A DNA stretch of 64,000 bases from a virus (IMGVR_UViG_3300011116_000922:32001-96000), one strand, 5' to 3'; shown: positions 1-64,000, counted from the stretch's first letter. Translations and numbers: made by a program. Notes: generated by a model not told the origin, from the letters alone.

Positions 1-1
1 A

Positions 2-2029
2 TTTAGAGTTAGCCCCGGCGTAAGCATTAAAGAAATCGACCTGACCACAATCGTTCCTGCGGTTGCCACCACCCCCGGCGGTTATGCCGGATATTTTTAT
101 TGGGGCCCCTGCAACAAGATCATCACGATTGCAAGCGAGACTGAACTTGCCAATACCTTTGGCAAGCCTGACTCCACCAATTATGTGGATTTCTTCACCC
201 CCGCGAACTTCCTACAGTACGGCAACAGTATGCAGGTTGTGCGTGTTGTTGGTGCTTCTGCTACCAATGCTGCTGCTGCAATCACCGGAACCACTGGCGC
301 ACTGGACATCAACAACGAAGACGAGTACGATGCGCCTTCGGCTGCTGTAACCAGTGCTGCTGCTGCCAAGACCGTGTTTGCAGCACGCTATCCCGGTGCC
401 CTCGGCAACAGCCTCAAGGTTGTTGTTGTCAGCGGCGCAGGCATCACCACATACGGTGGCGCAACTCTTGCAAGCCCCCTTTCGTTCGGTGACACCGGAC
501 TCACATTCTGTGTTGCCAACAACACCCGGCAGTACCACTTTGCGGTGGGAGATGAGATCCGATTTGCAGACGGAACCGCTGTACGGGTTGCCTCTGTTGC
601 CAAAAACTTGGTTGGAAACACATCAGTGTTTGTTGATGTCCCCGCTGTAAGCAACGAATTCCAAGGCGTTACTTCGGAGAATAACGGATTCATCAAACTT
701 ACTTTCCAGAACCCCATTCCCGCTGCACAGAACGCAGGCTCAACCTTCCAAGTCAAGAGTGTGTACACCAACTATGTAAACACTGTTGCAACCACCACCA
801 ACTACGCTGCTACCGTTGGTGGATCCGGTGACATGGTTAGCGTACTGGTGTTTGACTCAGACGGCAAGTGGACAGGCACAAAGGACACACTGATTGAGAA
901 GTTTGAAGCCGTGTCTCGCGCAACCGATGCCCGCAACACTGATGGCTCGGGCAACTACTATAAGGATGTGATCCGCGAGAAGTCGCAGTACATCTACGCA
1001 CTGCAAGCCAACTTCTCAGACAACAGCGGATACCTTTCCACCAAGACCGATTGGCCCTTGCTGAACAACATCAGCGGTGCCCGTCTTGTCAACGACAACA
1101 TTGTGTCGATGATTCTTGGAAACGGTGCAAACGCAACGCCCACCGATTCGGAGCGTTGGCAGTACGGATGGAGTCAGTTTGCTGATCCCACCGCAATTGA
1201 TGTGTCTCTGCTGCCGCTTGGAAACGCTTCTGCCAACCTAGCCAAACTCGTAATCAATAATGTTTGCGAACAGCGTCTAGACTGCATGGCATTCGCGTCC
1301 CCCGCGTCTTCCGATGTTGTGTCTGCTCTGCCGTACCAAGCCTTGAACAATATCAAGACTTTCCGCGAAAGCACTCTCAACATCAACTCGTCCTACGCTG
1401 TGCTTGACAGCGGTTGGAAGTATCAACTTGATACCTACAACAATGTGGTTCGTACCATGCCACTAAACGCAGACATTGCAGGTCTGGTGGCGCGTACCGA
1501 ATTCACAGACGAGGCTTGGTTCTCGCCCGCAGGCTTCAACCGGGGTCAGATCAAGAACGTGGTCAAGTTGGCATACAACCCAACTTCCGAGGCTCACCGC
1601 AACGAACTGTACACCCGGCAGGTCAACCCTGTCGTGTCGTTCCCCGGTGAGGGCGTAATCCTGTACGGAGACAAGACCGCTCAGAGCAAGCCATCGGCAT
1701 TCGACCGCATTAATGTCCGCCGTCTGTTCATCGTGCTTGAGAAGGCAATCGCAACGGCATCCAAGTTCTTCCTGTTCGAACAGAACGATTCGTTCACCCG
1801 CGCACAGTTCAAGAACCTGATTGTCCCCTTCCTCAAGACCGTACAACAGCGGCGTGGTATCACCGACTTCAAGGTGGTCTGCGACGACACCAACAACACG
1901 GGCGAGGTCATCGACCGCAACGAGTTTGTAGCCGATATCTTCATCAAGCCGACTCGCAGCATCAACTTCATCCAGTTGAACTTTATTGCCACCAAGACAG
2001 GCGTGAATTTCAGCGAAGTTGGCGGCTAA
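2..2029 (+). CDS. gp18: Tail sheath protein (T4 gp18-like), 5'-truncated by a few codons
   Basis: Frame open from nt 2 (FRVSPGVSIKEIDLT, the typical gp18 N-terminus); C-terminal WFSPAGFNRG, GDKT and FDRINVRRLF motifs. Confidence 0.97.
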   Translation, partial: FRVSPGVSIKEIDLTTIVPAVATTPGGYAGYFYWGPCNKIITIASETELANTFGKPDSTNYVDFFTPANFLQYGNSMQVVRVVGASATNAAAAITGTTGALDINNEDEYDAPSAAVTSAAAAKTVFAARYPGALGNSLKVVVVSGAGITTYGGATLASPLSFGDTGLTFCVANNTRQYHFAVGDEIRFADGTAVRVASVAKNLVGNTSVFVDVPAVSNEFQGVTSENNGFIKLTFQNPIPAAQNAGSTFQVKSVYTNYVNTVATTTNYAATVGGSGDMVSVLVFDSDGKWTGTKDTLIEKFEAVSRATDARNTDGSGNYYKDVIREKSQYIYALQANFSDNSGYLSTKTDWPLLNNISGARLVNDNIVSMILGNGANATPTDSERWQYGWSQFADPTAIDVSLLPLGNASANLAKLVINNVCEQRLDCMAFASPASSDVVSALPYQALNNIKTFRESTLNINSSYAVLDSGWKYQLDTYNNVVRTMPLNADIAGLVARTEFTDEAWFSPAGFNRGQIKNVVKLAYNPTSEAHRNELYTRQVNPVVSFPGEGVILYGDKTAQSKPSAFDRINVRRLFIVLEKAIATASKFFLFEQNDSFTRAQFKNLIVPFLKTVQQRRGITDFKVVCDDTNNTGEVIDRNEFVADIFIKPTRSINFIQLNFIATKTGVNFSEVGG

Positions 2030-2032
2030 TCG

Positions 2033-2040
2033 TATAGATA
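2033..2040 (+). promoter_or_regulatory. Putative gp55 late promoter (TATAGATA)
   Basis: One mismatch to T4 TATAAATA, in the gp18-gp19 gap. Confidence 0.55.
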
Positions 2041-2067
2041 TTAGGGCTAACAAAAGGAGCAAATAAA

Positions 2068-2682
2068 ATGCCAGTAGATCCAAGCAACAACATTTCAGGA
2101 TTTGTGAATGCCTTTGCAGGCGGTGGTGTACGCACAAACCTGTTCGTGGTCAATGGCACAATTCCGGGATACTCAAATAACCGAGCCATCTCGTTCTTGT
2201 GCAAGGCTGCTCAGATTCCTGCATCATCCCTCGGAACCATTGAAGTTCCATATCGTGGTCGCCGCATCAAACTACCGGGCGACCGTACCTTTCAAGATTG
2301 GTCGCTCACCGTCATCTCCGATGCCAACCTTGCATTGCGTTCGGCATTTGAGAACTGGAGCGCAATCTTCAATTCGCACACCTCCAATGTTGCTCCCCGC
2401 AACTTCATGGAGTTCATGCCTACTTGGTCGGTAACGCAACTCCACCGCGATGGCACCGCTCTCCGTAGTTACAGTTTCGTTGGCTGCTTCCCTGCGGAAG
2501 TGGGAACCATCGACCTGTCCTACGAGAACAACGACTCCATCGCTGAATTCCCGGTGACTCTGAACTATTCGTGGTGGGAGGCTGCTGCGGGTGCTGCTGT
2601 TCCTGCTGTTGGAAGCGGCACAGGTATCAACCTGAACGGGCTTCTACAGAACTTGGGCATCAACATCGGTATTGGCTTCTAA
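2068..2682 (+). CDS. gp19: Tail tube protein
   Basis: GGxRxNLF, FLCKAAQIP and GRRIKLPGDRTF motifs; position after gp18; AGGAG RBS. Confidence 0.95.
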   Translation: MPVDPSNNISGFVNAFAGGGVRTNLFVVNGTIPGYSNNRAISFLCKAAQIPASSLGTIEVPYRGRRIKLPGDRTFQDWSLTVISDANLALRSAFENWSAIFNSHTSNVAPRNFMEFMPTWSVTQLHRDGTALRSYSFVGCFPAEVGTIDLSYENNDSIAEFPVTLNYSWWEAAAGAAVPAVGSGTGINLNGLLQNLGINIGIGF

Positions 2683-2707
2683 CTCTTTCTGAAAGGGTAT
2701 TTACATT

Positions 2708-4393
2708 ATGGCTATCAACCTGTTTGGTTTTAGTATTGGCAAAAAGGACGGTCGGGAAGGGGCTTCTGCGGAGGAAATCCTCAAGAAGCCCGTTTCCTTT
2801 GTGGCACCTGATTACGATGACGGTGCTACCCCTATTGAGGTTGGTGGTTATTTCGGAGCCTATGTTGACTTTGACGGTTCTGTAAAGTCAGATATCGAAC
2901 TCATCTACAAGTACCGCGAAATGGCACTTCACCCCGAATGTGAAAGTGCCATCGCGGATATTTGCAATGAGAGCATCGTGTACAACGATACCCTTGATGC
3001 CGTAAAGATTGATGTGTCTGCGGTAAAGCAGACGAAAGCCATCAAGGACAAGATTGAAGACGAATTCCATGAAGTTCTGCAACTACTGGAATTTACTCGC
3101 CGTGGATACGAAGTGTTCCGCAAGTGGTATGTGGACAGCCGCATCTACTACCACATCATTATTGATGAAGCCAACAAGAAGAAGGGCATCTTGGAGTTGC
3201 GCCCTATTGATCCCACAAAGATCCGCAAGGTTCGCAAGATCAAGAAGAAGCCCGTCACCAACGCAAACACCGGAATGGGCAAGAGCGCAACTGCTCCCCT
3301 TGGCGTGAATCTTGTTTCCGAAATCGAAGAGTTCTACATCTACAGCGAACAGGATCAGGCTTCGTCCACGCTTACGCTTGACGGACTCAAGATCAGTCCT
3401 GATGCCATCTGCTTTGTCCACAGCGGTCTGTTTGATTCGCGGCGCAAGAAGATTCTTGGATATCTGCACAAAGCAATCAAAGCACTGAACCAGTTGCGAA
3501 TGATTGAAGACGCGGTAGTCATTTACCGTCTAGCCCGTGCGCCTGAACGCCGCATCTTCTATGTGGATGTGGGAAATCTGCCCAAGCAGAAGGCTGAAGA
3601 GTATGTGCGTGGACTCATGCAGCGGTATCGCAACAAACTCATGTACGATCCCGTTACAGGAGAGATGAGCGATCAGCGCAAGCACATGTCCATGCTTGAA
3701 GACTTTTGGATGCCTCGCCGTGAAGGCGGCAAGGGCACGGAAGTCAGCACCCTGCAAGGCGGTCAGAACCTTGGCGAAATGGAAGATGTCAACTACTTCC
3801 AAAAGAAACTGTATCAGTCGCTGAATGTGCCCGCATCACGATTGGAAGCAGCCACGGGGTTCAACCTTGGTCGCGCTTCAGAAATTAGCCGCGATGAAGT
3901 AAAGTTCTTCAAGTTCGTGGAACGCCTCCGCATGAAGTTCTCTGAAGTATTTTTGAATCTGCTAAAGGTTCAACTGGTACTCAAGGGAGTCATCAAGGAG
4001 AACGAGTGGAAGGACATTGAGCCGAAGATTGCCTTCAAGTTCAACATGGATTCCCACTTCAGCGAACTCAAGGAGAGTGAAGTGCTTAAGGATCGTCTAC
4101 AGAGTGCCCGTGATGCTGAAGACTTTGTTGGCAAATATTACTCCCGCGACTTTGTGCGCCGCCATATTTTGAAACAGACAGCGGAAGACATTGAAGAAAT
4201 TGACAATGCCATCAAGGCAGAAATGGCAGAAGGCAAGATCCTGCCGCCCGAAGGGCAGCAAGTCCCGGCTGAACAGATGGGTGCCCCTGCACCGGAGGGA
4301 GCAGCGGCTCCCGAAGACGGTACAGAATCACCTGCCTCCAGTGTAACCATCGGAGAAATCGTCCCGCCCGAAGAAGAAGGACTAAACGACTGA
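2708..4393 (+). CDS. gp20: Portal vertex protein
   Basis: YLHKAIKALNQLRMIEDAVVIYRLARAPERRIFYVDVGN and EDFWMPRREGGKGTE. Confidence 0.98.
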   Translation: MAINLFGFSIGKKDGREGASAEEILKKPVSFVAPDYDDGATPIEVGGYFGAYVDFDGSVKSDIELIYKYREMALHPECESAIADICNESIVYNDTLDAVKIDVSAVKQTKAIKDKIEDEFHEVLQLLEFTRRGYEVFRKWYVDSRIYYHIIIDEANKKKGILELRPIDPTKIRKVRKIKKKPVTNANTGMGKSATAPLGVNLVSEIEEFYIYSEQDQASSTLTLDGLKISPDAICFVHSGLFDSRRKKILGYLHKAIKALNQLRMIEDAVVIYRLARAPERRIFYVDVGNLPKQKAEEYVRGLMQRYRNKLMYDPVTGEMSDQRKHMSMLEDFWMPRREGGKGTEVSTLQGGQNLGEMEDVNYFQKKLYQSLNVPASRLEAATGFNLGRASEISRDEVKFFKFVERLRMKFSEVFLNLLKVQLVLKGVIKENEWKDIEPKIAFKFNMDSHFSELKESEVLKDRLQSARDAEDFVGKYYSRDFVRRHILKQTAEDIEEIDNAIKAEMAEGKILPPEGQQVPAEQMGAPAPEGAAAPEDGTESPASSVTIGEIVPPEEEGLND

Positions 4394-4427
4394 TTCTGCG
4401 GCAATATTCTCGGGAAATATAGGAATA

Positions 4428-4434
4428 CTAAATA
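4428..4434 (+). promoter_or_regulatory. Putative late promoter (CTAAATA)
   Basis: T4-like late box in the intergenic gap before the prohead core gene. Confidence 0.6.
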
Positions 4435-4458
4435 AATAAGGTCTGACAAGGAGAACCA

Positions 4459-4791
4459 ATGGACAACAACAAGAAGATTGTAAAAGCCCTGCTAGAGAAG
4501 AACTATGTGGACGCTAAGGAAAGCGTTTTCAAGTCCCTGTACGCCAAGGCTTCCCTCCTGATGGACGAAGAGCGCGTTCAGATTGCTTCTGCTCTGTTTG
4601 GAGAAGCCACGGGCGAAACCGAGGTTGAAGAAACCAACGAAGCCAAGACCGCTCCCGATACTGGCGTTCCCGCAGGTGCAAGCGAGGACAAGTTTACCGC
4701 TGCTCGGGCTACCATCAAGAAGGCAGGCTACAAGGCTAAACTGGGCAAGGGCGTTCCCGCAGGAGCCGTGAAAAAGGCTGGACAGTACTGA
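4459..4791 (+). CDS. Small prohead core protein (gp67/gp68-like position)
   Basis: Between portal and protease; acidic linker then basic tail; AGGAG RBS. Confidence 0.65.
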   Translation: MDNNKKIVKALLEKNYVDAKESVFKSLYAKASLLMDEERVQIASALFGEATGETEVEETNEAKTAPDTGVPAGASEDKFTAARATIKKAGYKAKLGKGVPAGAVKKAGQY

Positions 4792-5432
4792 TGAAACTAA
4801 TCACCGAAACAGTTCAAGACATCAACATTCTGACCGAAACCAAAGACGGTCAGAAGCACTACTTCATTGAAGGCGTGTTCATGCAGGCTGAAGCGAAGAA
4901 TCGCAACGGTCGCGTGTACCCCATGCCTGTCATGGAGAAGGAACTGAAGCGGTACACCACCGAGTATGTAAAGAGCAACCGCGCTATGGGCGAACTTGGG
5001 CACCCCGAAGGCCCAACCGTGAACCTAGAGCGCGTTTCTCATATCATCAAGGATCTGCGCCTTGAAGGCAACGATGTCTACGGCAAAGCCAAGATTCTTG
5101 ACACCCCATACGGCAAGATTGTTCGCAATCTGATTGACGAGGGCGTGAAACTGGGCGTTTCTTCCCGTGGTATGGGAAGCCTGAAGGAACAGGATGGGGT
5201 CAATGTTGTGCAGGAAGACTTCATGCTTGCAGCAGTGGATGTGGTGGCTGATCCCTCCGCTCCCAATGCATTTGTGAACGGCATCATGGAAGGACGGGAA
5301 TGGATTTGGGACAACGGGGTTCTCAAGCCAGTGGTCATTGAGCAGTACAAGAAGACCATCGAAAACACCTCATCACGCAACCTAGAAGAACAAGCCATTC
5401 GGCTGTTCAAAGACTTCATCTCAAGACTCTGA
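4791..5432 (+). CDS. gp21: Prohead protease
   Basis: MKLITE start; NRNGRVY, GELGHP, GVSSRGMGSL and DVVADPSAPNAFV. Confidence 0.97.
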   Translation: MKLITETVQDINILTETKDGQKHYFIEGVFMQAEAKNRNGRVYPMPVMEKELKRYTTEYVKSNRAMGELGHPEGPTVNLERVSHIIKDLRLEGNDVYGKAKILDTPYGKIVRNLIDEGVKLGVSSRGMGSLKEQDGVNVVQEDFMLAAVDVVADPSAPNAFVNGIMEGREWIWDNGVLKPVVIEQYKKTIENTSSRNLEEQAIRLFKDFISRL

Positions 5433-5437
5433 AGCGT

Positions 5438-5444
5438 CTAAATA
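5438..5444 (+). promoter_or_regulatory. Putative late promoter (CTAAATA)
   Basis: Intergenic, upstream of the gp22 RBS. Confidence 0.6.
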
Positions 5445-5467
5445 TATTCTAAAGGAGAACTCCAGTC

Positions 5468-6682
5468 ATGGCTAACGAAAAGATCGAAGATGTCATCAAG
5501 AAAGTAATCCTCGGTGAGAACTTCCTCGCTGAGAACTCGGACACCGAAGAGGTGGAAGAGGTTGAAGAACTAGAGGAAGCAAAGAAGGACGCAGAGGAGT
5601 CGGAGGACGAAGAGTCCGAAGACGAAGGCGATGAATCTTCCGAAGACGAAGACGATGCCGAAGAGGAAGACAACAAGCCTGCTTTCCTCAAGGGCAAGTT
5701 TGGCAAGAAGGGCGTGAAGGAAGGCGCAGAAATCAACGCGCTCAGCATGACCGACCTCAAGGGCAAGAAGTACACCACAAAGGATGACGCTTACTCTGAT
5801 CCCAAACTGTACAAGACCGCTGACGGCAAGACTGCCAACATTGGCAATGCCGTTGATCTTGACCACAGCGGCAAGGCAATCAGCGATGACAAGTACAACC
5901 GCAACACCATCAAGCCCAAGGCAAGTGCTGCCAACGGCAAGGTGGAGAAGCCCAAGGCTTCCGTCAAGGAAAGCGTTGAAGCCCTGTTTGCAGGCAAGGA
6001 ACTCAGCGAAGAGTTTATGAGCGAAGCCGAGACTCTGTTTGAGGCTCATCTTGCTGTTCGCACCGAGGAGATCGAAGAAGAACTTCAGGGCAAGTATGCC
6101 ACTCTGCTAGAGGAACACACCCTAGCCGTGACCGAAGAAATGGTTGAGCGCATTGATGAATACCTCAACTATGTGGTCGAAGAGTGGATGCAGGAGAACC
6201 GCCTTGCTGTGAACAACGGTCTTCGCACCGAGATCACCGAAGGCTTCATTGAACGGCTCAAGGGCGTGTTTGCCGAGTCGTACATCGAAATCCCCGAAGA
6301 GAAACTTGATCTCTTTGAGTCTACCGTTGAGGACTTTGAAACCCTCAAGGGCGAACTGGACGAGCAGGTTTCCAAGAACATGGAGATCAACGAAGAGAAC
6401 GAACAACTCCGTTGCGAACTCCTGTTCCGCGAACTCGCAGAAGGTCTAACCGACACCGAGACTCAGAAACTGCGCAATCTCGCTGAGAGCGTGGAATTTG
6501 ATTCCGTGGAGCAGTTCGCAGAGAAACTTGCTGTTCTCCGCGAGAACATCGAAAACATCGGCACCGTTGCCGTTACCGAAACAACCAAGGAAGACTCCCT
6601 TGAAGAGTCCTACGAGGAAGGGTCTGATGCTTCACCACTCATGGAAGCGTACATCCGCTCCATGAGCAAGAGCAAGGACTGA
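5468..6682 (+). CDS. gp22: Prohead core scaffold protein
   Basis: Acidic coiled coil; IDEYLNYVVEEWMQENRLAV...GLRTEITEGF motif; synteny. Confidence 0.93.
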   Translation: MANEKIEDVIKKVILGENFLAENSDTEEVEEVEELEEAKKDAEESEDEESEDEGDESSEDEDDAEEEDNKPAFLKGKFGKKGVKEGAEINALSMTDLKGKKYTTKDDAYSDPKLYKTADGKTANIGNAVDLDHSGKAISDDKYNRNTIKPKASAANGKVEKPKASVKESVEALFAGKELSEEFMSEAETLFEAHLAVRTEEIEEELQGKYATLLEEHTLAVTEEMVERIDEYLNYVVEEWMQENRLAVNNGLRTEITEGFIERLKGVFAESYIEIPEEKLDLFESTVEDFETLKGELDEQVSKNMEINEENEQLRCELLFRELAEGLTDTETQKLRNLAESVEFDSVEQFAEKLAVLRENIENIGTVAVTETTKEDSLEESYEEGSDASPLMEAYIRSMSKSKD

Positions 6683-6742
6683 ATTTACTTTCACACATTC
6701 CAGTCAAGCGTTGACTGATTAAACCTAAAGGAGATACTACAA

Positions 6743-8209
6743 ATGGCGATCAATAACGATCTACTCACCGAACAGGCTATCCGTAAGTGGAAGCCCGTTC
6801 TGGACCATAGCGATATGGCTCCAATCACAGACCCACACCGCCGCGCAATCACGGCTACCCTCTTGGAGAACCAAGAGCGCGCCATCAAGGAGCAGATGCT
6901 TGTTGAGGCTCCCGGAGCCGCCAACATCATCGGTGGCGGTGCATCCCCCACTGTTGGTAGCGAAGGCGGCATCAAGGGCTACGATCCAATTCTCATCCAG
7001 TTGGTTCGTCGCGCCATGCCCAACCTCATGGCTTACGACATCTGCGGCGTTCAGGCTATGTCGGCTCCGACAGGCTTGATCTTCGCAATGCGTAGCCGTT
7101 ACAGCAATCAGAGCGGCACCGAAGCCCTGTACAACGAACCACAGGCAACCTTCTCGGGTGCAGGTGCTACTGCCAGCCCCGGCGCACTCGGTACTGTTGC
7201 AGGTAGCACAGGCCCAACCGGAACGCTTGCTTTTGATGCTTCTAACGCAGGTGTTGATCCGTTCTTTGGCTACGCTGGTAGCAGAGATCCGGGATCGGCT
7301 AGCGGTCTAACCTCTGGCTCCGGTCTTGCTACTGCTTACGGCGAAGCCAACGCTCCTGCCGAAATGGCATTCAGCATTGAGCGCGTTGCTGTACAGGCTG
7401 CAACCCGTATGCTTGCTGCATCCTACTCGGTGGAACTGGCTCAAGACCTTAAGGCTGTTCACGGTCTTGACGCTGAAACCGAACTCGCCAACATTCTCAG
7501 CACGGAAATCCTTGCTGAAATCAACCGCGAAGTCGTTCGTACCGTTTACCGCACTGCTAAACTCGGAGCGCAGCAGACCGATCTGTACTACAAGACGGTC
7601 TACGGCGGTCTGACCACTCAGGCTAGCGGCACCAACTACGGTGGCGTGTACGATCTCATTCAGGACTCGGACGGTCGTTGGAGCGCGGAAAAGTTCCGTG
7701 GTCTGATGTTCCAGATTGAGCGCGAAGCCAACAAGATTGCCAAGGATACCCGTCGCGGCAAGGGCAACTTCATCATCTGCTCGGCAGATGTTGCCAGTGC
7801 CCTCGCAATGGGTGGCTTCCTGAACATCAGCCCCGCGCTGAATGTCAACCTTGATGTTGATGACACTGGCAACACCTTTGCCGGAACCCTCAACGGTAAG
7901 ATCAAGGTTTACATCGACCCGTATCAGGATGTCAGCAGCGGTACGAACACCAACTTTGTCTGCGTTGGATATAAGGGATCTAGCCCTTACGATGCAGGCG
8001 TGTTCTACTGCCCCTATGTCCCGCTACAGATGATGCGTGCAGTTGATACCACGACCTTCCAGCCCAAGATCGCGTTCAAGACGCGCTACGGCATGGTAGC
8101 GAACCCCTTCGCTGAAGGTGCTTCGCAGGGTCTTGGTCGCCTGACCGACCGCAGCAACCTCTATTACCGTATCTTCCGCGTGGACAACCTCCACGGCGTG
8201 GCTTCGTAA
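6743..8209 (+). CDS. gp23: Major capsid protein
   Basis: KWKPVL, LVRRAMPNLMAYDICGVQ, ELAQDLKAVHGLDAETEL and FQPKIAFKTRYG. Confidence 0.99.
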   Translation: MAINNDLLTEQAIRKWKPVLDHSDMAPITDPHRRAITATLLENQERAIKEQMLVEAPGAANIIGGGASPTVGSEGGIKGYDPILIQLVRRAMPNLMAYDICGVQAMSAPTGLIFAMRSRYSNQSGTEALYNEPQATFSGAGATASPGALGTVAGSTGPTGTLAFDASNAGVDPFFGYAGSRDPGSASGLTSGSGLATAYGEANAPAEMAFSIERVAVQAATRMLAASYSVELAQDLKAVHGLDAETELANILSTEILAEINREVVRTVYRTAKLGAQQTDLYYKTVYGGLTTQASGTNYGGVYDLIQDSDGRWSAEKFRGLMFQIEREANKIAKDTRRGKGNFIICSADVASALAMGGFLNISPALNVNLDVDDTGNTFAGTLNGKIKVYIDPYQDVSSGTNTNFVCVGYKGSSPYDAGVFYCPYVPLQMMRAVDTTTFQPKIAFKTRYGMVANPFAEGASQGLGRLTDRSNLYYRIFRVDNLHGVAS

Positions 8210-8233
8210 TAGAAAGCACTAACCTTACGGATC

Positions 8234-8261
8234 GGGGGAGAGGGAAACCTCTCCCCCTTTT
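8234..8261 (+). terminator. Intrinsic terminator after gp23
   Basis: GGGGGAGAGG-GAAA-CCTCTCCCCC followed by TTTT. Confidence 0.9.
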
Positions 8262-8270
8262 CGTTTGGCG

Positions 8271-8278
8271 TATAAATA
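8271..8278 (+). promoter_or_regulatory. T4-type late promoter TATAAATA
   Basis: Exact T4 consensus, 7 nt upstream of the gp3 ATG. Confidence 0.8.
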
Positions 8279-8285
8279 CTTACAC

Positions 8286-8813
8286 ATGTCTATTCCCTAC
8301 AACTTCACCGATATCGAACAGGGCATCCTAGACCGATACCCCCAGTACTTGAATCCGTTGCTGCCGACCTACTATCGGTTCAGCATTGCGCGGCTTCCCA
8401 AGGTATCGTTCTTCTGCCAAAGCGCATCACTGCCCACCATTACCATGAGTGAAGTGATAATGCCCACGCCCTTTGTTCAAATATCCCGTCCGTCCAAGAT
8501 GGAATTTGATGAATTGAGCATTAGTTTCGTGGTGGATGAGAACATGGGCAACTGGTTGGAAATATACAACTGGATGCGGTCGGTCACCAATGTGGAAAAC
8601 TATGACGAGTTCCGTCCCACGAACACCCATGTGTCCACCGCAAACCTGATTATTTTGAATTCCAAAAAGAACCCAAAGTTGAATGTCACCTTCAACGACA
8701 TCTATCCGCGAAGCCTGACATCCATCGACTTTAGTTCTTCCGTGATTGATCCCGAGCCGTTCGTAGCCACCTGCACTTTCAAATACCGCAGTTACGAAAT
8801 AGAAGTTCTTTAA
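8286..8813 (+). CDS. gp3: Tail completion / tail tube terminator protein
   Basis: PKVSFFCQSASLP, FVVDENMGNWLEIYNWM; position after gp23. Confidence 0.88.
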   Translation: MSIPYNFTDIEQGILDRYPQYLNPLLPTYYRFSIARLPKVSFFCQSASLPTITMSEVIMPTPFVQISRPSKMEFDELSISFVVDENMGNWLEIYNWMRSVTNVENYDEFRPTNTHVSTANLIILNSKKNPKLNVTFNDIYPRSLTSIDFSSSVIDPEPFVATCTFKYRSYEIEVL

Positions 8814-8825
8814 GCGAACTTGCCC

Positions 8826-8853
8826 TTGACAACTTGCCGATGTAGTGTATACT
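8826..8853 (+). promoter_or_regulatory. Sigma70-like promoter upstream of uvsY
   Basis: TTGACA-N16-TATACT. Confidence 0.7.
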
Positions 8854-8873
8854 CCTCCAACGGAGATTTTGCT

Positions 8874-9308
8874 ATGACCCTAGATGACATCCGCAAAGAA
8901 ATACAACGAGACATGGTATTGGACGAATCGGCTCTTGATATAGAGTCGCTGAAGATTCCCCAATTGCACGGCAAGTACCTGAACTATCTCATGGACGAAC
9001 GGCTTGCAATGCGGAAAGCCGAATTCGAATACAATGCCATGATGAAGACCAAGTGGGAATACTACACAGGCAAGATGCCCCAAGAAGAACTGACTGCGCG
9101 TGGATGGGAGCCGTTTCCTCTAAAGATTCTGCGAAACGATCTTGACTTGTACCTGAACTCCGATGAAGACCTGTCCCGACTATCGCAGAAGTTCCTCTTT
9201 CAAAAAGAAAAGGTGTCTCTGCTTGAGGAAGTCATCAAGGAACTAAACACCCGACATTGGAAGATTCGTAACGCAATTGAATGGAGGCGATTCACTAATG
9301 GTCAATGA
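8874..9308 (+). CDS. uvsY: Recombination mediator UvsY
   Basis: LDIESLKIPQLHGKY, KWEYYTGK and IRNAIEWRRF. Confidence 0.93.
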   Translation: MTLDDIRKEIQRDMVLDESALDIESLKIPQLHGKYLNYLMDERLAMRKAEFEYNAMMKTKWEYYTGKMPQEELTARGWEPFPLKILRNDLDLYLNSDEDLSRLSQKFLFQKEKVSLLEEVIKELNTRHWKIRNAIEWRRFTNGQ

Positions 9309-9849
9309 GTGGGATTCCCTAATGGAAGACGATCCTGAAAACGAGGATCGTGACGGCGTGTACCTGACCGATATTTGGAACATGGCATCGCAACACAGCG
9401 CGGATCTAAACACCCAAGTGGCATCGGCTATTGTGTCGTGGAGCGGAGGCATTATTCTTGCAGGATGGAACGAGGTTCCCCCACAACTGGCATCCAAGGG
9501 CTACCCCAAGTGCCACGAAACCAAGAATTTCTGCACCGAACACGCAGAACGCCGTGTGCTGTACAAGGCAGTGGAAAATCGAATAACTACTGATAGGCTG
9601 CAATTGTACACCACATGGGCAGCGTGTTCTGAATGTGCCCGAGCCATCATTCAGTTTGGAATCAAGCGGGTGGTTACTTTCCGCCGATTGGTATATCGCA
9701 CTTCACCCAGTTGGGAACAGTCCATCCGTGAAGGGCTGACCATGATGCGGGACGCAGGAATACAGGTAGTGGGGTGGAACGGTGAAATGCACACGCATCG
9801 CAGCATATGGTTCAACGGAGAACTACTGGACAAAACGGCAGTACGCTGA
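9298..9849 (+). CDS. dCMP deaminase-like zinc deaminase
   Basis: HAE motif and ACSECARAIIQFGIKRVV (CxxC). Confidence 0.8.
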   Translation: MVNEWDSLMEDDPENEDRDGVYLTDIWNMASQHSADLNTQVASAIVSWSGGIILAGWNEVPPQLASKGYPKCHETKNFCTEHAERRVLYKAVENRITTDRLQLYTTWAACSECARAIIQFGIKRVVTFRRLVYRTSPSWEQSIREGLTMMRDAGIQVVGWNGEMHTHRSIWFNGELLDKTAVR

Positions 9850-11354
9850 TGGTAGACCTTGATGTAAACATAGTCGATTCTGTTTGGCTTCGCGTTCAGT
9901 GTGAGCGCGGCATTGCCAAGGAGTTGTCTGATTACTTTACATTCAAGGTTCCCGGTTACAAGTTCATGCCAGCGTATCGCTCCCGGATGTGGAACGGCGA
10001 GATTTGCCTGTACAACATCCACACGCAACAGATTTACGGTGGTCTTGCGGAGTACATCGTGAAGTTTGCGGAGGAGCGTGGTTACAGCATAACCATGCCT
10101 GCAAAGAATGATTTCAAGATCACGCCCGAAGGCGTACAGCAGTTCATTGAGGAATTCCTGAAGGTTTGCGTGGGCGGCAAACGCGCAAAAGCACACACTC
10201 ATCAGATCAACGCAGTGCATCACGCAATGGAGAAGGAGCGGTGCTTGCTGCTGTCTCCAACGGGTTCGGGAAAGAGCCTAATCATCTACTCGCTGCTGCG
10301 GTACTACTTGGACAAGATTCCCAAGAACAAAAAGGTGCTTATCATTGTTCCCACCGTTTCACTGGTAGAACAGATGTTTTCTGATTTCGCGGATTACTCC
10401 GGTGAGAACGGATGGGATGTGGGCAAGAACTGCCACAAGATTATGAGCGGAGCGTCCAAGATCACAGACAAGCGCGTAGTCATTTCCACATGGCAGAGCG
10501 TGTTCAAGCAGACCGAAAAGTACTTTGAGCAGTTCGGTGCAGTGATTGGTGATGAAGCCCACTTGTTCAAAGCCAAGTCCCTGACTTCCATTATGACCAA
10601 ACTCAAGACCTGTCCGTTCCGTGTTGGAACCACGGGAACGCTTGACGGCACACAGACGCACCGCCTTGTGCTTGAGGGGCTGTTTGGTCGTGCCTACGAA
10701 GTCACCAAGACCAAGGAACTCATGGAGCAGAAGATCCTGAGTGATCTGAAGATTGACTGCATCGTGTTGCAGTATCCACGCGAAGACCGCGAAATGGCAA
10801 AACGCGCCAAGTATCAGGACGAGATCAAGTGGATCATTGGGTCAAATCGCAGGAATGCGTTTATTGCAGATATGTGTGAAAAATTGAAAGGCAACACGCT
10901 AGTACTATTTCAATTTGTCGAAGGACACGGTGCAGAACTACATAAGTTAGTGGAGGAGCGCGTAGGCTCTACTCGTAAGGTTTTCTTTGTACACGGAGGA
11001 ACTGAAGCGGGAGAGCGAGAAGACATCCGCAAGATTGTTGAACAGGAAGAGAATGCAGTCATTATTGCTTCCTACGGAACATTCAGCACGGGCATCTCAA
11101 TTCGCCGCCTCAACAACATCCTGTTTGCCTCGCCATCCAAATCCCGTATTCGGGTGCTGCAAAGCATCGGTAGGCAGTTGCGAGTATCCGAACACAAATC
11201 AGTGGCAAGGCTTTTCGATATTGGTGATGATCTGTCTTGGAGGTCTTGGACTAATCACACAATGCGACACATGAACGAGCGTTTAAAAATATACGAATCA
11301 GAAGGATTCTCTTACAAGGTAGTCAAGGTAGATATAGGAGACAAGAAGACATGA
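9849..11354 (+). CDS. uvsW: SF2 DNA helicase UvsW
   Basis: SPTGSGKS, DEAH, GTTGT and LQSIGR. Confidence 0.96.
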   Translation: MVDLDVNIVDSVWLRVQCERGIAKELSDYFTFKVPGYKFMPAYRSRMWNGEICLYNIHTQQIYGGLAEYIVKFAEERGYSITMPAKNDFKITPEGVQQFIEEFLKVCVGGKRAKAHTHQINAVHHAMEKERCLLLSPTGSGKSLIIYSLLRYYLDKIPKNKKVLIIVPTVSLVEQMFSDFADYSGENGWDVGKNCHKIMSGASKITDKRVVISTWQSVFKQTEKYFEQFGAVIGDEAHLFKAKSLTSIMTKLKTCPFRVGTTGTLDGTQTHRLVLEGLFGRAYEVTKTKELMEQKILSDLKIDCIVLQYPREDREMAKRAKYQDEIKWIIGSNRRNAFIADMCEKLKGNTLVLFQFVEGHGAELHKLVEERVGSTRKVFFVHGGTEAGEREDIRKIVEQEENAVIIASYGTFSTGISIRRLNNILFASPSKSRIRVLQSIGRQLRVSEHKSVARLFDIGDDLSWRSWTNHTMRHMNERLKIYESEGFSYKVVKVDIGDKKT

Positions 11355-12181
11355 GAGCCAAGAAGTCATCCCTCCGAGTCTTCAAACTGCGTAGCGGTGA
11401 AGAGATCATTGCCAAGATTGCGGGCAAGCCCCGTGGCAAGATCACCGTTGAGCGTCCCATGAAAATCAACTACTCTGTGGTTGCAGATCATTTCACTGGT
11501 CTGCGTAAGAGCGTGATCTACTTTACCGATTGGTTGGGTGGGGCTACGGAACTCACCGCAAGCATTCCAACAGATTTTATTCTCATGGATCTGACCCCGG
11601 ATCCTGACATGGAAAAACTGTACACCACACAGATGCAATCGCAAGACGAGTTCCGTGCTGCTGATTTGGCTCAACCAAAGTCTGATCCGGCTGATGATCT
11701 GGGCCCTGTGCCAACAGAAGAAGAATTAAAGAAACTGGATGCGCTCATGGAGGCATTTGGGTTGGCTAAAGACGAAGATCCGGTGGATCCAATGGAAAAG
11801 CCCAAGACCCCCAAGCCACCGTTCCCGTTTACGCCCATGTCTCCCATGCCCCCACAGCAGCGTGGCGTGGTGTTCAGCATCTCCATCCCCAATGAACTGA
11901 TGAACGAGTGGGTTCAGTCAGGCATAATGGATTATTTGAAGGACTGCATGGATGACTTTATGGAAAATGAGATGGCAGATTTTATGAAGCCACCTCCACA
12001 GCCAAAAAAGAAAAAGAAGGCATCGGCTAACAAGGAAAAGCAGTCCAAGGAATCGTGGAAGCCACCCACCGAAGAAGAAGCCAAGCACCCCGAGTTCGGC
12101 AACAAGTTTAATGATTGGTCGCCATTTCTCAAAGACTATATTTCAGGAGCCACCGGAGAAAAACCACCGGAAGGTTCTTGA
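11351..12181 (+). CDS. Hypothetical protein with Sm-like N-terminal domain and Pro/acidic tail
   Basis: KLRSGEEIIA start typical of the small T4-like Sm-fold family found between uvsW and gp55. Confidence 0.55.
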   Translation: MRAKKSSLRVFKLRSGEEIIAKIAGKPRGKITVERPMKINYSVVADHFTGLRKSVIYFTDWLGGATELTASIPTDFILMDLTPDPDMEKLYTTQMQSQDEFRAADLAQPKSDPADDLGPVPTEEELKKLDALMEAFGLAKDEDPVDPMEKPKTPKPPFPFTPMSPMPPQQRGVVFSISIPNELMNEWVQSGIMDYLKDCMDDFMENEMADFMKPPPQPKKKKKASANKEKQSKESWKPPTEEEAKHPEFGNKFNDWSPFLKDYISGATGEKPPEGS

Positions 12182-12206
12182 CAGAGCGTGTACCCCGTGA
12201 TACTAT
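12178..12206 (+). promoter_or_regulatory. Sigma70-like promoter upstream of gp55
   Basis: TTGACA-N17-TACTAT with an extended TG. Confidence 0.6.
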
Positions 12207-12222
12207 TCCATGAAAGAACACT

Positions 12223-12780
12223 ATGAGCAAGAAAAAGACCGATCACTACATTGACAATAAACGATTCTTCGAAGAGATGAAGGCATGGAAGGTGCTTGTG
12301 AATGCTGCCAACAAGGAAGGCAAGCGACACCCTCCCGTGACCGATTACATCGGGGAGTGTTTCATGGCTATTGCGGATCGTCTTTCGCGTAAGCCCAATT
12401 TCATAAACTATCCGTATCGTGACGAGATGATATCGGATGGAATTGAAAATTGTCTGCTGTACGCATACAACTTTGATCCCAAGAAGTCCACGAACCCGTT
12501 CTCGTACTTCACGCAGATCATCTATTACGCTTTCCTTCGCCGGATATCCAAGGAGAAGAAGCAAGCGTACATCAAACTGAAGAAGATTGAAAATTCAGAT
12601 ATCGACTCCACTCTGAAGAAGTGGTTCCGCGAGAATTATCTTGGCGGCGCGGACAACAAGCCATCGGTTCTCACCGAGTCAGACATCAACAACTTTGAAA
12701 AGAAGAATGAGCCGGAAGAAAAGCCAAAGGCAACGGCAAAGAAGTCCAAGACCAAGAAAAAGGTTAAAGGCAAGAAGTGA
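12223..12780 (+). CDS. gp55: Late transcription sigma factor
   Basis: HYIDN, NFINYPYRDEMISDGIENC and NPFSYFTQIIYYAFLRRI.KEKKQ. Confidence 0.97.
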   Translation: MSKKKTDHYIDNKRFFEEMKAWKVLVNAANKEGKRHPPVTDYIGECFMAIADRLSRKPNFINYPYRDEMISDGIENCLLYAYNFDPKKSTNPFSYFTQIIYYAFLRRISKEKKQAYIKLKKIENSDIDSTLKKWFRENYLGGADNKPSVLTESDINNFEKKNEPEEKPKATAKKSKTKKKVKGKK

Positions 12781-13838
12781 AAATCCCGATCATAACTGAT
12801 ACGCACTTTGGGGCACGGAACGACTCTCCCGTGTTCTTGGAGTATTTCATGCGGTTCTTTGACCGCGTGTTTTTCCCGTGGGTGGAAACGCATCAGCCCA
12901 AGTACATCCTGCATTTGGGTGACTTTCTTGATCGCCGGAAGTTCGTGAATTTCTCAACGCTGAATGCTGTCCGCGAGGGATTCGTCAAGCGATTGGAAGC
13001 GTCCGGTGCAGAGATGCACTGCATTCTTGGCAACCACGACATCTTCTACAAGAACACAAGCAATGTGAACTCCATGCGTGAACTGTTTTCGGACAAGTTC
13101 ATTGTGTACGAGAAGCCCACGATGGTTGATTTTGGTGGGCGGTCAATTGCTTTGCTGCCGTGGATCAACAAGGAAAACGAAGCCGAGGCACTGGAATTCG
13201 TTCGCACCGTTCCCGCAGACATTCTGTGTGGGCATCTAGAACTGCACGGATTCAATGTGCTGAAGAACACCCCGTTTGACGGTGGCATGAATGCCGATAT
13301 ATTTCAGCGGTTCTCTGCTGTCTATACGGGACACTTTCATTGCCGCCACAGCAGGGGCAATGTGCATTACTTGGGGTGCCCGTATCAGATCACCATGAAT
13401 GATTACGGCGACAAGAAGGGCTTCCATGTACTGGACACGGACACAGGCGAACTGGAGTTTGTTCCTAATCCGTACACCATATTCACCCAGTTGCGGTACA
13501 ACGATACCGAGGCTGATGCTGCCACGCCCATCACTGTGGACGAGGTTCGGGTCAAGGGCAAGTTTGTTCGTGTGATTGTTGAAGCCAAGACCAAGCCGTA
13601 TCTGTTTGAGAAATTCGTGGATTCGCTGTATGCCAATCAGCCGCAGTCGGTCACCATTATTGAAGACCTGAATCCTGAAACGGCAACGGAAGAGAATGTG
13701 GATCTCACGGAGGACACGATTACAATAATCAATCGTGAAATAGATTCTTTGCAGAATGTGGACGGTTCCCGCTTGAAAGCGTTGTTGCGGGAACTGTATA
13801 CTGAAACACAGGCACTTGAGAACACCAAACAGCAATGA
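12777..13838 (+). CDS. gp47: Recombination endonuclease subunit (Mre11/SbcD-like)
   Basis: DTHFG, GDFLDRRK, GNHD and GHFH phosphoesterase motifs. Confidence 0.95.
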   Translation: MKIPIITDTHFGARNDSPVFLEYFMRFFDRVFFPWVETHQPKYILHLGDFLDRRKFVNFSTLNAVREGFVKRLEASGAEMHCILGNHDIFYKNTSNVNSMRELFSDKFIVYEKPTMVDFGGRSIALLPWINKENEAEALEFVRTVPADILCGHLELHGFNVLKNTPFDGGMNADIFQRFSAVYTGHFHCRHSRGNVHYLGCPYQITMNDYGDKKGFHVLDTDTGELEFVPNPYTIFTQLRYNDTEADAATPITVDEVRVKGKFVRVIVEAKTKPYLFEKFVDSLYANQPQSVTIIEDLNPETATEENVDLTEDTITIINREIDSLQNVDGSRLKALLRELYTETQALENTKQQ

Positions 13839-15553
13839 TCCAATTTACTAAAATTCGTTGGAAGAACCTGTTAAGCACAGGCAATACATTCACCGAGGTG
13901 CGGTTGGACAAGTCTCCAACCACTCTTGTGTGTGGCGAAAACGGTGCGGGTAAGACCACGCTGTTGGATGCCATCACATTCGTGCTGTACGGAAAGCCGT
14001 ACCGTGGGGTGAATCTACCGCAGTTGGTGAACTCCATCAACGGCAAGGACTGTCTTGTGGAGATTGAATTCTCTGCAAACGGCAATTCGTACAAGGTGAC
14101 CCGTGGTTTGGCTCCAAAGGTGTTTACAATGGAACTGAACGGCAAGCCCGTGGAACAGACGGCTAATGCCAAGGACTACCAAGCCATTCTTGAATCTCAA
14201 GTCCTGAAGATGAACTACAAGACTTTCTGTCAGGTAGTGATTCTTGGCTCAACGAACTACATTCCGTTCATGCGTTTAGCCGCAGCAGACCGCCGAAACA
14301 TTGTTGAGAACCTGTTGGACATTGATGTGTTCTCCAAGATGAACGATATGCTGAAGTCACGCCTACAGGACTCAAAGGAGTCGCTGCGCGGAATCGAAAA
14401 CGAGATCAGCACACTCAAACTAAAGAGTGAACACAAGCAGGATTTGATTTCAAAAATCGAACAGAAGTCCGACTCTCAACTGGAGTCGTACCGCAATTCT
14501 GAAGCGGAAGAGCAGAAGACATTGGATGCCCTGCTTGAAAAGAAAGCAGAACTGCAAAAGACCGTGGAAGAACTGGCAGCAAGTTCTGCCGCGCTTGAAG
14601 CCAAGCGGGATTCGCTGAACCAATTCAACACCCTGAAGAAGCAGATGAACAGCGGCATCAAGAAAGCCCAAGAGGAGCGGGACTTCTACGAGAAGAACGA
14701 AGACTGCCCCGTGTGCAAGCACGATCTACCGCAGACCTTCCGCGATGAAATGATGTCCAAAAAGCAGACCCGGCAAACCGAACTGGAGACTGCCCTTTCC
14801 AAACTGGAGGAAATGATCTCCAAGGAAAAACAGGCTTTGGACAAGTTGCGCGAAGACACCGAGGCTGCTAGCGAGAACAAGACCGACATGACACGGACGG
14901 AATCCGCTATTGCTGCATCCAAGAAGTACATCAAGCAGTTGCGGGATCTGCAAGCCAAGACCATTGCCGAGCGCGACAGCATTCAGGTGGAACGCCAAGC
15001 ACTCGCGGAAATTCATGCTGTACAAGAAGGCAAGGAAACCGAACGCCGAACCTCCGTGGAAGACATCCACACAATGGAGATTGCAACCGTGCTACTCAAG
15101 GACAGCGGCATCAAGCGCAAGATCATCAAGAAGTACATTCCCGCACTCAACAAGATTATTAACAAGTACTTGGTGACAATGGACTTCTTTGCCCAGTTCA
15201 CGCTGAACGAGGATTTCGTGGAGATCATCAAGAGTCGCCACCGTGACGAGTTCTCCTATGAGAACTTCAGCGAAGGCGAGAAACTGCGTATTGATGTGTC
15301 CCTCCTGTTGGCATGGCGGGATATTGCTAAAATGAAGAATTCGGCAAACACCAATTTGTTGATATTGGATGAAGTATTTGATTCTTCGCTTGACGCTGTT
15401 GGCACGGAAGAGATCATCAAGATCCTGCAAAATATGGGTGCAGCAAACAATGTATTCGTAATTAGCCACAAATCCGACCAACTCCTAGACAAGTTTGGTA
15501 ACATACTTACATTCAAGAAGGTGAACAACTTTAGCCGTCTATGCACACCATGA
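13835..15553 (+). CDS. gp46: Recombination ATPase (Rad50/SbcC-like)
   Basis: GENGAGKT Walker A, CPVC zinc hook, FSEGEK signature, LILDE Walker B. Confidence 0.97.
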   Translation: MIQFTKIRWKNLLSTGNTFTEVRLDKSPTTLVCGENGAGKTTLLDAITFVLYGKPYRGVNLPQLVNSINGKDCLVEIEFSANGNSYKVTRGLAPKVFTMELNGKPVEQTANAKDYQAILESQVLKMNYKTFCQVVILGSTNYIPFMRLAAADRRNIVENLLDIDVFSKMNDMLKSRLQDSKESLRGIENEISTLKLKSEHKQDLISKIEQKSDSQLESYRNSEAEEQKTLDALLEKKAELQKTVEELAASSAALEAKRDSLNQFNTLKKQMNSGIKKAQEERDFYEKNEDCPVCKHDLPQTFRDEMMSKKQTRQTELETALSKLEEMISKEKQALDKLREDTEAASENKTDMTRTESAIAASKKYIKQLRDLQAKTIAERDSIQVERQALAEIHAVQEGKETERRTSVEDIHTMEIATVLLKDSGIKRKIIKKYIPALNKIINKYLVTMDFFAQFTLNEDFVEIIKSRHRDEFSYENFSEGEKLRIDVSLLLAWRDIAKMKNSANTNLLILDEVFDSSLDAVGTEEIIKILQNMGAANNVFVISHKSDQLLDKFGNILTFKKVNNFSRLCTP

Positions 15554-16656
15554 GCAAGAAACTATCCAAGGAACGAGTACAGCGCATCCTGAATGGCGGA
15601 TCAGAACCCGTGTTCTCCCCGGAGGACACGGCAACGGACGAAGCCAAGGATCTTGTCCTGAATCGCGGTCTGTATTTCTACAGGCAGTCGTTTTCCCAAA
15701 ACGATGCCAAGGAATGGATTGCTGATTGGCTAGAAGCCAAGGGGCGTGGCGAGGACGCTAAACTGGTGTCCCGTGCCTCCAAGAGCGATCTGCGGTTGGT
15801 GTCGCCGTACTGCCGCATGGAGTCCCGTGGATTCCCGTTTAATGCCGTTCAGCAAGCCATGATTCAAAAATACATGGATCAACTGCTTGCGGAAGCCCGA
15901 TCCAATGCACCCGCAGAGGATGCTGTTCCAAATATTCAGGAACGCCTTCGTGCCAAGGCAGACGAAACCCTATCGGAACTGGAACCACTACTGGATGAGA
16001 CATTCACCGGGGTGGCAGAGAAGCGGTATAAGCCCGTTATAGCCGCGTGGATTGCCTCCAAGGACATGACGCGCCCTACGGCTATCATTGTGCGTGATCG
16101 CCTAGAAATGGTTATAAACGAGGTTACGGCAGCGTACAGCAACAGCGACCCGGATCTAGCAGAGGGCTATTCATATTTGAAACGCCCTGCCCTGAAGCGG
16201 GTGGTTAAAATATTTGAAGAAGCCGTTGCTGCGTTAAATCAAAAAATCAGCGGCATGAAGTCTACCCGCAAGCCCCGTAAGCCACGCAAGGTGAATCCCG
16301 AAAAATTGGTCAAGGGGTTCAAGTATCTGCCAAAAGATACAAAGTTTGGCTTTACTTCACTGGATCCGCGTGGTATAGTTGGGGCACAAGGATTGATCGT
16401 GTTTAACACCAAGAACAACAAGGCAACCGTGTTCCTAGCCGCTGAACCCAAGGTGGGGTTGAGTGTCAAGGGATCCACCGTGATTGGATGGAACGCCGAG
16501 CGTTCGTATGAGAAGACTGTTCGCAAGCCTGAGCAATGGCTAAAGCAGTCCAGTGGTTTTGGTGGCATGAACAAGTCGCTTGAAGAAGTGAAAACCAAGT
16601 CCGCAACCCCAACAGGGAGGATCAACAAGCACTGCTTGTTGGTTAGAATCTTTTGA
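15550..16656 (+). CDS. Hypothetical protein
   Basis: Long ORF coupled to both neighbours by overlapping stop/start; basic C-terminus ending GRINKHCLLVR. Confidence 0.7.
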   Translation: MSKKLSKERVQRILNGGSEPVFSPEDTATDEAKDLVLNRGLYFYRQSFSQNDAKEWIADWLEAKGRGEDAKLVSRASKSDLRLVSPYCRMESRGFPFNAVQQAMIQKYMDQLLAEARSNAPAEDAVPNIQERLRAKADETLSELEPLLDETFTGVAEKRYKPVIAAWIASKDMTRPTAIIVRDRLEMVINEVTAAYSNSDPDLAEGYSYLKRPALKRVVKIFEEAVAALNQKISGMKSTRKPRKPRKVNPEKLVKGFKYLPKDTKFGFTSLDPRGIVGAQGLIVFNTKNNKATVFLAAEPKVGLSVKGSTVIGWNAERSYEKTVRKPEQWLKQSSGFGGMNKSLEEVKTKSATPTGRINKHCLLVRIF

Positions 16657-17507
16657 TCCTAGTAGACAACAGCCAAGTAATCATGTCGTCCTTGTTCGCA
16701 CAACGCAACTTGGACTACACCGATGAGTCCCTGATTCGTCACATGGTGCTGAACACCTACCGTATGTACCGAAAGCGTTTCGGCAAGGAATACGGTGAAC
16801 TGGTGCTGTGCCAAGAAGGTCGCGGCGGTGAGCATTCGTGGCGGCGCAAGTACTTTCCCCACTACAAGGCAGCACGGCGTGAGTCCCGCAAGGACAATCC
16901 TGATATGTGGAAGCGATTCTACGAGATCATGGATACCGTTCGCACGGAAGTCAAGGAAGTGTTTCCGTATCGTAACATTTCCATGACCGGATGCGAGGCA
17001 GATGATGTGATTGCTGTGCTTACTCGCAATCTGCACGGGCAGGAGCCTGTAATGATTTTGAGTGGCGACAAGGACTTTGGGCAACTGCAAATCTATCCCG
17101 GTGTCAAGCAGTATTCCCCCATGCAGAAGAAATTTGTAGTGGTAGACAATCCAAAGAGTTACCTGTTTGAACATATCGTGAAAGGTGATTCCTCTGATGG
17201 CGTTCCCAATGTGCTGTCGGATGACGATTGCTTTGTAACAGACTTCAAGAGACAGAAGCCTATTACCCGCAAGCGTCTAGAGGAATTGGAGAAGTCTTGG
17301 GCTGAAACGGGCAAGGTTCCTGATGCAGTTGCAGCCAACTGGAACAGAAACGAGACTCTGATCTCGCATCTGTGTATTCCTTCAGAGTACGAAACCCGTA
17401 TCATGGAGGAATGGAACAAACCATTCACCGCTAATCGTTCAAAGATTTTGAACTACATGATTAGCAAAGGCTTGAAGAACCTTATTTCCGATATAGGAGA
17501 CTTTTGA
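16653..17507 (+). CDS. rnh: RNase H / 5'-3' flap exonuclease
   Basis: MILVD, WRRKYFPHYKA, EADD, SGDKDF and GDSSDGVPN. Confidence 0.94.
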   Translation: MILVDNSQVIMSSLFAQRNLDYTDESLIRHMVLNTYRMYRKRFGKEYGELVLCQEGRGGEHSWRRKYFPHYKAARRESRKDNPDMWKRFYEIMDTVRTEVKEVFPYRNISMTGCEADDVIAVLTRNLHGQEPVMILSGDKDFGQLQIYPGVKQYSPMQKKFVVVDNPKSYLFEHIVKGDSSDGVPNVLSDDDCFVTDFKRQKPITRKRLEELEKSWAETGKVPDAVAANWNRNETLISHLCIPSEYETRIMEEWNKPFTANRSKILNYMISKGLKNLISDIGDF

Positions 17508-17686
17508 TGGAACAGCCAAGAAACTGGGACGATATGGATCGTGCCGCAAAGAAGGCTCGTAAGAGTGCTTCAGTAAAGAAGAAGCGTGGAAAGCGGCATC
17601 AAGACCGCCAAGATTTGCGTAGTTGGGTAGACGATCTAAATGCAGGAAGAAAGGGACGATTCGATGAGTACGGCGATGAAAACTGA
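17507..17686 (+). CDS. Small basic hypothetical protein
   Basis: AGGAG RBS; Lys/Arg-rich; coupled to rnh. Confidence 0.6.
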   Translation: MEQPRNWDDMDRAAKKARKSASVKKKRGKRHQDRQDLRSWVDDLNAGRKGRFDEYGDEN

Positions 17687-18368
17687 AACCATGAAAATCA
17701 GCAAGCGCACCCTAGACATTCTTAAGAATTTCGCGGGTATCAATTCGGGCATTCTTGTGAACGAGGGCAATACAATCAGTACGCTCTCCAACACCAAGAG
17801 CATTTTTGCCGAAGCCAAGGTGGACGAGACTTTCGCACGGCAGTTTGCCCTGTGGGATCTCAACAAGTTCCTTGGCACGGTGAGTCTGTTCAAGGATCCC
17901 GAGTTCATCTTTGAACAGAACCATATCACGATCACAAACGGCAAGTCCAGTTTGAAGTATTACTACTGTGATCCCAAATTGGTGTTGTCCACCAACAAGA
18001 AGATCAATATGCCAAAGGCAGTGGTTTCCTTCACGCTGCTTGCCAAGGACTTCTCCGAACTGCTGAAGGCAGCATCGGTTCTGCAAGTGCAGCACCTGTG
18101 TGTTGAGCCTACGGAAGACGGAAAGAGTGTGCAGATTGTTGCCCGTGACAAGGACGACAGCACCTCCAATCAGTATTCGCTTATTGTGGGCGAGTACACC
18201 GGAGATGCGGACTTTGAGTTCATTTTCGATGTGGAGAATCTGAAGATTCTGCCCGGTGATTATCAGGTGGAGATTTCCGAGAAGGTGGTGAGCAAGTTCT
18301 CAAACAAGAACGAGCCGCTGTCTTACTGGATTGCTCTCCACGCGGATTCTACTTACAAGGCGGGATAA
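17664..18368 (+). CDS. gp45: Sliding clamp
   Basis: TLDILKNFAGIN, FALWDLNKFL, ENLKILPGDY and YWIAL. Confidence 0.94.
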   Translation: MSTAMKTETMKISKRTLDILKNFAGINSGILVNEGNTISTLSNTKSIFAEAKVDETFARQFALWDLNKFLGTVSLFKDPEFIFEQNHITITNGKSSLKYYYCDPKLVLSTNKKINMPKAVVSFTLLAKDFSELLKAASVLQVQHLCVEPTEDGKSVQIVARDKDDSTSNQYSLIVGEYTGDADFEFIFDVENLKILPGDYQVEISEKVVSKFSNKNEPLSYWIALHADSTYKAG

Positions 18369-18403
18369 TTCGTTTTGGTCTGATCCTAAACCAAGGTAGT
18401 TAG

Positions 18404-18431
18404 TTGAAAACTATCGTTCCTCCTGTAATAT
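18404..18431 (+). promoter_or_regulatory. Sigma70-like promoter upstream of gp44
   Basis: TTGAAA-N16-TAATAT, 7 nt before ATG 18439. Confidence 0.45.
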
Positions 18432-18438
18432 GTATACT

Positions 18439-19392
18439 ATGAAGATCAATACAAACATAATCGGACTTTGGACGGAAACATACAGACCACAGACCATAGA
18501 AGACTGCATCTTGCCACAGGACACACAGGATGCGTTTAACACAATGGTGCAGCGCAACGAACCGCAGAACTTGCTCCTGTCAGGTGGAGCGGGTTGCGGA
18601 AAGACTTCTGTGGCAAAGGCACTGTGCAACGATCTTGGTTGCGATTGGTTGATGGTTAACTGTTCTGAAGACGGAAACATCGACACCCTACGCACCAAGA
18701 TTCGTCAGTTTGCGTCCACGGTATCCCTCACCGAAGGCGTGAAGAAGGTGGTCATTCTAGACGAGTTTGACTATTCCAATGCACAGTCCACTCAACCTGC
18801 CCTTCGCGGTTTCATTGAGGAGTTCGCGGCTAACTGCCGATTCATTCTGACTTGCAACTTCAAGAACCGGGTGATTGAGCCGCTGCACTCCCGATGCACC
18901 TGCATCGACTTCAGAATTCCGCAGAAGGAAAAGGCTAAACTCGCGGTTCGCTTCCTGAAGCGGGCAGAAGAAATTCTGAAGCGCGAGGGCATTGAGTACG
19001 ATCAGAAGGTTGTGGCTCAACTGGTGGGCAAGCACTTCCCGGATTTCCGGCGTACCCTGAACGAGTTGCAGCGGTATTCCGCTAGCGGCAAGATTGATGT
19101 GGGCATCCTGAATTCCATTGCCGATGTGCAGATCAAGGAATTGGTCAAGTGCATGAAGGGCAAGGACTTTGCGGGTGTTCGCAAGTGGGTGGTGGAGAAC
19201 TTGGATAATGACTCCACCCGAGTGTTCCGTGCAGTCTATGACGGGCTGTACGAGAACTTGGAGGGCGGCTCCATTCCTCAAGCCATCCTGATTCTTGCGG
19301 ATTACCAGTACAAGGCAGCATTTGCTGCGGACGCAGAAATCAACCTGACCGCTTGCATGGCACAACTAATGATGGAGTGCAAGTTCAAGTGA
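18439..19392 (+). CDS. gp44: Clamp loader large subunit
   Basis: W.E.YRP, GGAGCGKT, ILDEFD, SRC and DFRR motifs. Confidence 0.96.
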   Translation: MKINTNIIGLWTETYRPQTIEDCILPQDTQDAFNTMVQRNEPQNLLLSGGAGCGKTSVAKALCNDLGCDWLMVNCSEDGNIDTLRTKIRQFASTVSLTEGVKKVVILDEFDYSNAQSTQPALRGFIEEFAANCRFILTCNFKNRVIEPLHSRCTCIDFRIPQKEKAKLAVRFLKRAEEILKREGIEYDQKVVAQLVGKHFPDFRRTLNELQRYSASGKIDVGILNSIADVQIKELVKCMKGKDFAGVRKWVVENLDNDSTRVFRAVYDGLYENLEGGSIPQAILILADYQYKAAFAADAEINLTACMAQLMMECKFK

Positions 19393-19649
19393 GCAAATTC
19401 ACGCCCAACAAGGGCATGGAATACGAGGATCTTCTGATGCGGAATCAGCAGTACGCAGCAGAGATTGAACGGCTTCACATCGCTCTAGGGAATGCTCTAC
19501 AGGAACGCAATCATCTGCAAACCGAATGTAATAAAGTAAAGCGAATGTATTGCAGAGTAGTTGCGTATCACGATATAACATACCGGACTCCCGAAGACCT
19601 TGCCAATGATAAAAATTGGGACTGCTTCAAGGAGGACACCAATGTCTGA
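19389..19649 (+). CDS. Small coiled-coil hypothetical protein
   Basis: GTGA overlap with the gp44 stop. Confidence 0.55.
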   Translation: MSKFTPNKGMEYEDLLMRNQQYAAEIERLHIALGNALQERNHLQTECNKVKRMYCRVVAYHDITYRTPEDLANDKNWDCFKEDTNV

Positions 19650-19716
19650 CCCATCAGTTCCCAAAGAATACTTTGTGATGTTCTGCGTAACCCTGCCCAT
19701 CATTCTCAAGTATTAA
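19642..19716 (+). CDS. Putative 24-aa hydrophobic peptide (MSDPSVPKEYFVMFCVTLPIILKY)
   Basis: AAGGAGG RBS 6 nt upstream; fills the gap before gp62. Confidence 0.45.
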   Translation: MSDPSVPKEYFVMFCVTLPIILKY

Positions 19717-19721
19717 TCCCA

Positions 19722-20108
19722 ATGAGCCATCAACTTTCTGATTATTTGAAAGCCATCAACGAAACCAAAGAGCCGTTGATGGACACCCCCGAGTGGGGCA
19801 AGCCGTCCTATCCTGCATTCGTGGTGGGTCGGTGTCTGTCGTATTTCCCCGATACCCTGTTCGCGGTAAACGAGATGAATACCCGTGCCCACATCGACCC
19901 CAAGATGCACTTTGACTTTCTGCGCGGTGCTGTGCGAAAGCGCAAGCGGTTCTCCAAGTGGCTTAAGCGGGAAAGCGATGAGCGAGTGCAAGCCCTGATT
20001 GAGTACTACGGGTTCTCTGCCAAGAAGGCACGGGAAGCCTTGCTTGTGCTGACCGAAGCACAAGTTTCTGAAATAATGGACGCTGTTTCGAAGGGTGGAA
20101 AGCCGTAG
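19722..20108 (+). CDS. gp62: Clamp loader small subunit
   Basis: YLKAIN.TK, RCLSYFPDT..NEMN, RKRKRFSKW and terminal KGG. Confidence 0.93.
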   Translation: MSHQLSDYLKAINETKEPLMDTPEWGKPSYPAFVVGRCLSYFPDTLFAVNEMNTRAHIDPKMHFDFLRGAVRKRKRFSKWLKRESDERVQALIEYYGFSAKKAREALLVLTEAQVSEIMDAVSKGGKP

Positions 20109-20112
20109 TGGA

Positions 20113-20119
20113 CTAAATA
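20113..20119 (+). promoter_or_regulatory. Putative late promoter (CTAAATA) upstream of regA and the glycan island
   Basis: Intergenic late box. Confidence 0.5.
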
Positions 20120-20155
20120 GTTCCGTGTCACATAATTTTAGAAAGTGGTATAGAC

Positions 20156-20596
20156 ATGGAACAACCCAACGAACGATACATTGATCTTGAACCCAAAGAC
20201 CTACTGGAAGTAACAATTGCAAAGCCTGATGACTTCCTGAAGGTGCGTGAAACCCTGACCCGAATCGGGGTATCTTCTCGTAAAGAAAAGAAACTGTGGC
20301 AGTCCTGCCATATCCTGCACAAGCGCGGCAAATACTATATTGTCCACTTCAAGGAAATGTTTGCACTGGATGATCTGCCCACCTCTATTGACTCCGAGGA
20401 CATTGGACGGCGCAACACCATTGCGTGTCTGCTTGAGGAGTGGGGGCTGCTAAAGATCGTGGACAAGAACAGGATTGCAGACAAGGTTCCCCTCAACAAA
20501 ATAAAGATCCTTCCCTATAAAGAAAAGGGAGAGTGGGAATTGTGTCCTAAATACCACATAGGACGCAGCAAGCCCGGTAGCAAATCAGAAGACTAA
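20156..20596 (+). CDS. regA: Translational repressor RegA
   Basis: DDFLKVRETLTRIG and QSCHILHKRGKYYIVHFKE. Confidence 0.97.
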   Translation: MEQPNERYIDLEPKDLLEVTIAKPDDFLKVRETLTRIGVSSRKEKKLWQSCHILHKRGKYYIVHFKEMFALDDLPTSIDSEDIGRRNTIACLLEEWGLLKIVDKNRIADKVPLNKIKILPYKEKGEWELCPKYHIGRSKPGSKSED

Positions 20597-20617
20597 ACTA
20601 AACAGGAGATATTCGTA

Positions 20618-21307
20618 ATGAGCCGACTAGTGATTAAGTTCCCAACGCGGAACCGCCCTGATAAATTCAAAGCCGTTTTCACCCGATACCAAACTTTCTT
20701 AAGCGGACAGCACGATGTTCGTTTCATCATCACGATGGACGAAGACGATGCCACCATGAACAACCCGGAAATGCACCAGTGGATTTCCACTCGCGCACGG
20801 AACGCACAGATTGAGTGCTTCTACGGGCAGTCCAAGAGCAAGATCGAAGCCTGTAATGCCAACCTAGAAGGCGTGGACGGCGATGTGCTGCTGCTTGCGT
20901 CTGATGACATGGTGCCCGTGCAGATGGGTTACGATGAGATTATCTTCAAGTGCTTTGAACACGCATTCCCTGATTTTGATGGTGCCATCAAGTTTTGGGA
21001 TGGGCTGCGCCCCAAGGAAGATCCCCTGATGACCTTGATGGTCATGGGGTTCCCCCTGTACAAGCGGTTTGGATATGTGTACAATCCTGAATACAAGTCC
21101 CTGTACTGCGACAACGAGCAGACACAGGTGTGTGCCGCGCTGAACAAGTTGCGCCGCTGCGACATGTGCATCGTGCAGCACCAGTGGAGTGGTGAGCCGT
21201 GGGACGAACTCCATGCAAGAAATGAGAACGCAGAAATGTACGGTGTGGACGGGGAGACATTCAAGAGGCGTGCTGCTAATAAATTTTACATGGAGAATGT
21301 AAAATGA
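20618..21307 (+). CDS. GT-A fold glycosyltransferase (GT2-like)
   Basis: KFPTRNRP start, LLASDDM (xDD motif), LYCDNE. Confidence 0.75.
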   Translation: MSRLVIKFPTRNRPDKFKAVFTRYQTFLSGQHDVRFIITMDEDDATMNNPEMHQWISTRARNAQIECFYGQSKSKIEACNANLEGVDGDVLLLASDDMVPVQMGYDEIIFKCFEHAFPDFDGAIKFWDGLRPKEDPLMTLMVMGFPLYKRFGYVYNPEYKSLYCDNEQTQVCAALNKLRRCDMCIVQHQWSGEPWDELHARNENAEMYGVDGETFKRRAANKFYMENVK

Positions 21308-21945
21308 AAACTATTAGACACTATTGCAACGAATCAATTTTTGAACAGCAACTGTTCACCTATCCAAATTTGTATAGAGCAATGGTTCAACATTTTGGAA
21401 CCGGAAGTCATTTCGTGGAAATTGGATGCTGGAAAGGACAATCTGCTTCTTTCATGGCAGTAGAAATACACAATTCAAGAAAAAAAATCAAGTTCGACTG
21501 TGTGGATCATTGGTCTGATGGAGAGGGATGTCCGAATCCAACATGGATGCCCACTGATAAAACACTGTTTGAGGTTTTTTTGAGTAATACGGAAAGGGTA
21601 AACCATATCATAACTCCAGTGCGGATGCGGTCTACGGATGCTGCAAACAAATATTGGGACAACTCTCTTGATTTTGTGTTTATTGATGGCGATCATTCCT
21701 ACGAAGCATGTAAGGAAGATATACTTGCATGGCTTCCAAAAATGAAAACCGGATCCATTTTGGCAGGACATGATTACGGATGGTGTCCTGAAGTCCAAAA
21801 TGCGGTTCACGATGTTTTGGGAGAAAGAATTGAAAAAATTGAAGACCAACACGGTGTTCGATACAAGTCCTATAGCGATCCGTGGGGAGAAGGCTGTTGG
21901 ATGGTTCAAGTAACTAGGAGCGAAAATGCCAGTACCAGCAAGTGA
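21304..21945 (+). CDS. Class I SAM methyltransferase (Methyltransf_24-like)
   Basis: VEIGCWKGQS, FVFIDGDHSY and ILAGHDY. Confidence 0.85.
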   Translation: MKTIRHYCNESIFEQQLFTYPNLYRAMVQHFGTGSHFVEIGCWKGQSASFMAVEIHNSRKKIKFDCVDHWSDGEGCPNPTWMPTDKTLFEVFLSNTERVNHIITPVRMRSTDAANKYWDNSLDFVFIDGDHSYEACKEDILAWLPKMKTGSILAGHDYGWCPEVQNAVHDVLGERIEKIEDQHGVRYKSYSDPWGEGCWMVQVTRSENASTSK

Positions 21946-22567
21946 AATTCTTTTAAGCATTCTTATTCTGTCTATTCCGTCCCGAATTGAAAAAGCCTGT
22001 AATCTAATCAAGACACTTGAGGGGCAGTTGGGAGATCGGCGGTCGGTTGAGATCCTGATGTTCAACGACAACCGTTCGCAGACCATTTCCGAAAAGCGGA
22101 ATGTGCTGCTCCATGCTGCCCGTGGACAGTTCGTTTGCTTCTTGGACGATGATGATCGTGTATCAACGGATTACATCGACCAGTTGCTGACGGCAATTGC
22201 TTCGGCTCCAAAGGTGGACTGCATTTCATTTAATCAGTTCTGCTCCATTGACGGCGAACCCATGAATGTGGAATTTGGCATGGGAAATCCTCACGGAATT
22301 CTGTGGCGCGATCCCGAAAACGGTGGTATGTTGGGAGACATTAAGCGTCCTCCGTATCATATGTGCGTGTTCCGCCGTGAAATCGCACAGAGCGAGGACT
22401 TTAATCCCATGACCGGAAAGAACGGGCAGTCCCACGGAGAGGACTTTGATTGGCTTATGCGGCTGTATCCCAAGATTCAGACGGAGCATCACATTGATGC
22501 GCCTCTCCACAATTATGTTTACGATTCCAAGACAACCACTTCACTAGTACCACAGGGAAACACATGA
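21926..22567 (+). CDS. Glycosyltransferase family 2
   Basis: LSILI.SI, KRN.L...ARG, FLDDDD and GED..W. Confidence 0.85.
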   Translation: MPVPASEILLSILILSIPSRIEKACNLIKTLEGQLGDRRSVEILMFNDNRSQTISEKRNVLLHAARGQFVCFLDDDDRVSTDYIDQLLTAIASAPKVDCISFNQFCSIDGEPMNVEFGMGNPHGILWRDPENGGMLGDIKRPPYHMCVFRREIAQSEDFNPMTGKNGQSHGEDFDWLMRLYPKIQTEHHIDAPLHNYVYDSKTTTSLVPQGNT

Positions 22568-23277
22568 AGATTCTTCTAAATTATGCAAGCGGTGACAAGT
22601 TCAAGCACTCTCAAGTTCACAACAGCCAATCAGGGCTAGCAGCAGGATTCAATGTCATCTATCAGATGAGCGATGGCGACATTGACCGCAACTTCAAGAC
22701 CGAAAACCAAGGCATCCTGAAGGAGCGGCGCGGCGTGGGATACTGGCTGTGGAAGCCGTATTTCGTGGATCGTCTTATTTGGACAATGAGCGAAACCGAT
22801 GTACTGTTCTATGCGGATGCAGGATCGTATTTCGTGAAGCGCATGGATCCAATTTTTGAGGCTATTCAAAAGGACAGCAACGGCGTACTGGCATTCAATA
22901 TGTCCGGTGGGCACACCGAAAAGCACTGGACAAAGCGGGATGTGTTCCGTACCATTGGGGCAGAGACTCCCGACTACACCGATACTCCGCAGCGCATGGC
23001 AAGTTTCATGGTGTTCCGTGGAACTGCATTTGCAAAGGCACTGGTTCGTGAGTATTTGAATCTGTGCTGCAACCCCCATCTTGTAACGGATGATCCCAAT
23101 GTGGACGGATGGGTGGAACCGGGATTCCAAGACAACCGACACGATCAATCTATTTGGAGTGTCTTGACAAAGAAGCACCGGGTTGCTACACTACCTGACC
23201 CCACACAATGGGGGCTGCACCACAAGGAAACCACCGAAGCCGATGTGTTCATCAACCACACGCGAGATCCCCGATGA
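22564..23277 (+). CDS. Putative GT-A glycosyltransferase
   Basis: GYWLWKP, FYADAG and RHDQS motifs; island context. Confidence 0.6.
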   Translation: MKILLNYASGDKFKHSQVHNSQSGLAAGFNVIYQMSDGDIDRNFKTENQGILKERRGVGYWLWKPYFVDRLIWTMSETDVLFYADAGSYFVKRMDPIFEAIQKDSNGVLAFNMSGGHTEKHWTKRDVFRTIGAETPDYTDTPQRMASFMVFRGTAFAKALVREYLNLCCNPHLVTDDPNVDGWVEPGFQDNRHDQSIWSVLTKKHRVATLPDPTQWGLHHKETTEADVFINHTRDPR

Positions 23278-24074
23278 AGATTGAAAAAGTCATTGTATCA
23301 ACGAATTCCAATCCGCTGTACTTTGACTTTTGGAAATCGTTTTCGTATGTGTGGAAGGAAAAGATGGGAGCCGATCCCGTCCTGATATACATCGACAAGG
23401 ATCCCCATGCTGCACAGATTGATGATCGGTGGGGTGAGGTAATCCGCGTAAAGACCGTGGATGGAGTTCCCGAATATCTGCAAACCCAGTGGTCGCGTTT
23501 TTTCTTTGCTCGTAATTTTCCTGATGCAGTCTGCATGACCAGTGATATTGATATGTACCCGCTGAACAAGCCTTACTTCATGGATGAGTTCAGTCTTGAC
23601 GGAAACTGGCATCTGCACTTGAACGGAAACGGAGTAACAGGAAAATACGATGATTGGATTACAGGAAAGTGCAATTTGACGGTTTGCTATCATGTGAATT
23701 ACGGAAAGCAGTTTCCTGCGATATTTGACATGGCAGACTCTTGGGAAGACGAGATCCGCAGACTCCATGCCATGAATCTAGGCAAGGATCAGTCACAGTG
23801 GGCAGAACACCTCAAGGGTATGGACAACTGGGGAGCAGAAGAAGACTACAGCACAGCAGTTCTTCGGAAAAAGGGTTCGGAGAATGCGCTCAAGGTGTAT
23901 GCCAAGGGGCTGTACGGACACCGATTTGATCGTTCATCGTGGGAGATATGCAGACAGGCAATGGACTCGCACAGGTTCGTTGACTGCCACTCTCTTCGTC
24001 CATTCGGGCAGAACCGAGATAAAATTCTAGAAGTGCTGTCCCACCATCACGGAGAACTAGATGATTCCATCTGA
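23274..24074 (+). CDS. Putative GT-A glycosyltransferase
   Basis: TSDIDM (DxD), WGAEE and DCHSLRP; island context. Confidence 0.5.
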   Translation: MKIEKVIVSTNSNPLYFDFWKSFSYVWKEKMGADPVLIYIDKDPHAAQIDDRWGEVIRVKTVDGVPEYLQTQWSRFFFARNFPDAVCMTSDIDMYPLNKPYFMDEFSLDGNWHLHLNGNGVTGKYDDWITGKCNLTVCYHVNYGKQFPAIFDMADSWEDEIRRLHAMNLGKDQSQWAEHLKGMDNWGAEEDYSTAVLRKKGSENALKVYAKGLYGHRFDRSSWEICRQAMDSHRFVDCHSLRPFGQNRDKILEVLSHHHGELDDSI

Positions 24075-24879
24075 CCAAATAATCAGCGGACAGAATCTTG
24101 CTGCAAAGTGCGACTATGTGTTCGCGCAAATGTGGGACACCGGATCAGGAGCAGTTCCAATTTTTGCAAAGTATGCTCCTGCTTTCAAGGGTGGAGAATT
24201 AGTGTTTTGCAAGACGGACTACATTGTTGCCCTGCACGATGTAGTGAAGGAATGTGTTCCTAGAGATGTGCCGTTCACTGTTCTGACTCACGACAGCGAC
24301 TATCCCGTTACCCAAGACATGACACAACTGTTTGCAGACAGACCCGTGAAATGGTACGGCATGAACTGCTCCACGGAAACAGCGAATCCTGTGCCTATTG
24401 GAATTGCAAACACATACTGCAATCTCACCATGAAGGGCAAGGATTTCCAAGCAGCGTCCCCTTCTAGGCTTCTGTATGTAAACCACCGTACCGAAAACTT
24501 TCCGATGGAACGCGAGTGGCTGTATCCGTACTTTTCAGGAAAAACTTGGTGTACGGTGAAGCAGCCGTATCCCAAGGGAGAGATTGCACAATACAAGCAG
24601 GAACTATTGGATCACAAGTTTGTCTTGTGCCCCCGAGGAAACGGCGTGGATACGCATCGTCTTTGGGAAGCCTTGTATTGCGGGGTGATTCCGATAGTGA
24701 AACGCCACCGCACACATCGTCCACTGGAAGGCAATCTGCCTATCATGTTCGTGGATGATTACAAGGAAGTCACGGAAGACCTATTGACTCGCAAGTACGA
24801 TGAGTTTTCATCAACCGAATGGAAGCGAGATATGCTGACTGTATCGTGGTGGATAGACAACATGAAGAAAGGACTGTAA
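24061..24879 (+). CDS. Exostosin-like (GT47-type) glycosyltransferase
   Basis: KFVLCPRGNGVDTHRLWEALYCGVIPIV. Confidence 0.75.
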   Translation: MIPSDQIISGQNLAAKCDYVFAQMWDTGSGAVPIFAKYAPAFKGGELVFCKTDYIVALHDVVKECVPRDVPFTVLTHDSDYPVTQDMTQLFADRPVKWYGMNCSTETANPVPIGIANTYCNLTMKGKDFQAASPSRLLYVNHRTENFPMEREWLYPYFSGKTWCTVKQPYPKGEIAQYKQELLDHKFVLCPRGNGVDTHRLWEALYCGVIPIVKRHRTHRPLEGNLPIMFVDDYKEVTEDLLTRKYDEFSSTEWKRDMLTVSWWIDNMKKGL

Positions 24880-25571
24880 TGCACCTTAATATACTGAACA
24901 ACCAATACATCGAAGAACTGTACACAGAATATGTGATAAAGGAGTCTTCATACTTCCAACGATTTGAAGACCTGAACGCAGTATTGAGTCCACAGGAACT
25001 CGCTGCTTACAGTCGTATGGATCCACCGCGAGTGGTTTCCATAATTGACTTTAAGGAGTGGGTAAAAAAGTACGGCATAGATCAGGGAGAAAATCTGCTG
25101 TCAACTTGCCCATCGGATCCCGAACTCAAGTACATCAAGTACAAGAATGTCACGGGGGTATACTACCCTCCCCATGATCTTCATACATTCGATGTCCCAA
25201 AGAAGGACAATGATTTTGCAATCTTCAATCAGACCATTGAGCATCTGCACACTCCGATTTTGGCAATCAATCGTATTCGTGAACACCTGAAGGACGGAGG
25301 GTATGTGTATACCACCGTGCCAACCATAAACATTCCACACCTGACACCCATTCACTTCAATGGGCTGACTCCAACTGGTCTTTGTGCCCTGATGGAGTCT
25401 TGCGGATTTGAGGTGTGTGAGTGCGGTTACTGGGGCAACAAGAAGTATATCGACTACATCTTTACGCATGGAGATTGGCCAAACTACAAACAAGTTCTTG
25501 ACGAGAGCGGAAAGTTGAAGTATGATCCGGTGTGTCAGGCACAAACATGGGTTCTAGCAAAGAAGGTATAA
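24879..25571 (+). CDS. Methyltransferase-like protein
   Basis: NQTIEHL.TP....IREHLKDGGYVY..VP; the Gly-rich motif I is not evident. Confidence 0.6.
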   Translation: MHLNILNNQYIEELYTEYVIKESSYFQRFEDLNAVLSPQELAAYSRMDPPRVVSIIDFKEWVKKYGIDQGENLLSTCPSDPELKYIKYKNVTGVYYPPHDLHTFDVPKKDNDFAIFNQTIEHLHTPILAINRIREHLKDGGYVYTTVPTINIPHLTPIHFNGLTPTGLCALMESCGFEVCECGYWGNKKYIDYIFTHGDWPNYKQVLDESGKLKYDPVCQAQTWVLAKKV

Positions 25572-25572
25572 T

Positions 25573-26274
25573 ATGCCAGTAGACATAAAAACAACCATTC
25601 TCCATTACAAGCCCCTTGCAGATCGTAAGGAAAACATGATCCGGCAGATGGAAAGGCACGACTTTACGGACTATTCTTTCTATGAAGAGTTTGACGGAAA
25701 CGAACTAGACGAAACCGTAATCCGGGCACACTATTCCGATGTTCGTGAGTTTGGAGAAGAAACTCAACACAAGGCATCTGTTTATGAGCGTTTGATTCCC
25801 GGTAGTAGCAAAACCGTGAACCCGTTGACTATGGGAGAGATATCTATTGCTACGAAGTTCGGAAAAGTATTTGAAAAATTGAGTCTGTCGGATGGAGATT
25901 ACTTTTTGATATTTGAAGATGATGTCATCCTTTGTCAGAATTTTGAAACGAACTTGACAAATTTTCTAAACGCCACACCAAATGATTGGGATGCCATCTA
26001 TTTTGGTAGCGGGGCAAATATGAAGCCTAGATCCATCAAAGACGGATGTGTTGCTTATTTGACAGATCATCCTGCTTCGCGGTGTGCGGATTCCATACTG
26101 ATAAAAAAGTCCGCTATTACTGATTTGGCTAAAACATGGTTTCCGTTTCATCTGCCTGCTGATTGGGAACTGGGATATCAACATTTTTTGCATAATCATC
26201 GTGTGTATTGGTGGGAACCTAGCCTGACTCGTCAAGGTTCGGAATATGGAATTTTCAAGAGTTCTTTGAGGTAA
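25573..26274 (+). CDS. GT25-like glycosyltransferase
   Basis: DRKENM, LTMGEISI, LIFEDD and PAD. Confidence 0.75.
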   Translation: MPVDIKTTILHYKPLADRKENMIRQMERHDFTDYSFYEEFDGNELDETVIRAHYSDVREFGEETQHKASVYERLIPGSSKTVNPLTMGEISIATKFGKVFEKLSLSDGDYFLIFEDDVILCQNFETNLTNFLNATPNDWDAIYFGSGANMKPRSIKDGCVAYLTDHPASRCADSILIKKSAITDLAKTWFPFHLPADWELGYQHFLHNHRVYWWEPSLTRQGSEYGIFKSSLR

Positions 26275-26276
26275 GT

Positions 26277-27194
26277 ATGAGTAAGCCTAAAATCAAACTG
26301 TGGTTTTCTGACATGTGGGGATACGATGAGTTCCAGTTCAACCCAATGGACAATTATTTCACGGATCTATTTTCCGCGAAGTACGATGTGGTGCTAGACG
26401 AACATTCCCCCGATCTTCTTGTATACAGTTGTTTTTCTCGAAATCATCTTAAGTACAATGGTAGATGCAAGAAACTGTTTTATTCGGGAGAAAACATCAC
26501 CCCCGCAAGCGATCCCCATCGCAAGGTAAATCCTGATTTCAACGAGTGTGATCTTTTCATGGGAAAATTTCCAACGGATGATCGCTGCTACTACCACCCG
26601 CTTTGGGTTTTGTTTGTGAATTGGTTTAATAAGACGCAGCCAAGATCGTATCCTAGTAATCCCACCTTCCATGTTGAAGCGGATTCTCTTTTGGTGGAAC
26701 GACCCTATACACCAAAGAGCAAGTTCTGCTGCTTCATCAACAATAATCCAATAGAAGATCGGGTAAACCTATTCAATGGGTTGCATTCATATAAACATGT
26801 TGACAGTTACGGTTACCTGTATAACAATGTTGGATATGCATTACGGGGATCGGAAAAGGCAAAGATTGATGTTGTCAACCATTATAAATTCACCATTGCT
26901 TTTGAGAACAGTTTTTACCCCGGTTACATAACAGAAAAATTGGTTCAACCGTATTCGGTTGGTTCGATTCCTATCTACTCAGGTGGATTAGACGAAACCG
27001 TGTTCAACAAGAAGAGTATGGTGTATCGTGGAGACTACCAATCAATTCAAGATGTGATTGATGAAGTCAAGAAGATTGACCAAAACGATGATCTGTATCA
27101 GGAATACATGAGTGAGCCTTTGTTTAATGAAAACCGCATTCCCGATTGTTTCCGTCCCGAAAATGTATTGAAATGGATAGAGGAGAGACTATGA
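26277..27194 (+). CDS. GT10 alpha-1,3-fucosyltransferase-like
   Basis: YSGEN and the GT10 signature YKFTIAFENS..PGYITEK, IPIY. Confidence 0.88.
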   Translation: MSKPKIKLWFSDMWGYDEFQFNPMDNYFTDLFSAKYDVVLDEHSPDLLVYSCFSRNHLKYNGRCKKLFYSGENITPASDPHRKVNPDFNECDLFMGKFPTDDRCYYHPLWVLFVNWFNKTQPRSYPSNPTFHVEADSLLVERPYTPKSKFCCFINNNPIEDRVNLFNGLHSYKHVDSYGYLYNNVGYALRGSEKAKIDVVNHYKFTIAFENSFYPGYITEKLVQPYSVGSIPIYSGGLDETVFNKKSMVYRGDYQSIQDVIDEVKKIDQNDDLYQEYMSEPLFNENRIPDCFRPENVLKWIEERL

Positions 27195-27982
27195 AAATTT
27201 GTTTGATAAATCAGCCTGCCGGATTGGGAGACATTTTTTACACTCAAAGAATTGGACAGCACTTCCGTTCTTTGGGTTACGAGATAGTGTGGCCCGTAAT
27301 CAAAGCATACGATTGGCTATCCAATTACATGACTAGTGAGGGGACACATTTCTTTACGGAAGACTTGCCTTTTGTTGGCATGGAACTGTATCACGGCAGA
27401 AGCCGGGAGTTGATCTTGACCGACTCCTTCTGTTACATACCACTGCGTTTTGCTAGTTTTCATCCCAACGCAGCAGGCTTGGAAATACTGGAAGCCAAAT
27501 ACGGTATGCTTAATATGCTTCCCGAAGCAAGTCGATGGGAGGAATCGTTCACATTCAAGAGGAATAGCGAAAAGGAAAAGAGCCTGTTCTATAATGTGCT
27601 TGGCTTGAAAGACGGAGAAGATTTCATCTTCAGCAACAGTTGGATTGGTTCTCCCGATGGTTTGAATATGCAGAGATTGGGACATGTCAATTTTGACAAC
27701 AAGGGAATCCGAGTAGTTGAGCATGATGCATTTATTGGTGGTGGAATAGGAACATATACGATATTTGATTGGTCTTTGGTTCTTGAACGAGCCAAGCAGA
27801 TACACACGCCAAATACCGGAATGTGCTTTCTCATAGACAGACTTGACACGCAGGCTGATAAAGAACACAAGTTCATGTATCACCGCGACAAGAACAACAG
27901 TCAGGGAAACAGCATAAACGATAATTGGAACTACACAAAGAACAGTTTGAACCCATCCAAGTGGACTTACATGGATAACTAA
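27191..27982 (+). CDS. Putative GT-B glycosyltransferase
   Basis: N-terminal GLGDIF motif and IFDW..VLE.A..IH; island context. Confidence 0.5.
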   Translation: MKICLINQPAGLGDIFYTQRIGQHFRSLGYEIVWPVIKAYDWLSNYMTSEGTHFFTEDLPFVGMELYHGRSRELILTDSFCYIPLRFASFHPNAAGLEILEAKYGMLNMLPEASRWEESFTFKRNSEKEKSLFYNVLGLKDGEDFIFSNSWIGSPDGLNMQRLGHVNFDNKGIRVVEHDAFIGGGIGTYTIFDWSLVLERAKQIHTPNTGMCFLIDRLDTQADKEHKFMYHRDKNNSQGNSINDNWNYTKNSLNPSKWTYMDN

Positions 27983-27983
27983 A

Positions 27984-28221
27984 ATGAATCATCTAGACAT
28001 AAACAACGAGTTGGGAACCATCAGAATCATAAACAGCAGCATCAATGAAGATGTCTGTATATGGAAGCATCGGGCATTTGAAAAATCAAAGGGATCCCAT
28101 ACTATATTTGTGGAAATCCGAAATCGAATCTATCATAAAGCAAATCAATCCCGACTACATAATCTCATACGAACCTACTCCTCATCACCCTGAAGAGATA
28201 CTGGTCGCAAAGATTCCTTGA
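27984..28221 (+). pseudogene. Probable degraded or frameshifted gene remnant
   Basis: 69-aa ORF overlapped by a +1 frame ending WKSEIESIIKQINPDYIISYE...ILVAKIP* at 28221. Confidence 0.35.
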
Positions 28222-28241
28222 ACTCTAGTGAGGTTTTAACC

Positions 28242-29465
28242 ATGAAAGAATTGTTTAGTCTTGGAAACTTGTATGTCTCTGATTTTCTTAAAGACACCGA
28301 GTCTCCCCGTGGAGAAAGAACAGAACTCAAGTTGATGCTTGAGCCGGAAACGGGTGCTGTCCGATTAGAACAGGCAGCACCACTAGATGTGATGTACGGA
28401 AAGTATTGGTATCGTTCCGGTATAAATTCTTCAATGAGAAACGAATTGAAGTCCATCGTTGACTCCATTCTTCCTCTTATGAATTTCAAGGAGAACAATC
28501 TGTGGCTAGACATAGCATCTAACGATGGAACTCTGTTGAGTTATGTCCCGAAGACTTTTATCAGGATGGGAATAGATCCGGTTGAAGACACATTCGTGAC
28601 GGAAGCCAAGCAACATGCAGATGACATTGTTCAGGACTACTTTACCGAAGCAGCATTCCGGTCATCTAGATTTGGAAATCTGAAGGCAAAGGTAGTTACA
28701 TCTATTGCGATGTTTTATGATTTGGAAAATCCCAAGTCATTCATTTCTGATGTGATGAATGTGATGGACGACAACGGAATTTGGGTTCTTCAGTTGTCGT
28801 ATACTCCACTTATGATTAAGCAACTGGCTTTCGATAACATCTGCCATGAACACATCTATTACTACTCGCTGTTCAACATCAAGAAGATGTTTGAAGAGAT
28901 GGGTCTTAAGATAATGGATGTTCAACTGAATGACACCAATGGAGGATCGTTCAGAATCTATGCCATGAAGCAGAAGGCTGATTCGGGTGTATTCTCCACG
29001 CAACCATATCGTGATGTGTGTGAATTCAGAATCAACTCTCTGCTAGAATACGAGAAGAGTTTGAACCTAGATTCCGTAGAGACATGGAATGGGTTCTATG
29101 AGCGCATCAATTCTCTGAAGGAATCGTTGGTCGGATTTATCAAGCAAGAGAAGAGCAAGGGAAAGAAGATATGGGGCTACGGTGCGTCCACGAAGGGAAA
29201 CACCCTGCTCCAATATTTTGGCTTGGATCACACCCTTGTTGATGGTATTGCGGAGAGAAGCGTTTATAAGTTTGGACTTAAGACCGTAGGAACAAATATA
29301 CCGATTTACTCCGAAGATGAGATGAGAGCGGCAAAGCCGGACTATCTACTTGTGCTGCCTTGGCACTTCATCAACGAATTTATTTCAAGGGAAGATGAGT
29401 ACCTCAAGTCCGGTGGAAAGTTGATTGTTCCCTGCCCGGAATTCAAAGTGATCTCTTTGTATTGA
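28242..29465 (+). CDS. NDP-sugar C-methyltransferase
   Basis: LDIASNDGTLL, SIAMFYD, FDNICHEH..YYS, YGASTKGNTLL and PDYLLVLPWHF. Confidence 0.88.
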   Translation: MKELFSLGNLYVSDFLKDTESPRGERTELKLMLEPETGAVRLEQAAPLDVMYGKYWYRSGINSSMRNELKSIVDSILPLMNFKENNLWLDIASNDGTLLSYVPKTFIRMGIDPVEDTFVTEAKQHADDIVQDYFTEAAFRSSRFGNLKAKVVTSIAMFYDLENPKSFISDVMNVMDDNGIWVLQLSYTPLMIKQLAFDNICHEHIYYYSLFNIKKMFEEMGLKIMDVQLNDTNGGSFRIYAMKQKADSGVFSTQPYRDVCEFRINSLLEYEKSLNLDSVETWNGFYERINSLKESLVGFIKQEKSKGKKIWGYGASTKGNTLLQYFGLDHTLVDGIAERSVYKFGLKTVGTNIPIYSEDEMRAAKPDYLLVLPWHFINEFISREDEYLKSGGKLIVPCPEFKVISLY

Positions 29466-29474
29466 AAGGACTAT

Positions 29475-29726
29475 ATGGAAACCATTGGAAATCTTGTAGA
29501 CAAGTTGAGTATCGTGAACATCCGTGTTTGGATGGAAGAAAACAAGAAGAGAGACAAGACCGCAACAGACAAGCAAATTGCAGATGCTACCCGTGTCACC
29601 AACATCTGCAATCAGCAGCGGAACGATCTGATTCAGCAGATTGATGAAACCATCAATCATCTGTTGCAGACCGGAAAACTTCAAAAGTTGTACGGTCAGG
29701 GTTCAACCAAAAACTACGAGGGCTAA
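29475..29726 (+). CDS. Small helical protein (DUF4254-like)
   Basis: ETIGNLVDKLSI...RNDLIQQID; AAGGA RBS. Confidence 0.6.
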   Translation: METIGNLVDKLSIVNIRVWMEENKKRDKTATDKQIADATRVTNICNQQRNDLIQQIDETINHLLQTGKLQKLYGQGSTKNYEG

Positions 29727-29729
29727 ATC

Positions 29730-30644
29730 ATGGCTACACTCATAACAGGAGGAAGTGGTCTACTGGGATCTCACTTTTCTTGGGGGCTTAAGCCAACTAG
29801 AAAAGAGTTGGATCTGTTGGATTACGCTTCATTGGCTGATTACATCAAGAAAAACGATGTCACCAAGATAATACACTCTGCGGCTATAGTTGGTGGTGTT
29901 CATGCAAATACCAGTTTGATTTGTGATTTCTTTTTGGGAAATCTTGAAATGAATTCCAATGTGCTAAAGGCTTGCCGGGAATTCAAGTTGAATAACAGTG
30001 TGTTTATACTGTCAACATGTGTGTTTCCATCAGAGGCTGTTCTGCCTATCAGAGAATCGGTGATTCACGATGGAGAACCCCATCACACAAACTATGGATA
30101 TGCATACGCAAAGAGGATGCTTGAGGTCGGATCTAGAGTGTTGAAGCAGCAATACGGAGTCAATACCACTTGCTTGATACCAACAAATCTGTACGGAGAA
30201 AACGACAACCACGATCTTATGAACGGGCATCTCATTCCTAGCCTAATCCACAAGTGCTATTTGGCAAAGAAAAACAATACCGATTTTATAATTTGGGGTG
30301 ATGGAACTCCTCTTCGTGAAATAATCTATGCGGGAGATGTTGTCAGAATAATAGAACACATCAGCGAAGGACAAAATCGTGGAGTGGAATATCCGCGCAT
30401 GATTATTGTTTCTTCTTCGGTTGAGCATTCCACTAGGCAGGTAGCCGAACTCATAGCCAAGAAGATGGGATTTACTGGAAATATAGTTTTCGACACCACT
30501 CGCCCTAACGGTGCCCACAAAAAGACTTCAGACAATAGCGTACTGAGGCAGCACTTCCCGGAATTCACATGGACGGAATTGGAAAAGGGTATAGAGTTGT
30601 CCATAAACCACTTCATAAACAACTATCCGAATGTTAGAAAATGA
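29730..30644 (+). CDS. fcl: GDP-L-fucose synthase (epimerase/reductase)
   Basis: TGGSGLLG, AAIVGG, LSTC, YAYAK, NLYG..D, GHLIP and WGDGTPLRE. Confidence 0.88.
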   Translation: MATLITGGSGLLGSHFSWGLKPTRKELDLLDYASLADYIKKNDVTKIIHSAAIVGGVHANTSLICDFFLGNLEMNSNVLKACREFKLNNSVFILSTCVFPSEAVLPIRESVIHDGEPHHTNYGYAYAKRMLEVGSRVLKQQYGVNTTCLIPTNLYGENDNHDLMNGHLIPSLIHKCYLAKKNNTDFIIWGDGTPLREIIYAGDVVRIIEHISEGQNRGVEYPRMIIVSSSVEHSTRQVAELIAKKMGFTGNIVFDTTRPNGAHKKTSDNSVLRQHFPEFTWTELEKGIELSINHFINNYPNVRK

Positions 30645-31492
30645 AATCAGTAGTAATACCAACTAGAAATGATAACTATGGTTATTTTTTGACAGAAAGA
30701 ACCATTCAGTGCTTGAACAATATGGTGTCGAATTTCGATGAGGTGATAGTTGTTGATTGGAATTCGCCTGATGGTGTTCCTGCTATACGGCAAGCCATAA
30801 ACTCCATTCAGAAAACCGGGAAAATTCGGTGTATTGTTGTTCCAAAAGAAGTAGTGGAAAAACATATTCCGCATGATACAAATCCGTGTTGTGATGTGAT
30901 TGCACGGAATGTGGGAATACAGCGGGCAAGAAGCGACTGGATTCTGTCTTCAAATATTGATATATTGTGTTCGCCTTTTGACGAACGCTCTTTGTCTTCC
31001 GACACCATGTATACATCTGCGAAATATACAGTTCCCGAACATGTACATCTGCTTCACACTCTTCCTATGAGTAATGATGACAAGATGATGTTTTTGAAAA
31101 ATAACAAACAACATTTTCCGAGGATGGAACTGTGTGCAAATAGTATTCACCATAGGGATGATGTGTATTCCTTATGCACGGGATGTGGGGATTTTCAACT
31201 TGCACACCGTGATCTTTGGAATGCCATTCGTGGATATGAAGAAGCACTGCATAAGAGAGATTATGCTGACACCAATGTTCAGGTTAAGGCAGCAAACCAT
31301 CCATCTAAAAAAATCAGTCTTTTGGATGTTGATATTTTCCACATGAATCACGACACGAAGTGCCCATATTTAACAAAAGGCTCTTCTTTGGCAATGAACA
31401 AAAAGGAAGACGCTTTCGTCACCTATGCCACAACAGCCAACTCTGAAACATGGGGATTGGCTGACCACACCTTTGAGGAGATAGTGATCTGA
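30641..31492 (+). CDS. GT2-like glycosyltransferase
   Basis: RNDNYG, VVDWNS, ARNVGI.RA, NID, GDFQL and GYEE. Confidence 0.7.
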   Translation: MKSVVIPTRNDNYGYFLTERTIQCLNNMVSNFDEVIVVDWNSPDGVPAIRQAINSIQKTGKIRCIVVPKEVVEKHIPHDTNPCCDVIARNVGIQRARSDWILSSNIDILCSPFDERSLSSDTMYTSAKYTVPEHVHLLHTLPMSNDDKMMFLKNNKQHFPRMELCANSIHHRDDVYSLCTGCGDFQLAHRDLWNAIRGYEEALHKRDYADTNVQVKAANHPSKKISLLDVDIFHMNHDTKCPYLTKGSSLAMNKKEDAFVTYATTANSETWGLADHTFEEIVI

Positions 31493-31493
31493 C

Positions 31494-32393
31494 ATGAACA
31501 AGTATATTGTTACAACCACAATTCATCCCCCGACAGAAGCACTTATTCGTTTTTCAAAAATGAATGATTGGAAACTGATTGTGGTGGGAGACATGAAGAC
31601 TCCACACGAATCATACAGGGATGTGAATTGTTCGTATCTGCACCCGGAGTATCAGAGCGAAAGATACAAGAAATTGAGTGATGTTTTAGGATGGAATACT
31701 ATCACTCGTAGGAATATTGGATTTGTCGAAGCGTACAATTGTGGAGCAGACATCATAGCAACTGTAGATGACGACAACATTCCATACGATTTTTGGGGAA
31801 CCAATGTTGTTGTTGGAAAAGAAGTTTTGCTTGATGTGTACGATGCATCATCGGTTGGTGTGTTTGATGCTTTGAGTGTAACAAATCATTCTAATCTATG
31901 GCACCGAGGATTCCCTACCCAAAGACTAGAAGTCAAGAACAATGTAAAATATCTTGGCAAGCATATGGTAAAGATTGATGTTCAGGCAGACCTATGGGAC
32001 GGTCATCCCGATGTTGACGGTGTTTGCAGACTGATTCACAAGCCAGTTGTGAAATTCAATGTCACCGAGCCGTACACATCAAATACGATAACCCCGTTTA
32101 ATACTCAAAACACTTTCTTGAGCAGAGAAGCAATCAAGGTCTTTATGGATCTACCTTTCATTGGAAGAATGTCGGATATATGGGGAGCCTATGTGTTGCA
32201 GAAGAGAATGAAATGCAATGTTGCATTTTCTCCGGCATCGGTGTATCAGGATAGAAACTTGCAAGACACCGTGAACAATATTGTAGATGAGTTGATTGGA
32301 TACCGACATAGCCACAGTTTTGTTGATGGCAAATACGAATTGCCTGATAATGTCAAGACTGCGTATGATACATACTGTGAGTGCTTTGAATAA
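31494..32393 (+). CDS. STELLO/DUF288-like (GT75-related) glycosyltransferase
   Basis: VVGD.KTP, RRNIG..A, VDDDN, W.RGFP, PDVD, FN.QNT and R.SDIW. Confidence 0.75.
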   Translation: MNKYIVTTTIHPPTEALIRFSKMNDWKLIVVGDMKTPHESYRDVNCSYLHPEYQSERYKKLSDVLGWNTITRRNIGFVEAYNCGADIIATVDDDNIPYDFWGTNVVVGKEVLLDVYDASSVGVFDALSVTNHSNLWHRGFPTQRLEVKNNVKYLGKHMVKIDVQADLWDGHPDVDGVCRLIHKPVVKFNVTEPYTSNTITPFNTQNTFLSREAIKVFMDLPFIGRMSDIWGAYVLQKRMKCNVAFSPASVYQDRNLQDTVNNIVDELIGYRHSHSFVDGKYELPDNVKTAYDTYCECFE

Positions 32394-32403
32394 GGAGAAT
32401 ATT

Positions 32404-33381
32404 ATGAAGAAAGCATTGGTTCTTGGTGGTGGTGGATTCATCGGATCACATCTTGTCAACCGTCTTAAGCGCGAAGGATTTTGGGTACGAGCGGTTGATC
32501 TAAAGTATCCCGAGTACGCAAAAACACAAGCAGACGATTTTGTCCAAGGCGATTTGCGTTCGCAGAGTCTGTGTGATTATGTGTTCGATCAGCAATTTGA
32601 TGAAGTGTATCAGTTGGCTGCTGACATGGGTGGCGCGGGTTATATTTTCACTGGTGAGAACGATGCAAATGTGATGCACAACTCTGCACTCATCAATCTA
32701 AATGTTGTTGAGAAGTGCCATGAAACAAAAGCAGGAAAGGTGTTCTATTCCTCCTCTGCCTGCATGTATCCTGCTCACAACCAAGAAGATCCCGACAATC
32801 CAAAGTGTTCCGAGGATTCTGCGTATCCTGCTGCTCCCGATAGCGAATACGGTTGGGAAAAACTTTTCAGCGAAAGACTGTTTTTGGCGTATGCTAGAAA
32901 TCATGGTCTGAATGTCAAAGTTGCCCGATTCCACAATGTCTTTGGGATTGAAGGGTCATGGGACAACGGAAAGGAAAAGGCTCCTGCTGCTGTTTGTCGC
33001 AAGGTTGCAGAAGCAGAAGACGGAACCCATATCGAAATTTGGGGTGACGGAAAACAGACTCGTTCTTTCATGTATGTTGACGAGTGCCTTGAGGCAGTTC
33101 GTAGGTTCATGGATTCGGAGTTTTCTGGTCCTGTCAATATTGGAACCGAAGAAATGATCGCTATCAACGATCTTGCAGAGATGGTGATTCGTATCTCTGG
33201 AAAGAATCTAACCATCAAAAATATTCCCGGCCCAATTGGTGTGCGTGGCAGAAACTCTGATAACAAACTGTACAGAGAGAAGATTGGTTGGGAATCGAAG
33301 AAGACCCTTGAAGAAGGAATAACAACCACATTTGCTTGGATCAATGAGCAAGTAAAAGCCAAGAAGATGATGGCGGTTTAA
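32404..33381 (+). CDS. GDP-mannose 3,5-epimerase-like extended SDR
   Basis: LAADMGGAG.I, SSAC.YP, YGWEK, RFHN, EKAPAA.CRK and GVRGRNSDN. Confidence 0.85.
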   Translation: MKKALVLGGGGFIGSHLVNRLKREGFWVRAVDLKYPEYAKTQADDFVQGDLRSQSLCDYVFDQQFDEVYQLAADMGGAGYIFTGENDANVMHNSALINLNVVEKCHETKAGKVFYSSSACMYPAHNQEDPDNPKCSEDSAYPAAPDSEYGWEKLFSERLFLAYARNHGLNVKVARFHNVFGIEGSWDNGKEKAPAAVCRKVAEAEDGTHIEIWGDGKQTRSFMYVDECLEAVRRFMDSEFSGPVNIGTEEMIAINDLAEMVIRISGKNLTIKNIPGPIGVRGRNSDNKLYREKIGWESKKTLEEGITTTFAWINEQVKAKKMMAV

Positions 33382-33382
33382 C

Positions 33383-34399
33383 ATGAATACAAAGACATCT
33401 CTGACCGTTGGATTCTATTCCAACCAACTGTGTGTTCGTGGCACAGAAGTTGCCATGTATGATTATGCCCACTACAATGAAACTCTGTTGGGAAACAAGT
33501 CTGTAATTTTCTATAACGAGGACTCGCCCAACAACGATTCTAATGCTGTAGAAAAATTTCGTGCTAGGTTTCCGGTTGTTGGATTGCGGGGAGCCTTTTC
33601 TAGCGGTGCAAGAAGCGCAAACGGAAATACTGTAAACGCTCTACTGAATGATGCGATTTTATCAAATAATATTGATGCCATTTACATCATCAAAAACGGA
33701 GAAAAGAGTGACGGTATTTTACCCACTGCTTGCAAAACTCTTGTTCATGCAATAGGAACTCCCGATCCAAGTGAAAAGCACGGAGACAGATATGCTTATG
33801 GATCGTATTGGTTGAGCGAGGAGTTTTCAAAAAACACCATTCCTGCCGTTCCATATATGATAGACCTTCCCGAAGAAACCGGGAACTTGAGGAGCGAATT
33901 AGGGATACCGGAAGACGCTGTGGTGTTTGGAAGAAACGGCGGAAACGATACTTTTGATCTTCCTTGGGCAAAACAAGTTGTAGCAGAAGTTGTTAATCGG
34001 GTATCAGACTCTTATTTTATATTTCAAAACACCGACAAGTTCTACGATCATCCAAGGGTGATTCATCTTCCCAAAAATGCAGACATGAAATACAAGGTGA
34101 AGTTTATAAATTCGTGTGATGCAATGCTACATTGTCGTTACATTGGCGAAAGTTTTGGTTTGTCTTGCGGAGAATTCTCTGTTCGAAACAAACCAGTAAT
34201 CACATGGAACGGCTCTCCACAGAGAAATCACATATTTGTGTTGGGGGACAAGGGCATATACTATGACACCGCACAGGAGTTGTTTGAAATACTAATGACA
34301 TTCGACAAACAAGATCCCGCTGTGGATTGGAATGCATATGCCGATTACTCTCCCGAAAAGGTAATGGGTGTATTCAAATCTGTTTATTTAGAAGAGTGA
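33383..34399 (+). CDS. GT4-like (GT-B) glycosyltransferase
   Basis: RGTEVAMYDYA, CDAMLH.R..GESFGL...E and KPVIT. Confidence 0.75.
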   Translation: MNTKTSLTVGFYSNQLCVRGTEVAMYDYAHYNETLLGNKSVIFYNEDSPNNDSNAVEKFRARFPVVGLRGAFSSGARSANGNTVNALLNDAILSNNIDAIYIIKNGEKSDGILPTACKTLVHAIGTPDPSEKHGDRYAYGSYWLSEEFSKNTIPAVPYMIDLPEETGNLRSELGIPEDAVVFGRNGGNDTFDLPWAKQVVAEVVNRVSDSYFIFQNTDKFYDHPRVIHLPKNADMKYKVKFINSCDAMLHCRYIGESFGLSCGEFSVRNKPVITWNGSPQRNHIFVLGDKGIYYDTAQELFEILMTFDKQDPAVDWNAYADYSPEKVMGVFKSVYLEE

Positions 34400-34428
34400 T
34401 TGACTTTTAATATCTACTGGAAAAAATA

Positions 34429-35054
34429 ATGGACAACAAACACAAATTATACGAGCAGATCCGGCGTTCTAATGTTAAGACCGTATTGGACATTGGTGCT
34501 AATGTTGGTCAGTTTGCGATGGAAATAAAAGCAAACTTTCCACACCTGTTTGTCGTTAGCATTGAACCAAATAGAGACTGTGAACCGTATTTGAAATCAT
34601 ACGGATTGAACTACATCATCTGTTGTCCATCTGATCGCAAAACTACTAAAAAATTCTATAGAACAAAAAATAATCGTGTTGGTACTGGGTTTTCTTTGTC
34701 AAAGAAAATACCTGTCATTATGATGGAGATAATCTAGTGGTCGAAGACATGCAAACCGACACTATGGATTCTATTTTAGATCAGAGTTGGCTTGGGAATC
34801 TGTCGTTTGATCTTATCAAATTAGACACTCAAGGAAGCGAACTTGACATCTTAAAAGGATGCCCCAAAACTATGTCCAATTGCAAAATGATTCTTGCAGA
34901 GACAGATGTTGGAAACTATAACCAAGGATGTCCTTCGCAGGCTGAAGTAATAGATTATCTATCGACAGTCGGATTCCGTGTTCTAGAAATAATAGAAGAC
35001 CAAGTATCAGACGGTAAAATTATTCAGCAAGACATATTGTTCATCAAGGACTAA
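34429..35054 (+). pseudogene. FkbM-family methyltransferase split by a -1 frameshift near 34700
   Basis: LDIGANVGQF in the first frame; KENTCHY...DLIKLDTQGSELDILKG in the -1 frame. Confidence 0.8.
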
Positions 35055-35057
35055 CAA

Positions 35058-35999
35058 ATGAAAATGCTAGTGACAGGTGGGGCGGGGTTTATTGGATCGA
35101 ATCTTGTTGATCGGCTAATTGCAGAGGGTCACGAAGTAGTAGTGATCGACAACGAGTCATCAGATTCTAACGAACAATTCTATTGGAATCCCACAGCACA
35201 GAACTATAAGTACGACATCAACGATTACACGATGGTACGCAAACTGTACGAGGGTGTGGACACTGTGTTCCACCTTGCTGCGGAAGCCCGTATTCAGCCG
35301 TGTATCGAAGATCCCGTAAAGGCTGTGGAAGCCAATATGCTTGGTACCGCTAGTGTGTTGCAGTGTTCCCGTGTATGTGGTGTGAAGCGGGTAATCTACT
35401 CGTCCACATCGTCTGCCTACGGACTCAAGAACACTCCTCCCCTTGTGGAAACCATGCCCAACGATTGCCTGAATCCGTATTCGGTCAGCAAGGTAGGCGG
35501 CGAGGAGTTGTGCAAGATGTACTCCAAACTGTACGGGTTGGAGACAATCGTATTCCGCTACTTTAATGTGTACGGAGAGCGTCAGCCCCTGCGTGGTCAG
35601 TACGCGCCAGTGATTGGTATTTTCCTGCGTCAACGAGCCGCAGGAGAACCCATGACGATTGTGGGTGATGGCGAACAACGCCGCGACTTTACCCATGTGA
35701 GTGATGTGGTGGAAGCCAACATCAAGGCATCACAGTTTACTGCCCCTGAATACAATGTCATAGACAACGGTTCGTGTCAGACCTACAGAGGATGGGAATG
35801 GGGTCAGGTGTACAATATTGGCACGGGAACCAACCATTCCGTGAATCAAATTGCTGAACTTATGGGAGGAGAAACTGTAAATATTCCTCCCCGCGCAGGC
35901 GAATCGCGTATCACTCTTGCAAACGCAAAAAAGGCACAAGAACATTTTGCGTGGACTGCGAAGATTCGTCTTGAAGATTGGATTGCCGAGCATAAATAA
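35058..35999 (+). CDS. NAD-dependent sugar epimerase (GalE/WbpP-like)
   Basis: TGGAGFIG, HLAA, YSVSK (YxxxK), RYFNVYG and GDGEQRRDF. Confidence 0.9.
   Translation: MKMLVTGGAGFIGSNLVDRLIAEGHEVVVIDNESSDSNEQFYWNPTAQNYKYDINDYTMVRKLYEGVDTVFHLAAEARIQPCIEDPVKAVEANMLGTASVLQCSRVCGVKRVIYSSTSSAYGLKNTPPLVETMPNDCLNPYSVSKVGGEELCKMYSKLYGLETIVFRYFNVYGERQPLRGQYAPVIGIFLRQRAAGEPMTIVGDGEQRRDFTHVSDVVEANIKASQFTAPEYNVIDNGSCQTYRGWEWGQVYNIGTGTNHSVNQIAELMGGETVNIPPRAGESRITLANAKKAQEHFAWTAKIRLEDWIAEHK
35991..35998 (+). promoter_or_regulatory. Putative late promoter (CATAAATA)
   Basis: Late box upstream of the RBS of the GT2-TPR gene. Confidence 0.55.
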
Positions 36000-36018
36000 C
36001 GGTACAAGGAGATCGTGA

Positions 36019-37260
36019 ATGTCTACAGTATGCCTGTCAATGATCGTCAAAAACGAAATGCATATCATCCAAGAGTGCTTTGATTCTGTCTATAAGTACA
36101 TCGACTACTGGGTGATTGTTGATACTGGTTCCACCGATGGAACACAGGAATTCATCAAGAAGTACTTTGCCGAGAAGGGCATTCCCGGAGAACTGATTGA
36201 GCGTCCGTGGGTGGGTTTCGGTCACAACCGCAGCGAAGCCCTTGATCTCTGCACAGGCAAGGCAGACTACGCTTGGATGATTGATGCGGACGACAAGATT
36301 GTTGGCGACTTCAAGTTTCCAAACAACAAGAACCTGACGGTTGATGCGTATGCCCTGAAGTGCGGACGCGACCAGTGCATTTGGTGGCGCAACCAAATCT
36401 TCAAGACAGGAATTGGTTGGAAGTATGTTGGTATTCTCCATGAGTACGCACACTGCGAAAAGCAGCCTCTTGTTCAGGAAAAGATTGACGGCAACTACCA
36501 CCTAGAGGCTCGTACACTAGGAGCGCGTAATGTCAACATCACACCCGTTGAAAAGTACTCCAAGGACGCAGAACTTCTGCTTGAAGCCCTCAAGACTGAA
36601 CCGGGCAATACCCGTTACCAGTTTTATCTTGCTCAGTCTTACTTTGATTCTCAGCAGTGGGACAAGGCTACAGAAGCGTATTACAAGCGCGTGGAGATGG
36701 GCGGTTGGGAAGAGGAGTGCTACTACTCGCTGTTCCGAGTTGCCCTGATTGCTATGGCACAGGAAAAGGAGTGGCCCGTCATTCAGCAGAAACTGCTTGA
36801 TGCCTACGACTACCGTCCGTGCCGTGCTGAACCCCTCCATGCCATTGCGCGTACCCTACGCATGATGGGTCGCCCTCGCGCTGCGTATATGTTTGCCAAG
36901 GAAGCAGCCAACATTCCGTTCCCGCAGCAAGACATCCTGTTCATTGACACCAATGTGTACACTTGGATGGCACTGGACGAACTTGCGGCTACTGCCTTCT
37001 ATGTGCATGACTACAAGAACGGCTTTGCTGCTGCGGATTTCCTGCTCAAGCAGAACCGCCTTCCCCCAACGGAAATTCAGCGCGTTCAGCAGAACCACGC
37101 TGCGTACCGTGACAAACTGGAAGAAGTGCAGCGTATGCAGACCGGACAGCCGGGACAGTTCCCCATTCCCGCAATCCCCGCCGTTCCGCCTCCAGTAGTG
37201 CAACAAAAAATTGCCTACATACCTCCTAGAGCGAACCGCTTTAAGACGAGGAAAAAGTAA
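36019..37260 (+). CDS. GT2 glycosyltransferase with C-terminal TPR repeats
   Basis: CLSMIVKNE, VDTGSTDGT, IDADD and LHE; TPR-like RYQFYLAQSYFD and RAEPL. Confidence 0.9.
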   Translation: MSTVCLSMIVKNEMHIIQECFDSVYKYIDYWVIVDTGSTDGTQEFIKKYFAEKGIPGELIERPWVGFGHNRSEALDLCTGKADYAWMIDADDKIVGDFKFPNNKNLTVDAYALKCGRDQCIWWRNQIFKTGIGWKYVGILHEYAHCEKQPLVQEKIDGNYHLEARTLGARNVNITPVEKYSKDAELLLEALKTEPGNTRYQFYLAQSYFDSQQWDKATEAYYKRVEMGGWEEECYYSLFRVALIAMAQEKEWPVIQQKLLDAYDYRPCRAEPLHAIARTLRMMGRPRAAYMFAKEAANIPFPQQDILFIDTNVYTWMALDELAATAFYVHDYKNGFAAADFLLKQNRLPPTEIQRVQQNHAAYRDKLEEVQRMQTGQPGQFPIPAIPAVPPPVVQQKIAYIPPRANRFKTRKK

Positions 37261-37718
37261 TGGCATCAGCAAATTACGATATCTATGTAAAGCAGGACGA
37301 AACCTTTAATTTCCATATTGAGTATTACGATACCAATGGAAACGCCGTGGATGTTTCTTCGTACACAGGTACTCGTTTTCAGGTGCGTCCAAACACGGGC
37401 AGCATCTACAAGTACCTTGATGCCACCATTTCGGGAGTCACCGGAGGCGGTTACACTGGTGATTGGCTAGCAGGAGTCACCATGAAGAACGGCATTACAT
37501 GGGTTTCTTCGGGTGTCAAGGGCACAGGCGGAATATATCTGAATGCGGGAGAAACCGCAGGAGCGTTCACGGGCGGCATCCGCCTCACCGTGGACTACAC
37601 CACGATGGGAAATGTCCCGGTGGGTACATGGGTCTACGGATTGGACTTGGTGCAGGGCATCACCGTAAACGAACTCCTTACGGGTCGATTTGTTGTCAGC
37701 GATAAGGTGGTTCGATGA
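37260..37718 (+). CDS. Probable virion structural protein
   Basis: YDIYVKQ..TF...DVSSYTG.RFQVR...YGLDL...LL.G beta-sandwich pattern common in T4-like structural modules. Confidence 0.55.
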   Translation: MASANYDIYVKQDETFNFHIEYYDTNGNAVDVSSYTGTRFQVRPNTGSIYKYLDATISGVTGGGYTGDWLAGVTMKNGITWVSSGVKGTGGIYLNAGETAGAFTGGIRLTVDYTTMGNVPVGTWVYGLDLVQGITVNELLTGRFVVSDKVVR

Positions 37719-37951
37719 AAATAAAAATCAAGGAAGTTTCATATGTTACTCCCGCTAACTATGACGGACGAGTCAAGCGGAAGAACAACAAGATGCTTCT
37801 CAAGGCTCCTGATATTTTGATTCTGCGCCCCAAGCCCAGTGGGCTAGTCATAAATTCCAAAAAAAATACTCGCGTCTACAAAGAAGACAGCGTGGACGGA
37901 ATAGTACTACAGGCATCCATCCACACTGTAATGTACAAACAAAACCCTTGA
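37715..37951 (+). CDS. Small basic hypothetical protein
   Basis: ATGA overlap with the upstream gene. Confidence 0.5.
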   Translation: MKIKIKEVSYVTPANYDGRVKRKNNKMLLKAPDILILRPKPSGLVINSKKNTRVYKEDSVDGIVLQASIHTVMYKQNP

Positions 37952-37975
37952 CAGCCGCCTGACATCGTGTACACT
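37948..37975 (+). promoter_or_regulatory. Sigma70-like promoter upstream of dUTPase
   Basis: TTGACA-N16-TACACT; flanks closely resemble the uvsY promoter. Confidence 0.7.
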
Positions 37976-37994
37976 CCTCACAGGAGATTTTATT

Positions 37995-38570
37995 ATGGAA
38001 CTAGTAGAAACACTCGGCTTTTATTGCATTCCTGAAACTGGTGCAACCGTACCGCAGTTTGCCACAGACGGCTCTGCGTGTTTTGACATCTGTGTGCGCT
38101 TCCACCCTGATCCCGAAAACTCGGACGAGCAGTGGGGGGCATACAAGCCCGTGACCGCGTATGGTCCGCAGAATGTCAAGATGGAAATCTATCCCAACCA
38201 AGGCTGCTTGGATATTCCGCCCGGATGGCGGTTCCTGCTGCCCACGGGACTGATCCTAGACATTCCCACAGGCTTCTCCGTGCGCCTCCATGCCCGTAGC
38301 GGCATGGCACTCAAGGAAGGCTTCATGCTGTCCAACGCAGAGGGCGTGATTGATTCAGACTACACCGATGAACTCAAGGTAATGGTGTCCACGCAGAGTT
38401 CGTGTCTTGTCAGCATCCCCAACGGTGCGCGGATCTGCCAAGCGGAACTTGTACGGAACCAACCCACCAAACTGGAACAGATTGATTCCCCTCCGCAAAA
38501 GAAGACCCAACGCGAAGGCGGATTCGGCAGCACCGGACTGTATACTTTTGACGCAAATATGGGAGACTAA
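37995..38570 (+). CDS. dut: Trimeric dUTPase
   Basis: SACFD, RSG, GVIDSDY, RICQ and REGGFGSTG. Confidence 0.93.
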   Translation: MELVETLGFYCIPETGATVPQFATDGSACFDICVRFHPDPENSDEQWGAYKPVTAYGPQNVKMEIYPNQGCLDIPPGWRFLLPTGLILDIPTGFSVRLHARSGMALKEGFMLSNAEGVIDSDYTDELKVMVSTQSSCLVSIPNGARICQAELVRNQPTKLEQIDSPPQKKTQREGGFGSTGLYTFDANMGD

Positions 38571-38630
38571 ACTAAATATTTGTCTATCAGTCTAACTACT
38601 ACAGAGTCTACATACTTTGGAGGAGTTACG

Positions 38631-39230
38631 ATGGCAAAACGCATTCAATCAAGAGTGTATCGTAAAATATACGAAGACTTTCATGGTGTCAAAATCCCAA
38701 AGGGATATCATATACACCACATTGATGGAAATAGGTCAAACAACCATCCACAAAATTTGAAAATGCTGACTCCCGAAGAACACCACCAATTACACTTGCA
38801 ACAGGGTGATTCCGTTGCTTGTCGTAGTAAGTTTATACAAGGAGCAGGTTCCGCAGGAAAAATTGGTGGATCGGTTAGAAGTGAGCGAAAGATAAACGCC
38901 TCCTCCGAAAACTTGAAACGAGGAAGGCGTGCGGATTTGGGCGCACAAGCATCTATCGAATCAAGACGAAAAAGCAAAACCTTCTTCTTTTCGGATGAAT
39001 ATCAGAATTCACTACATTCAAAAATGAAAGATAAAGCGATTGGACCATATAGCGAGGCTCAAAGAAATGCCATGCGCGAAATGGGTAAAACCAAAGGTAA
39101 GCGACCAGTATTTCATAACAAGATTTGGAATAGTTCATACGAAGCAAGCATTGATACGGATTTACCCGCAAGCACGATACGGTATCGTTGCAGAAACAAC
39201 ACTTTAGGATGGAGATACGAAGATGAATGA
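38631..39230 (+). mobile_element. Free-standing HNH homing endonuclease
   Basis: HIHHIDGNRSNNHPQNL...EHHQLH; GGAGGAG RBS; AT-richer than flanks. Confidence 0.85.
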
Positions 39231-39567
39231 TTACAAAATGACCCGTGACGAACTACTTGCATTTCACGAAGAACTTTGCAAGCAAGCAAGAGAACTGATG
39301 AATCTGAAGAATCGGGACTATGCAGGTGGTGAGGGTCTTGAGCCGTTTGCAAACTTTACCCGTGTTGAGGCAATGGGTATTTGCAAAACCGAGGCTGGTA
39401 TGCTTGTGCGCCTCACGGACAAGATGAGCCGCCTGTCGTCTTTTGTTCGCGCTGGTAAGATGAATGTCAAGGACGAGTCCTTCATGGACACCTGCGTGGA
39501 TGTCATCAACTACATGGTGCTGCTTGCTGCGTATCTGAAGGAACAGGAAGAAAAGAAGGCAAAGTGA
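39223..39567 (+). CDS. DUF1599 / nucleotide-modification-associated domain 1 (MazG-like) protein
   Basis: KNRDYA, ANF, VRLTDKMSRL and ES..DT..D..NY. Confidence 0.7.
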   Translation: MNDYKMTRDELLAFHEELCKQARELMNLKNRDYAGGEGLEPFANFTRVEAMGICKTEAGMLVRLTDKMSRLSSFVRAGKMNVKDESFMDTCVDVINYMVLLAAYLKEQEEKKAK

Positions 39568-39791
39568 TCCACGAATTTCGCAATCCCCTGCCTGTGGTTA
39601 CCCCAATGGGGGACGGCTACGCCATTTATGTGCGGGACGGCGGAACATGGGAAAATGATATATTTGCGGTGGTTATGTGCCACGGCGGTCAAATATTTCA
39701 TTTCACAAGCAGCCAAATCCGTGTTTTCAAAAATGGAACTTTGGGGATTGTGGTTGACACACAGCCGCCATCGGGTATTATAGAGGCATGA
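39564..39791 (+). CDS. Small hypothetical protein
   Basis: Coupled at both ends (GTGA and ATGA overlaps). Confidence 0.6.
   Translation: MIHEFRNPLPVVTPMGDGYAIYVRDGGTWENDIFAVVMCHGGQIFHFTSSQIRVFKNGTLGIVVDTQPPSGIIEA
39754..39781 (+). promoter_or_regulatory. Sigma70-like promoter for uvsE
   Basis: TTGACA-N16-TATTAT, 6 nt before the ATG. Confidence 0.55.
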
Positions 39792-40717
39792 TTCGCCACC
39801 TTGGCTACGCCTGTATGAATCTGTCCCTGTGCGAAGGGCGCAAGGCAAAGGATCGGCTTTTCACCGACCGTACTCTGCGTATGGATCGGTTCTCGCTTGA
39901 GCGGGTGGGGGAACTCGCCGTACTCAATACCGCAGACCTTTTGCCCATCCTGCAATGGAATATTGCAAATGGAATTCGGTTTTTCCGTATTGGTAGCGGC
40001 GTGTTCCCCTTCATGGATCACCCCACACTGCGCTACGCTATTGGCGACCTCCATCCACAGCACGAAGCGGCTATCCGTAAGTCTCTTGCGGACGCGGGTG
40101 CGTATGCCAAGGCACACGGGATGCGCCTGTCGTGCCATCCCGGTCCGTACACTTGCATTGCCTCACCTGATCCGGACACCGTTGCAAAAAGTGTGCAGTG
40201 CTTGAATATGCATTCACTGATTGCCGACCTGTTGGGCTACGGTGACGAGTTTGCCATCAACATCCACATGGGTGGCGTGTACGGCGACAAGCACTCCACC
40301 GCAGGACGGTTCCTGAAGTCATTCTGCGCGTTGGATCCGTCCATCAAGCGGCGACTCACACTTGAGAATGACGACAAGCCCACAATGTGGAGCATGACCG
40401 AACTGTACACTCAAGTTGCCAAGCACTGCCCCATTAAGTTGGTGTTGGATGTTCACCACCACCGCTTCTGCCATCAGAATTCACTGCGCGAAGCCGCTGC
40501 TATGGCATTCAGCACATGGGACGGCTTTTGCGAAATTCCCAAGGTACACTACTCGGAGTCCAAGGCAGGAGCGCGACCGCAAGCCCACTCGGACTATATT
40601 TGTGAAGAAATTCCTCTACTGTCGGATACGGTGGAGTACGATGTGATGATTGAAGCCAAGGCAAAGGACTTGGCACTTCTTGAGTATCGAAAGGCTCATA
40701 CCCCATGTTTGCTGTGA
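39788..40717 (+). CDS. uvsE: UV damage endonuclease
   Basis: LGYAC, RLSCHPG, NIHMGG, LENDDK, LDVHHH, HYSES, AHSD and MIEAKAKD. Confidence 0.93.
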   Translation: MIRHLGYACMNLSLCEGRKAKDRLFTDRTLRMDRFSLERVGELAVLNTADLLPILQWNIANGIRFFRIGSGVFPFMDHPTLRYAIGDLHPQHEAAIRKSLADAGAYAKAHGMRLSCHPGPYTCIASPDPDTVAKSVQCLNMHSLIADLLGYGDEFAINIHMGGVYGDKHSTAGRFLKSFCALDPSIKRRLTLENDDKPTMWSMTELYTQVAKHCPIKLVLDVHHHRFCHQNSLREAAAMAFSTWDGFCEIPKVHYSESKAGARPQAHSDYICEEIPLLSDTVEYDVMIEAKAKDLALLEYRKAHTPCLL

Positions 40718-41139
40718 TTCTCGCTACCGTGATTTGCTCTGCTGCCCACCCCGATCAGACGGGCAAGCCGTATCCCGTGCTGCCGCTGTCTGCACACTTT
40801 TATACCGTTGACAACCTGTTGGATGCCATGTACACTGTGGAGTCTAATCGCGGCAAGATTACTGTTGGCGACAACGGCAAGGCAATTGGTCCGTATCAGA
40901 TTTGGCGTGAGTACTGGCAGGACGCTGTTGAGTTCGACAAGACCATCGGCGGCAAGTACGAGGACTGCATGAACAAGGAGTATGCCGAAAAGATTGTTCG
41001 TGCGTACTGGAAGCGATACGCACCCAAGGGTGCAACGCTTGAGCAGTTGGCGCGTATTCACAACGGCGGACCGCAGGGACACACGCGCACTGCAACTTTG
41101 AAGTATTGGAAGAAGATTGTAAAGGAGATGACCAAGTGA
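40705..41139 (+). CDS. Secreted lysozyme-like protein (i-type/destabilase-like)
   Basis: Hydrophobic N-terminus; VES, GPYQI...YW.DA and ARIHNGGP. Confidence 0.75.
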   Translation: MFAVILATVICSAAHPDQTGKPYPVLPLSAHFYTVDNLLDAMYTVESNRGKITVGDNGKAIGPYQIWREYWQDAVEFDKTIGGKYEDCMNKEYAEKIVRAYWKRYAPKGATLEQLARIHNGGPQGHTRTATLKYWKKIVKEMTK

Positions 41140-41531
41140 GCAAGCCATTCGGATATTCGTATTACCTTGATATGTACAATTGCCGCATCGGTGCAGCCGA
41201 TGACTTGGAGTTGCACTACCGCTTTCTTGAGCGCGTGGTGGACAAGATCGGCATGACCCGCATGAGTCAGCCCGTAGTCATGCACGGTCCAACGAACCAC
41301 GGCACGGAACTGTACCCCGACAAGGCAGGGGTAAGCGGTTGGGTTCCACTCATTGAGAGCGGAATTCAGATTCACTCAATGGAGCCAAAGCGGTTCATCA
41401 CGCTTGATGTGTACTCCTGCAACAAGTTCGACAAGGACATCATTCTCAACTACGCACGGGAGTGTTTTGGCTTTGAAGGGCACGAAGAGAACTTCTTTGT
41501 ACGCGGCAAGGGATACGGAGACATTGAATGA
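41136..41531 (+). CDS. speD: S-adenosylmethionine decarboxylase proenzyme-like
   Basis: LDMYNC, GVSG...LIES (pyruvoyl self-cleavage site), IHS and LDVYSC. Confidence 0.8.
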   Translation: MSKPFGYSYYLDMYNCRIGAADDLELHYRFLERVVDKIGMTRMSQPVVMHGPTNHGTELYPDKAGVSGWVPLIESGIQIHSMEPKRFITLDVYSCNKFDKDIILNYARECFGFEGHEENFFVRGKGYGDIE

Positions 41532-42448
41532 GTGAAACCGAAGACGCTTGCCTACGCGAATACGAAAAGAACCACTGTTGGCAATACGACATCCGCCTCC
41601 GCAACCGCGAGGAGGATCTTAAAGCCGCAGGACTCACGGAGGAGGTCGCACAGACCCTCCGTGTTTCGCATTTCACATTCCGCCCCATTACTTCTGCCGA
41701 GGACAAGGCAGAGGCAGTGGAGTTCATCAAGCGTCACGAATGGCTAGGCACTCTTTCGCAGTACACCACGCACTGGTTTGGCGCGTACTACCACGATCCC
41801 GATCAGGGCTTGGTGGGCAAGGACATTCTTGCGGGTGTGTGCTTGATGAATCTGCCCAATGCATTTTCTAAATTGCTTGGGGAAGACACCAAGAAAATCG
41901 AACGGCTCATCAGCCGTGGGGCTTGTGTGTCGTGGAGTCCCAAGAATCTTGCAAGTTCATTTCTTATGTGGTGCTGCGGGTGGATGGTAAAGAATTCGCC
42001 GTACCGCCTGTTTACCGCGTACTCTGATCCCACCGCAAAGGAACTGGGCACGATCTACCAAGCGTGTAACTTCTACTATTTGGGAAATGAAAGCGGAACC
42101 ACCACGCGGTACATCAACCCGTACACGGGCAAAGTGGTGAGCGACCGATTCTTCCGGGTGCGTTCTGCGTACAAGAAGTACGCCAAGGAACTTGGGATCC
42201 CGTGGGAAAAGGATTGGAACAACGATCAGAGTATGCTGTGGGAGAACATCCCGGACAATGTGGAAAAGCAGTTGCGGGAACACTCCAAGAAGAAGCAGCA
42301 GGGTGCAACCAAGATCACCATGCCAAGCAAGCACAAGTATGCGTTCGTGCTTGGTGCAACAAAAGCCGAAACCAAAAAGTTGCGGCAGGAGTTTGAGACA
42401 CGGAACGCAAATATCATCAAGCCGTATCCAAAGGATCGTGGCAAATGA
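41528..42448 (+). CDS. Mom-like (GNAT-fold) DNA adenine modification enzyme
   Basis: FIKRHEWL, PKNLAS.F, AYSD....GTIYQACNF.YLG and KHKY, matching the Mom family pattern. Confidence 0.7.
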   Translation: MSETEDACLREYEKNHCWQYDIRLRNREEDLKAAGLTEEVAQTLRVSHFTFRPITSAEDKAEAVEFIKRHEWLGTLSQYTTHWFGAYYHDPDQGLVGKDILAGVCLMNLPNAFSKLLGEDTKKIERLISRGACVSWSPKNLASSFLMWCCGWMVKNSPYRLFTAYSDPTAKELGTIYQACNFYYLGNESGTTTRYINPYTGKVVSDRFFRVRSAYKKYAKELGIPWEKDWNNDQSMLWENIPDNVEKQLREHSKKKQQGATKITMPSKHKYAFVLGATKAETKKLRQEFETRNANIIKPYPKDRGK

Positions 42449-42981
42449 GTACAGACGAAACATGGTTGCCTCTTAAACGGTTTGGCAAGGTGATTCCCGA
42501 TTATGTCATTTCCGATCAGGGAAGAGTGCGAAAAATAAGCACCAACGAAATTCTCACACCAAACACCACGGGTCAGCCCGACAAGGGGTGGGCAGCACTG
42601 TGCGTCAGCATACGAATCCCGTCTACCGATTTTTTTGGTGAGGAGTACAGGTACGCATCACGCAGCATTACTGTGAGAATTCACAGGCTTGTCATGGAAG
42701 CGTTTCGTCCTATTGACGAATATCCGCCCATTCCCAAGAGTGATTGGGAAGCCGCGCCGGAAAGTGCAAAGCAGTTCATCCGTGAAAGTGTGCTGATAGA
42801 TCACATAAACAACGATCCCCTAGATAATCGTTTGGAGAATCTGCGGTGGATTTCGGCTCTGCAAAATAGCGGAGTGCGAAAGAAAGCCAAGATGTTAAAA
42901 GACGGAATTGAATTGCCGCAAAAGCGTGAAGTAAAAATTAAAGAATCATCAACCTCAACATTAGAAAGTGTATTCGCATGA
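42445..42981 (+). mobile_element. NUMOD4-HNH homing endonuclease
   Basis: Y.ISDQGRVR, IHRLVMEAF and DHINNDPLDNRLENLRW. Confidence 0.85.
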
Positions 42982-43244
42982 AGAATAAGTTCAAGCCAAT
43001 TGGAAAGTGGATCGCGGTTCAGACAAACTTGGGCGGCGAAAAGACCACCGAAGCGGGAATCATTTATACGGAGAAGGTGAAGAGCCGACTAATTTGGAGT
43101 ACCGTGGTGGCAGTCAGCCCCGATCTCACCGAGGACATTAAAGTGGGAGACAAGGTGCTTTGGGACTTGACGAAGAACGCAGGTCGCGGGTATGATGGCA
43201 AGGATATGGTTCATCAGGATTGGGTCGAACTCGTAGATCGCTAA
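42978..43244 (+). CDS. GroES-like co-chaperonin
   Basis: KPIG..IAV, T.AGII, VVAV and IKVGDKVL. Confidence 0.75.
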   Translation: MKNKFKPIGKWIAVQTNLGGEKTTEAGIIYTEKVKSRLIWSTVVAVSPDLTEDIKVGDKVLWDLTKNAGRGYDGKDMVHQDWVELVDR

Positions 43245-43253
43245 AGGAGCATC

Positions 43254-45809
43254 GTGGACTTTTACACTTCCGTTGATATTCGTGGCAAGAACATCCTGTA
43301 CCGTGGATGGAAGAACGGGCAGCGGCAGCACATTCGTGTTCCGTTCTGTCCCACTCTGTACATTCCAAGCAACAAGGACAAGACCGAATTCACCACGATC
43401 AACGGCAATCCCGTTGAGCCTGTTCAGTTTGACGGCATTCAGGAAGCGCGAGAGTTTATTGACCGCTTCAAGGATGTGTCCAACTACTCCGTGTACGGCA
43501 ACACGAACTTTGTGTACCAGTACTTGTACAAGGAGTTTCCCAACGAGGTGGAATACAATTTCAATGCCCTGAAGATTGCCAATCTAGACATTGAGACTTC
43601 CTGCGAAGGCGGATTCCCCAATGTGGATTCGCCCATCGAGCGTATCCTTGCCCTTACCGTTTCAATGGGCGGCAAGACCTATATGTTGGGATTGGGAGAC
43701 TTCCATATCGTGGAAGAAGGAGTCCAGTACACGCCATACGAGGACGAGCGCGAAATGATTGCTGCGTTCGTGGAGTTGTGGAAGTGGCTTGATCCCGATG
43801 TCGTGACGGGGTGGAACATCCGGTTCTTCGATATTCCGTACCTTGTGGCACGGATGAACCGCCTTGAAGAAGAGTGGGGAAACTGCCTGTCGCCTTGGGG
43901 ACGGTTGCGGGAAACCAACATCACCCGCATGGGACGGGAGCAGAAGGCATATGTGATTAGTGGCATTGCCCAACTGGATTACTTTGAGTTGTATCAGACA
44001 TTCACCTATGTGAAGCAGGAGTCGTACACCCTGAACCATATTGCAAAGGTGGAATTGAATGAAGGCAAGTTGTCGTATGGCGAGTACGAAACCATTCAGG
44101 AATTCTACACCAAAGACTTTCAGAAGTTCATGGAGTATAACCTGCAAGATGTGCGGCTTGTGGACAAACTGGAATCCAAACTGAAACTCATGGAACTGGC
44201 AGTAGCCTTGGCGTATTCTGCCCATGTGAATCTTGAGGATGTGTTTTCGCAAGTCCGCACATGGGATGCCATTATCCACCACCACTTGATGAGCAAGGGC
44301 ATGGTGATTCCGCAGAAGAAGACCAACGACAAGGACGAGCAGTACGCGGGTGCGTATGTCAAGGATCCCCTTGTGGGCAAGCACGATTGGGTGGTGAGTT
44401 TCGACTTGAACTCCCTGTATCCCCACCTTATCATGCAGTACAATATTTCCCCTGAAACCAAGGATCCCAATCCGGTTTGGAAGCGCGGAGTGATTAGCCC
44501 CGACTCCATCTTGAGCCGCAATCGTGGTCAGCCTGTAACCACATTCATTGATCCTGCGGAATATCTGAATGACGCAAAGCGGTGCAACATGGCTATAGCC
44601 GCCAACGGCGTTGCGTTCCGGCGTGATCGGCAGGGGTTCCTGCCTGAACTCATGGAGAAGATGTACGCAGAACGCAAGCACTACAAGGGCTTGATGATTG
44701 CCGCGCAGAAGCGGTTGGTGGACTTGGACAAGACTGCCCCTGCGGAAGAGCGGCAGCGGATTGAGTACGAGATTTCCAAGTACCACAACTTCCAGTTGGT
44801 TCGTAAGATTCAGTTGAACTCTGCTTACGGCGCAATCGGCAACCAGTACTTCCGGTTCTTTGATGTGGCACTCGCGGAAGCCATTACCCTGTCGGGGCAG
44901 TTGAGCATTCAATGGATTGGTGACGCACTCAACCGCTTCCTGAACAAAGTGCTGAAGAAGGAAGGCGAGGACTATGTGATTGCTTCCGACACGGACTCCG
45001 TGTATCTGCGCCTTGGCGATGTGGTGAAGCAGTCCATCAAGGACGAGAGCGACACGCAGAAGATCGTGGACTTTCTGAACCAGTTCTGTGATCGGGTGCT
45101 TCAGCCGTACATTGACAAGCAGTTCGAAGAACTGGCTTCCATTATGAATGCGTATGCCGACAAGATGGCAATGGGACGCGAAGTCATTGCAGAGCGAGGC
45201 GTGTGGACTGCCAAGAAGCGGTATATGCTGTCTGTGTGGGATACCGAAGGTGTGCGCTACAAGACTCCCAAGTTCAAGATCATGGGCATGGAGACTGCGC
45301 GTTCGTCCACCCCTGCGTATGTTCGCAAGGCTCTGAAGACCGCGATTGAAATGGTTCTCATGCGGGACGAAGCCACGCTGCAAAGGTATGTCCGCAAGAC
45401 CGAGCAAGAATTCAAGTCCTTGCCTGTTGAGGATGTTGCTTCTCCCCGTGGTGTTTCGAATATTCGTGAGTACTCAACGGAGTCCACGATTTACAAGAAA
45501 GCCACGCCCATTGCGGTGAAGGCAGCACTGCTGCACAACAGCATCGTGAAGAAACTGAAACTGGATCGCAAGTATCGTCTGATTGGCGAAGGCGAGAAGA
45601 TCAAGTTCATTTATCTGAAGACTCCCAATCCAATTCGTGAAACCGTTATTGGATTCACCACATCGCTGCCGAAGGAATTCGAACTTCAGAAATACATTGA
45701 CTACGACACCCAGTTCAACAAGACTTTCTTGGAACCACTCCGTGCCATCACCGATGCGGTGGGATGGAATCCCGAGGAAACGAATACTCTAGATTCACTG
45801 TTTGCTTGA
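43254..45809 (+). CDS. gp43: Family B DNA polymerase
   Basis: DIET (ExoI), SFDLNSLYP, KIQLNSAYG, SDTDS and KKRY. Confidence 0.99.
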   Translation: MDFYTSVDIRGKNILYRGWKNGQRQHIRVPFCPTLYIPSNKDKTEFTTINGNPVEPVQFDGIQEAREFIDRFKDVSNYSVYGNTNFVYQYLYKEFPNEVEYNFNALKIANLDIETSCEGGFPNVDSPIERILALTVSMGGKTYMLGLGDFHIVEEGVQYTPYEDEREMIAAFVELWKWLDPDVVTGWNIRFFDIPYLVARMNRLEEEWGNCLSPWGRLRETNITRMGREQKAYVISGIAQLDYFELYQTFTYVKQESYTLNHIAKVELNEGKLSYGEYETIQEFYTKDFQKFMEYNLQDVRLVDKLESKLKLMELAVALAYSAHVNLEDVFSQVRTWDAIIHHHLMSKGMVIPQKKTNDKDEQYAGAYVKDPLVGKHDWVVSFDLNSLYPHLIMQYNISPETKDPNPVWKRGVISPDSILSRNRGQPVTTFIDPAEYLNDAKRCNMAIAANGVAFRRDRQGFLPELMEKMYAERKHYKGLMIAAQKRLVDLDKTAPAEERQRIEYEISKYHNFQLVRKIQLNSAYGAIGNQYFRFFDVALAEAITLSGQLSIQWIGDALNRFLNKVLKKEGEDYVIASDTDSVYLRLGDVVKQSIKDESDTQKIVDFLNQFCDRVLQPYIDKQFEELASIMNAYADKMAMGREVIAERGVWTAKKRYMLSVWDTEGVRYKTPKFKIMGMETARSSTPAYVRKALKTAIEMVLMRDEATLQRYVRKTEQEFKSLPVEDVASPRGVSNIREYSTESTIYKKATPIAVKAALLHNSIVKKLKLDRKYRLIGEGEKIKFIYLKTPNPIRETVIGFTTSLPKEFELQKYIDYDTQFNKTFLEPLRAITDAVGWNPEETNTLDSLFA

Positions 45810-45851
45810 CCGACACCTACATACTATAACCCTTAACAATGGAGATTTATC

Positions 45852-46187
45852 ATGGCTACCAAGATTTTGAAGATGCGTAGTGGAGAAGAAGTGATCGCAA
45901 GAACCACCGAGAAGTTTGAAGGCGACAAGGTGGTTGCGTATACCCTCAAGAATCCGTGTATGCTTGTGCCCATGCCCGGTCGTGGCAATCAGGGCCCAAG
46001 CCTTGCCATCGTGCCGTGGATGGCATCGGTCAAGCAGGATCAGGGATTTGATATTCCAAAGGATGCCGTGCTGTTCACCGCAGAACCACTGGACGAACTC
46101 GCAAATGAATTTAATAGCGCGTTTGGTTCCGGTCTTGTTGTGCCAACCAAGGACATGGCAGTTCCCTCGCTCAAGTTGACTACTTGA
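45852..46187 (+). CDS. Small Sm-like protein
   Basis: KMRSGEEVIA...PW...FGSGLVVP; similar to the N-terminus of the ORF at 11351. Confidence 0.6.
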   Translation: MATKILKMRSGEEVIARTTEKFEGDKVVAYTLKNPCMLVPMPGRGNQGPSLAIVPWMASVKQDQGFDIPKDAVLFTAEPLDELANEFNSAFGSGLVVPTKDMAVPSLKLTT

Positions 46188-46188
46188 A

Positions 46189-46368
46189 ATGATTCCACCC
46201 GAGGTGGACAAGCCATATATTTGTAACCTCCTGCGGCAACGCAAGGAGTGGTTGCAAAATGAAGTAAAGCGTCTGACCCTTGACAAGTCAGGTTCTTTGG
46301 CTATCATAGAGCAGTATATCCGTGAGATGGAAAACATAGACACACAACGAAAGGCATTGAGCAAATGA
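46189..46368 (+). CDS. 59-aa hypothetical protein (MIPPEVDKPYICNLL...)
   Basis: Fills the gap exactly; ATGA overlap with uvsX. Confidence 0.55.
   Translation: MIPPEVDKPYICNLLRQRKEWLQNEVKRLTLDKSGSLAIIEQYIREMENIDTQRKALSK
46280..46307 (+). promoter_or_regulatory. Sigma70-like promoter upstream of uvsX
   Basis: CCCTTGACA-N16-TATCAT. Confidence 0.55.
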
Positions 46369-47411
46369 AACTGAAGGACATTCTGAAGGCAGCAGGAAAC
46401 AAGTACGCCACCGTAGCCTCTGACGGCTTGGAGGGCAGCGATGTGAAGGGTTACATCTCCACGGGATCGTATGCATTCAACGCCCTGTTGAGCGGTTCCA
46501 TCCACGGTGGAATGCCTGACAACAAGATCATTGCCCTTGCAGGTGAGCAAGCCACGGGCAAGACCTACTTTGCGCTGAATGTGGTTCGGGAATTCCTGAA
46601 CTCCGATCCCAACGCAATGGTCATGTACTTTGACACGGAGCAATCCATTACATCGGATCTGCTGCGGGATCGTGGAATTGACACCGACCGCGTAGCCGTG
46701 CTGCCCGTGGCTACGGTGGAAGAGTTCCGCCACCAGTGTGTTCTCGCGGTGGACAAGTACCTTGAAGCAGACAAGGACTCTCGCCCACGCATGATGATCG
46801 TGTTGGATTCCCTTGGAATGTTGTCCACCGAGAAGGAAATGAACGACACCGCAGAAGGCAAGAACACCCGCGACATGACTCGCGCACAGGTCACGAAGGC
46901 AGCGTTCCGCGTCCTGACCATCAAGTTGGGTCACGCACGGATTCCCCTGCTGATGACAAACCACACCTACGATGTGGTGGGTGCGTATGTTCCAATGAAG
47001 GAGATGGGCGGTGGTAGCGGTCTGAAGTACGCTGCGTCCACCATCATCTACCTGTCCAAGAAGAAGGACAAGGTGGACAACGAGGTGGTGGGCAACATCA
47101 TTCACTGCAAGGCACACAAGAGCCGTTTGACCAAGCAGGACAAGATGGTGGATGTCCAGTTGAATTTTGAAACAGGACTAAACAAGTATTACGGACTGCT
47201 TGACATTGCCATCAAGTACGGTATCTTCAACAAGGTGTCCACGAAGATCCAGTTGCCTGACGGCAAGACTGCGTTTGAGTCGCAGATCAACAAGAACCCC
47301 GAGAAGTACTACACCGAAGACATCCTGAAGGCTATTGACATTGCTGCCAAGAAGGAGTTCTGCTACGGCAAGGACGAGGCTCAACCCGTTGAGGAAGACA
47401 CCGATGGATAA
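46365..47411 (+). CDS. uvsX: RecA-like recombinase UvsX
   Basis: AGEQATGKT, FDTE, LDSLG, DMTRAQ and MGGGSGLKYAAS. Confidence 0.96.
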   Translation: MKLKDILKAAGNKYATVASDGLEGSDVKGYISTGSYAFNALLSGSIHGGMPDNKIIALAGEQATGKTYFALNVVREFLNSDPNAMVMYFDTEQSITSDLLRDRGIDTDRVAVLPVATVEEFRHQCVLAVDKYLEADKDSRPRMMIVLDSLGMLSTEKEMNDTAEGKNTRDMTRAQVTKAAFRVLTIKLGHARIPLLMTNHTYDVVGAYVPMKEMGGGSGLKYAASTIIYLSKKKDKVDNEVVGNIIHCKAHKSRLTKQDKMVDVQLNFETGLNKYYGLLDIAIKYGIFNKVSTKIQLPDGKTAFESQINKNPEKYYTEDILKAIDIAAKKEFCYGKDEAQPVEEDTDG

Positions 47412-47685
47412 GATGGATCGGGAACGGTACATCCGTATCCAAAACGGAGCGGAGGATCTGACACCCGAAGAGGTGGAGGACGGGTGGCATTTTTGTACTG
47501 AATGGGATGATATGTTGATCCATCCCGACCATGACGAGTTTCAGTGCTGCCACTGCTCTTGGATGGACAAATTCCGCACTCCCGAGCGTCAGGCTGCATA
47601 CGAGAAGCGTATGGACGAGTGGCAGAAGCGACAGGAAGCAATGAATAAACTCTCTGATCTAGACGAAGAGTTGGGTCTGTTTTAA
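47404..47685 (+). CDS. Small hypothetical protein (Cys/His-containing)
   Basis: Overlaps the uvsX end; GAGG RBS; WHFC..WD and CCHC. Confidence 0.6.
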   Translation: MDKMDRERYIRIQNGAEDLTPEEVEDGWHFCTEWDDMLIHPDHDEFQCCHCSWMDKFRTPERQAAYEKRMDEWQKRQEAMNKLSDLDEELGLF

Positions 47686-47694
47686 GGAGATATA

Positions 47695-49107
47695 ATGAGC
47701 AGCATTGAACAAACCATTATTGCAGGACTCCTCAACAACGAAGAGTTCTGCAAGAAGGCTGCGCCATTTGTTCAGGAAGAGTACTTTGCGAGTCGATCCG
47801 ACCGTTCGGTATTCCGAGAGATCAAGTCCTTCATGGACAAGTACAAGGGGGTTCCTTCCAAGGAAGCCCTCCTTATCTCTTTGGAGGGTGACAAGTCCCT
47901 GACAGAAGAGGAAGTCAAGCGTTCCCGTGACATGGTTGATACCGTGTCGCGTTCTGCCAAGCAGGACACGCAATGGCTACTGGACACCACGGAGAAGTTC
48001 TGCAAGGACAAAGCCCTGTACAACGCGGTGCTTGAATCCATTCATATCATTGACGGCAAGGACAAGGTGCGTACACCCAATGCCCTGCCTGAAATATTGA
48101 GCAAGGCTCTTTCGGTTTCGTTTGATACAAATATCGGTCACGATTATTTGGAAAACTACGAATCCCGATACGAAGTCCTGCACCGTGAAGAGGACAAGAT
48201 TCCGTTTGACTTGGAGATGTTCAACCTTATCACCAAGGGCGGCGTGTCTCCCAAGACATTCAATGTAATCATGGCAGGAACAGGCGTGGGCAAGTCCCTG
48301 TTCATGTGCCACCACGCCGCTTGCTGCCTGATGCAAAACAAGAATGTCCTGTACATTACGCTTGAAATGGCAGAAGAGCGCATTGCAGAGCGTATTGACG
48401 CAAACATCATGGACATCACAATGGATGAACTCCATGAACTGCCAATGGAAATGTACGAGAAGCGGCTCAAGGCATCCACCCGTGGGGTAAGCGGTAAACT
48501 CATCATCAAGGAGTACCCCACATCGGTGGCAAATGCCAACCACTTCAGAATTCTCATGGACGAACTTAAACTAAAGAAGGGGTTCGTGCCTGATATCGTG
48601 TTCATCGACTATATCAATATTTGTTCTTCTGCTCGTCTAAAGAGCGGTGGCAGCAATGTGAATTCATATAGTTACATCAAGGCAATTGCAGAAGAACTGC
48701 GCGGTCTTGCAATGGAACGGAATGTGCCCATCTTTACAGCCACACAGGTGAACCGTTCAGGATATTCGTCCACCGATGTGGAACTCACCGATACTTCAGA
48801 GTCATTCGGTCTGCCCCACACCGCAGACTTCATGGCAGCACTTATTACAACTGAAGAATTGGAAAAGGCAGGACAGATCATGGTAAAGCAGTTGAAGAAC
48901 CGCTACAATACCAAAGCCGCGAACAAGAAGTTTATCGTGGGTCTGAACTACTCCAAGATGAAGTTCTACGATGTCAAGAAGGACGAATTTGAAGACCTGA
49001 CCGATGCCAAGAGTACCAAGGAAGAAGGTTTCGGCAGCGGGTACGGCAAGCGTGACTTCAACAAGAAGTTTGGTGGCGACAAAGACGCAAGCAGTTGGAA
49101 TTTTTAA
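47695..49107 (+). CDS. gp41: Replicative helicase
   Basis: AGTGVGKS, LEMAEE, IDY, ATQVNR, SESFGLP and QLKNRY. Confidence 0.97.
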   Translation: MSSIEQTIIAGLLNNEEFCKKAAPFVQEEYFASRSDRSVFREIKSFMDKYKGVPSKEALLISLEGDKSLTEEEVKRSRDMVDTVSRSAKQDTQWLLDTTEKFCKDKALYNAVLESIHIIDGKDKVRTPNALPEILSKALSVSFDTNIGHDYLENYESRYEVLHREEDKIPFDLEMFNLITKGGVSPKTFNVIMAGTGVGKSLFMCHHAACCLMQNKNVLYITLEMAEERIAERIDANIMDITMDELHELPMEMYEKRLKASTRGVSGKLIIKEYPTSVANANHFRILMDELKLKKGFVPDIVFIDYINICSSARLKSGGSNVNSYSYIKAIAEELRGLAMERNVPIFTATQVNRSGYSSTDVELTDTSESFGLPHTADFMAALITTEELEKAGQIMVKQLKNRYNTKAANKKFIVGLNYSKMKFYDVKKDEFEDLTDAKSTKEEGFGSGYGKRDFNKKFGGDKDASSWNF

Positions 49108-49127
49108 ATAATCAGGGTATTCCTTAC

Positions 49128-50135
49128 ATGAATAATACAACAAAAAAAGCAATAATTACAGGCGTAAACGGACAAGACGGCTCGTACCTTGCGGATCTGC
49201 TGATCTCTAAGGGGTACTTTGTGGTGGGACTCAAGCGGCGCACCTCGCTCATCAACACAGAGCGCGTTGACCACATCTACACCAACGAGGTTTCCAACTC
49301 TCAGTTCAAAATGTGCTATTACGATCTGACTGACAGCGGAGCGTTCACAAATCTGCTTGTGAAGCACAAGCCTGATGAGGTGTACAATCTTGCAGCACAG
49401 TCCCATGTCGCGGTTTCGTTTGATGTTCCTGAGTACACCAGTGATGGTATTGCGGGTGGAACGCTGAAGATGCTTGAAGCCATTCGGTCGGTGTCTCCAC
49501 AAACCCGCTTCTATCAGGCTTCGTCTTCGGAAATGTACGGAGACTCAACCGATTACGGCACTACAGGCTACACCGAAAACAGCCGAATGACCCCAGTGTC
49601 ACCGTATGCGGTAGCCAAACTCCACGCACACCACATGACTCGCGTGTATCGTGAAGCCTACGGACTCCACGCAAGTTCAGGCATTCTGTTCAACCACGAA
49701 AGCCCACGCCGTGGAGAGACTTTCGTGACGCGCAAGATCACCATTGCTGCCGCTCGTATTGCACAGGGCAAGCAGAAGAAACTGCTGCTTGGCAACATTG
49801 ACGCAAAGCGCGATTGGGGATTCGCAGGAGACTATGTGGATGCCATGTGGCAAATGCTGCAACAGCCGCAGGGCGATGACTATGTGGTGGCTACGAATCG
49901 TACTCACTCCGTGCGTGAATTTTTGGAAGTAGTATTTGATTATGCGGGCTTGGGCGATTATGAAAAGTATGTGCAGATTGACCCGCGTCTATTCCGTCCC
50001 AACGAGGTTCCGTATCTGCTTGGCAATCCTGAAAAAGCCAAACGGGTATTGCATTGGGAACCAAAGCATGATATGATCGCGCTTGCAAAGATGATGTACG
50101 ATTCAGATTATTTGCGAGAGAATTCTAAACCCTAA
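49128..50135 (+). CDS. gmd: GDP-mannose 4,6-dehydratase
   Basis: ITGVNGQDGSYLA, AAQSHV, YQASSSE, SPYAVAK, FNHESPRRGETFVTRK and RDWG. Confidence 0.96.
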   Translation: MNNTTKKAIITGVNGQDGSYLADLLISKGYFVVGLKRRTSLINTERVDHIYTNEVSNSQFKMCYYDLTDSGAFTNLLVKHKPDEVYNLAAQSHVAVSFDVPEYTSDGIAGGTLKMLEAIRSVSPQTRFYQASSSEMYGDSTDYGTTGYTENSRMTPVSPYAVAKLHAHHMTRVYREAYGLHASSGILFNHESPRRGETFVTRKITIAAARIAQGKQKKLLLGNIDAKRDWGFAGDYVDAMWQMLQQPQGDDYVVATNRTHSVREFLEVVFDYAGLGDYEKYVQIDPRLFRPNEVPYLLGNPEKAKRVLHWEPKHDMIALAKMMYDSDYLRENSKP

Positions 50136-51127
50136 TGTCCGCTCTCATAGACAAGAAATACATTAATTTGGTTTCGCCCCAGTTGCAGCGGTTCAAGTGG
50201 AAAAGCGATAAACTTGCCAATTGCAGGTGTCCTATTTGCGGTGACTCGCAAAAGAACAAGACCAAGGCGCGTGGATTTTTCTTTCCCAAGAAGAACGACT
50301 ACTTCTTCAAGTGCCACAACTGCGGCATCGGGCACACCATGTACAAGTTCTTGGAGATCGTGGCTCCGGTGCTGTGCCGTGAGTACGCATTGGAGCGGTG
50401 GCGCAACGGCGAGAACGGGCATTCCAATTACACCAAGCCTGTTGAGACAGAAATCATCAAGCCCAAGATTCGAATGTCCCTGCCGAAGATTTCTGAATTG
50501 CCGCCCAACCACGCAGCCCGTGTATATTTGGAATCGCGCAAGATCCCGTGCTTGGATCGGTTTTATTTCAGTAGTGGGTTCGGTGATTGGGTTCGTGGGA
50601 TCGACCCTACATATTCCACCGTTCCAAATGACGAACGAATCGTCATCCCGTTCCTGAACAAGAGTGGAGAACTGCTTGGTGTGCAAGGACGAGCAATCGG
50701 TGGCTCCAAGAATGCCATACGGTACATTACCGTGAAGTTTGTAAAGAATGGCAGAATATTTTTTGGAGGAGACACCGTTGACTATTCCCGAAGAGTGTAT
50801 GCCACGGAAGGCCCGATTGATTCCGTATTTGTTGATAATGGGATTGCTTTTGCAGGTAGCGAAGTGGGAGATATCATTAGGGGCTTTAGCGATGTGGTTG
50901 TTGTTTTGGATAATGAGCCGCGCAACCGAGAAATTGTGGAAGCCACCCGTGAAGCCATTGAAGCGGGTCACCAAGTCTGCGTGTGGGATACTGGAATTCT
51001 AGAAAAAGATATTAACGACATGGTGCTTTCAGGAAAAAGCCCGCAGCAGATCCGCGAAGACATTGATAGATACTCTTGCAGCGGAATGGAAGCACGATTA
51101 AGATGGAGCCAATGGAAAAGGATCTAA
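50135..51127 (+). CDS. gp61: DNA primase
   Basis: RCPICGDS...CHNC zinc finger; TEGPIDS, DNEPRN and KDINDM TOPRIM motifs. Confidence 0.96.
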   Translation: MSALIDKKYINLVSPQLQRFKWKSDKLANCRCPICGDSQKNKTKARGFFFPKKNDYFFKCHNCGIGHTMYKFLEIVAPVLCREYALERWRNGENGHSNYTKPVETEIIKPKIRMSLPKISELPPNHAARVYLESRKIPCLDRFYFSSGFGDWVRGIDPTYSTVPNDERIVIPFLNKSGELLGVQGRAIGGSKNAIRYITVKFVKNGRIFFGGDTVDYSRRVYATEGPIDSVFVDNGIAFAGSEVGDIIRGFSDVVVVLDNEPRNREIVEATREAIEAGHQVCVWDTGILEKDINDMVLSGKSPQQIREDIDRYSCSGMEARLRWSQWKRI

Positions 51128-51128
51128 C

Positions 51129-51371
51129 ATGAGCAACGAAGAAGAAGACGAATACAGCATCAAGCACCCCATCGTTAGTTACGCATTCGCAATAATGGAA
51201 TATGTGCAAAGCACCGATCCCGAACTGTTCAAGAGAGCCGTGGAATACGCGGAAGACCTGACAGGCGTAAACATCAGCGATTTCAAACTAGAAGAAATCA
51301 CTGACGAAGACGATGATCTGGAAAACGACATCACCGAAGAAATCGAAGAATACAACGAAGACGATGAGTGA
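51129..51371 (+). CDS. Small highly acidic protein
   Basis: About 29 D/E against 4 K/R in 80 aa. Confidence 0.65.
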   Translation: MSNEEEDEYSIKHPIVSYAFAIMEYVQSTDPELFKRAVEYAEDLTGVNISDFKLEEITDEDDDLENDITEEIEEYNEDDE

Positions 51372-51597
51372 ATACAGACTAAATGACATAAACGATTACT
51401 GCAACGAGCAAGTAACCAAACTACTGCTTGATCGTATAAGTCAGATGCCTGTGCTGACCCGTGTGGAAGCAGCGTCCATGTCACAGATGTTTTCGTTTTG
51501 GAATGAGATTCAAGACACCCTTATTTGTGCTGCTGAAGAAATCAAGCGGCTAAATGCAAAAATAGCAGAACTGGAATCACAGAATGGCGGAAAGTGA
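51364..51597 (+). CDS. Small hypothetical protein
   Basis: Overlaps both neighbours; AAEEIKRL coiled-coil end. Confidence 0.55.
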   Translation: MSEYRLNDINDYCNEQVTKLLLDRISQMPVLTRVEAASMSQMFSFWNEIQDTLICAAEEIKRLNAKIAELESQNGGK

Positions 51598-52312
51598 AAA
51601 GGCATTCGTGCCTGTACTCAATTGCGGTTTTGTTGAATATGTTTCGCACATGGGTGATGATCTCACCGTTGTAAACGCTGCCCGCGTTTCCTTTAACAAG
51701 GAAAGCAAGTGGGAAGGCGACTACATGGATTCGGAATTGAAGTTCCACGAAAAGCACATGGATCCACGGGACGAGAAACTGATCGCGTACCTTGCCAAGC
51801 ACAAGCACTGGACTCCGTTCGCGCATCCACAGATCACCCTGCGGATCAAGGCTCCCATCTTTGTCCGCACCCAACTTTTCAAGCACAAAGTTGGAATGGT
51901 CGAAAATGAAGTGTCCCGGCGTTATGTCAAGGACACCCCACAGTTCTACAACCCCGAGTGGAGAGCCGCACCCACAGACGGAGCCAAGCAGGGCAGCAGC
52001 GATTTCATTCGTGGCGAGATCACGCACGAACTGGACGAGATGTACATGGGCGTGATAAAGCAAGCAGAGTATGTGTACGATCAACTGATTCTGCGTGGCG
52101 TTGCTCCCGAGCAAGCCCGAAGCGTTCTGCCGCAAGGCACATACACCGAGTGGTGGTGGACGGGTTCGCTTTCGGCTTTTGCCCGGATCTACGCACAGCG
52201 GATTGATGCCCATGCCCAATGGGAAGTGCAGCAGTACGCAGGAGCAATCTCGGAAATCATTGCTCCGCTGTTTCCGCACTCTTGGAAGGCACTAACTGGT
52301 CGTCCTACATAA
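51584..52312 (+). CDS. thyX: Flavin-dependent thymidylate synthase
   Basis: VNAARVSF, HWTPF, APIFV, KH.......NEVSRRY and EQARSVLP. Confidence 0.94.
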   Translation: MAESEKAFVPVLNCGFVEYVSHMGDDLTVVNAARVSFNKESKWEGDYMDSELKFHEKHMDPRDEKLIAYLAKHKHWTPFAHPQITLRIKAPIFVRTQLFKHKVGMVENEVSRRYVKDTPQFYNPEWRAAPTDGAKQGSSDFIRGEITHELDEMYMGVIKQAEYVYDQLILRGVAPEQARSVLPQGTYTEWWWTGSLSAFARIYAQRIDAHAQWEVQQYAGAISEIIAPLFPHSWKALTGRPT

Positions 52313-52316
52313 AGGG

Positions 52317-54542
52317 ATGGAACAGTTTAAGCGTTTTTCAACCCCTAAAGCCGTCCCATCGGCTTCTAAGCCCCTACCGTTTTCGGAGGGGCATTATGGG
52401 TTTGGATCCCGTTTTGCGCTGACCCATCGGATCAAAGGCACGGAATACGCGGTTGGGGATGTGTTTACATATATTCCCGAAGGCGAATCGCGCCGCCACG
52501 ATCCTTATATTTTGAAAATTGGCGAAGGCATTGGGGAAACTTGTTTTCTTGACCCCCACGGTAGAGCAGTGATTCTGTCCGCTGATGTCAGCGTGGTCAA
52601 CACTATTTTTGAATACCGGGAAACACCACCACAGACGGTGGTGCTGTCAGAGGGTGAGGAGTACACTCCCCCTCCTGCGCCTCCGGTGTTTATTACGGAA
52701 GGTGAATTCAAGCAATTCCGCAAGGGTTTGGCTACAGTTCTTTCCGAAATTGCTGCTATTGCTCCCGACAAGGGAGAGCGCGGTGATCGGGGAGAGCGCG
52801 GCGAACGCGGCGAGAAGGGTGATCCGGGCGAACCCGGAGCGCAGGGGGTTCCCGGTGAAACGGGACAACCGGGCATTCAGGGTGAACAGGGCGAAAAAGG
52901 AGAACCCGGAGAACGGGGAGAAAAAGGAGAACGCGGTGACAAAGGCGAAAACGGCGAAAAAGGCAATCAAGGCGAACCGGGAGAGCATGGAAGACCGGGT
53001 GAGAAGGGTGATAGAGGAGAAGTGGGCCCTCGCGGTGAACGCGGTGAGAAGGGTGATCGCGGCAATCCGGGGCGTGATGGGCTTCCGGGCAAGCCCGGAG
53101 CAGACGGCAAAGACGGCAAGCCCGGTGCGAAAGGCGAGAAGGGCGACCGGGGCGAAAAAGGCGAACGGGGGCTAAAGGGAGAACCCGGTGCCGCAGGAAC
53201 AAAAGGCGACAAGGGAGATCCGGGGGAGCAGGGCGAACCCGGACTCCTTTCCGCCAAGTTCCCGTTGGTGTACAACGCGGAAGACAAGTCTGTTTCCATT
53301 GACGAAGAACGCCTTGACAAGATTCTGAAGAAGATCATGGGCGGTGGCAAGGTTTCGCCGCAGGACATGGGCTGGCTTGCTTCCACAGGTGGCGGCGGCA
53401 AGGTGGCTGTGTACCACAATGGGGTGAAAATCACACCCGATGTGCGTGGCATAAACTTCACTGGCTCGGGTGTGGCTTCCGTCACCAAAGAAAACGGGGT
53501 GGGCGGCAAACTCATCGTGAACATTCAGGGAGGCGGTGGAAGCGGTGTCACTGGTCCCACTGGTCCCACTGGTTCTGCGGGTGCAACGGGTGCAGGCGGT
53601 GCGCTTGGATACTGGGGATCGTTTTGGGATACAGGCAAAAAAACCGTAGTAAGCACCACTACTGCTTACGGCATCACATTCAACAACAGTGACCCGCAGA
53701 ACAATGGTGTAACGGTGGTTGACGGCAGCAAGATCACCTTCCAAAGCACAGGAGTGTACAACCTACAGTTCTCTGCACAGGTTTTCAATACCGAGAACAA
53801 CCAAGAACACGAAGCCACATTCTGGCTGAAGAAAAACGGAAACAACATTCCCGATACTGCGGGTACCATAACAGTAATAGGAAAGCATTCAGATATCACT
53901 GGCGCAGCACTGCCGTCTTGGAACTGGATGCTGCCACTGAACGCAAACGATTATGTTGAATTGTATTGGCACACCAATTCAACGAATGTGCTGCTTGGCA
54001 CACTTCCCGAAGGCACATCCCCTGTGCATTCGGTGTCTCCTGCGGTCATATTCACTGCACAACAGGTCATGTACACGCAAGTTGGTCCCACAGGACCGAC
54101 TGGTCCCACAGGAGCCACCCCCACGGACTATGTGTCTTCCGCTAACGGCTTGACGGGTGCGATTGAGTTTCGGGGTGGTAGAGGAATCACACACACCACT
54201 GGCAGCAATGGTATATCTTTTGGCATTGACTACATTAAGGGTGGCACAACTTTTACAGCCATAGCAAATGTTCCTTCCTCGGGATATCAAGCAGGAACAG
54301 ACTTGATGCTGTTCCAAGACAAGAACGGGACAAATCCGCCGTATCTTACAAACATTTCAAACTTCTTGGGTTACTTTCTTCCGTACACGAAAACAATCAG
54401 TACTGTTGATATTGCCCCACTAACAACTAATAGTTTTCTTATGTCTTCAAGCGGAGGATCTGAAGGCGGTGTCACATTTTCTGATATGGTGGCACTTATT
54501 TCAACAAATCTGACCATTGTGGACGGTGGAACCTACACCTAA
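52317..54542 (+). CDS. Collagen-like fibre protein
   Basis: About 53 uninterrupted Gly-X-Y triplets, GPT repeats, BclA/C1q-like domain (GVYNLQFSAQ...WLKKNG...DYVELYW) and terminal DGGTY. Confidence 0.85.
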   Translation: MEQFKRFSTPKAVPSASKPLPFSEGHYGFGSRFALTHRIKGTEYAVGDVFTYIPEGESRRHDPYILKIGEGIGETCFLDPHGRAVILSADVSVVNTIFEYRETPPQTVVLSEGEEYTPPPAPPVFITEGEFKQFRKGLATVLSEIAAIAPDKGERGDRGERGERGEKGDPGEPGAQGVPGETGQPGIQGEQGEKGEPGERGEKGERGDKGENGEKGNQGEPGEHGRPGEKGDRGEVGPRGERGEKGDRGNPGRDGLPGKPGADGKDGKPGAKGEKGDRGEKGERGLKGEPGAAGTKGDKGDPGEQGEPGLLSAKFPLVYNAEDKSVSIDEERLDKILKKIMGGGKVSPQDMGWLASTGGGGKVAVYHNGVKITPDVRGINFTGSGVASVTKENGVGGKLIVNIQGGGGSGVTGPTGPTGSAGATGAGGALGYWGSFWDTGKKTVVSTTTAYGITFNNSDPQNNGVTVVDGSKITFQSTGVYNLQFSAQVFNTENNQEHEATFWLKKNGNNIPDTAGTITVIGKHSDITGAALPSWNWMLPLNANDYVELYWHTNSTNVLLGTLPEGTSPVHSVSPAVIFTAQQVMYTQVGPTGPTGPTGATPTDYVSSANGLTGAIEFRGGRGITHTTGSNGISFGIDYIKGGTTFTAIANVPSSGYQAGTDLMLFQDKNGTNPPYLTNISNFLGYFLPYTKTISTVDIAPLTTNSFLMSSSGGSEGGVTFSDMVALISTNLTIVDGGTYT
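52773..53249 (+). repeat. Collagen (Gly-X-Y)n coding repeat
   Basis: GERGDRGER...GEPGLL read directly from the translation. Confidence 0.95.
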
Positions 54543-54545
54543 ATA
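54539..54545 (+). promoter_or_regulatory. Putative late promoter (CTAAATA)
   Basis: Overlaps the collagen gene stop, upstream of the fibre gene RBS. Confidence 0.55.
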
Positions 54546-54570
54546 CTGTACGCACTATTAGGACACAACT

Positions 54571-56562
54571 ATGGCAACACAGATCACATTCCGCCGAGGC
54601 TCGTCCTTCCCCACCGCAGGATCGGGAATCACCTTGGCAGAACCAGTATTTGAAACCACGCTGCACACCTTCCATATCGGCTTGGGGTACGGTATAACGG
54701 CAGAGTGGGTTGGTGCGCCCATCAGCGGATTGAGCGCAGACATTGCCGCAGGCATTACCTACAAGATTCCCACAGCCGCAGCGGTAAAGAACTATATCAA
54801 CGGGCTGTGTTTCGGCAACACTGGTGGTGGAGCAGTTTCTTCTGTTTCAGGATCGGGAAACGGAGTATTGGTTTCTCCCACCACAGGTGCGGTTGTGGTA
54901 TCCAATACTGGTGTCCACTCATTCAACGGATTGACGGGCGCAGTACAAGGTGTGTCGGCTGCTGTGGCAGGAACAGGAATATCGGTTAGCGGAGCCACTG
55001 GTTCTGTCACTATTACAAACATAGGTGTTCAGTCCTTCAACGGGCGCACAGGTGCAGTCACAGGCGCATCACTGGGTGCAAACACTTTCACTGGTTTGCA
55101 GACCATGACTTTGGGCATCAGTGCTGCGGGTGGCATGACTCTTGCAGGTACGCTGAACACTACTGGTGATATCAAGTTCAACGGAACCGCTGCCAAGAGC
55201 ATTACAACCACACAGGCTCCCCTCACCATCAAGGGAGTGACAAGTAGTGGTATTTCTGTGTCTGGTTACAATGCTATTGTGCTTGGTGTTCAAACGACTG
55301 ATCCATTAAAACTATGGTCTGCTAGTGGTGTAGTTGATATTAATTCCGATACGGCAACTGCTTTTAGCACAAGTATTAAACTCAATACAAACGATGGTAA
55401 TTTCGAGCCACTTACAGCATCTGTAACCATTCAGCCTAGCACCTATTTCACCGCAGACAGAACCCTGAACATACAGGACGCTTCAGGCACGATTGCGCTG
55501 ACAAACCAGTTGATGGGGACAGTGAACGGCTCCACCGCTGCAACCACTGCTGTTACTTCGTTCAATGGACTCACGGGAGCCGTGGGCGGTGTATGTGCTG
55601 CACAAGCCAACACCTTTACCGCACTACAGACATTCAACAGCGGAATCTCCGCTGCGGGTGGAATTACATTTGGAGCCACTGCTGCTTTCTCCAACAGCGC
55701 AGTGTTTGCAAACGCAGAGTACATTCGGAATACCACGAACGGTCAACTTGACCTCATGCCTGCTCCTGCGGGATCAACGGCATTCGGAATTTATTTTGAC
55801 ATGACATCGTGGAGTTACGGTGTCATCATGGGCACTATCCGCACATCCGATGGACTCAAGAACACGGGCGGAAACTTCCGATTCGATGCTCCGCTGACAA
55901 TCAACAACGACACATTCTTCCAGTTGGGTTCTGACGGACAGTACAGATTCCAAAGAACATCCACTGGAAACGATACCGCACAGTTTGGTGCGTACTGCGA
56001 CGGCGTGAACAACAGCGGTGCGTATGCGATTGTTGGATTCGGATCGGAAGGTACTGCAAACCGCAGTCCTGCAACCAAGCACAGTAATCCCAACCTGTAC
56101 ATCTACGCCAACGGCAACGCAAGCGCAAACGATTTCGTGCGATTTGAGCATGATCGCACAAACGCGAACATCGTAAGCGGCGGAACAAGCGGAATTTTTG
56201 TTCAGCCCGGAAACGGAATCGTTGGTGTCAGTGGTGGTGTTTCTGCTGACGCTTTCATGTTGGCTGGCGGGGGCATCAGGACACTCACCGGAACCACATA
56301 CACTTTCCTTGCAACTGACAACGGAAAAGTGATAACCATGAACAACGCCAGTGGCATAACTGCAACGGTTCCTTCAGGACTTCCTGTGGGGTACAGCGTG
56401 ACCGTGATTCAACTTGGTGCTGGTCAGGTCGGCTTTACTGCTGCTTCCGGTGTTACTCTCAACTCGTATACATCGCTGAGAAAGATCGCTGGACAGCACG
56501 GTTCTGCGTCAGTTGTTTCGTACAGCAGCAATGTGTTCAATCTAGCAGGAAATCTGGCATGA
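54571..56562 (+). CDS. Tail fibre-like virion protein
   Basis: N-terminal I.FRRG...LAEP motif; repeated VxSFNGxTGAV modules; C-terminal TYT..D.GK.I...Q.GAGQV...GNL domain. Confidence 0.8.
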   Translation: MATQITFRRGSSFPTAGSGITLAEPVFETTLHTFHIGLGYGITAEWVGAPISGLSADIAAGITYKIPTAAAVKNYINGLCFGNTGGGAVSSVSGSGNGVLVSPTTGAVVVSNTGVHSFNGLTGAVQGVSAAVAGTGISVSGATGSVTITNIGVQSFNGRTGAVTGASLGANTFTGLQTMTLGISAAGGMTLAGTLNTTGDIKFNGTAAKSITTTQAPLTIKGVTSSGISVSGYNAIVLGVQTTDPLKLWSASGVVDINSDTATAFSTSIKLNTNDGNFEPLTASVTIQPSTYFTADRTLNIQDASGTIALTNQLMGTVNGSTAATTAVTSFNGLTGAVGGVCAAQANTFTALQTFNSGISAAGGITFGATAAFSNSAVFANAEYIRNTTNGQLDLMPAPAGSTAFGIYFDMTSWSYGVIMGTIRTSDGLKNTGGNFRFDAPLTINNDTFFQLGSDGQYRFQRTSTGNDTAQFGAYCDGVNNSGAYAIVGFGSEGTANRSPATKHSNPNLYIYANGNASANDFVRFEHDRTNANIVSGGTSGIFVQPGNGIVGVSGGVSADAFMLAGGGIRTLTGTTYTFLATDNGKVITMNNASGITATVPSGLPVGYSVTVIQLGAGQVGFTAASGVTLNSYTSLRKIAGQHGSASVVSYSSNVFNLAGNLA

Positions 56563-56999
56563 GACATTTAATTGGTCTTCGTGGTCACGCCAACACCATC
56601 ATCAGTACAACCGATGTAACACCAAATGCCGTGAATTGGTCAAACGTTGGATTCTCGGAAATGTTGGGGGCTTTCACCTATAGCGAAAGACAGATCACGG
56701 GAATAAACACAACAATAACTGTAAAAGTTGACTACAACATGGCTGAAGGTGATCTGTACTACTATGTGAGCAGCACAGCAGGAGCAATTGGCAGCGGAGA
56801 TTTCGATATCTTTCTTGGACCGTATGACACGGTTGCACAATACATTTCGTCGGGAACCACATTCACGGTTTCAAACAACCAGTATGTCACATTCGGGGCA
56901 GACGGTTTTGGTAGCACGGTTAATCCGTGGGTAACAGTAACAAATGTAAGCGATTCCAACACCACTCTTGACACCTTCGGATTGTTCTATTCCCTCTAA
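56559..56999 (+). CDS. Putative fibre-associated structural protein
   Basis: ATGA-coupled to the fibre gene; Thr/Ser/Gly-rich beta composition. Confidence 0.55.
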   Translation: MRHLIGLRGHANTIISTTDVTPNAVNWSNVGFSEMLGAFTYSERQITGINTTITVKVDYNMAEGDLYYYVSSTAGAIGSGDFDIFLGPYDTVAQYISSGTTFTVSNNQYVTFGADGFGSTVNPWVTVTNVSDSNTTLDTFGLFYSL

Positions 57000-57007
57000 T
57001 ACATAAA

Positions 57008-57247
57008 ATGACAGAAACACCAGAACAAAGAACCGAACGCCACCTGTCCGTGATGCAATCACATGCTGATTCCATCAACACCATAGTTTCCGCACAACAA
57101 AAAGACGAAGAAAAAATACAATCCGTGCAGTGTTCAATTCGTGTGCTTGGAATCATGTTGAAACGAAATTACATACAGAACTGTGGCACAGACTTGACAG
57201 GGTTCCACGCTGCGGTGACAGCAGGAACAGATTTTTTAACTGCATAA
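57008..57247 (+). CDS. Small hypothetical protein (possible fibre chaperone)
   Basis: Last gene of the fibre module before the terminator. Confidence 0.5.
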   Translation: MTETPEQRTERHLSVMQSHADSINTIVSAQQKDEEKIQSVQCSIRVLGIMLKRNYIQNCGTDLTGFHAAVTAGTDFLTA

Positions 57248-57271
57248 CCCAAATACTGTTTTCAATACTTT

Positions 57272-57296
57272 AGGGGGGCGAAAGCCCCCCTTTATG
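57272..57296 (+). terminator. Intrinsic terminator
   Basis: AGGGGGGC-GAAA-GCCCCCCT followed by a T-rich tail. Confidence 0.85.
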
Positions 57297-57342
57297 TTAT
57301 GATTCGCTCTACATACTCTACCTAATAACCAAGGAGTTACAC

Positions 57343-59265
57343 ATGAAGCAACTGCCAACACTCTATCAATCTTTCATCCATCTTTCACGCTACAGTCGTT
57401 GGCTTGATTCTGAAATGCGGCGCGAGACTTGGGAGGAAACGGTTGACCGTTACTTCCGTTTCTTTGACGAGCATTTTGCCGACAAGGGCGTGAAGATAAA
57501 TAAGGCAGTCCGTGAAGAACTTCGTGAAGCAGTCCTGAATCTTGAAGTCATGCCGTCCATGCGGTCGCTGATGACCGCAGGGGAAGCCCTCAAGCGTGAC
57601 AACACCGCTGGTTACAACTGCTCCTATGTTGCGGTCAACAAGGTTCGCGCATTTGATGAGATCCTGTATGTTCTCATGTGCGGAACAGGTGTAGGCTTTA
57701 GCGTGGAGAGGCAGTATGTTGAAAAACTTCCTACAATTGCTGAAGAGTTTACGCACAGCGATACACTTATTGTGGTCAAGGACTCCAAAGAAGGTTGGGC
57801 AAAAGCCTACCGAGAACTGGTGTCCCTACTTATTGGAGGTCAAATCCCCCGATGGGACTTGTCTCACATTCGTCCTCTTGGTGCGCGCCTCAAGACTTTC
57901 GGTGGACGCGCAAGTGGACCGCAGCCACTGGAAGACCTCTTCCGATTTACCGTCAGTACTTTTAAGAAGAGTGCTGGTCGCAAACTCACCTCTATTGAAT
58001 GCCACGACATTATCTGTAAGATTGCAGAGATTGTCGTTGTCGGTGGAGTCCGTAGATCGGCTCTTATCTCGCTTTCCAATCTCACGGACGAACGGATGCG
58101 TGATGCTAAGGTGGGACAGTGGTGGTTGGAAAATCCACAACGGGCACTAGCCAACAACTCTGTTGCCTTCAAGGAGAAGCCCGAGATCGGCACATTCATG
58201 GAGGAGTGGGTTTCGCTGTACAAGTCCAAGAGCGGTGAGCGTGGACTGTTCAACCGCGAAGCGTGTCAGAAGACCGTGGAGAAACTGGGCGACCGCCGTG
58301 ATCCTTCATACGAGTTCGGCACAAACCCCTGCTCCGAGATCATTCTGCGCGACAAGGAGTTCTGCAATCTGAGCGAAGTCATTGTTCGCGCAGACGACAC
58401 GCCTGATACCCTGAAGCGCAAGACTCGCCTTGCTGCAATTCTTGGTACTTGGCAGGCTTCTCTCACGAACTTCCCGTACCTCAGCAGTGAGTGGCGGAAG
58501 AATTGTGAAGAAGAGTGCTTGCTTGGTGTTTCGCTCACAGGCATTCTTGACAACAAACTGATGCGTACACAGGGCGACAATCTGAATGTGCTGCTTGAAA
58601 CGCTGAAGGCGGATGCGGTTGCGGTCAACAAGGAGTGGGCAAAGCGGATTGGCATCAACCCCGCAGCGGCTATTACTTGCGTGAAGCCAAGCGGCACGGT
58701 GTCGCAGTTGACTGATGCGGCTAGCGGCATCCACGCCCGTCACTCGGAGTACTACATTCGCACTGTTCGTGCAGACCGCAAAGACCCCATGTGTCAGTTT
58801 ATGATTGACAAGGGCTTCCCTGCGGAGCCGTGTGTCATGCGCCCCGACCACACAATGGTGTTCTCGTTCCCGCAGAAGGCTGTGGGATCGGTGACGCGCA
58901 ACGACATGACGGCTATTGAACACCTTGAGTTGTGGCTTACCTATCAGCGTCACTGGTGCGAACACAAGCCAAGCATCACCGTGACGGTCAAGGAGCATGA
59001 GTGGATGGCGGTGGGTGCGTGGGTGTACGCGCACTTTGACGAGATCAGCGGCATTTCGTTCCTGCCGCACTCTGACCACACCTATCAGCAGGCTCCGTAT
59101 CAGGACTGCACAGCGGAGCAGTACGAAGCCGCTGCGGCTAAACTGCCACAGTCCATTGATTGGAGCAAGTTGACCCAGTACGAGAAGGAAGACACCACCA
59201 AGGGTACGCAGACCTTTGCGTGCAGTGCGGGTGTCTGCGAGGTCGTGGACTTGACTTCACAGTAA
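57343..59265 (+). CDS. nrdJ: Class II (adenosylcobalamin-dependent) ribonucleotide reductase
   Basis: MPSMR, YNC, VGGVRRSA, TNPCSEI, TCVKPSGT and C-terminal CSAGVCE; no beta-subunit gene adjacent. Confidence 0.92.
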   Translation: MKQLPTLYQSFIHLSRYSRWLDSEMRRETWEETVDRYFRFFDEHFADKGVKINKAVREELREAVLNLEVMPSMRSLMTAGEALKRDNTAGYNCSYVAVNKVRAFDEILYVLMCGTGVGFSVERQYVEKLPTIAEEFTHSDTLIVVKDSKEGWAKAYRELVSLLIGGQIPRWDLSHIRPLGARLKTFGGRASGPQPLEDLFRFTVSTFKKSAGRKLTSIECHDIICKIAEIVVVGGVRRSALISLSNLTDERMRDAKVGQWWLENPQRALANNSVAFKEKPEIGTFMEEWVSLYKSKSGERGLFNREACQKTVEKLGDRRDPSYEFGTNPCSEIILRDKEFCNLSEVIVRADDTPDTLKRKTRLAAILGTWQASLTNFPYLSSEWRKNCEEECLLGVSLTGILDNKLMRTQGDNLNVLLETLKADAVAVNKEWAKRIGINPAAAITCVKPSGTVSQLTDAASGIHARHSEYYIRTVRADRKDPMCQFMIDKGFPAEPCVMRPDHTMVFSFPQKAVGSVTRNDMTAIEHLELWLTYQRHWCEHKPSITVTVKEHEWMAVGAWVYAHFDEISGISFLPHSDHTYQQAPYQDCTAEQYEAAAAKLPQSIDWSKLTQYEKEDTTKGTQTFACSAGVCEVVDLTSQ

Positions 59266-59286
59266 TTCACCGCGCCATCCAGTATG

Positions 59287-59318
59287 AGCAGCCCCCGTAA
59301 CTGGGGGCTGTTTCATTT
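59287..59318 (+). terminator. Intrinsic terminator after nrdJ
   Basis: CAGCCCCC-GTAACT-GGGGGCTG followed by TTTCATTT. Confidence 0.8.
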
Positions 59319-59363
59319 AAGAAAATGAGAATTTTTATATCGTAAACTGGTCTAGATATTTGT

Positions 59364-60131
59364 ATGAAGAGAGGTGTAGTAAATTCTCTTCTCGCGGCTC
59401 TAGCACTCGTCTTGCTGCAAGCCTGTGTTACAGATATCGCTCCCTCTGCGCCTAAGAGCGCACCCCCGCCGAAGAGCGGGGTGACTGAACCAAAGCGAGA
59501 AGCCCCCGTGGAGACTCAACTCTTCATGCGGGGCTTCTCGCCTTTGGACGATGCCGCAGATCCTGCGGTTGGACACTTGGAGGGTGAAGAAGGAAACACA
59601 ATTGGCAGCGCGGTTCTTGTTACCCCAACTGAAATACTCACAGCGGGACACTGCGTGGAAGACGGCTCTGCTGTGTGGTTTGTGACACAGGGCGAGTGCC
59701 ACCGCATTTCCAAATATACCCTGCATCCACGCTACAAAATAGGCGAAACGGTGTTCTGTGATCTTGCCGTGGCACACCTAGAAAAGCCCTGCGCTGCCCC
59801 CACAATGCCTTTGGTGGGCAAGGAATACCAATACGAGCGTGGACAGCCTTTAAGCGTAATAGGATACGGTGGAGGCATCCGGCGACACAGCAACCCCGGC
59901 GTATTTTTTTACTTTGGAACCATAATAGAAGATCCAACCGTATTCAAATTCCTGCCCATTCGTGGCACGATTTGGTTTGGTGATTCCGGTGGAGCGGTGG
60001 TAGACGCAGACGGAAATCTGATTGGCATTGTGGCATCATTCGCAATAGTAAACGGACAACTATACGAAAACTCTGCCACTCGCCTTGACTTGTTCCGGGA
60101 TTGGATACTGGAGGAAATAGGATGCAATTAA
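59364..60131 (+). CDS. Trypsin-like (S1) serine protease with lipoprotein signal
   Basis: LLQAC lipobox; catalytic triad TAGHC, DLAV and GDSGG. Confidence 0.88.
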   Translation: MKRGVVNSLLAALALVLLQACVTDIAPSAPKSAPPPKSGVTEPKREAPVETQLFMRGFSPLDDAADPAVGHLEGEEGNTIGSAVLVTPTEILTAGHCVEDGSAVWFVTQGECHRISKYTLHPRYKIGETVFCDLAVAHLEKPCAAPTMPLVGKEYQYERGQPLSVIGYGGGIRRHSNPGVFFYFGTIIEDPTVFKFLPIRGTIWFGDSGGAVVDADGNLIGIVASFAIVNGQLYENSATRLDLFRDWILEEIGCN

Positions 60132-60208
60132 CCAAGACACAACGCGCCCTAATTGGTGCTTGCAGTTTTCTTGTGGGCATCCTGTTGGGAAGACTGCTCC
60201 ACATATGA
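60122..60208 (+). CDS. 28-aa membrane peptide (MQLTKTQRALIGACSFLVGILLGRLLHI)
   Basis: GGAGG RBS; one hydrophobic helix; ends at the terminator. Confidence 0.5.
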   Translation: MQLTKTQRALIGACSFLVGILLGRLLHI

Positions 60209-60231
60209 AAAGACCCCCGAAAGGGGGTCTT
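60208..60231. terminator. Bidirectional terminator between convergent genes
   Basis: AAGACCCCC-GAAA-GGGGGTCTT. Confidence 0.8.
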
Positions 60232-60233
60232 GC

Positions 60234-60416
60234 TCACGATACCGTGGATGATACGGGTTCTGCTGTCTGTTCTGCCAACTGCTTTTGCAGTTCTGCCTTT
60301 TCCTTTAGTGCAATCTGAAGGCGGGCTTCTGCCAAGATGTTGGCAGTGGTCAGATCGTGAACCTTCTTCTCAAGAAGAGGAATCAGCACGGTTTCGTTGT
60401 AGTTTTCTTCGCTCAT
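60234..60416 (-). CDS. 60-aa coiled-coil protein (MSEENYNETVLIPLL...)
   Basis: GGAGG RBS and exact TATAAATA upstream on the minus strand. Confidence 0.7.
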   Translation of the reverse strand: MSEENYNETVLIPLLEKKVHDLTTANILAEARLQIALKEKAELQKQLAEQTAEPVSSTVS

Positions 60417-60435
60417 ATTGAGTCCTCCTGTACCG

Positions 60436-60459
60436 TATTTATAACCCATGCCATACATA
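60436..60459. promoter_or_regulatory. Divergent late promoters
   Basis: TATAAATA on minus (60436-60443) and ATACATA on plus (60453-60459). Confidence 0.55.
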
Positions 60460-60464
60460 CTTGT

Positions 60465-61037
60465 ATGGTTATAGCAGGAATTGATTATTCTCTTTGCGGT
60501 CCTGCAATATGCTTGTTTCGTGCAAACGCAACAGGAGTTTTTTCGTACAGCGGTTGCTCCTTCTATTTCCTGACAGACAACAAGCGGCAAAGCGAGATCC
60601 GCACCCTGAATATTTTTGGAGAGCGGTTGAGTGATTGGGACAGCGACCAACACCGCTACGAAACCATTGCTGATTGGGCACTGGACATTGTGATGGGCTG
60701 CACCCATGTAGCCCTTGAAGGGTATGCGTATTCTGCAAGCGGACGGGTGTTCAATATCGCAGAAAACACGGGCATACTCAAATATAAACTGTACCAGTTG
60801 GGAATACCTGTCACTATCATTCCGCCTACCGAAGTAAAAAAGTATGCCACCACCAAGGGCAATGCAGACAAGAATGCCATGTACTCTGCGTGGACACACG
60901 AAACAGGAGTGGATTTAAAAACACTCTTGACACCGAAGCGTCAAGAGTGCGTTAGTCCTGTTGCGGATATTGTGGATTCGTACTATATTTGCAAGAAGAT
61001 GTACGACACACTGCGTCCCGGAATAGAAGACGATTAA
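60465..61037 (+). CDS. RuvC-like nuclease / Holliday junction resolvase
   Basis: AGIDYS, LEGYAY, IAENTG.LK, P..VKK.AT.KGNADK and DIVDSY. Confidence 0.8.
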   Translation: MVIAGIDYSLCGPAICLFRANATGVFSYSGCSFYFLTDNKRQSEIRTLNIFGERLSDWDSDQHRYETIADWALDIVMGCTHVALEGYAYSASGRVFNIAENTGILKYKLYQLGIPVTIIPPTEVKKYATTKGNADKNAMYSAWTHETGVDLKTLLTPKRQECVSPVADIVDSYYICKKMYDTLRPGIEDD

Positions 61038-61339
61038 ACTGTTGGAGCAGGGGGCTGAGTGTCTGTAGCCTTGGGCTTCTCTGTTTCGCTGTCTGTCTTG
61101 TCGTCAAGGTGCAGGGGCTTGTTGATGAATTCCTTCCAAACCCACGCAAGAATCATCAACAGGATGGGCACATACCACAGCACCCATCCCCAGTTTTGAC
61201 CAATCTTGTCGCCGTTCAGAATGTCGTGCTTGAGTTTCAGCATGACAGGGCTATCTGATGTGGTGTCAGGAACAATAGCGGGTGCGGTGTTGCACGCTGC
61301 GAGGCAGAGAAGAGACAGGGTGTATGCTAGTTTACGCAT
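61034..61339 (-). CDS. Lipoprotein with an additional transmembrane helix (spanin-like)
   Basis: LAAC lipobox; WGWVLWYVPILLMILAWVW helix; AGGAG RBS. Confidence 0.6.
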   Translation of the reverse strand: MRKLAYTLSLLCLAACNTAPAIVPDTTSDSPVMLKLKHDILNGDKIGQNWGWVLWYVPILLMILAWVWKEFINKPLHLDDKTDSETEKPKATDTQPPAPTV

Positions 61340-61348
61340 GGCTTCTCC

Positions 61349-61786
61349 TTAAGACTTGTTGGAAGCAGCGGCTGAACCAAAGTAGAATCCTACGATGCTC
61401 ACCAAGATTTGACGAGTTTCAGACGCAAACAGGAAGCCGTTGATCTCCACGAAATACTTGCGGGTGGACTGCGGGATAAGCCCAAACAGTCCCTCGGGCG
61501 TGGTTGCGTCCACTTCCACGAAAGTGGGCAGACCAAAGAACGGCAGGATGAAGGGAGCCATCAAGGTGGCAAACAGCACAGACAGTACGATGAGTTGGCG
61601 AATGCCCTTGCCTGTGTCCAGTGGGACTCGCAGGGCGGCTTTGTCCTGATTCTCGGTGGTCTGCTTGTTTGCCGCTATGAGGCGTTCAAAGATTTCCTTC
61701 TGATCCTGACTCTTTTGAGCCATGTATCGAAACAGGAATCCTGTAGCCGCGCCACCAACCAAAGAAATAAGTTCGGAACTAATCAT
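61349..61786 (-). CDS. Holin-like 3-TM membrane protein
   Basis: Three hydrophobic segments; C-terminal IVGFYFGS as in 3TM holins. Confidence 0.6.
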   Translation of the reverse strand: MISSELISLVGGAATGFLFRYMAQKSQDQKEIFERLIAANKQTTENQDKAALRVPLDTGKGIRQLIVLSVLFATLMAPFILPFFGLPTFVEVDATTPEGLFGLIPQSTRKYFVEINGFLFASETRQILVSIVGFYFGSAAASNKS

Positions 61787-61821
61787 TCACGCCACTTCCT
61801 TTCTGAAACGGTGTACACTAT

Positions 61822-61828
61822 TATTTAG
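61822..61828 (-). promoter_or_regulatory. Putative late promoter (CTAAATA) for the holin-like gene
   Basis: Reverse complement of tatttag. Confidence 0.5.
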
Positions 61829-62007
61829 GTTTTGGGAAGTCTACGGCGGCGAATATTTGTTTTAGTGAGTTTGTTCTTGGCAGGGACGGGAGGAAAGTCA
61901 CTTCCAAGCCCTGCGATTTTCTGATTGCCAACAGTGTTGGTGGGTGCGCTTGTGGGCAAACCACCGTCTTGTTCCATGAACGCAGCGAACCGCTTTAGTT
62001 TGCCCAT
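61825..62007 (-). CDS. Small basic protein, possible internal head protein
   Basis: KRF..FME N-terminus, APTN...IAG, Arg-rich end; GGAGG RBS. Confidence 0.6.
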   Translation of the reverse strand: MGKLKRFAAFMEQDGGLPTSAPTNTVGNQKIAGLGSDFPPVPAKNKLTKTNIRRRRLPKT

Positions 62008-62016
62008 AAACCCTCC

Positions 62017-62400
62017 TTAAAGGCTCCGTAGAGCCTCCGCTAGCCTTCCGTCTAGCGGAATGGCATCCATGTCCTTTTCGTCCAATACCATGCCCTCTCC
62101 TATGTAGTTCAAAAATAGGAGTGTCGTCTTTAAAGCCGGATACAGAGGTTCGTCTAGTTTAAAAAATAACAGACGCGAGGCTACACGGGGCGTAAACACA
62201 TTACCCAAAATGGTAAGGTGATTCAGCAACAAGATGGGTCGGATCTTGCCGCTGCGGTTGTATTTTTTAAGAAGCCGCTTTACATATTTGATGCGGTTCA
62301 GGTCTTCCTGAAACTCACGCATACCCTCACACTGGGGATTGGTGTATTCTCCCATTGCATATAACAAGAAATTGTCGCGGTTGAGTTTCTTAAAGTCCAT
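62017..62400 (-). CDS. Conserved T4-like hypothetical protein
   Basis: F..L...NF.LYA...Y.NPQC....F.EDL.RIKY.KRL...LNH pattern. Confidence 0.75.
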   Translation of the reverse strand: MDFKKLNRDNFLLYAMGEYTNPQCEGMREFQEDLNRIKYVKRLLKKYNRSGKIRPILLLNHLTILGNVFTPRVASRLLFFKLDEPLYPALKTTLLFLNYIGEGMVLDEKDMDAIPLDGRLAEALRSL

Positions 62401-62418
62401 GACGAAGAGGGGTTGTTT

Positions 62419-62604
62419 TCAGCGTTCCCGTTGCGCGTTCTTTTTCTTGAATTTGTTTTGCTTTTGCTTGGGAGTCAAATCAGTATCTGTAATTTGCGTT
62501 CCGGGAATGGGATCCTGCAATTGCGATCCTTGACCAATGAAAATGCCTTCCGACACTGATTGGTCGTAATTACTTTTGCGAAAATATTCGCAGAAGCCCT
62601 TCAT
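62419..62604 (-). CDS. Small protein with a capsid-targeting-like N-terminus (MKGFCEYF)
   Basis: TGATG coupling to the upstream gene. Confidence 0.55.
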   Translation of the reverse strand: MKGFCEYFRKSNYDQSVSEGIFIGQGSQLQDPIPGTQITDTDLTPKQKQNKFKKKNAQRER

Positions 62605-63998
62605 CACCAACGCATTCCGTGCTTGTCAAGCATACGCTTGATGGACTTTTGCTTTCCGATTTCGGTTCTTGCGCCTGCGTGTGGATCAGCCTTTGGCGCG
62701 GGCTTCTTTGCCTTGGCAGCGGCTTCTTCCTTGACCGCAGCGATGGGACGAGCCGCACCAATCTTCTTGCCCCCCTCCACCTTTTGGGTCAGGATGCTCT
62801 TCTTGGGCTTGCTGCGAACCGCGTCACGGTTTGCCATGAGTTTGTCCAAGCGGGGAGTCCACGCCTTGAACTTCTTGCCTTCCTCCACAGTCTCTTCCTT
62901 CACGGTCTTCTTTTTGGCACGAAGCAGGGCAAAGTCCTGTGCGTCCAGTTTCTTGTTCTTGTTGACATCCAGTTTCTTTTGACCGCCAACAAGTTCTTCC
63001 TGTACACCCATAGCCCGCTTGATGCCCTTCACGGCATTGGCTTGCTGCTTGCCTGTCAGAAGATTGCGGTATCTATCAAGTCCAGTAGTCATGCGTTGCA
63101 GTTGTGAACCGCGCTTGGCAACATATGCGTCCTTTGTTGCCTTGCTCAACTCGTCAATCTGCTCTGCTTCTTCCTTGACAGACTTCTTGGCTTTGGAAAC
63201 GCGGTACAGGGTATCGCCTTCGCCGTGCTGAACGCTTACCTTCTTGCCGCTTGCACGAATGGCATTCAAGTCGGCTTTGGTCTTCTTGAGAGACTTCCAC
63301 TCTTCCTTCACGATCTTGTGGTGAGGAACGGTGATGCTGCTGTACTCGCCAACATCAACCACATAGCCGCCACCGTGCTGCGCTGCCTTGCTGCTGCCAC
63401 CGTTGTCGTGGCGCACGATCTTGCCCTTCACCATCTTGCCCTTGTGGGGAACCTTGACGGTATCTCCCACTTTGTGCATTTCCTCAATTGCCTCAATCTC
63501 TTCCTTCACTTCAGCGCGACTGCCACGCTTCACCAGTTTGCCACCGCGACCGTAGGTGCGGGGCGAATCATATTCCTTGCGATCTTGTGCCAACAGAGCA
63601 TTCACCTTTTTTTCAGTCTTATCAAGACGCTTTTCTGCTGCTTTTGCCTTCTTGTAAGAAGGGGAATTCATTTTGGTGGTGTAAGCGCGATCAGCACGGT
63701 CGTCTTGCTTGGCAATCTTGCGCTCCATTTCTTTCTGACGGGAAGCGGTCTGTGCCATCTCGTCCAGTTCTGCTTCTTCCTTTACAGGCTTCGTGGCAGG
63801 CTTGCCCATGCCCGGACGAATGGTTGCCAACTGATCCTTGGTCAACTTCTTCTTGGCTTCGTCCAGTTCGGTTTCTTCCTTCTGCATCTTCTTGTTGTGC
63901 AGTTTCCAAGCGGTAGCATACATGACGCTCTTGCCACGCTTGCCGTACTGCTTGGTGAACGAAGCCTTGGTCTTCTTGGAGCCTGTCATCTTCTCCAT
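62604..63998 (-). CDS. Lys-rich modular protein, probable internal-head polyprotein (possibly 5'-truncated)
   Basis: Basic modules separated by repeated KEE-x(0-5)-E linkers. Confidence 0.75.
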   Translation of the reverse strand: MEKMTGSKKTKASFTKQYGKRGKSVMYATAWKLHNKKMQKEETELDEAKKKLTKDQLATIRPGMGKPATKPVKEEAELDEMAQTASRQKEMERKIAKQDDRADRAYTTKMNSPSYKKAKAAEKRLDKTEKKVNALLAQDRKEYDSPRTYGRGGKLVKRGSRAEVKEEIEAIEEMHKVGDTVKVPHKGKMVKGKIVRHDNGGSSKAAQHGGGYVVDVGEYSSITVPHHKIVKEEWKSLKKTKADLNAIRASGKKVSVQHGEGDTLYRVSKAKKSVKEEAEQIDELSKATKDAYVAKRGSQLQRMTTGLDRYRNLLTGKQQANAVKGIKRAMGVQEELVGGQKKLDVNKNKKLDAQDFALLRAKKKTVKEETVEEGKKFKAWTPRLDKLMANRDAVRSKPKKSILTQKVEGGKKIGAARPIAAVKEEAAAKAKKPAPKADPHAGARTEIGKQKSIKRMLDKHGMRW

Positions 63999-64000
63999 GT

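Follow-up and report, generated by a model that had tools for sequence, protein, structure and literature searches.

Mycobacteriophages (Che8, Corndog, Myrna) reportedly glycosylate their virions with phage-encoded transferases, on experimental evidence attributed to Freeman et al. 2023, Cell Host Microbe. Two to four transferases, encoded beside the structural genes and sometimes joined by methyltransferases, are said to add sugars to capsid and tail proteins within the cytoplasm of Gram-positive-type hosts. Among enzymes dedicated to protein or peptide glycosylation, SunS and ThuS are glycocin S-/O-glycosyltransferases whose substrates are small helical bacteriocin precursors, and GmaR is a flagellin O-GlcNAc transferase.

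Clusters similar in size and content to the locus analyzed here have already been described in cyanomyophages and pelagimyophages, contrary to the novelty claimed in the original prediction; they include a 24-gene cluster in P-SSM2, a 22-gene cluster with 13 glycosyltransferases in S-SCSM2R, and the pelagimyophage islands (PMC1079782; PMC7029224; PMC12801897). Like the present island, these are large, co-directional clusters of soluble glycosyltransferase and SDR genes, of low synteny, in aquatic T4-like myophages, and in both cases function is read from the genes; their standing interpretation is host envelope remodeling (PMC1079782; PMC7029224; PMC12801897). In chloroviruses and Mimivirus fibrils, nucleotide-sugar synthesis in the cytoplasm, together with soluble transferases and methyltransferases, all encoded by the virus, furnishes virion proteins with methylated glycans that contain fucose or rare sugars (PMC9614988), and MtdM/MtdL (A201A) and Hyg20 (hygromycin A) provide a route to GDP-L-galactofuranose and GDP-L-fucofuranose (PMC9937993).

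Here, we analyze a 16.6-kb island within a 64,000-nucleotide window (the whole stretch of DNA under study) of the complete, 147-kb genome of a T4-like phage of lake and river origin. We interpret it as the variable cassette of a cytoplasmic glycosylation system that phages throughout the clade encode and whose acceptor is most likely one or more phage structural proteins, a reading held tentatively, at slightly less than an even chance.

Gene content, integrity, and variability of the island

Upstream lie gp45, gp44, gp62, and regA, immediately followed by 22 plus-strand ORFs in a co-directional, tightly packed run (20618–37260; Table 1), whose junctions with refined starts are overlaps of 1–20 nt or gaps of 1–48 nt. 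Because g19 and g20 are a single broken gene, the ORFs amount to 21 genes, in agreement with the predicted tight one-direction run of about 20 after regA. The break reflects the loss of 1 nt in this record; in three other assemblies, an extra base at 34699/34700 would join g19 and g20 in a single frame. A 12.4-kb contig from a separate study covers 20882–32992, and river-metagenome contigs match the island at 100%. As an independent assembly spans this interval, the block is not a chimera or assembly artifact, and about 21 soluble sugar-building genes are confirmed as real. The predicted AT-rich center is likewise borne out, with a GC of 0.38–0.44 at 25–35 kb versus 0.50 for the genome, and a GC3 of 0.36–0.56 versus 0.56–0.67 in core genes.

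Table 1. Coordinates and assignments of the island genes and associated features, numbered within the window
Feature	Position	Strand	Assignment	Evidence
Box 1	20113..20120	+	Late-type promoter box ACTAAATA	42 nt upstream of regA start
regA	20156..20596	+	Translational repressor; upstream anchor of island	PF01818, E 3.8e-42
g01	20618..21307	+	GT-A-like glycosyltransferase, family without Pfam model; conserved	phrog_14945 glycosyltransferase, E 2e-8
g02	21304..21945	+	Class I SAM methyltransferase (Methyltransf_24)	PF13578, E 3.9e-20
g03	21926..22567	+	GT2 glycosyltransferase; 5′ end, conserved	PF00535, E 1.8e-6
g04	22564..23277	+		No Pfam, PHROG, or PDB match; semi-conserved in clade
g05	23274..24074	+	Possibly GT8-like nucleotide-sugar transferase, lead only	Atlas feature match, no HMM match
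g06	24061..24879	+	GT47/RXYLT1-like glycosyltransferase (C-terminal half)	PF24785, E 2e-7; PF03016, E 3e-6
g07	24879..25571	+	SAM methyltransferase (Methyltransf_23)	PF13489, E 3.6e-8
g08	25573..26274	+	GT25 glycosyltransferase	PF01755, E 8.7e-9
g09	26277..27194	+	GT10 alpha-1,3-type fucosyltransferase	PF00852, E 2.7e-20; FucT_N, E 2.7e-14
g10	27191..27982	+		No match (Pfam, PHROG, PDB)
g11	27984..28193	+	Small ORF, 69 aa	No match (Pfam, PHROG, PDB)
g12	28242..29465	+	NDP-4-keto-sugar 3-C-methyltransferase	PF08484, E 7e-46; PDB 4RV9; TcaB9
g13	29475..29726	+	DUF4254 small protein	PF14063, E 6.8e-10
g14	29730..30644	+	Fcl-like GDP-4-keto-6-deoxymannose epimerase/reductase	Best family NF047922 GDP-L-fucose synthase, 191 bits
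g15	30641..31492	+	GT2 glycosyltransferase	PF00535, E 7e-7
g16	31494..32393	+	GT75 NDP-pyranose mutase (MtdL-like)	PDB 7XPR/7YUA MtdL, E 1.2e-14
g17	32404..33381	+	GDP-mannose 3,5-epimerase	PDB 2C59 Arabidopsis GME, E 6e-88, full length
g18	33383..34399	+	Probable GT-B (GT1/GT4-like) glycosyltransferase, weak	PF00534, E 4e-4, below cut-off
g19+g20	34429..35054	+	One FkbM-family methyltransferase	PF05050, E 6.8e-11, second half only
g21	35058..35999	+	UDP-hexose 4-epimerase-like SDR; 3′ end, conserved	PDB 4ZRM, E 2e-49
Box 2	35991..35998	+	Late-type promoter box CATAAATA	27 nt upstream of g22 start
g22	36019..37260	+	GT2 + TPR glycosyltransferase, SunS/ThuS/GmaR type	Profile vs PDB, AF2 model, Foldseek
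d1	37260..37718	+	All-beta, Gly-x-Thr-rich small protein; candidate acceptor	Start overlaps g22 stop
Mom	41528..42448		Mom-family DNA modifier
gmd	49095..50135	+	GDP-mannose 4,6-dehydratase, outside island	TIGR01472 429 bits (cut-off 415); PF16363, E 5e-121
ThyX	51584..52312		ThyX

The 21 genes comprise nine glycosyltransferase-like genes, one GT75 sugar mutase, four methyltransferases (g02, g07, g12, g19+g20) and three nucleotide-sugar SDR enzymes (g14, g17, g21), the latter two counts as predicted, and four genes without assigned function. Of the roughly 12 glycosyltransferases originally proposed, nine have some evidence; g04, g10, and g11 lack matches, g13 is a DUF4254 protein, and g16 was rejected as a transferase, its MtdL match marking a GT75 member that acts as a mutase. 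The g01 family (1469 representative clusters) has an invariant S95-D96-D97 motif and homologs fused to GT2, GT4, GT47, and FkbM domains. The lead for g05 consists of Atlas matches to GT8/Nucleotid_trans clusters scoring 0.95 on 140 shared features only, and a 46% identical homolog of g18 occupies the equivalent position in a relative (G004). Families typical of LOS/LPS synthesis, namely GT25 and GT10 in this phage and the WavE and GT8-type genes of its relatives, weigh against a phage-protein acceptor.

The island is present across a freshwater and river clade that has no cultured member, and it is hypervariable, with conserved ends (g01, g03; g21, g22, d1) and a swapped middle. Thirty islands yield 112 protein clusters, 58 of them limited to a single island; the g03 cluster occurs in 29 of the 30 and g04 in 13, while the DUF4254 family recurs in relatives. 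The g01/g03 and g21/g22 pairs flank variable genes in every relative compared (identity 68–89% for g01 and 72–87% for g21), and tblastn finds g22 and d1 in none of the cultured cyanophages and pelagiphages. Recombination between the conserved ends would exchange the middle, in which case close relatives would display different glycans.

Predicted donor sugars

Three kinds of donor are predicted: sugars of the GDP-L-fucose type, a deoxysugar with a 3-C-methyl group, and GDP-L-galactose converted to a furanose. By homology, gmd would convert GDP-mannose to GDP-4-keto-6-deoxymannose and the Fcl-like g14, whose score falls below the 500-bit equivalog cut-off of NF047922, would lead to a GDP-L-fucose-type sugar. 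Acting on the 4-keto intermediate, g12 could introduce a methyl branch at C3, the enzyme matching the mycarose 3-C-methyltransferase 4RV9 (E 5e-36) and TcaB9 (1e-28). GDP-L-galactose would be supplied by g17, and the adjacent mutase g16 would turn a GDP-L-pyranose (galactose or fucose) into a furanose; its match to MtdL, the mutase described in PMC9937993, is limited to residues 59–271. UDP-hexoses would be interconverted by g21. The fucose-type chemistry that had been predicted is thus backed by gmd, g14, and the GT10 transferase g09, and the methylation chemistry by the methyltransferase genes present.

Homologs of g17 about 60% identical occur in many cyanomyophages, including S-SSM7, S-SCSM1, P-TIM68, and S-SCSM2R, and 52% identical homologs of g16 in Synechococcus phages, including genes of S-T4 and Sf-CH5/8. 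These g16 and g17 homologs lie within cyanomyophage clusters that the literature interprets as modifying the host cell wall.

Candidate acceptors of the glycan

No Bac_transf, Wzy_C, or Wzx match was found genome-wide, upholding the predicted lack of a flippase, polymerase, and priming transferase, and no island protein contains a 19-residue hydrophobic window above 1.6. This lack of membrane segments fits the expected missing anchors and supports a soluble, cytoplasmic pathway. The further step, from missing membrane components to an acceptor other than host LPS, is weak because LOS-type transferases are likewise soluble: enzymes that extend LOS, the LPS core, or O-units are either soluble or only peripherally membrane-bound and would rely on a host lipid carrier and export machinery. 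Missing membrane segments are therefore not evidence against envelope remodeling, in which soluble transferases at the cytoplasmic face of the inner membrane would modify host lipid A-core or undecaprenyl-linked O-units with phage-made GDP/UDP sugars. Export would proceed via host MsbA or Wzx, Wzy or an ABC transporter, ligase, and the Lpt machinery, and the altered surface would prevent superinfection or re-adsorption of progeny to infected cells and debris. The variability of the island would then follow strain-specific host O-antigen chemistry. Classic LOS/O-antigen families include GT25 and GT10 of this island and WavE, GT32, and GLF of its relatives; the low-GC center resembles bacterial O-antigen islands; homologs of GT75 are spread over many bacterial phyla, 9 of 59 loci having a GME-like gene no more than 4 kb away; and the cyanomyophage clusters harboring g17 and g16 homologs are of the "LPS/cell-wall" kind. 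We consider envelope remodeling a real possibility, albeit a doubtful one, and favor glycosylation of phage proteins over it. It leaves unexplained a conserved SunS/GmaR-type enzyme, its late-type box, and its coupling to a fiber-like gene; a lytic T4-like phage that expressed these genes late would have little time for surface turnover, and for T4-like phages the cited cluster literature offers the idea without experimental support.

The enzyme in question is g22. A profile of 25 homologs matches GmaR (2e-11), SunS (1e-9), and ThuS (5e-9) in the PDB, with no further glycosyltransferase below 0.01. Its AF2 model (pLDDT 86.6) aligns with SunS and ThuS over the full length (Foldseek E 1e-15, TM 0.56, approximately 395 columns), the next class being TarS, TarP, and RmlT at 1e-6. 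By profile and model, its solved relatives among transferases are thus protein or peptide glycosyltransferases only, and g22 looks like an enzyme that adds sugars to proteins or peptides.

The gene d1 directly follows g22 in all relatives whose sequence extends there, and it is diverging faster (49–53% identity vs. 77–82% for g22). In one relative (L090), a collagen-like protein of 551 aa, 54% of whose triplets are GxT, carries the d1 domain at its N-terminus; the GxT density of d1 itself ranks second in the genome, a match to the baseplate family BppU_N is a lead only, and the structure model is poor (pLDDT 48). The L090 fusion and a single weak atlas lead mark d1 as a probable virion or fiber module. 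Gly-x-Thr richness is frequent in fiber proteins, glycosylated or not.

Late-type boxes had been predicted at 20113, 28155, and 35991; the first and last are real and conserved in relatives, while 28155 gave no match. These boxes are sequence matches, from which expression timing is read. A [C/A/T]TAAATA box lies 41–47 nt upstream of regA in 37 of 39 distinct relatives, and the copy here could drive regA and the island. At g22, [C/A]TAAATA stands at −27 or −28 in five of ten loci, this window counted, and at −56 in one more; upstream sequence differs in two of the box-bearing loci. Genome-wide, 13 of 22 copies of CTAAATA precede a gene start on the same strand by no more than 60 nt, and motifs of this type also precede genes in the minus-strand late block.

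The kinship of g22 with SunS, ThuS, and GmaR, its conserved late-type box, and its overlap with a fiber-like gene together favor a phage-protein acceptor. Presumably transcribed from a late-type promoter of its own, g22 would attach the first sugar to a Ser, Thr, or Cys residue in a phage protein, with the overlapping d1 product or other fiber proteins as candidate targets. The products of g01, g03, and the variable soluble transferases (GT10, GT25, GT2, GT47-like, GT4-like) would lengthen it, and three O-methyltransferases would cap the glycan. A sugar-coated virion is plausible because a conserved end gene resembles a protein glycosyltransferase. Of the fucosylated, methylated glycan on virion proteins first proposed, the soluble pathway and the fucose and methylation genes therefore stand, and the protein acceptor is a candidate, represented by g22 and d1.

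Having its own promoter box and being conserved while the rest varies, g22 may also work alone, adding one sugar and functionally separate from the other transferases. In a mixed-target reading, it would modify a host surface protein (pilin, flagellin, S-layer) or a nonstructural phage protein, with the rest of the island making an unrelated glycoconjugate, free oligosaccharide, or small molecule. GmaR, its closest sequence relative, modifies flagellin; the g22 box is separate, and a near-identical strain (run X2) lacks g21 and retains g22, which indicates modular behavior. MtdL-type mutases (PMC9937993) and C-methyltransferase families also serve glycosylated natural products. This mixed-target reading is unlikely, considering that scaffold or aglycone biosynthesis genes were not found in the window and that the flanking pairs, conserved in every relative compared, suggest a single functional unit.

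Phage DNA is a very improbable acceptor. Mono- to oligosaccharides on a hydroxylated base would evade restriction, as with T4, RB69, and TET-associated clusters, and phage transferases related to LPS enzymes build DNA di- and trisaccharides (10.1101/2023.12.21.572611; PMC13326640); moreover, the island lies in the replication module with a Mom-family modifier nearby. However, the complete genome contains neither a ThyA homolog (a hydroxymethylase of the thymidylate-synthase family or a 5hoC synthase) nor a C5 cytosine methylase, so that the known routes to glycosylated DNA via these enzymes appear absent, and ThyX indicates ordinary dTMP supply. A Tet_JBP search of the genome gave no match, its control being blank as well. 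Nine transferases, three O-methyltransferases, and a C-methyl sugar also go well beyond any known DNA glycan.

Comparison with described systems

The likeness to giant viruses is by analogy alone; they belong to a different realm and have eukaryotic hosts, and this phage is known from its genes. As in MtdM/MtdL, a GDP-mannose 3,5-epimerase sits beside a GT75 Mn-dependent NDP-pyranose mutase, here 10 nt apart, a pairing seen at 9 of 59 bacterial loci; the MtdM/MtdL and Hyg20 enzymes feed antibiotic biosynthesis in actinomycetes, whereas the g17/g16 pair resides in a phage glycan island. The mycobacteriophages share with it a tailed phage's own soluble, cytoplasmic glycosyltransferases, there sometimes with methyltransferases. 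The present island, known from genes alone, differs in combining about nine transferases with donor-sugar synthesis and in lying far away from the main block of structural genes. Like SunS, ThuS, and GmaR, g22 combines an N-terminal GT-A (GT2) domain with a TPR-like helical domain, yet it is just 14–17% identical to them and ends in a disordered tail of about 37 residues; unlike the SunS and ThuS systems, a bacteriocin-precursor-type peptide gene is not evident in this phage. Finally, this kind of island is already known in marine relatives. This one differs from the cyanomyophage and pelagimyophage clusters in its position, between regA and DNA polymerase and not in the tail-fiber "host recognition cluster", and in its conserved frame, which includes the SunS-type GT2 + TPR gene g22 and d1.

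Gene content of the island and its phage

The sugar-gene island that follows regA is real DNA. Whole or in part, the stretch is present in public runs from nine studies; river-metagenome contigs match it at 100%, and a 12.4-kb contig of another study spans 20882-32992 and thus bridges the drop in GC content at ~25 kb. The source record, 147,410 bp long with direct terminal repeats, is complete (IMG/VR), and the window is its bases 32001-96000. Its replication core is ordered gp45, gp44, gp62, regA ... gp43, UvsX, gp41, gp61, as in a T4-like (Straboviridae-type) aquatic myophage, with Pfam matches for the gp45 clamp, gp44, gp62, regA, DNA polymerase B, the RecA-like protein and the DnaB-like helicase; the primase matches are weak. 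Further on, at 43-52 kb, come the DNA polymerase, RecA-like and DnaB-like helicase genes, gmd, a primase-like gene and ThyX. The nearest cultured gp44 proteins, all at ~56% identity, belong to Methylophilales phage Melnitz, marine cyanomyophages and Pelagibacter phage Mosig, and megablast of the region against the cultured-phage collection returned no DNA-level match. Homologs of the GT75 gene were considered as a pointer to donor or host; their best bacterial identities are just 40-55% and scattered over many phyla, and hence no host is called.

Positions and assignments of island genes and of other genes named in the text; island assignments draw on HMM, PDB and fold evidence
Feature	Position (strand)	Assignment
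gp45, gp44, gp62, regA	17640-20596	replication core and regA (Pfam)
island, g01-g22	20618-37260 (+)	
g01		GT-A-like transferase
g02		Methyltransf_24 methyltransferase
g03		GT2 transferase
g05		GT8-like, lead only
g06		GT47/RXYLT1-like
g07		Methyltransf_23 methyltransferase
g08		GT25 transferase
g09		GT10 fucosyltransferase
g12		sugar 3-C-methyltransferase
g13		DUF4254 protein
g14		Fcl-like SDR
g15		GT2 transferase
g16		GT75 mutase (inferred activity)
g17		GDP-mannose 3,5-epimerase
g18		GT1/4, weak match
g19+g20	34429-35054	FkbM methyltransferase
g21		UDP-hexose 4-epimerase-like SDR
g22		GT2+TPR enzyme
d1	37260-37718 (+)	152-aa all-beta protein
HNH gene	38580-39230	HNH endonuclease
Mom-family gene	41528-42448	DNA modification (E 1e-11)
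gmd	49095-50135 (+)	Gmd
741-aa and 663-aa protein genes	52317-56562	probable fibre proteins
741-aa protein gene alone	52317-54542	collagen-repeat protein

The original prediction described a co-directional, tightly overlapping run after regA, and this description holds: the island contains 22 plus-strand ORFs but 21 genes, g19 and g20 being two pieces of a single broken gene, and successive genes either overlap by 1-20 nt or stand 1-48 nt apart (five starts were shifted to the first ATG abutting the previous stop before junctions were measured). The inventory that accompanied it, about 12 glycosyltransferases, 4 methyltransferases and 3 SDR enzymes, came close; our tally has 9 transferase-like genes, one mutase listed under GT75 in CAZy, and 4 genes with no assigned function. 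No identity is given to g04, g10 or g11. Neither a PDB sequence match nor a useful weak Pfam match was found for g04, g05 and g10. The FkbM gene is split into two ORFs by a 1-nt deletion, and it is broken only in the present record, since three other assemblies carry one extra base at 34699/34700 that would join g19 and g20 in one frame. A near-identical strain from another study has ~316 extra bases between g11 and g12 (at 28113-28116), and its contig joins 35056 directly to 35979, so that it lacks g21. The centre of the island is AT-rich as proposed: GC content is 0.38-0.44 at 25-35 kb versus 0.50 for the genome, and GC3 falls from 0.56-0.67 in core genes to 0.36-0.56.

A hypervariable cassette between conserved flanks

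A gp44 pattern scan confirmed 596 IMG/VR stretches, of which 80, carrying gp44 proteins 70-94% identical to that of the present phage, were kept as relatives. All of these that extend past regA have an island there. Four long contigs allow complete comparison and share the order regA, g01, g03, a variable stretch, g21, g22, d1 (the small gene whose start is overlapped by the g22 stop), dUTPase and UvdE, after which the genes continue to the polymerase. Their islands are 9.1-18.1 kb long between the g01 start and the g22 end, and the present one 16.6 kb; counted from the regA end to the g22 end, all 11 complete islands range over 7.5-18.1 kb. The ends (g01, g03; g21, g22, d1) are kept and the middle is swapped. 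In the closest relative, core proteins are 91-96% identical, but g05, g06, g08 and g09 are just 27-47% identical and g12-g17 have no counterpart. The 354 ORFs of 30 islands fall into 112 clusters, 58 of them confined to one island, and the cassette differs even among phages with a 93% identical clamp loader. The pattern is that of a cassette exchanged between conserved flanks, resembling bacterial O-antigen loci.

The variable parts of the relatives encode UDP-galactopyranose mutase, nucleotidyltransferases, SDRs, GT25, GT10, GT32 and WavE. Individual cassettes (in the relatives' islands L092/L093, L094, L095 and L096) add a RuBisCO-large-chain-like protein (E 4.7e-37), a DHBP synthase (E 3.8e-72), a HAD hydrolase and UDP-galactopyranose mutases, which hint at further unusual sugar chemistry. 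Between dUTPase and the conserved gene that comes next lies an HNH endonuclease gene, preceded by a CTAAATA box; it lacks a counterpart in the four relatives and is probably a mobile insertion. A Mom-family gene after a SpeD-like gene is 95% identical in one of these relatives (G004) and was not found in the regA-to-polymerase stretches of the other three.

Candidate acceptors: virion, host envelope or DNA

The strongest new clue to the acceptor is g22. Its model (pLDDT 86.6) has strands and helices over residues 1-165 followed by helices over 176-375, a GT-A domain and then a TPR-like helical domain, which is the architecture of SunS, ThuS and GmaR. The top six Foldseek hits of this model are SunS or ThuS (E 1e-15, nearly full length), and the next class, TarS, TarP and RmlT, follows at 1e-6. 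When a profile of 25 g22 homologs was compared with the PDB, the only glycosyltransferases matched were GmaR (2e-11), SunS (1e-9) and ThuS (5e-9). The DxD motif, D89-A90-D91-D92, is invariant in these 25 homologs; its counterpart in the alignment with GmaR and SunS is the segment 'idad'. These solved relatives glycosylate proteins or peptides. The g22 family has more than 4800 metagenomic homologs; in the cultured-phage collection it is confined to Tunturi_5, PaBG, uncultured huge phages and a few short Listeria and faecal records, with no homolog in that collection's cyanophages or pelagiphages. The Tunturi_5 homolog adjoins a tail-fibre block.

Directly after g22, in every relative that reaches that far, lies d1, a Gly-x-Thr-rich protein that diverges faster than its neighbours and has alleles of 140 aa and of 151/152 aa. 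Its 207 homologs include none with a name; no homolog was found in cultured phages and no paralog in its own genome. In one relative (L090:10001-11656) the d1 domain forms the N-terminal head of a collagen-like protein of 551 aa, with GxT making up 54% of the collagen triplets (GPT/GNT repeats), reminiscent of the glycosylated collagen-like proteins of the exosporium; a dedicated search for longer fusions turned up none. The AF2 model of d1 (pLDDT 47.8) was too poor for a fold search, and a likeness to the BppU_N baseplate domain is a lead only. Elsewhere, inside the replication module, a 741-aa collagen-repeat protein and a Gly-x-Thr-rich 663-aa protein, whose gene at 54571-56562 is preceded by a CTAAATA box at 54540, are probably fibre proteins. 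The former was considered as a BclA-like Thr-rich acceptor and rejected: its repeats are charged (GEK/GER), GxT makes up just 2% of triplets, and it has no real similarity to d1.

The canonical T4 late promoter, TATAAATA, occurs just twice in the window and not at all in the island. CTAAATA has 22 copies in the genome. For 13 of them a gene on the same strand starts no more than 60 nt downstream, and several of these 13 fall in the minus-strand late block, so that the late motif of this phage is likely to be [C/A]TAAATA rather than that of T4. Of the three late-type boxes originally proposed, two stand. The box at 20113, ACTAAATA, lies 42 nt before regA, and 37 of 39 distinct relatives keep such a box 41-47 nt upstream of that gene; the box at 35991, CATAAATA, lies 27 nt before g22, and a matching box occurs at -27 or -28 in 5 of 10 g22 loci (the window counted) and at -56 in a sixth, two of these box-bearing loci having unrelated upstream sequence. 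The third, at 28155, does not match the motif. Sigma-70-like promoters and intrinsic terminators in 19.5-39.4 kb are no commoner than in shuffled sequence. Given the conserved boxes before regA and g22, late transcription of the island is plausible on sequence grounds.

It had been argued that an island lacking membrane parts cannot serve host LPS. The absence itself is confirmed: hydropathy over 19-residue windows does not exceed 1.6 in any island protein, and the complete genome has no Wzx-type, Wzy_C or Bac_transf match (PF01943, PF04932, PF02397; zero each), so that neither a Wzx/Wzy- nor a Gtr-type O-antigen cassette, with its membrane components including GtrA/B/C, was found. A 7-TM ORF at 63225 with the look of a flippase proved to be an antisense frame of a 719-aa minus-strand gene. 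What this absence excludes, however, is only a self-sufficient cassette of either type. Soluble transferases could instead remodel the host envelope by acting on the host's lipid-linked intermediates; this remains a strong rival, since it is compatible with the missing membrane proteins, and GT25, GT10 and WavE are typical of enzymes that work in this way.

Phage DNA as the glycan acceptor is argued against by the gene content. Known routes to glycosylated bases need a ThyA-family enzyme or a C5-methylase (10.1101/2023.12.21.572611; PMC13326640), whereas PF00303 (thymidylate-synthase family) and PF00145 (C5-methylase) are absent from the genome, which encodes ThyX. An enzyme set for a hydroxylated base (a ThyA homolog, or a C5-methylase together with TET/JBP), as in the T4 hmC-glucosyl, RB69 5hoC-arabinosyl and MT+TET+GT systems, was not found; the lack of a genomic match to PF12851 (Tet_JBP) is uninformative here, as the control of the same search was likewise blank.

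The proposal of a soluble pathway that glycosylates virion proteins is thus partly supported, the underlying observation being confirmed. In its extended form, which we put forward tentatively and as a whole consider rather doubtful, this freshwater T4-like clade, widespread and uncultured, would coat its fibres or tail with an O-linked glycan that is hypervariable and specific to the strain, as a counterpart in phages to the O-antigen island of bacteria. The SunS-type g22 would start the glycan on the Gly-x-Thr-rich fibre module and the swapped cassette genes would extend it; among its components would be L-fucose, L-galactofuranose or L-fucofuranose, a 3-C-methyl deoxysugar and O-methyl caps. 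If true, a tailed phage of the Gram-negative type would for the first time be seen to have a glycocalyx-like virion surface. In mycobacteriophages, glycosylation of the virion by phage enzymes is reportedly established.

Donor sugars and related clusters in aquatic phages

Whichever the acceptor, the predicted donors, GDP-L-furanoses made via a GT75 mutase and a GDP-linked 3-C-methyl sugar, represent rare chemistry for a virus. The gmd gene encodes a bona fide Gmd (TIGR01472, 429 bits versus a 415-bit cut-off). The gene, with the replicative helicase on one side and the primase on the other, lies 18 kb away from g14, its Fcl-like partner, and occupies the same place in two of the four relatives (G001 and G003; not G002 and G004). 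The best family of g14 is NF047922, at 191 bits versus a 500-bit equivalog cut-off, and its product could be another GDP-6-deoxyhexose, possibly the C-methylated one. The product of g12 matches mycarose-type and TcaB9-type 3-C-methyltransferases (E 5e-36), enzymes whose substrates are NDP-4-keto-6-deoxyhexoses, sugars of the type produced by Gmd. A full-length match identifies g17 as a GDP-mannose 3,5-epimerase (GME; E 6e-88). The adjacent g16 belongs by sequence to GT75 (MtdL, Hyg20, plant UAM/RGP; E 1.2e-14 to MtdL), and 'VDDDNIP' in its DDD metal motif region aligns with 'MDDDNLP' of MtdL, which as a GT75 mutase turns GDP-L-galactopyranose or GDP-L-fucopyranose into the furanose form and back (PMC9937993). 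From that activity and the neighbouring epimerase, we infer that g16 is a pyranose-to-furanose mutase on a GDP-L-sugar. Of 59 bacterial loci with a GT75 homolog, 9 have a GME-like gene no more than 4 kb away from it.

Large sugar-gene clusters of aquatic T4-like phages have been known since 2005, and have been called 'LPS genes' without any test. Similar clusters occur in P-SSM2 (24 genes; PMC1079782), in pelagimyophages (PMC7029224) and in S-SCSM2R (13 transferases; PMC12801897), and none of these reports shows modification of host LPS or cell wall by the cluster products. The present island, with contiguous glycosyltransferases and nucleotide-sugar epimerase/dehydratase genes in a T4-like aquatic phage, has the composition of these 'LPS / cell-wall modification' clusters of cyanomyophages and pelagimyophages. 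It shares genes with those described: g17, 59-63% identical in the 12 best of 51 matching phage records, mostly cyanophages; g16, 52% identical in S-T4 and Sf-CH5/8; and g09, 34% identical in S-SKS1. New here are the post-regA position, the framing by conserved genes, a SunS-type enzyme and d1 among them, the turnover measured for the cassette, and the predicted furanose and C-methyl donors.

The clade offers a sharper, testable handle on such clusters: a conserved protein-type glycosyltransferase that has a late-type box and adjoins a fibre-like gene, and conserved flanks around a variable cassette. Were the glycan on the host, the clade would clearly exemplify how a lytic phage can rewrite O-antigen chemistry. 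Were it on the virion, the surfaces of lake phages would carry their own hypervariable 'serotypes', with a bearing on adsorption, aggregation, grazing and decay, and the similar clusters of cyanophages and pelagiphages would need re-reading.
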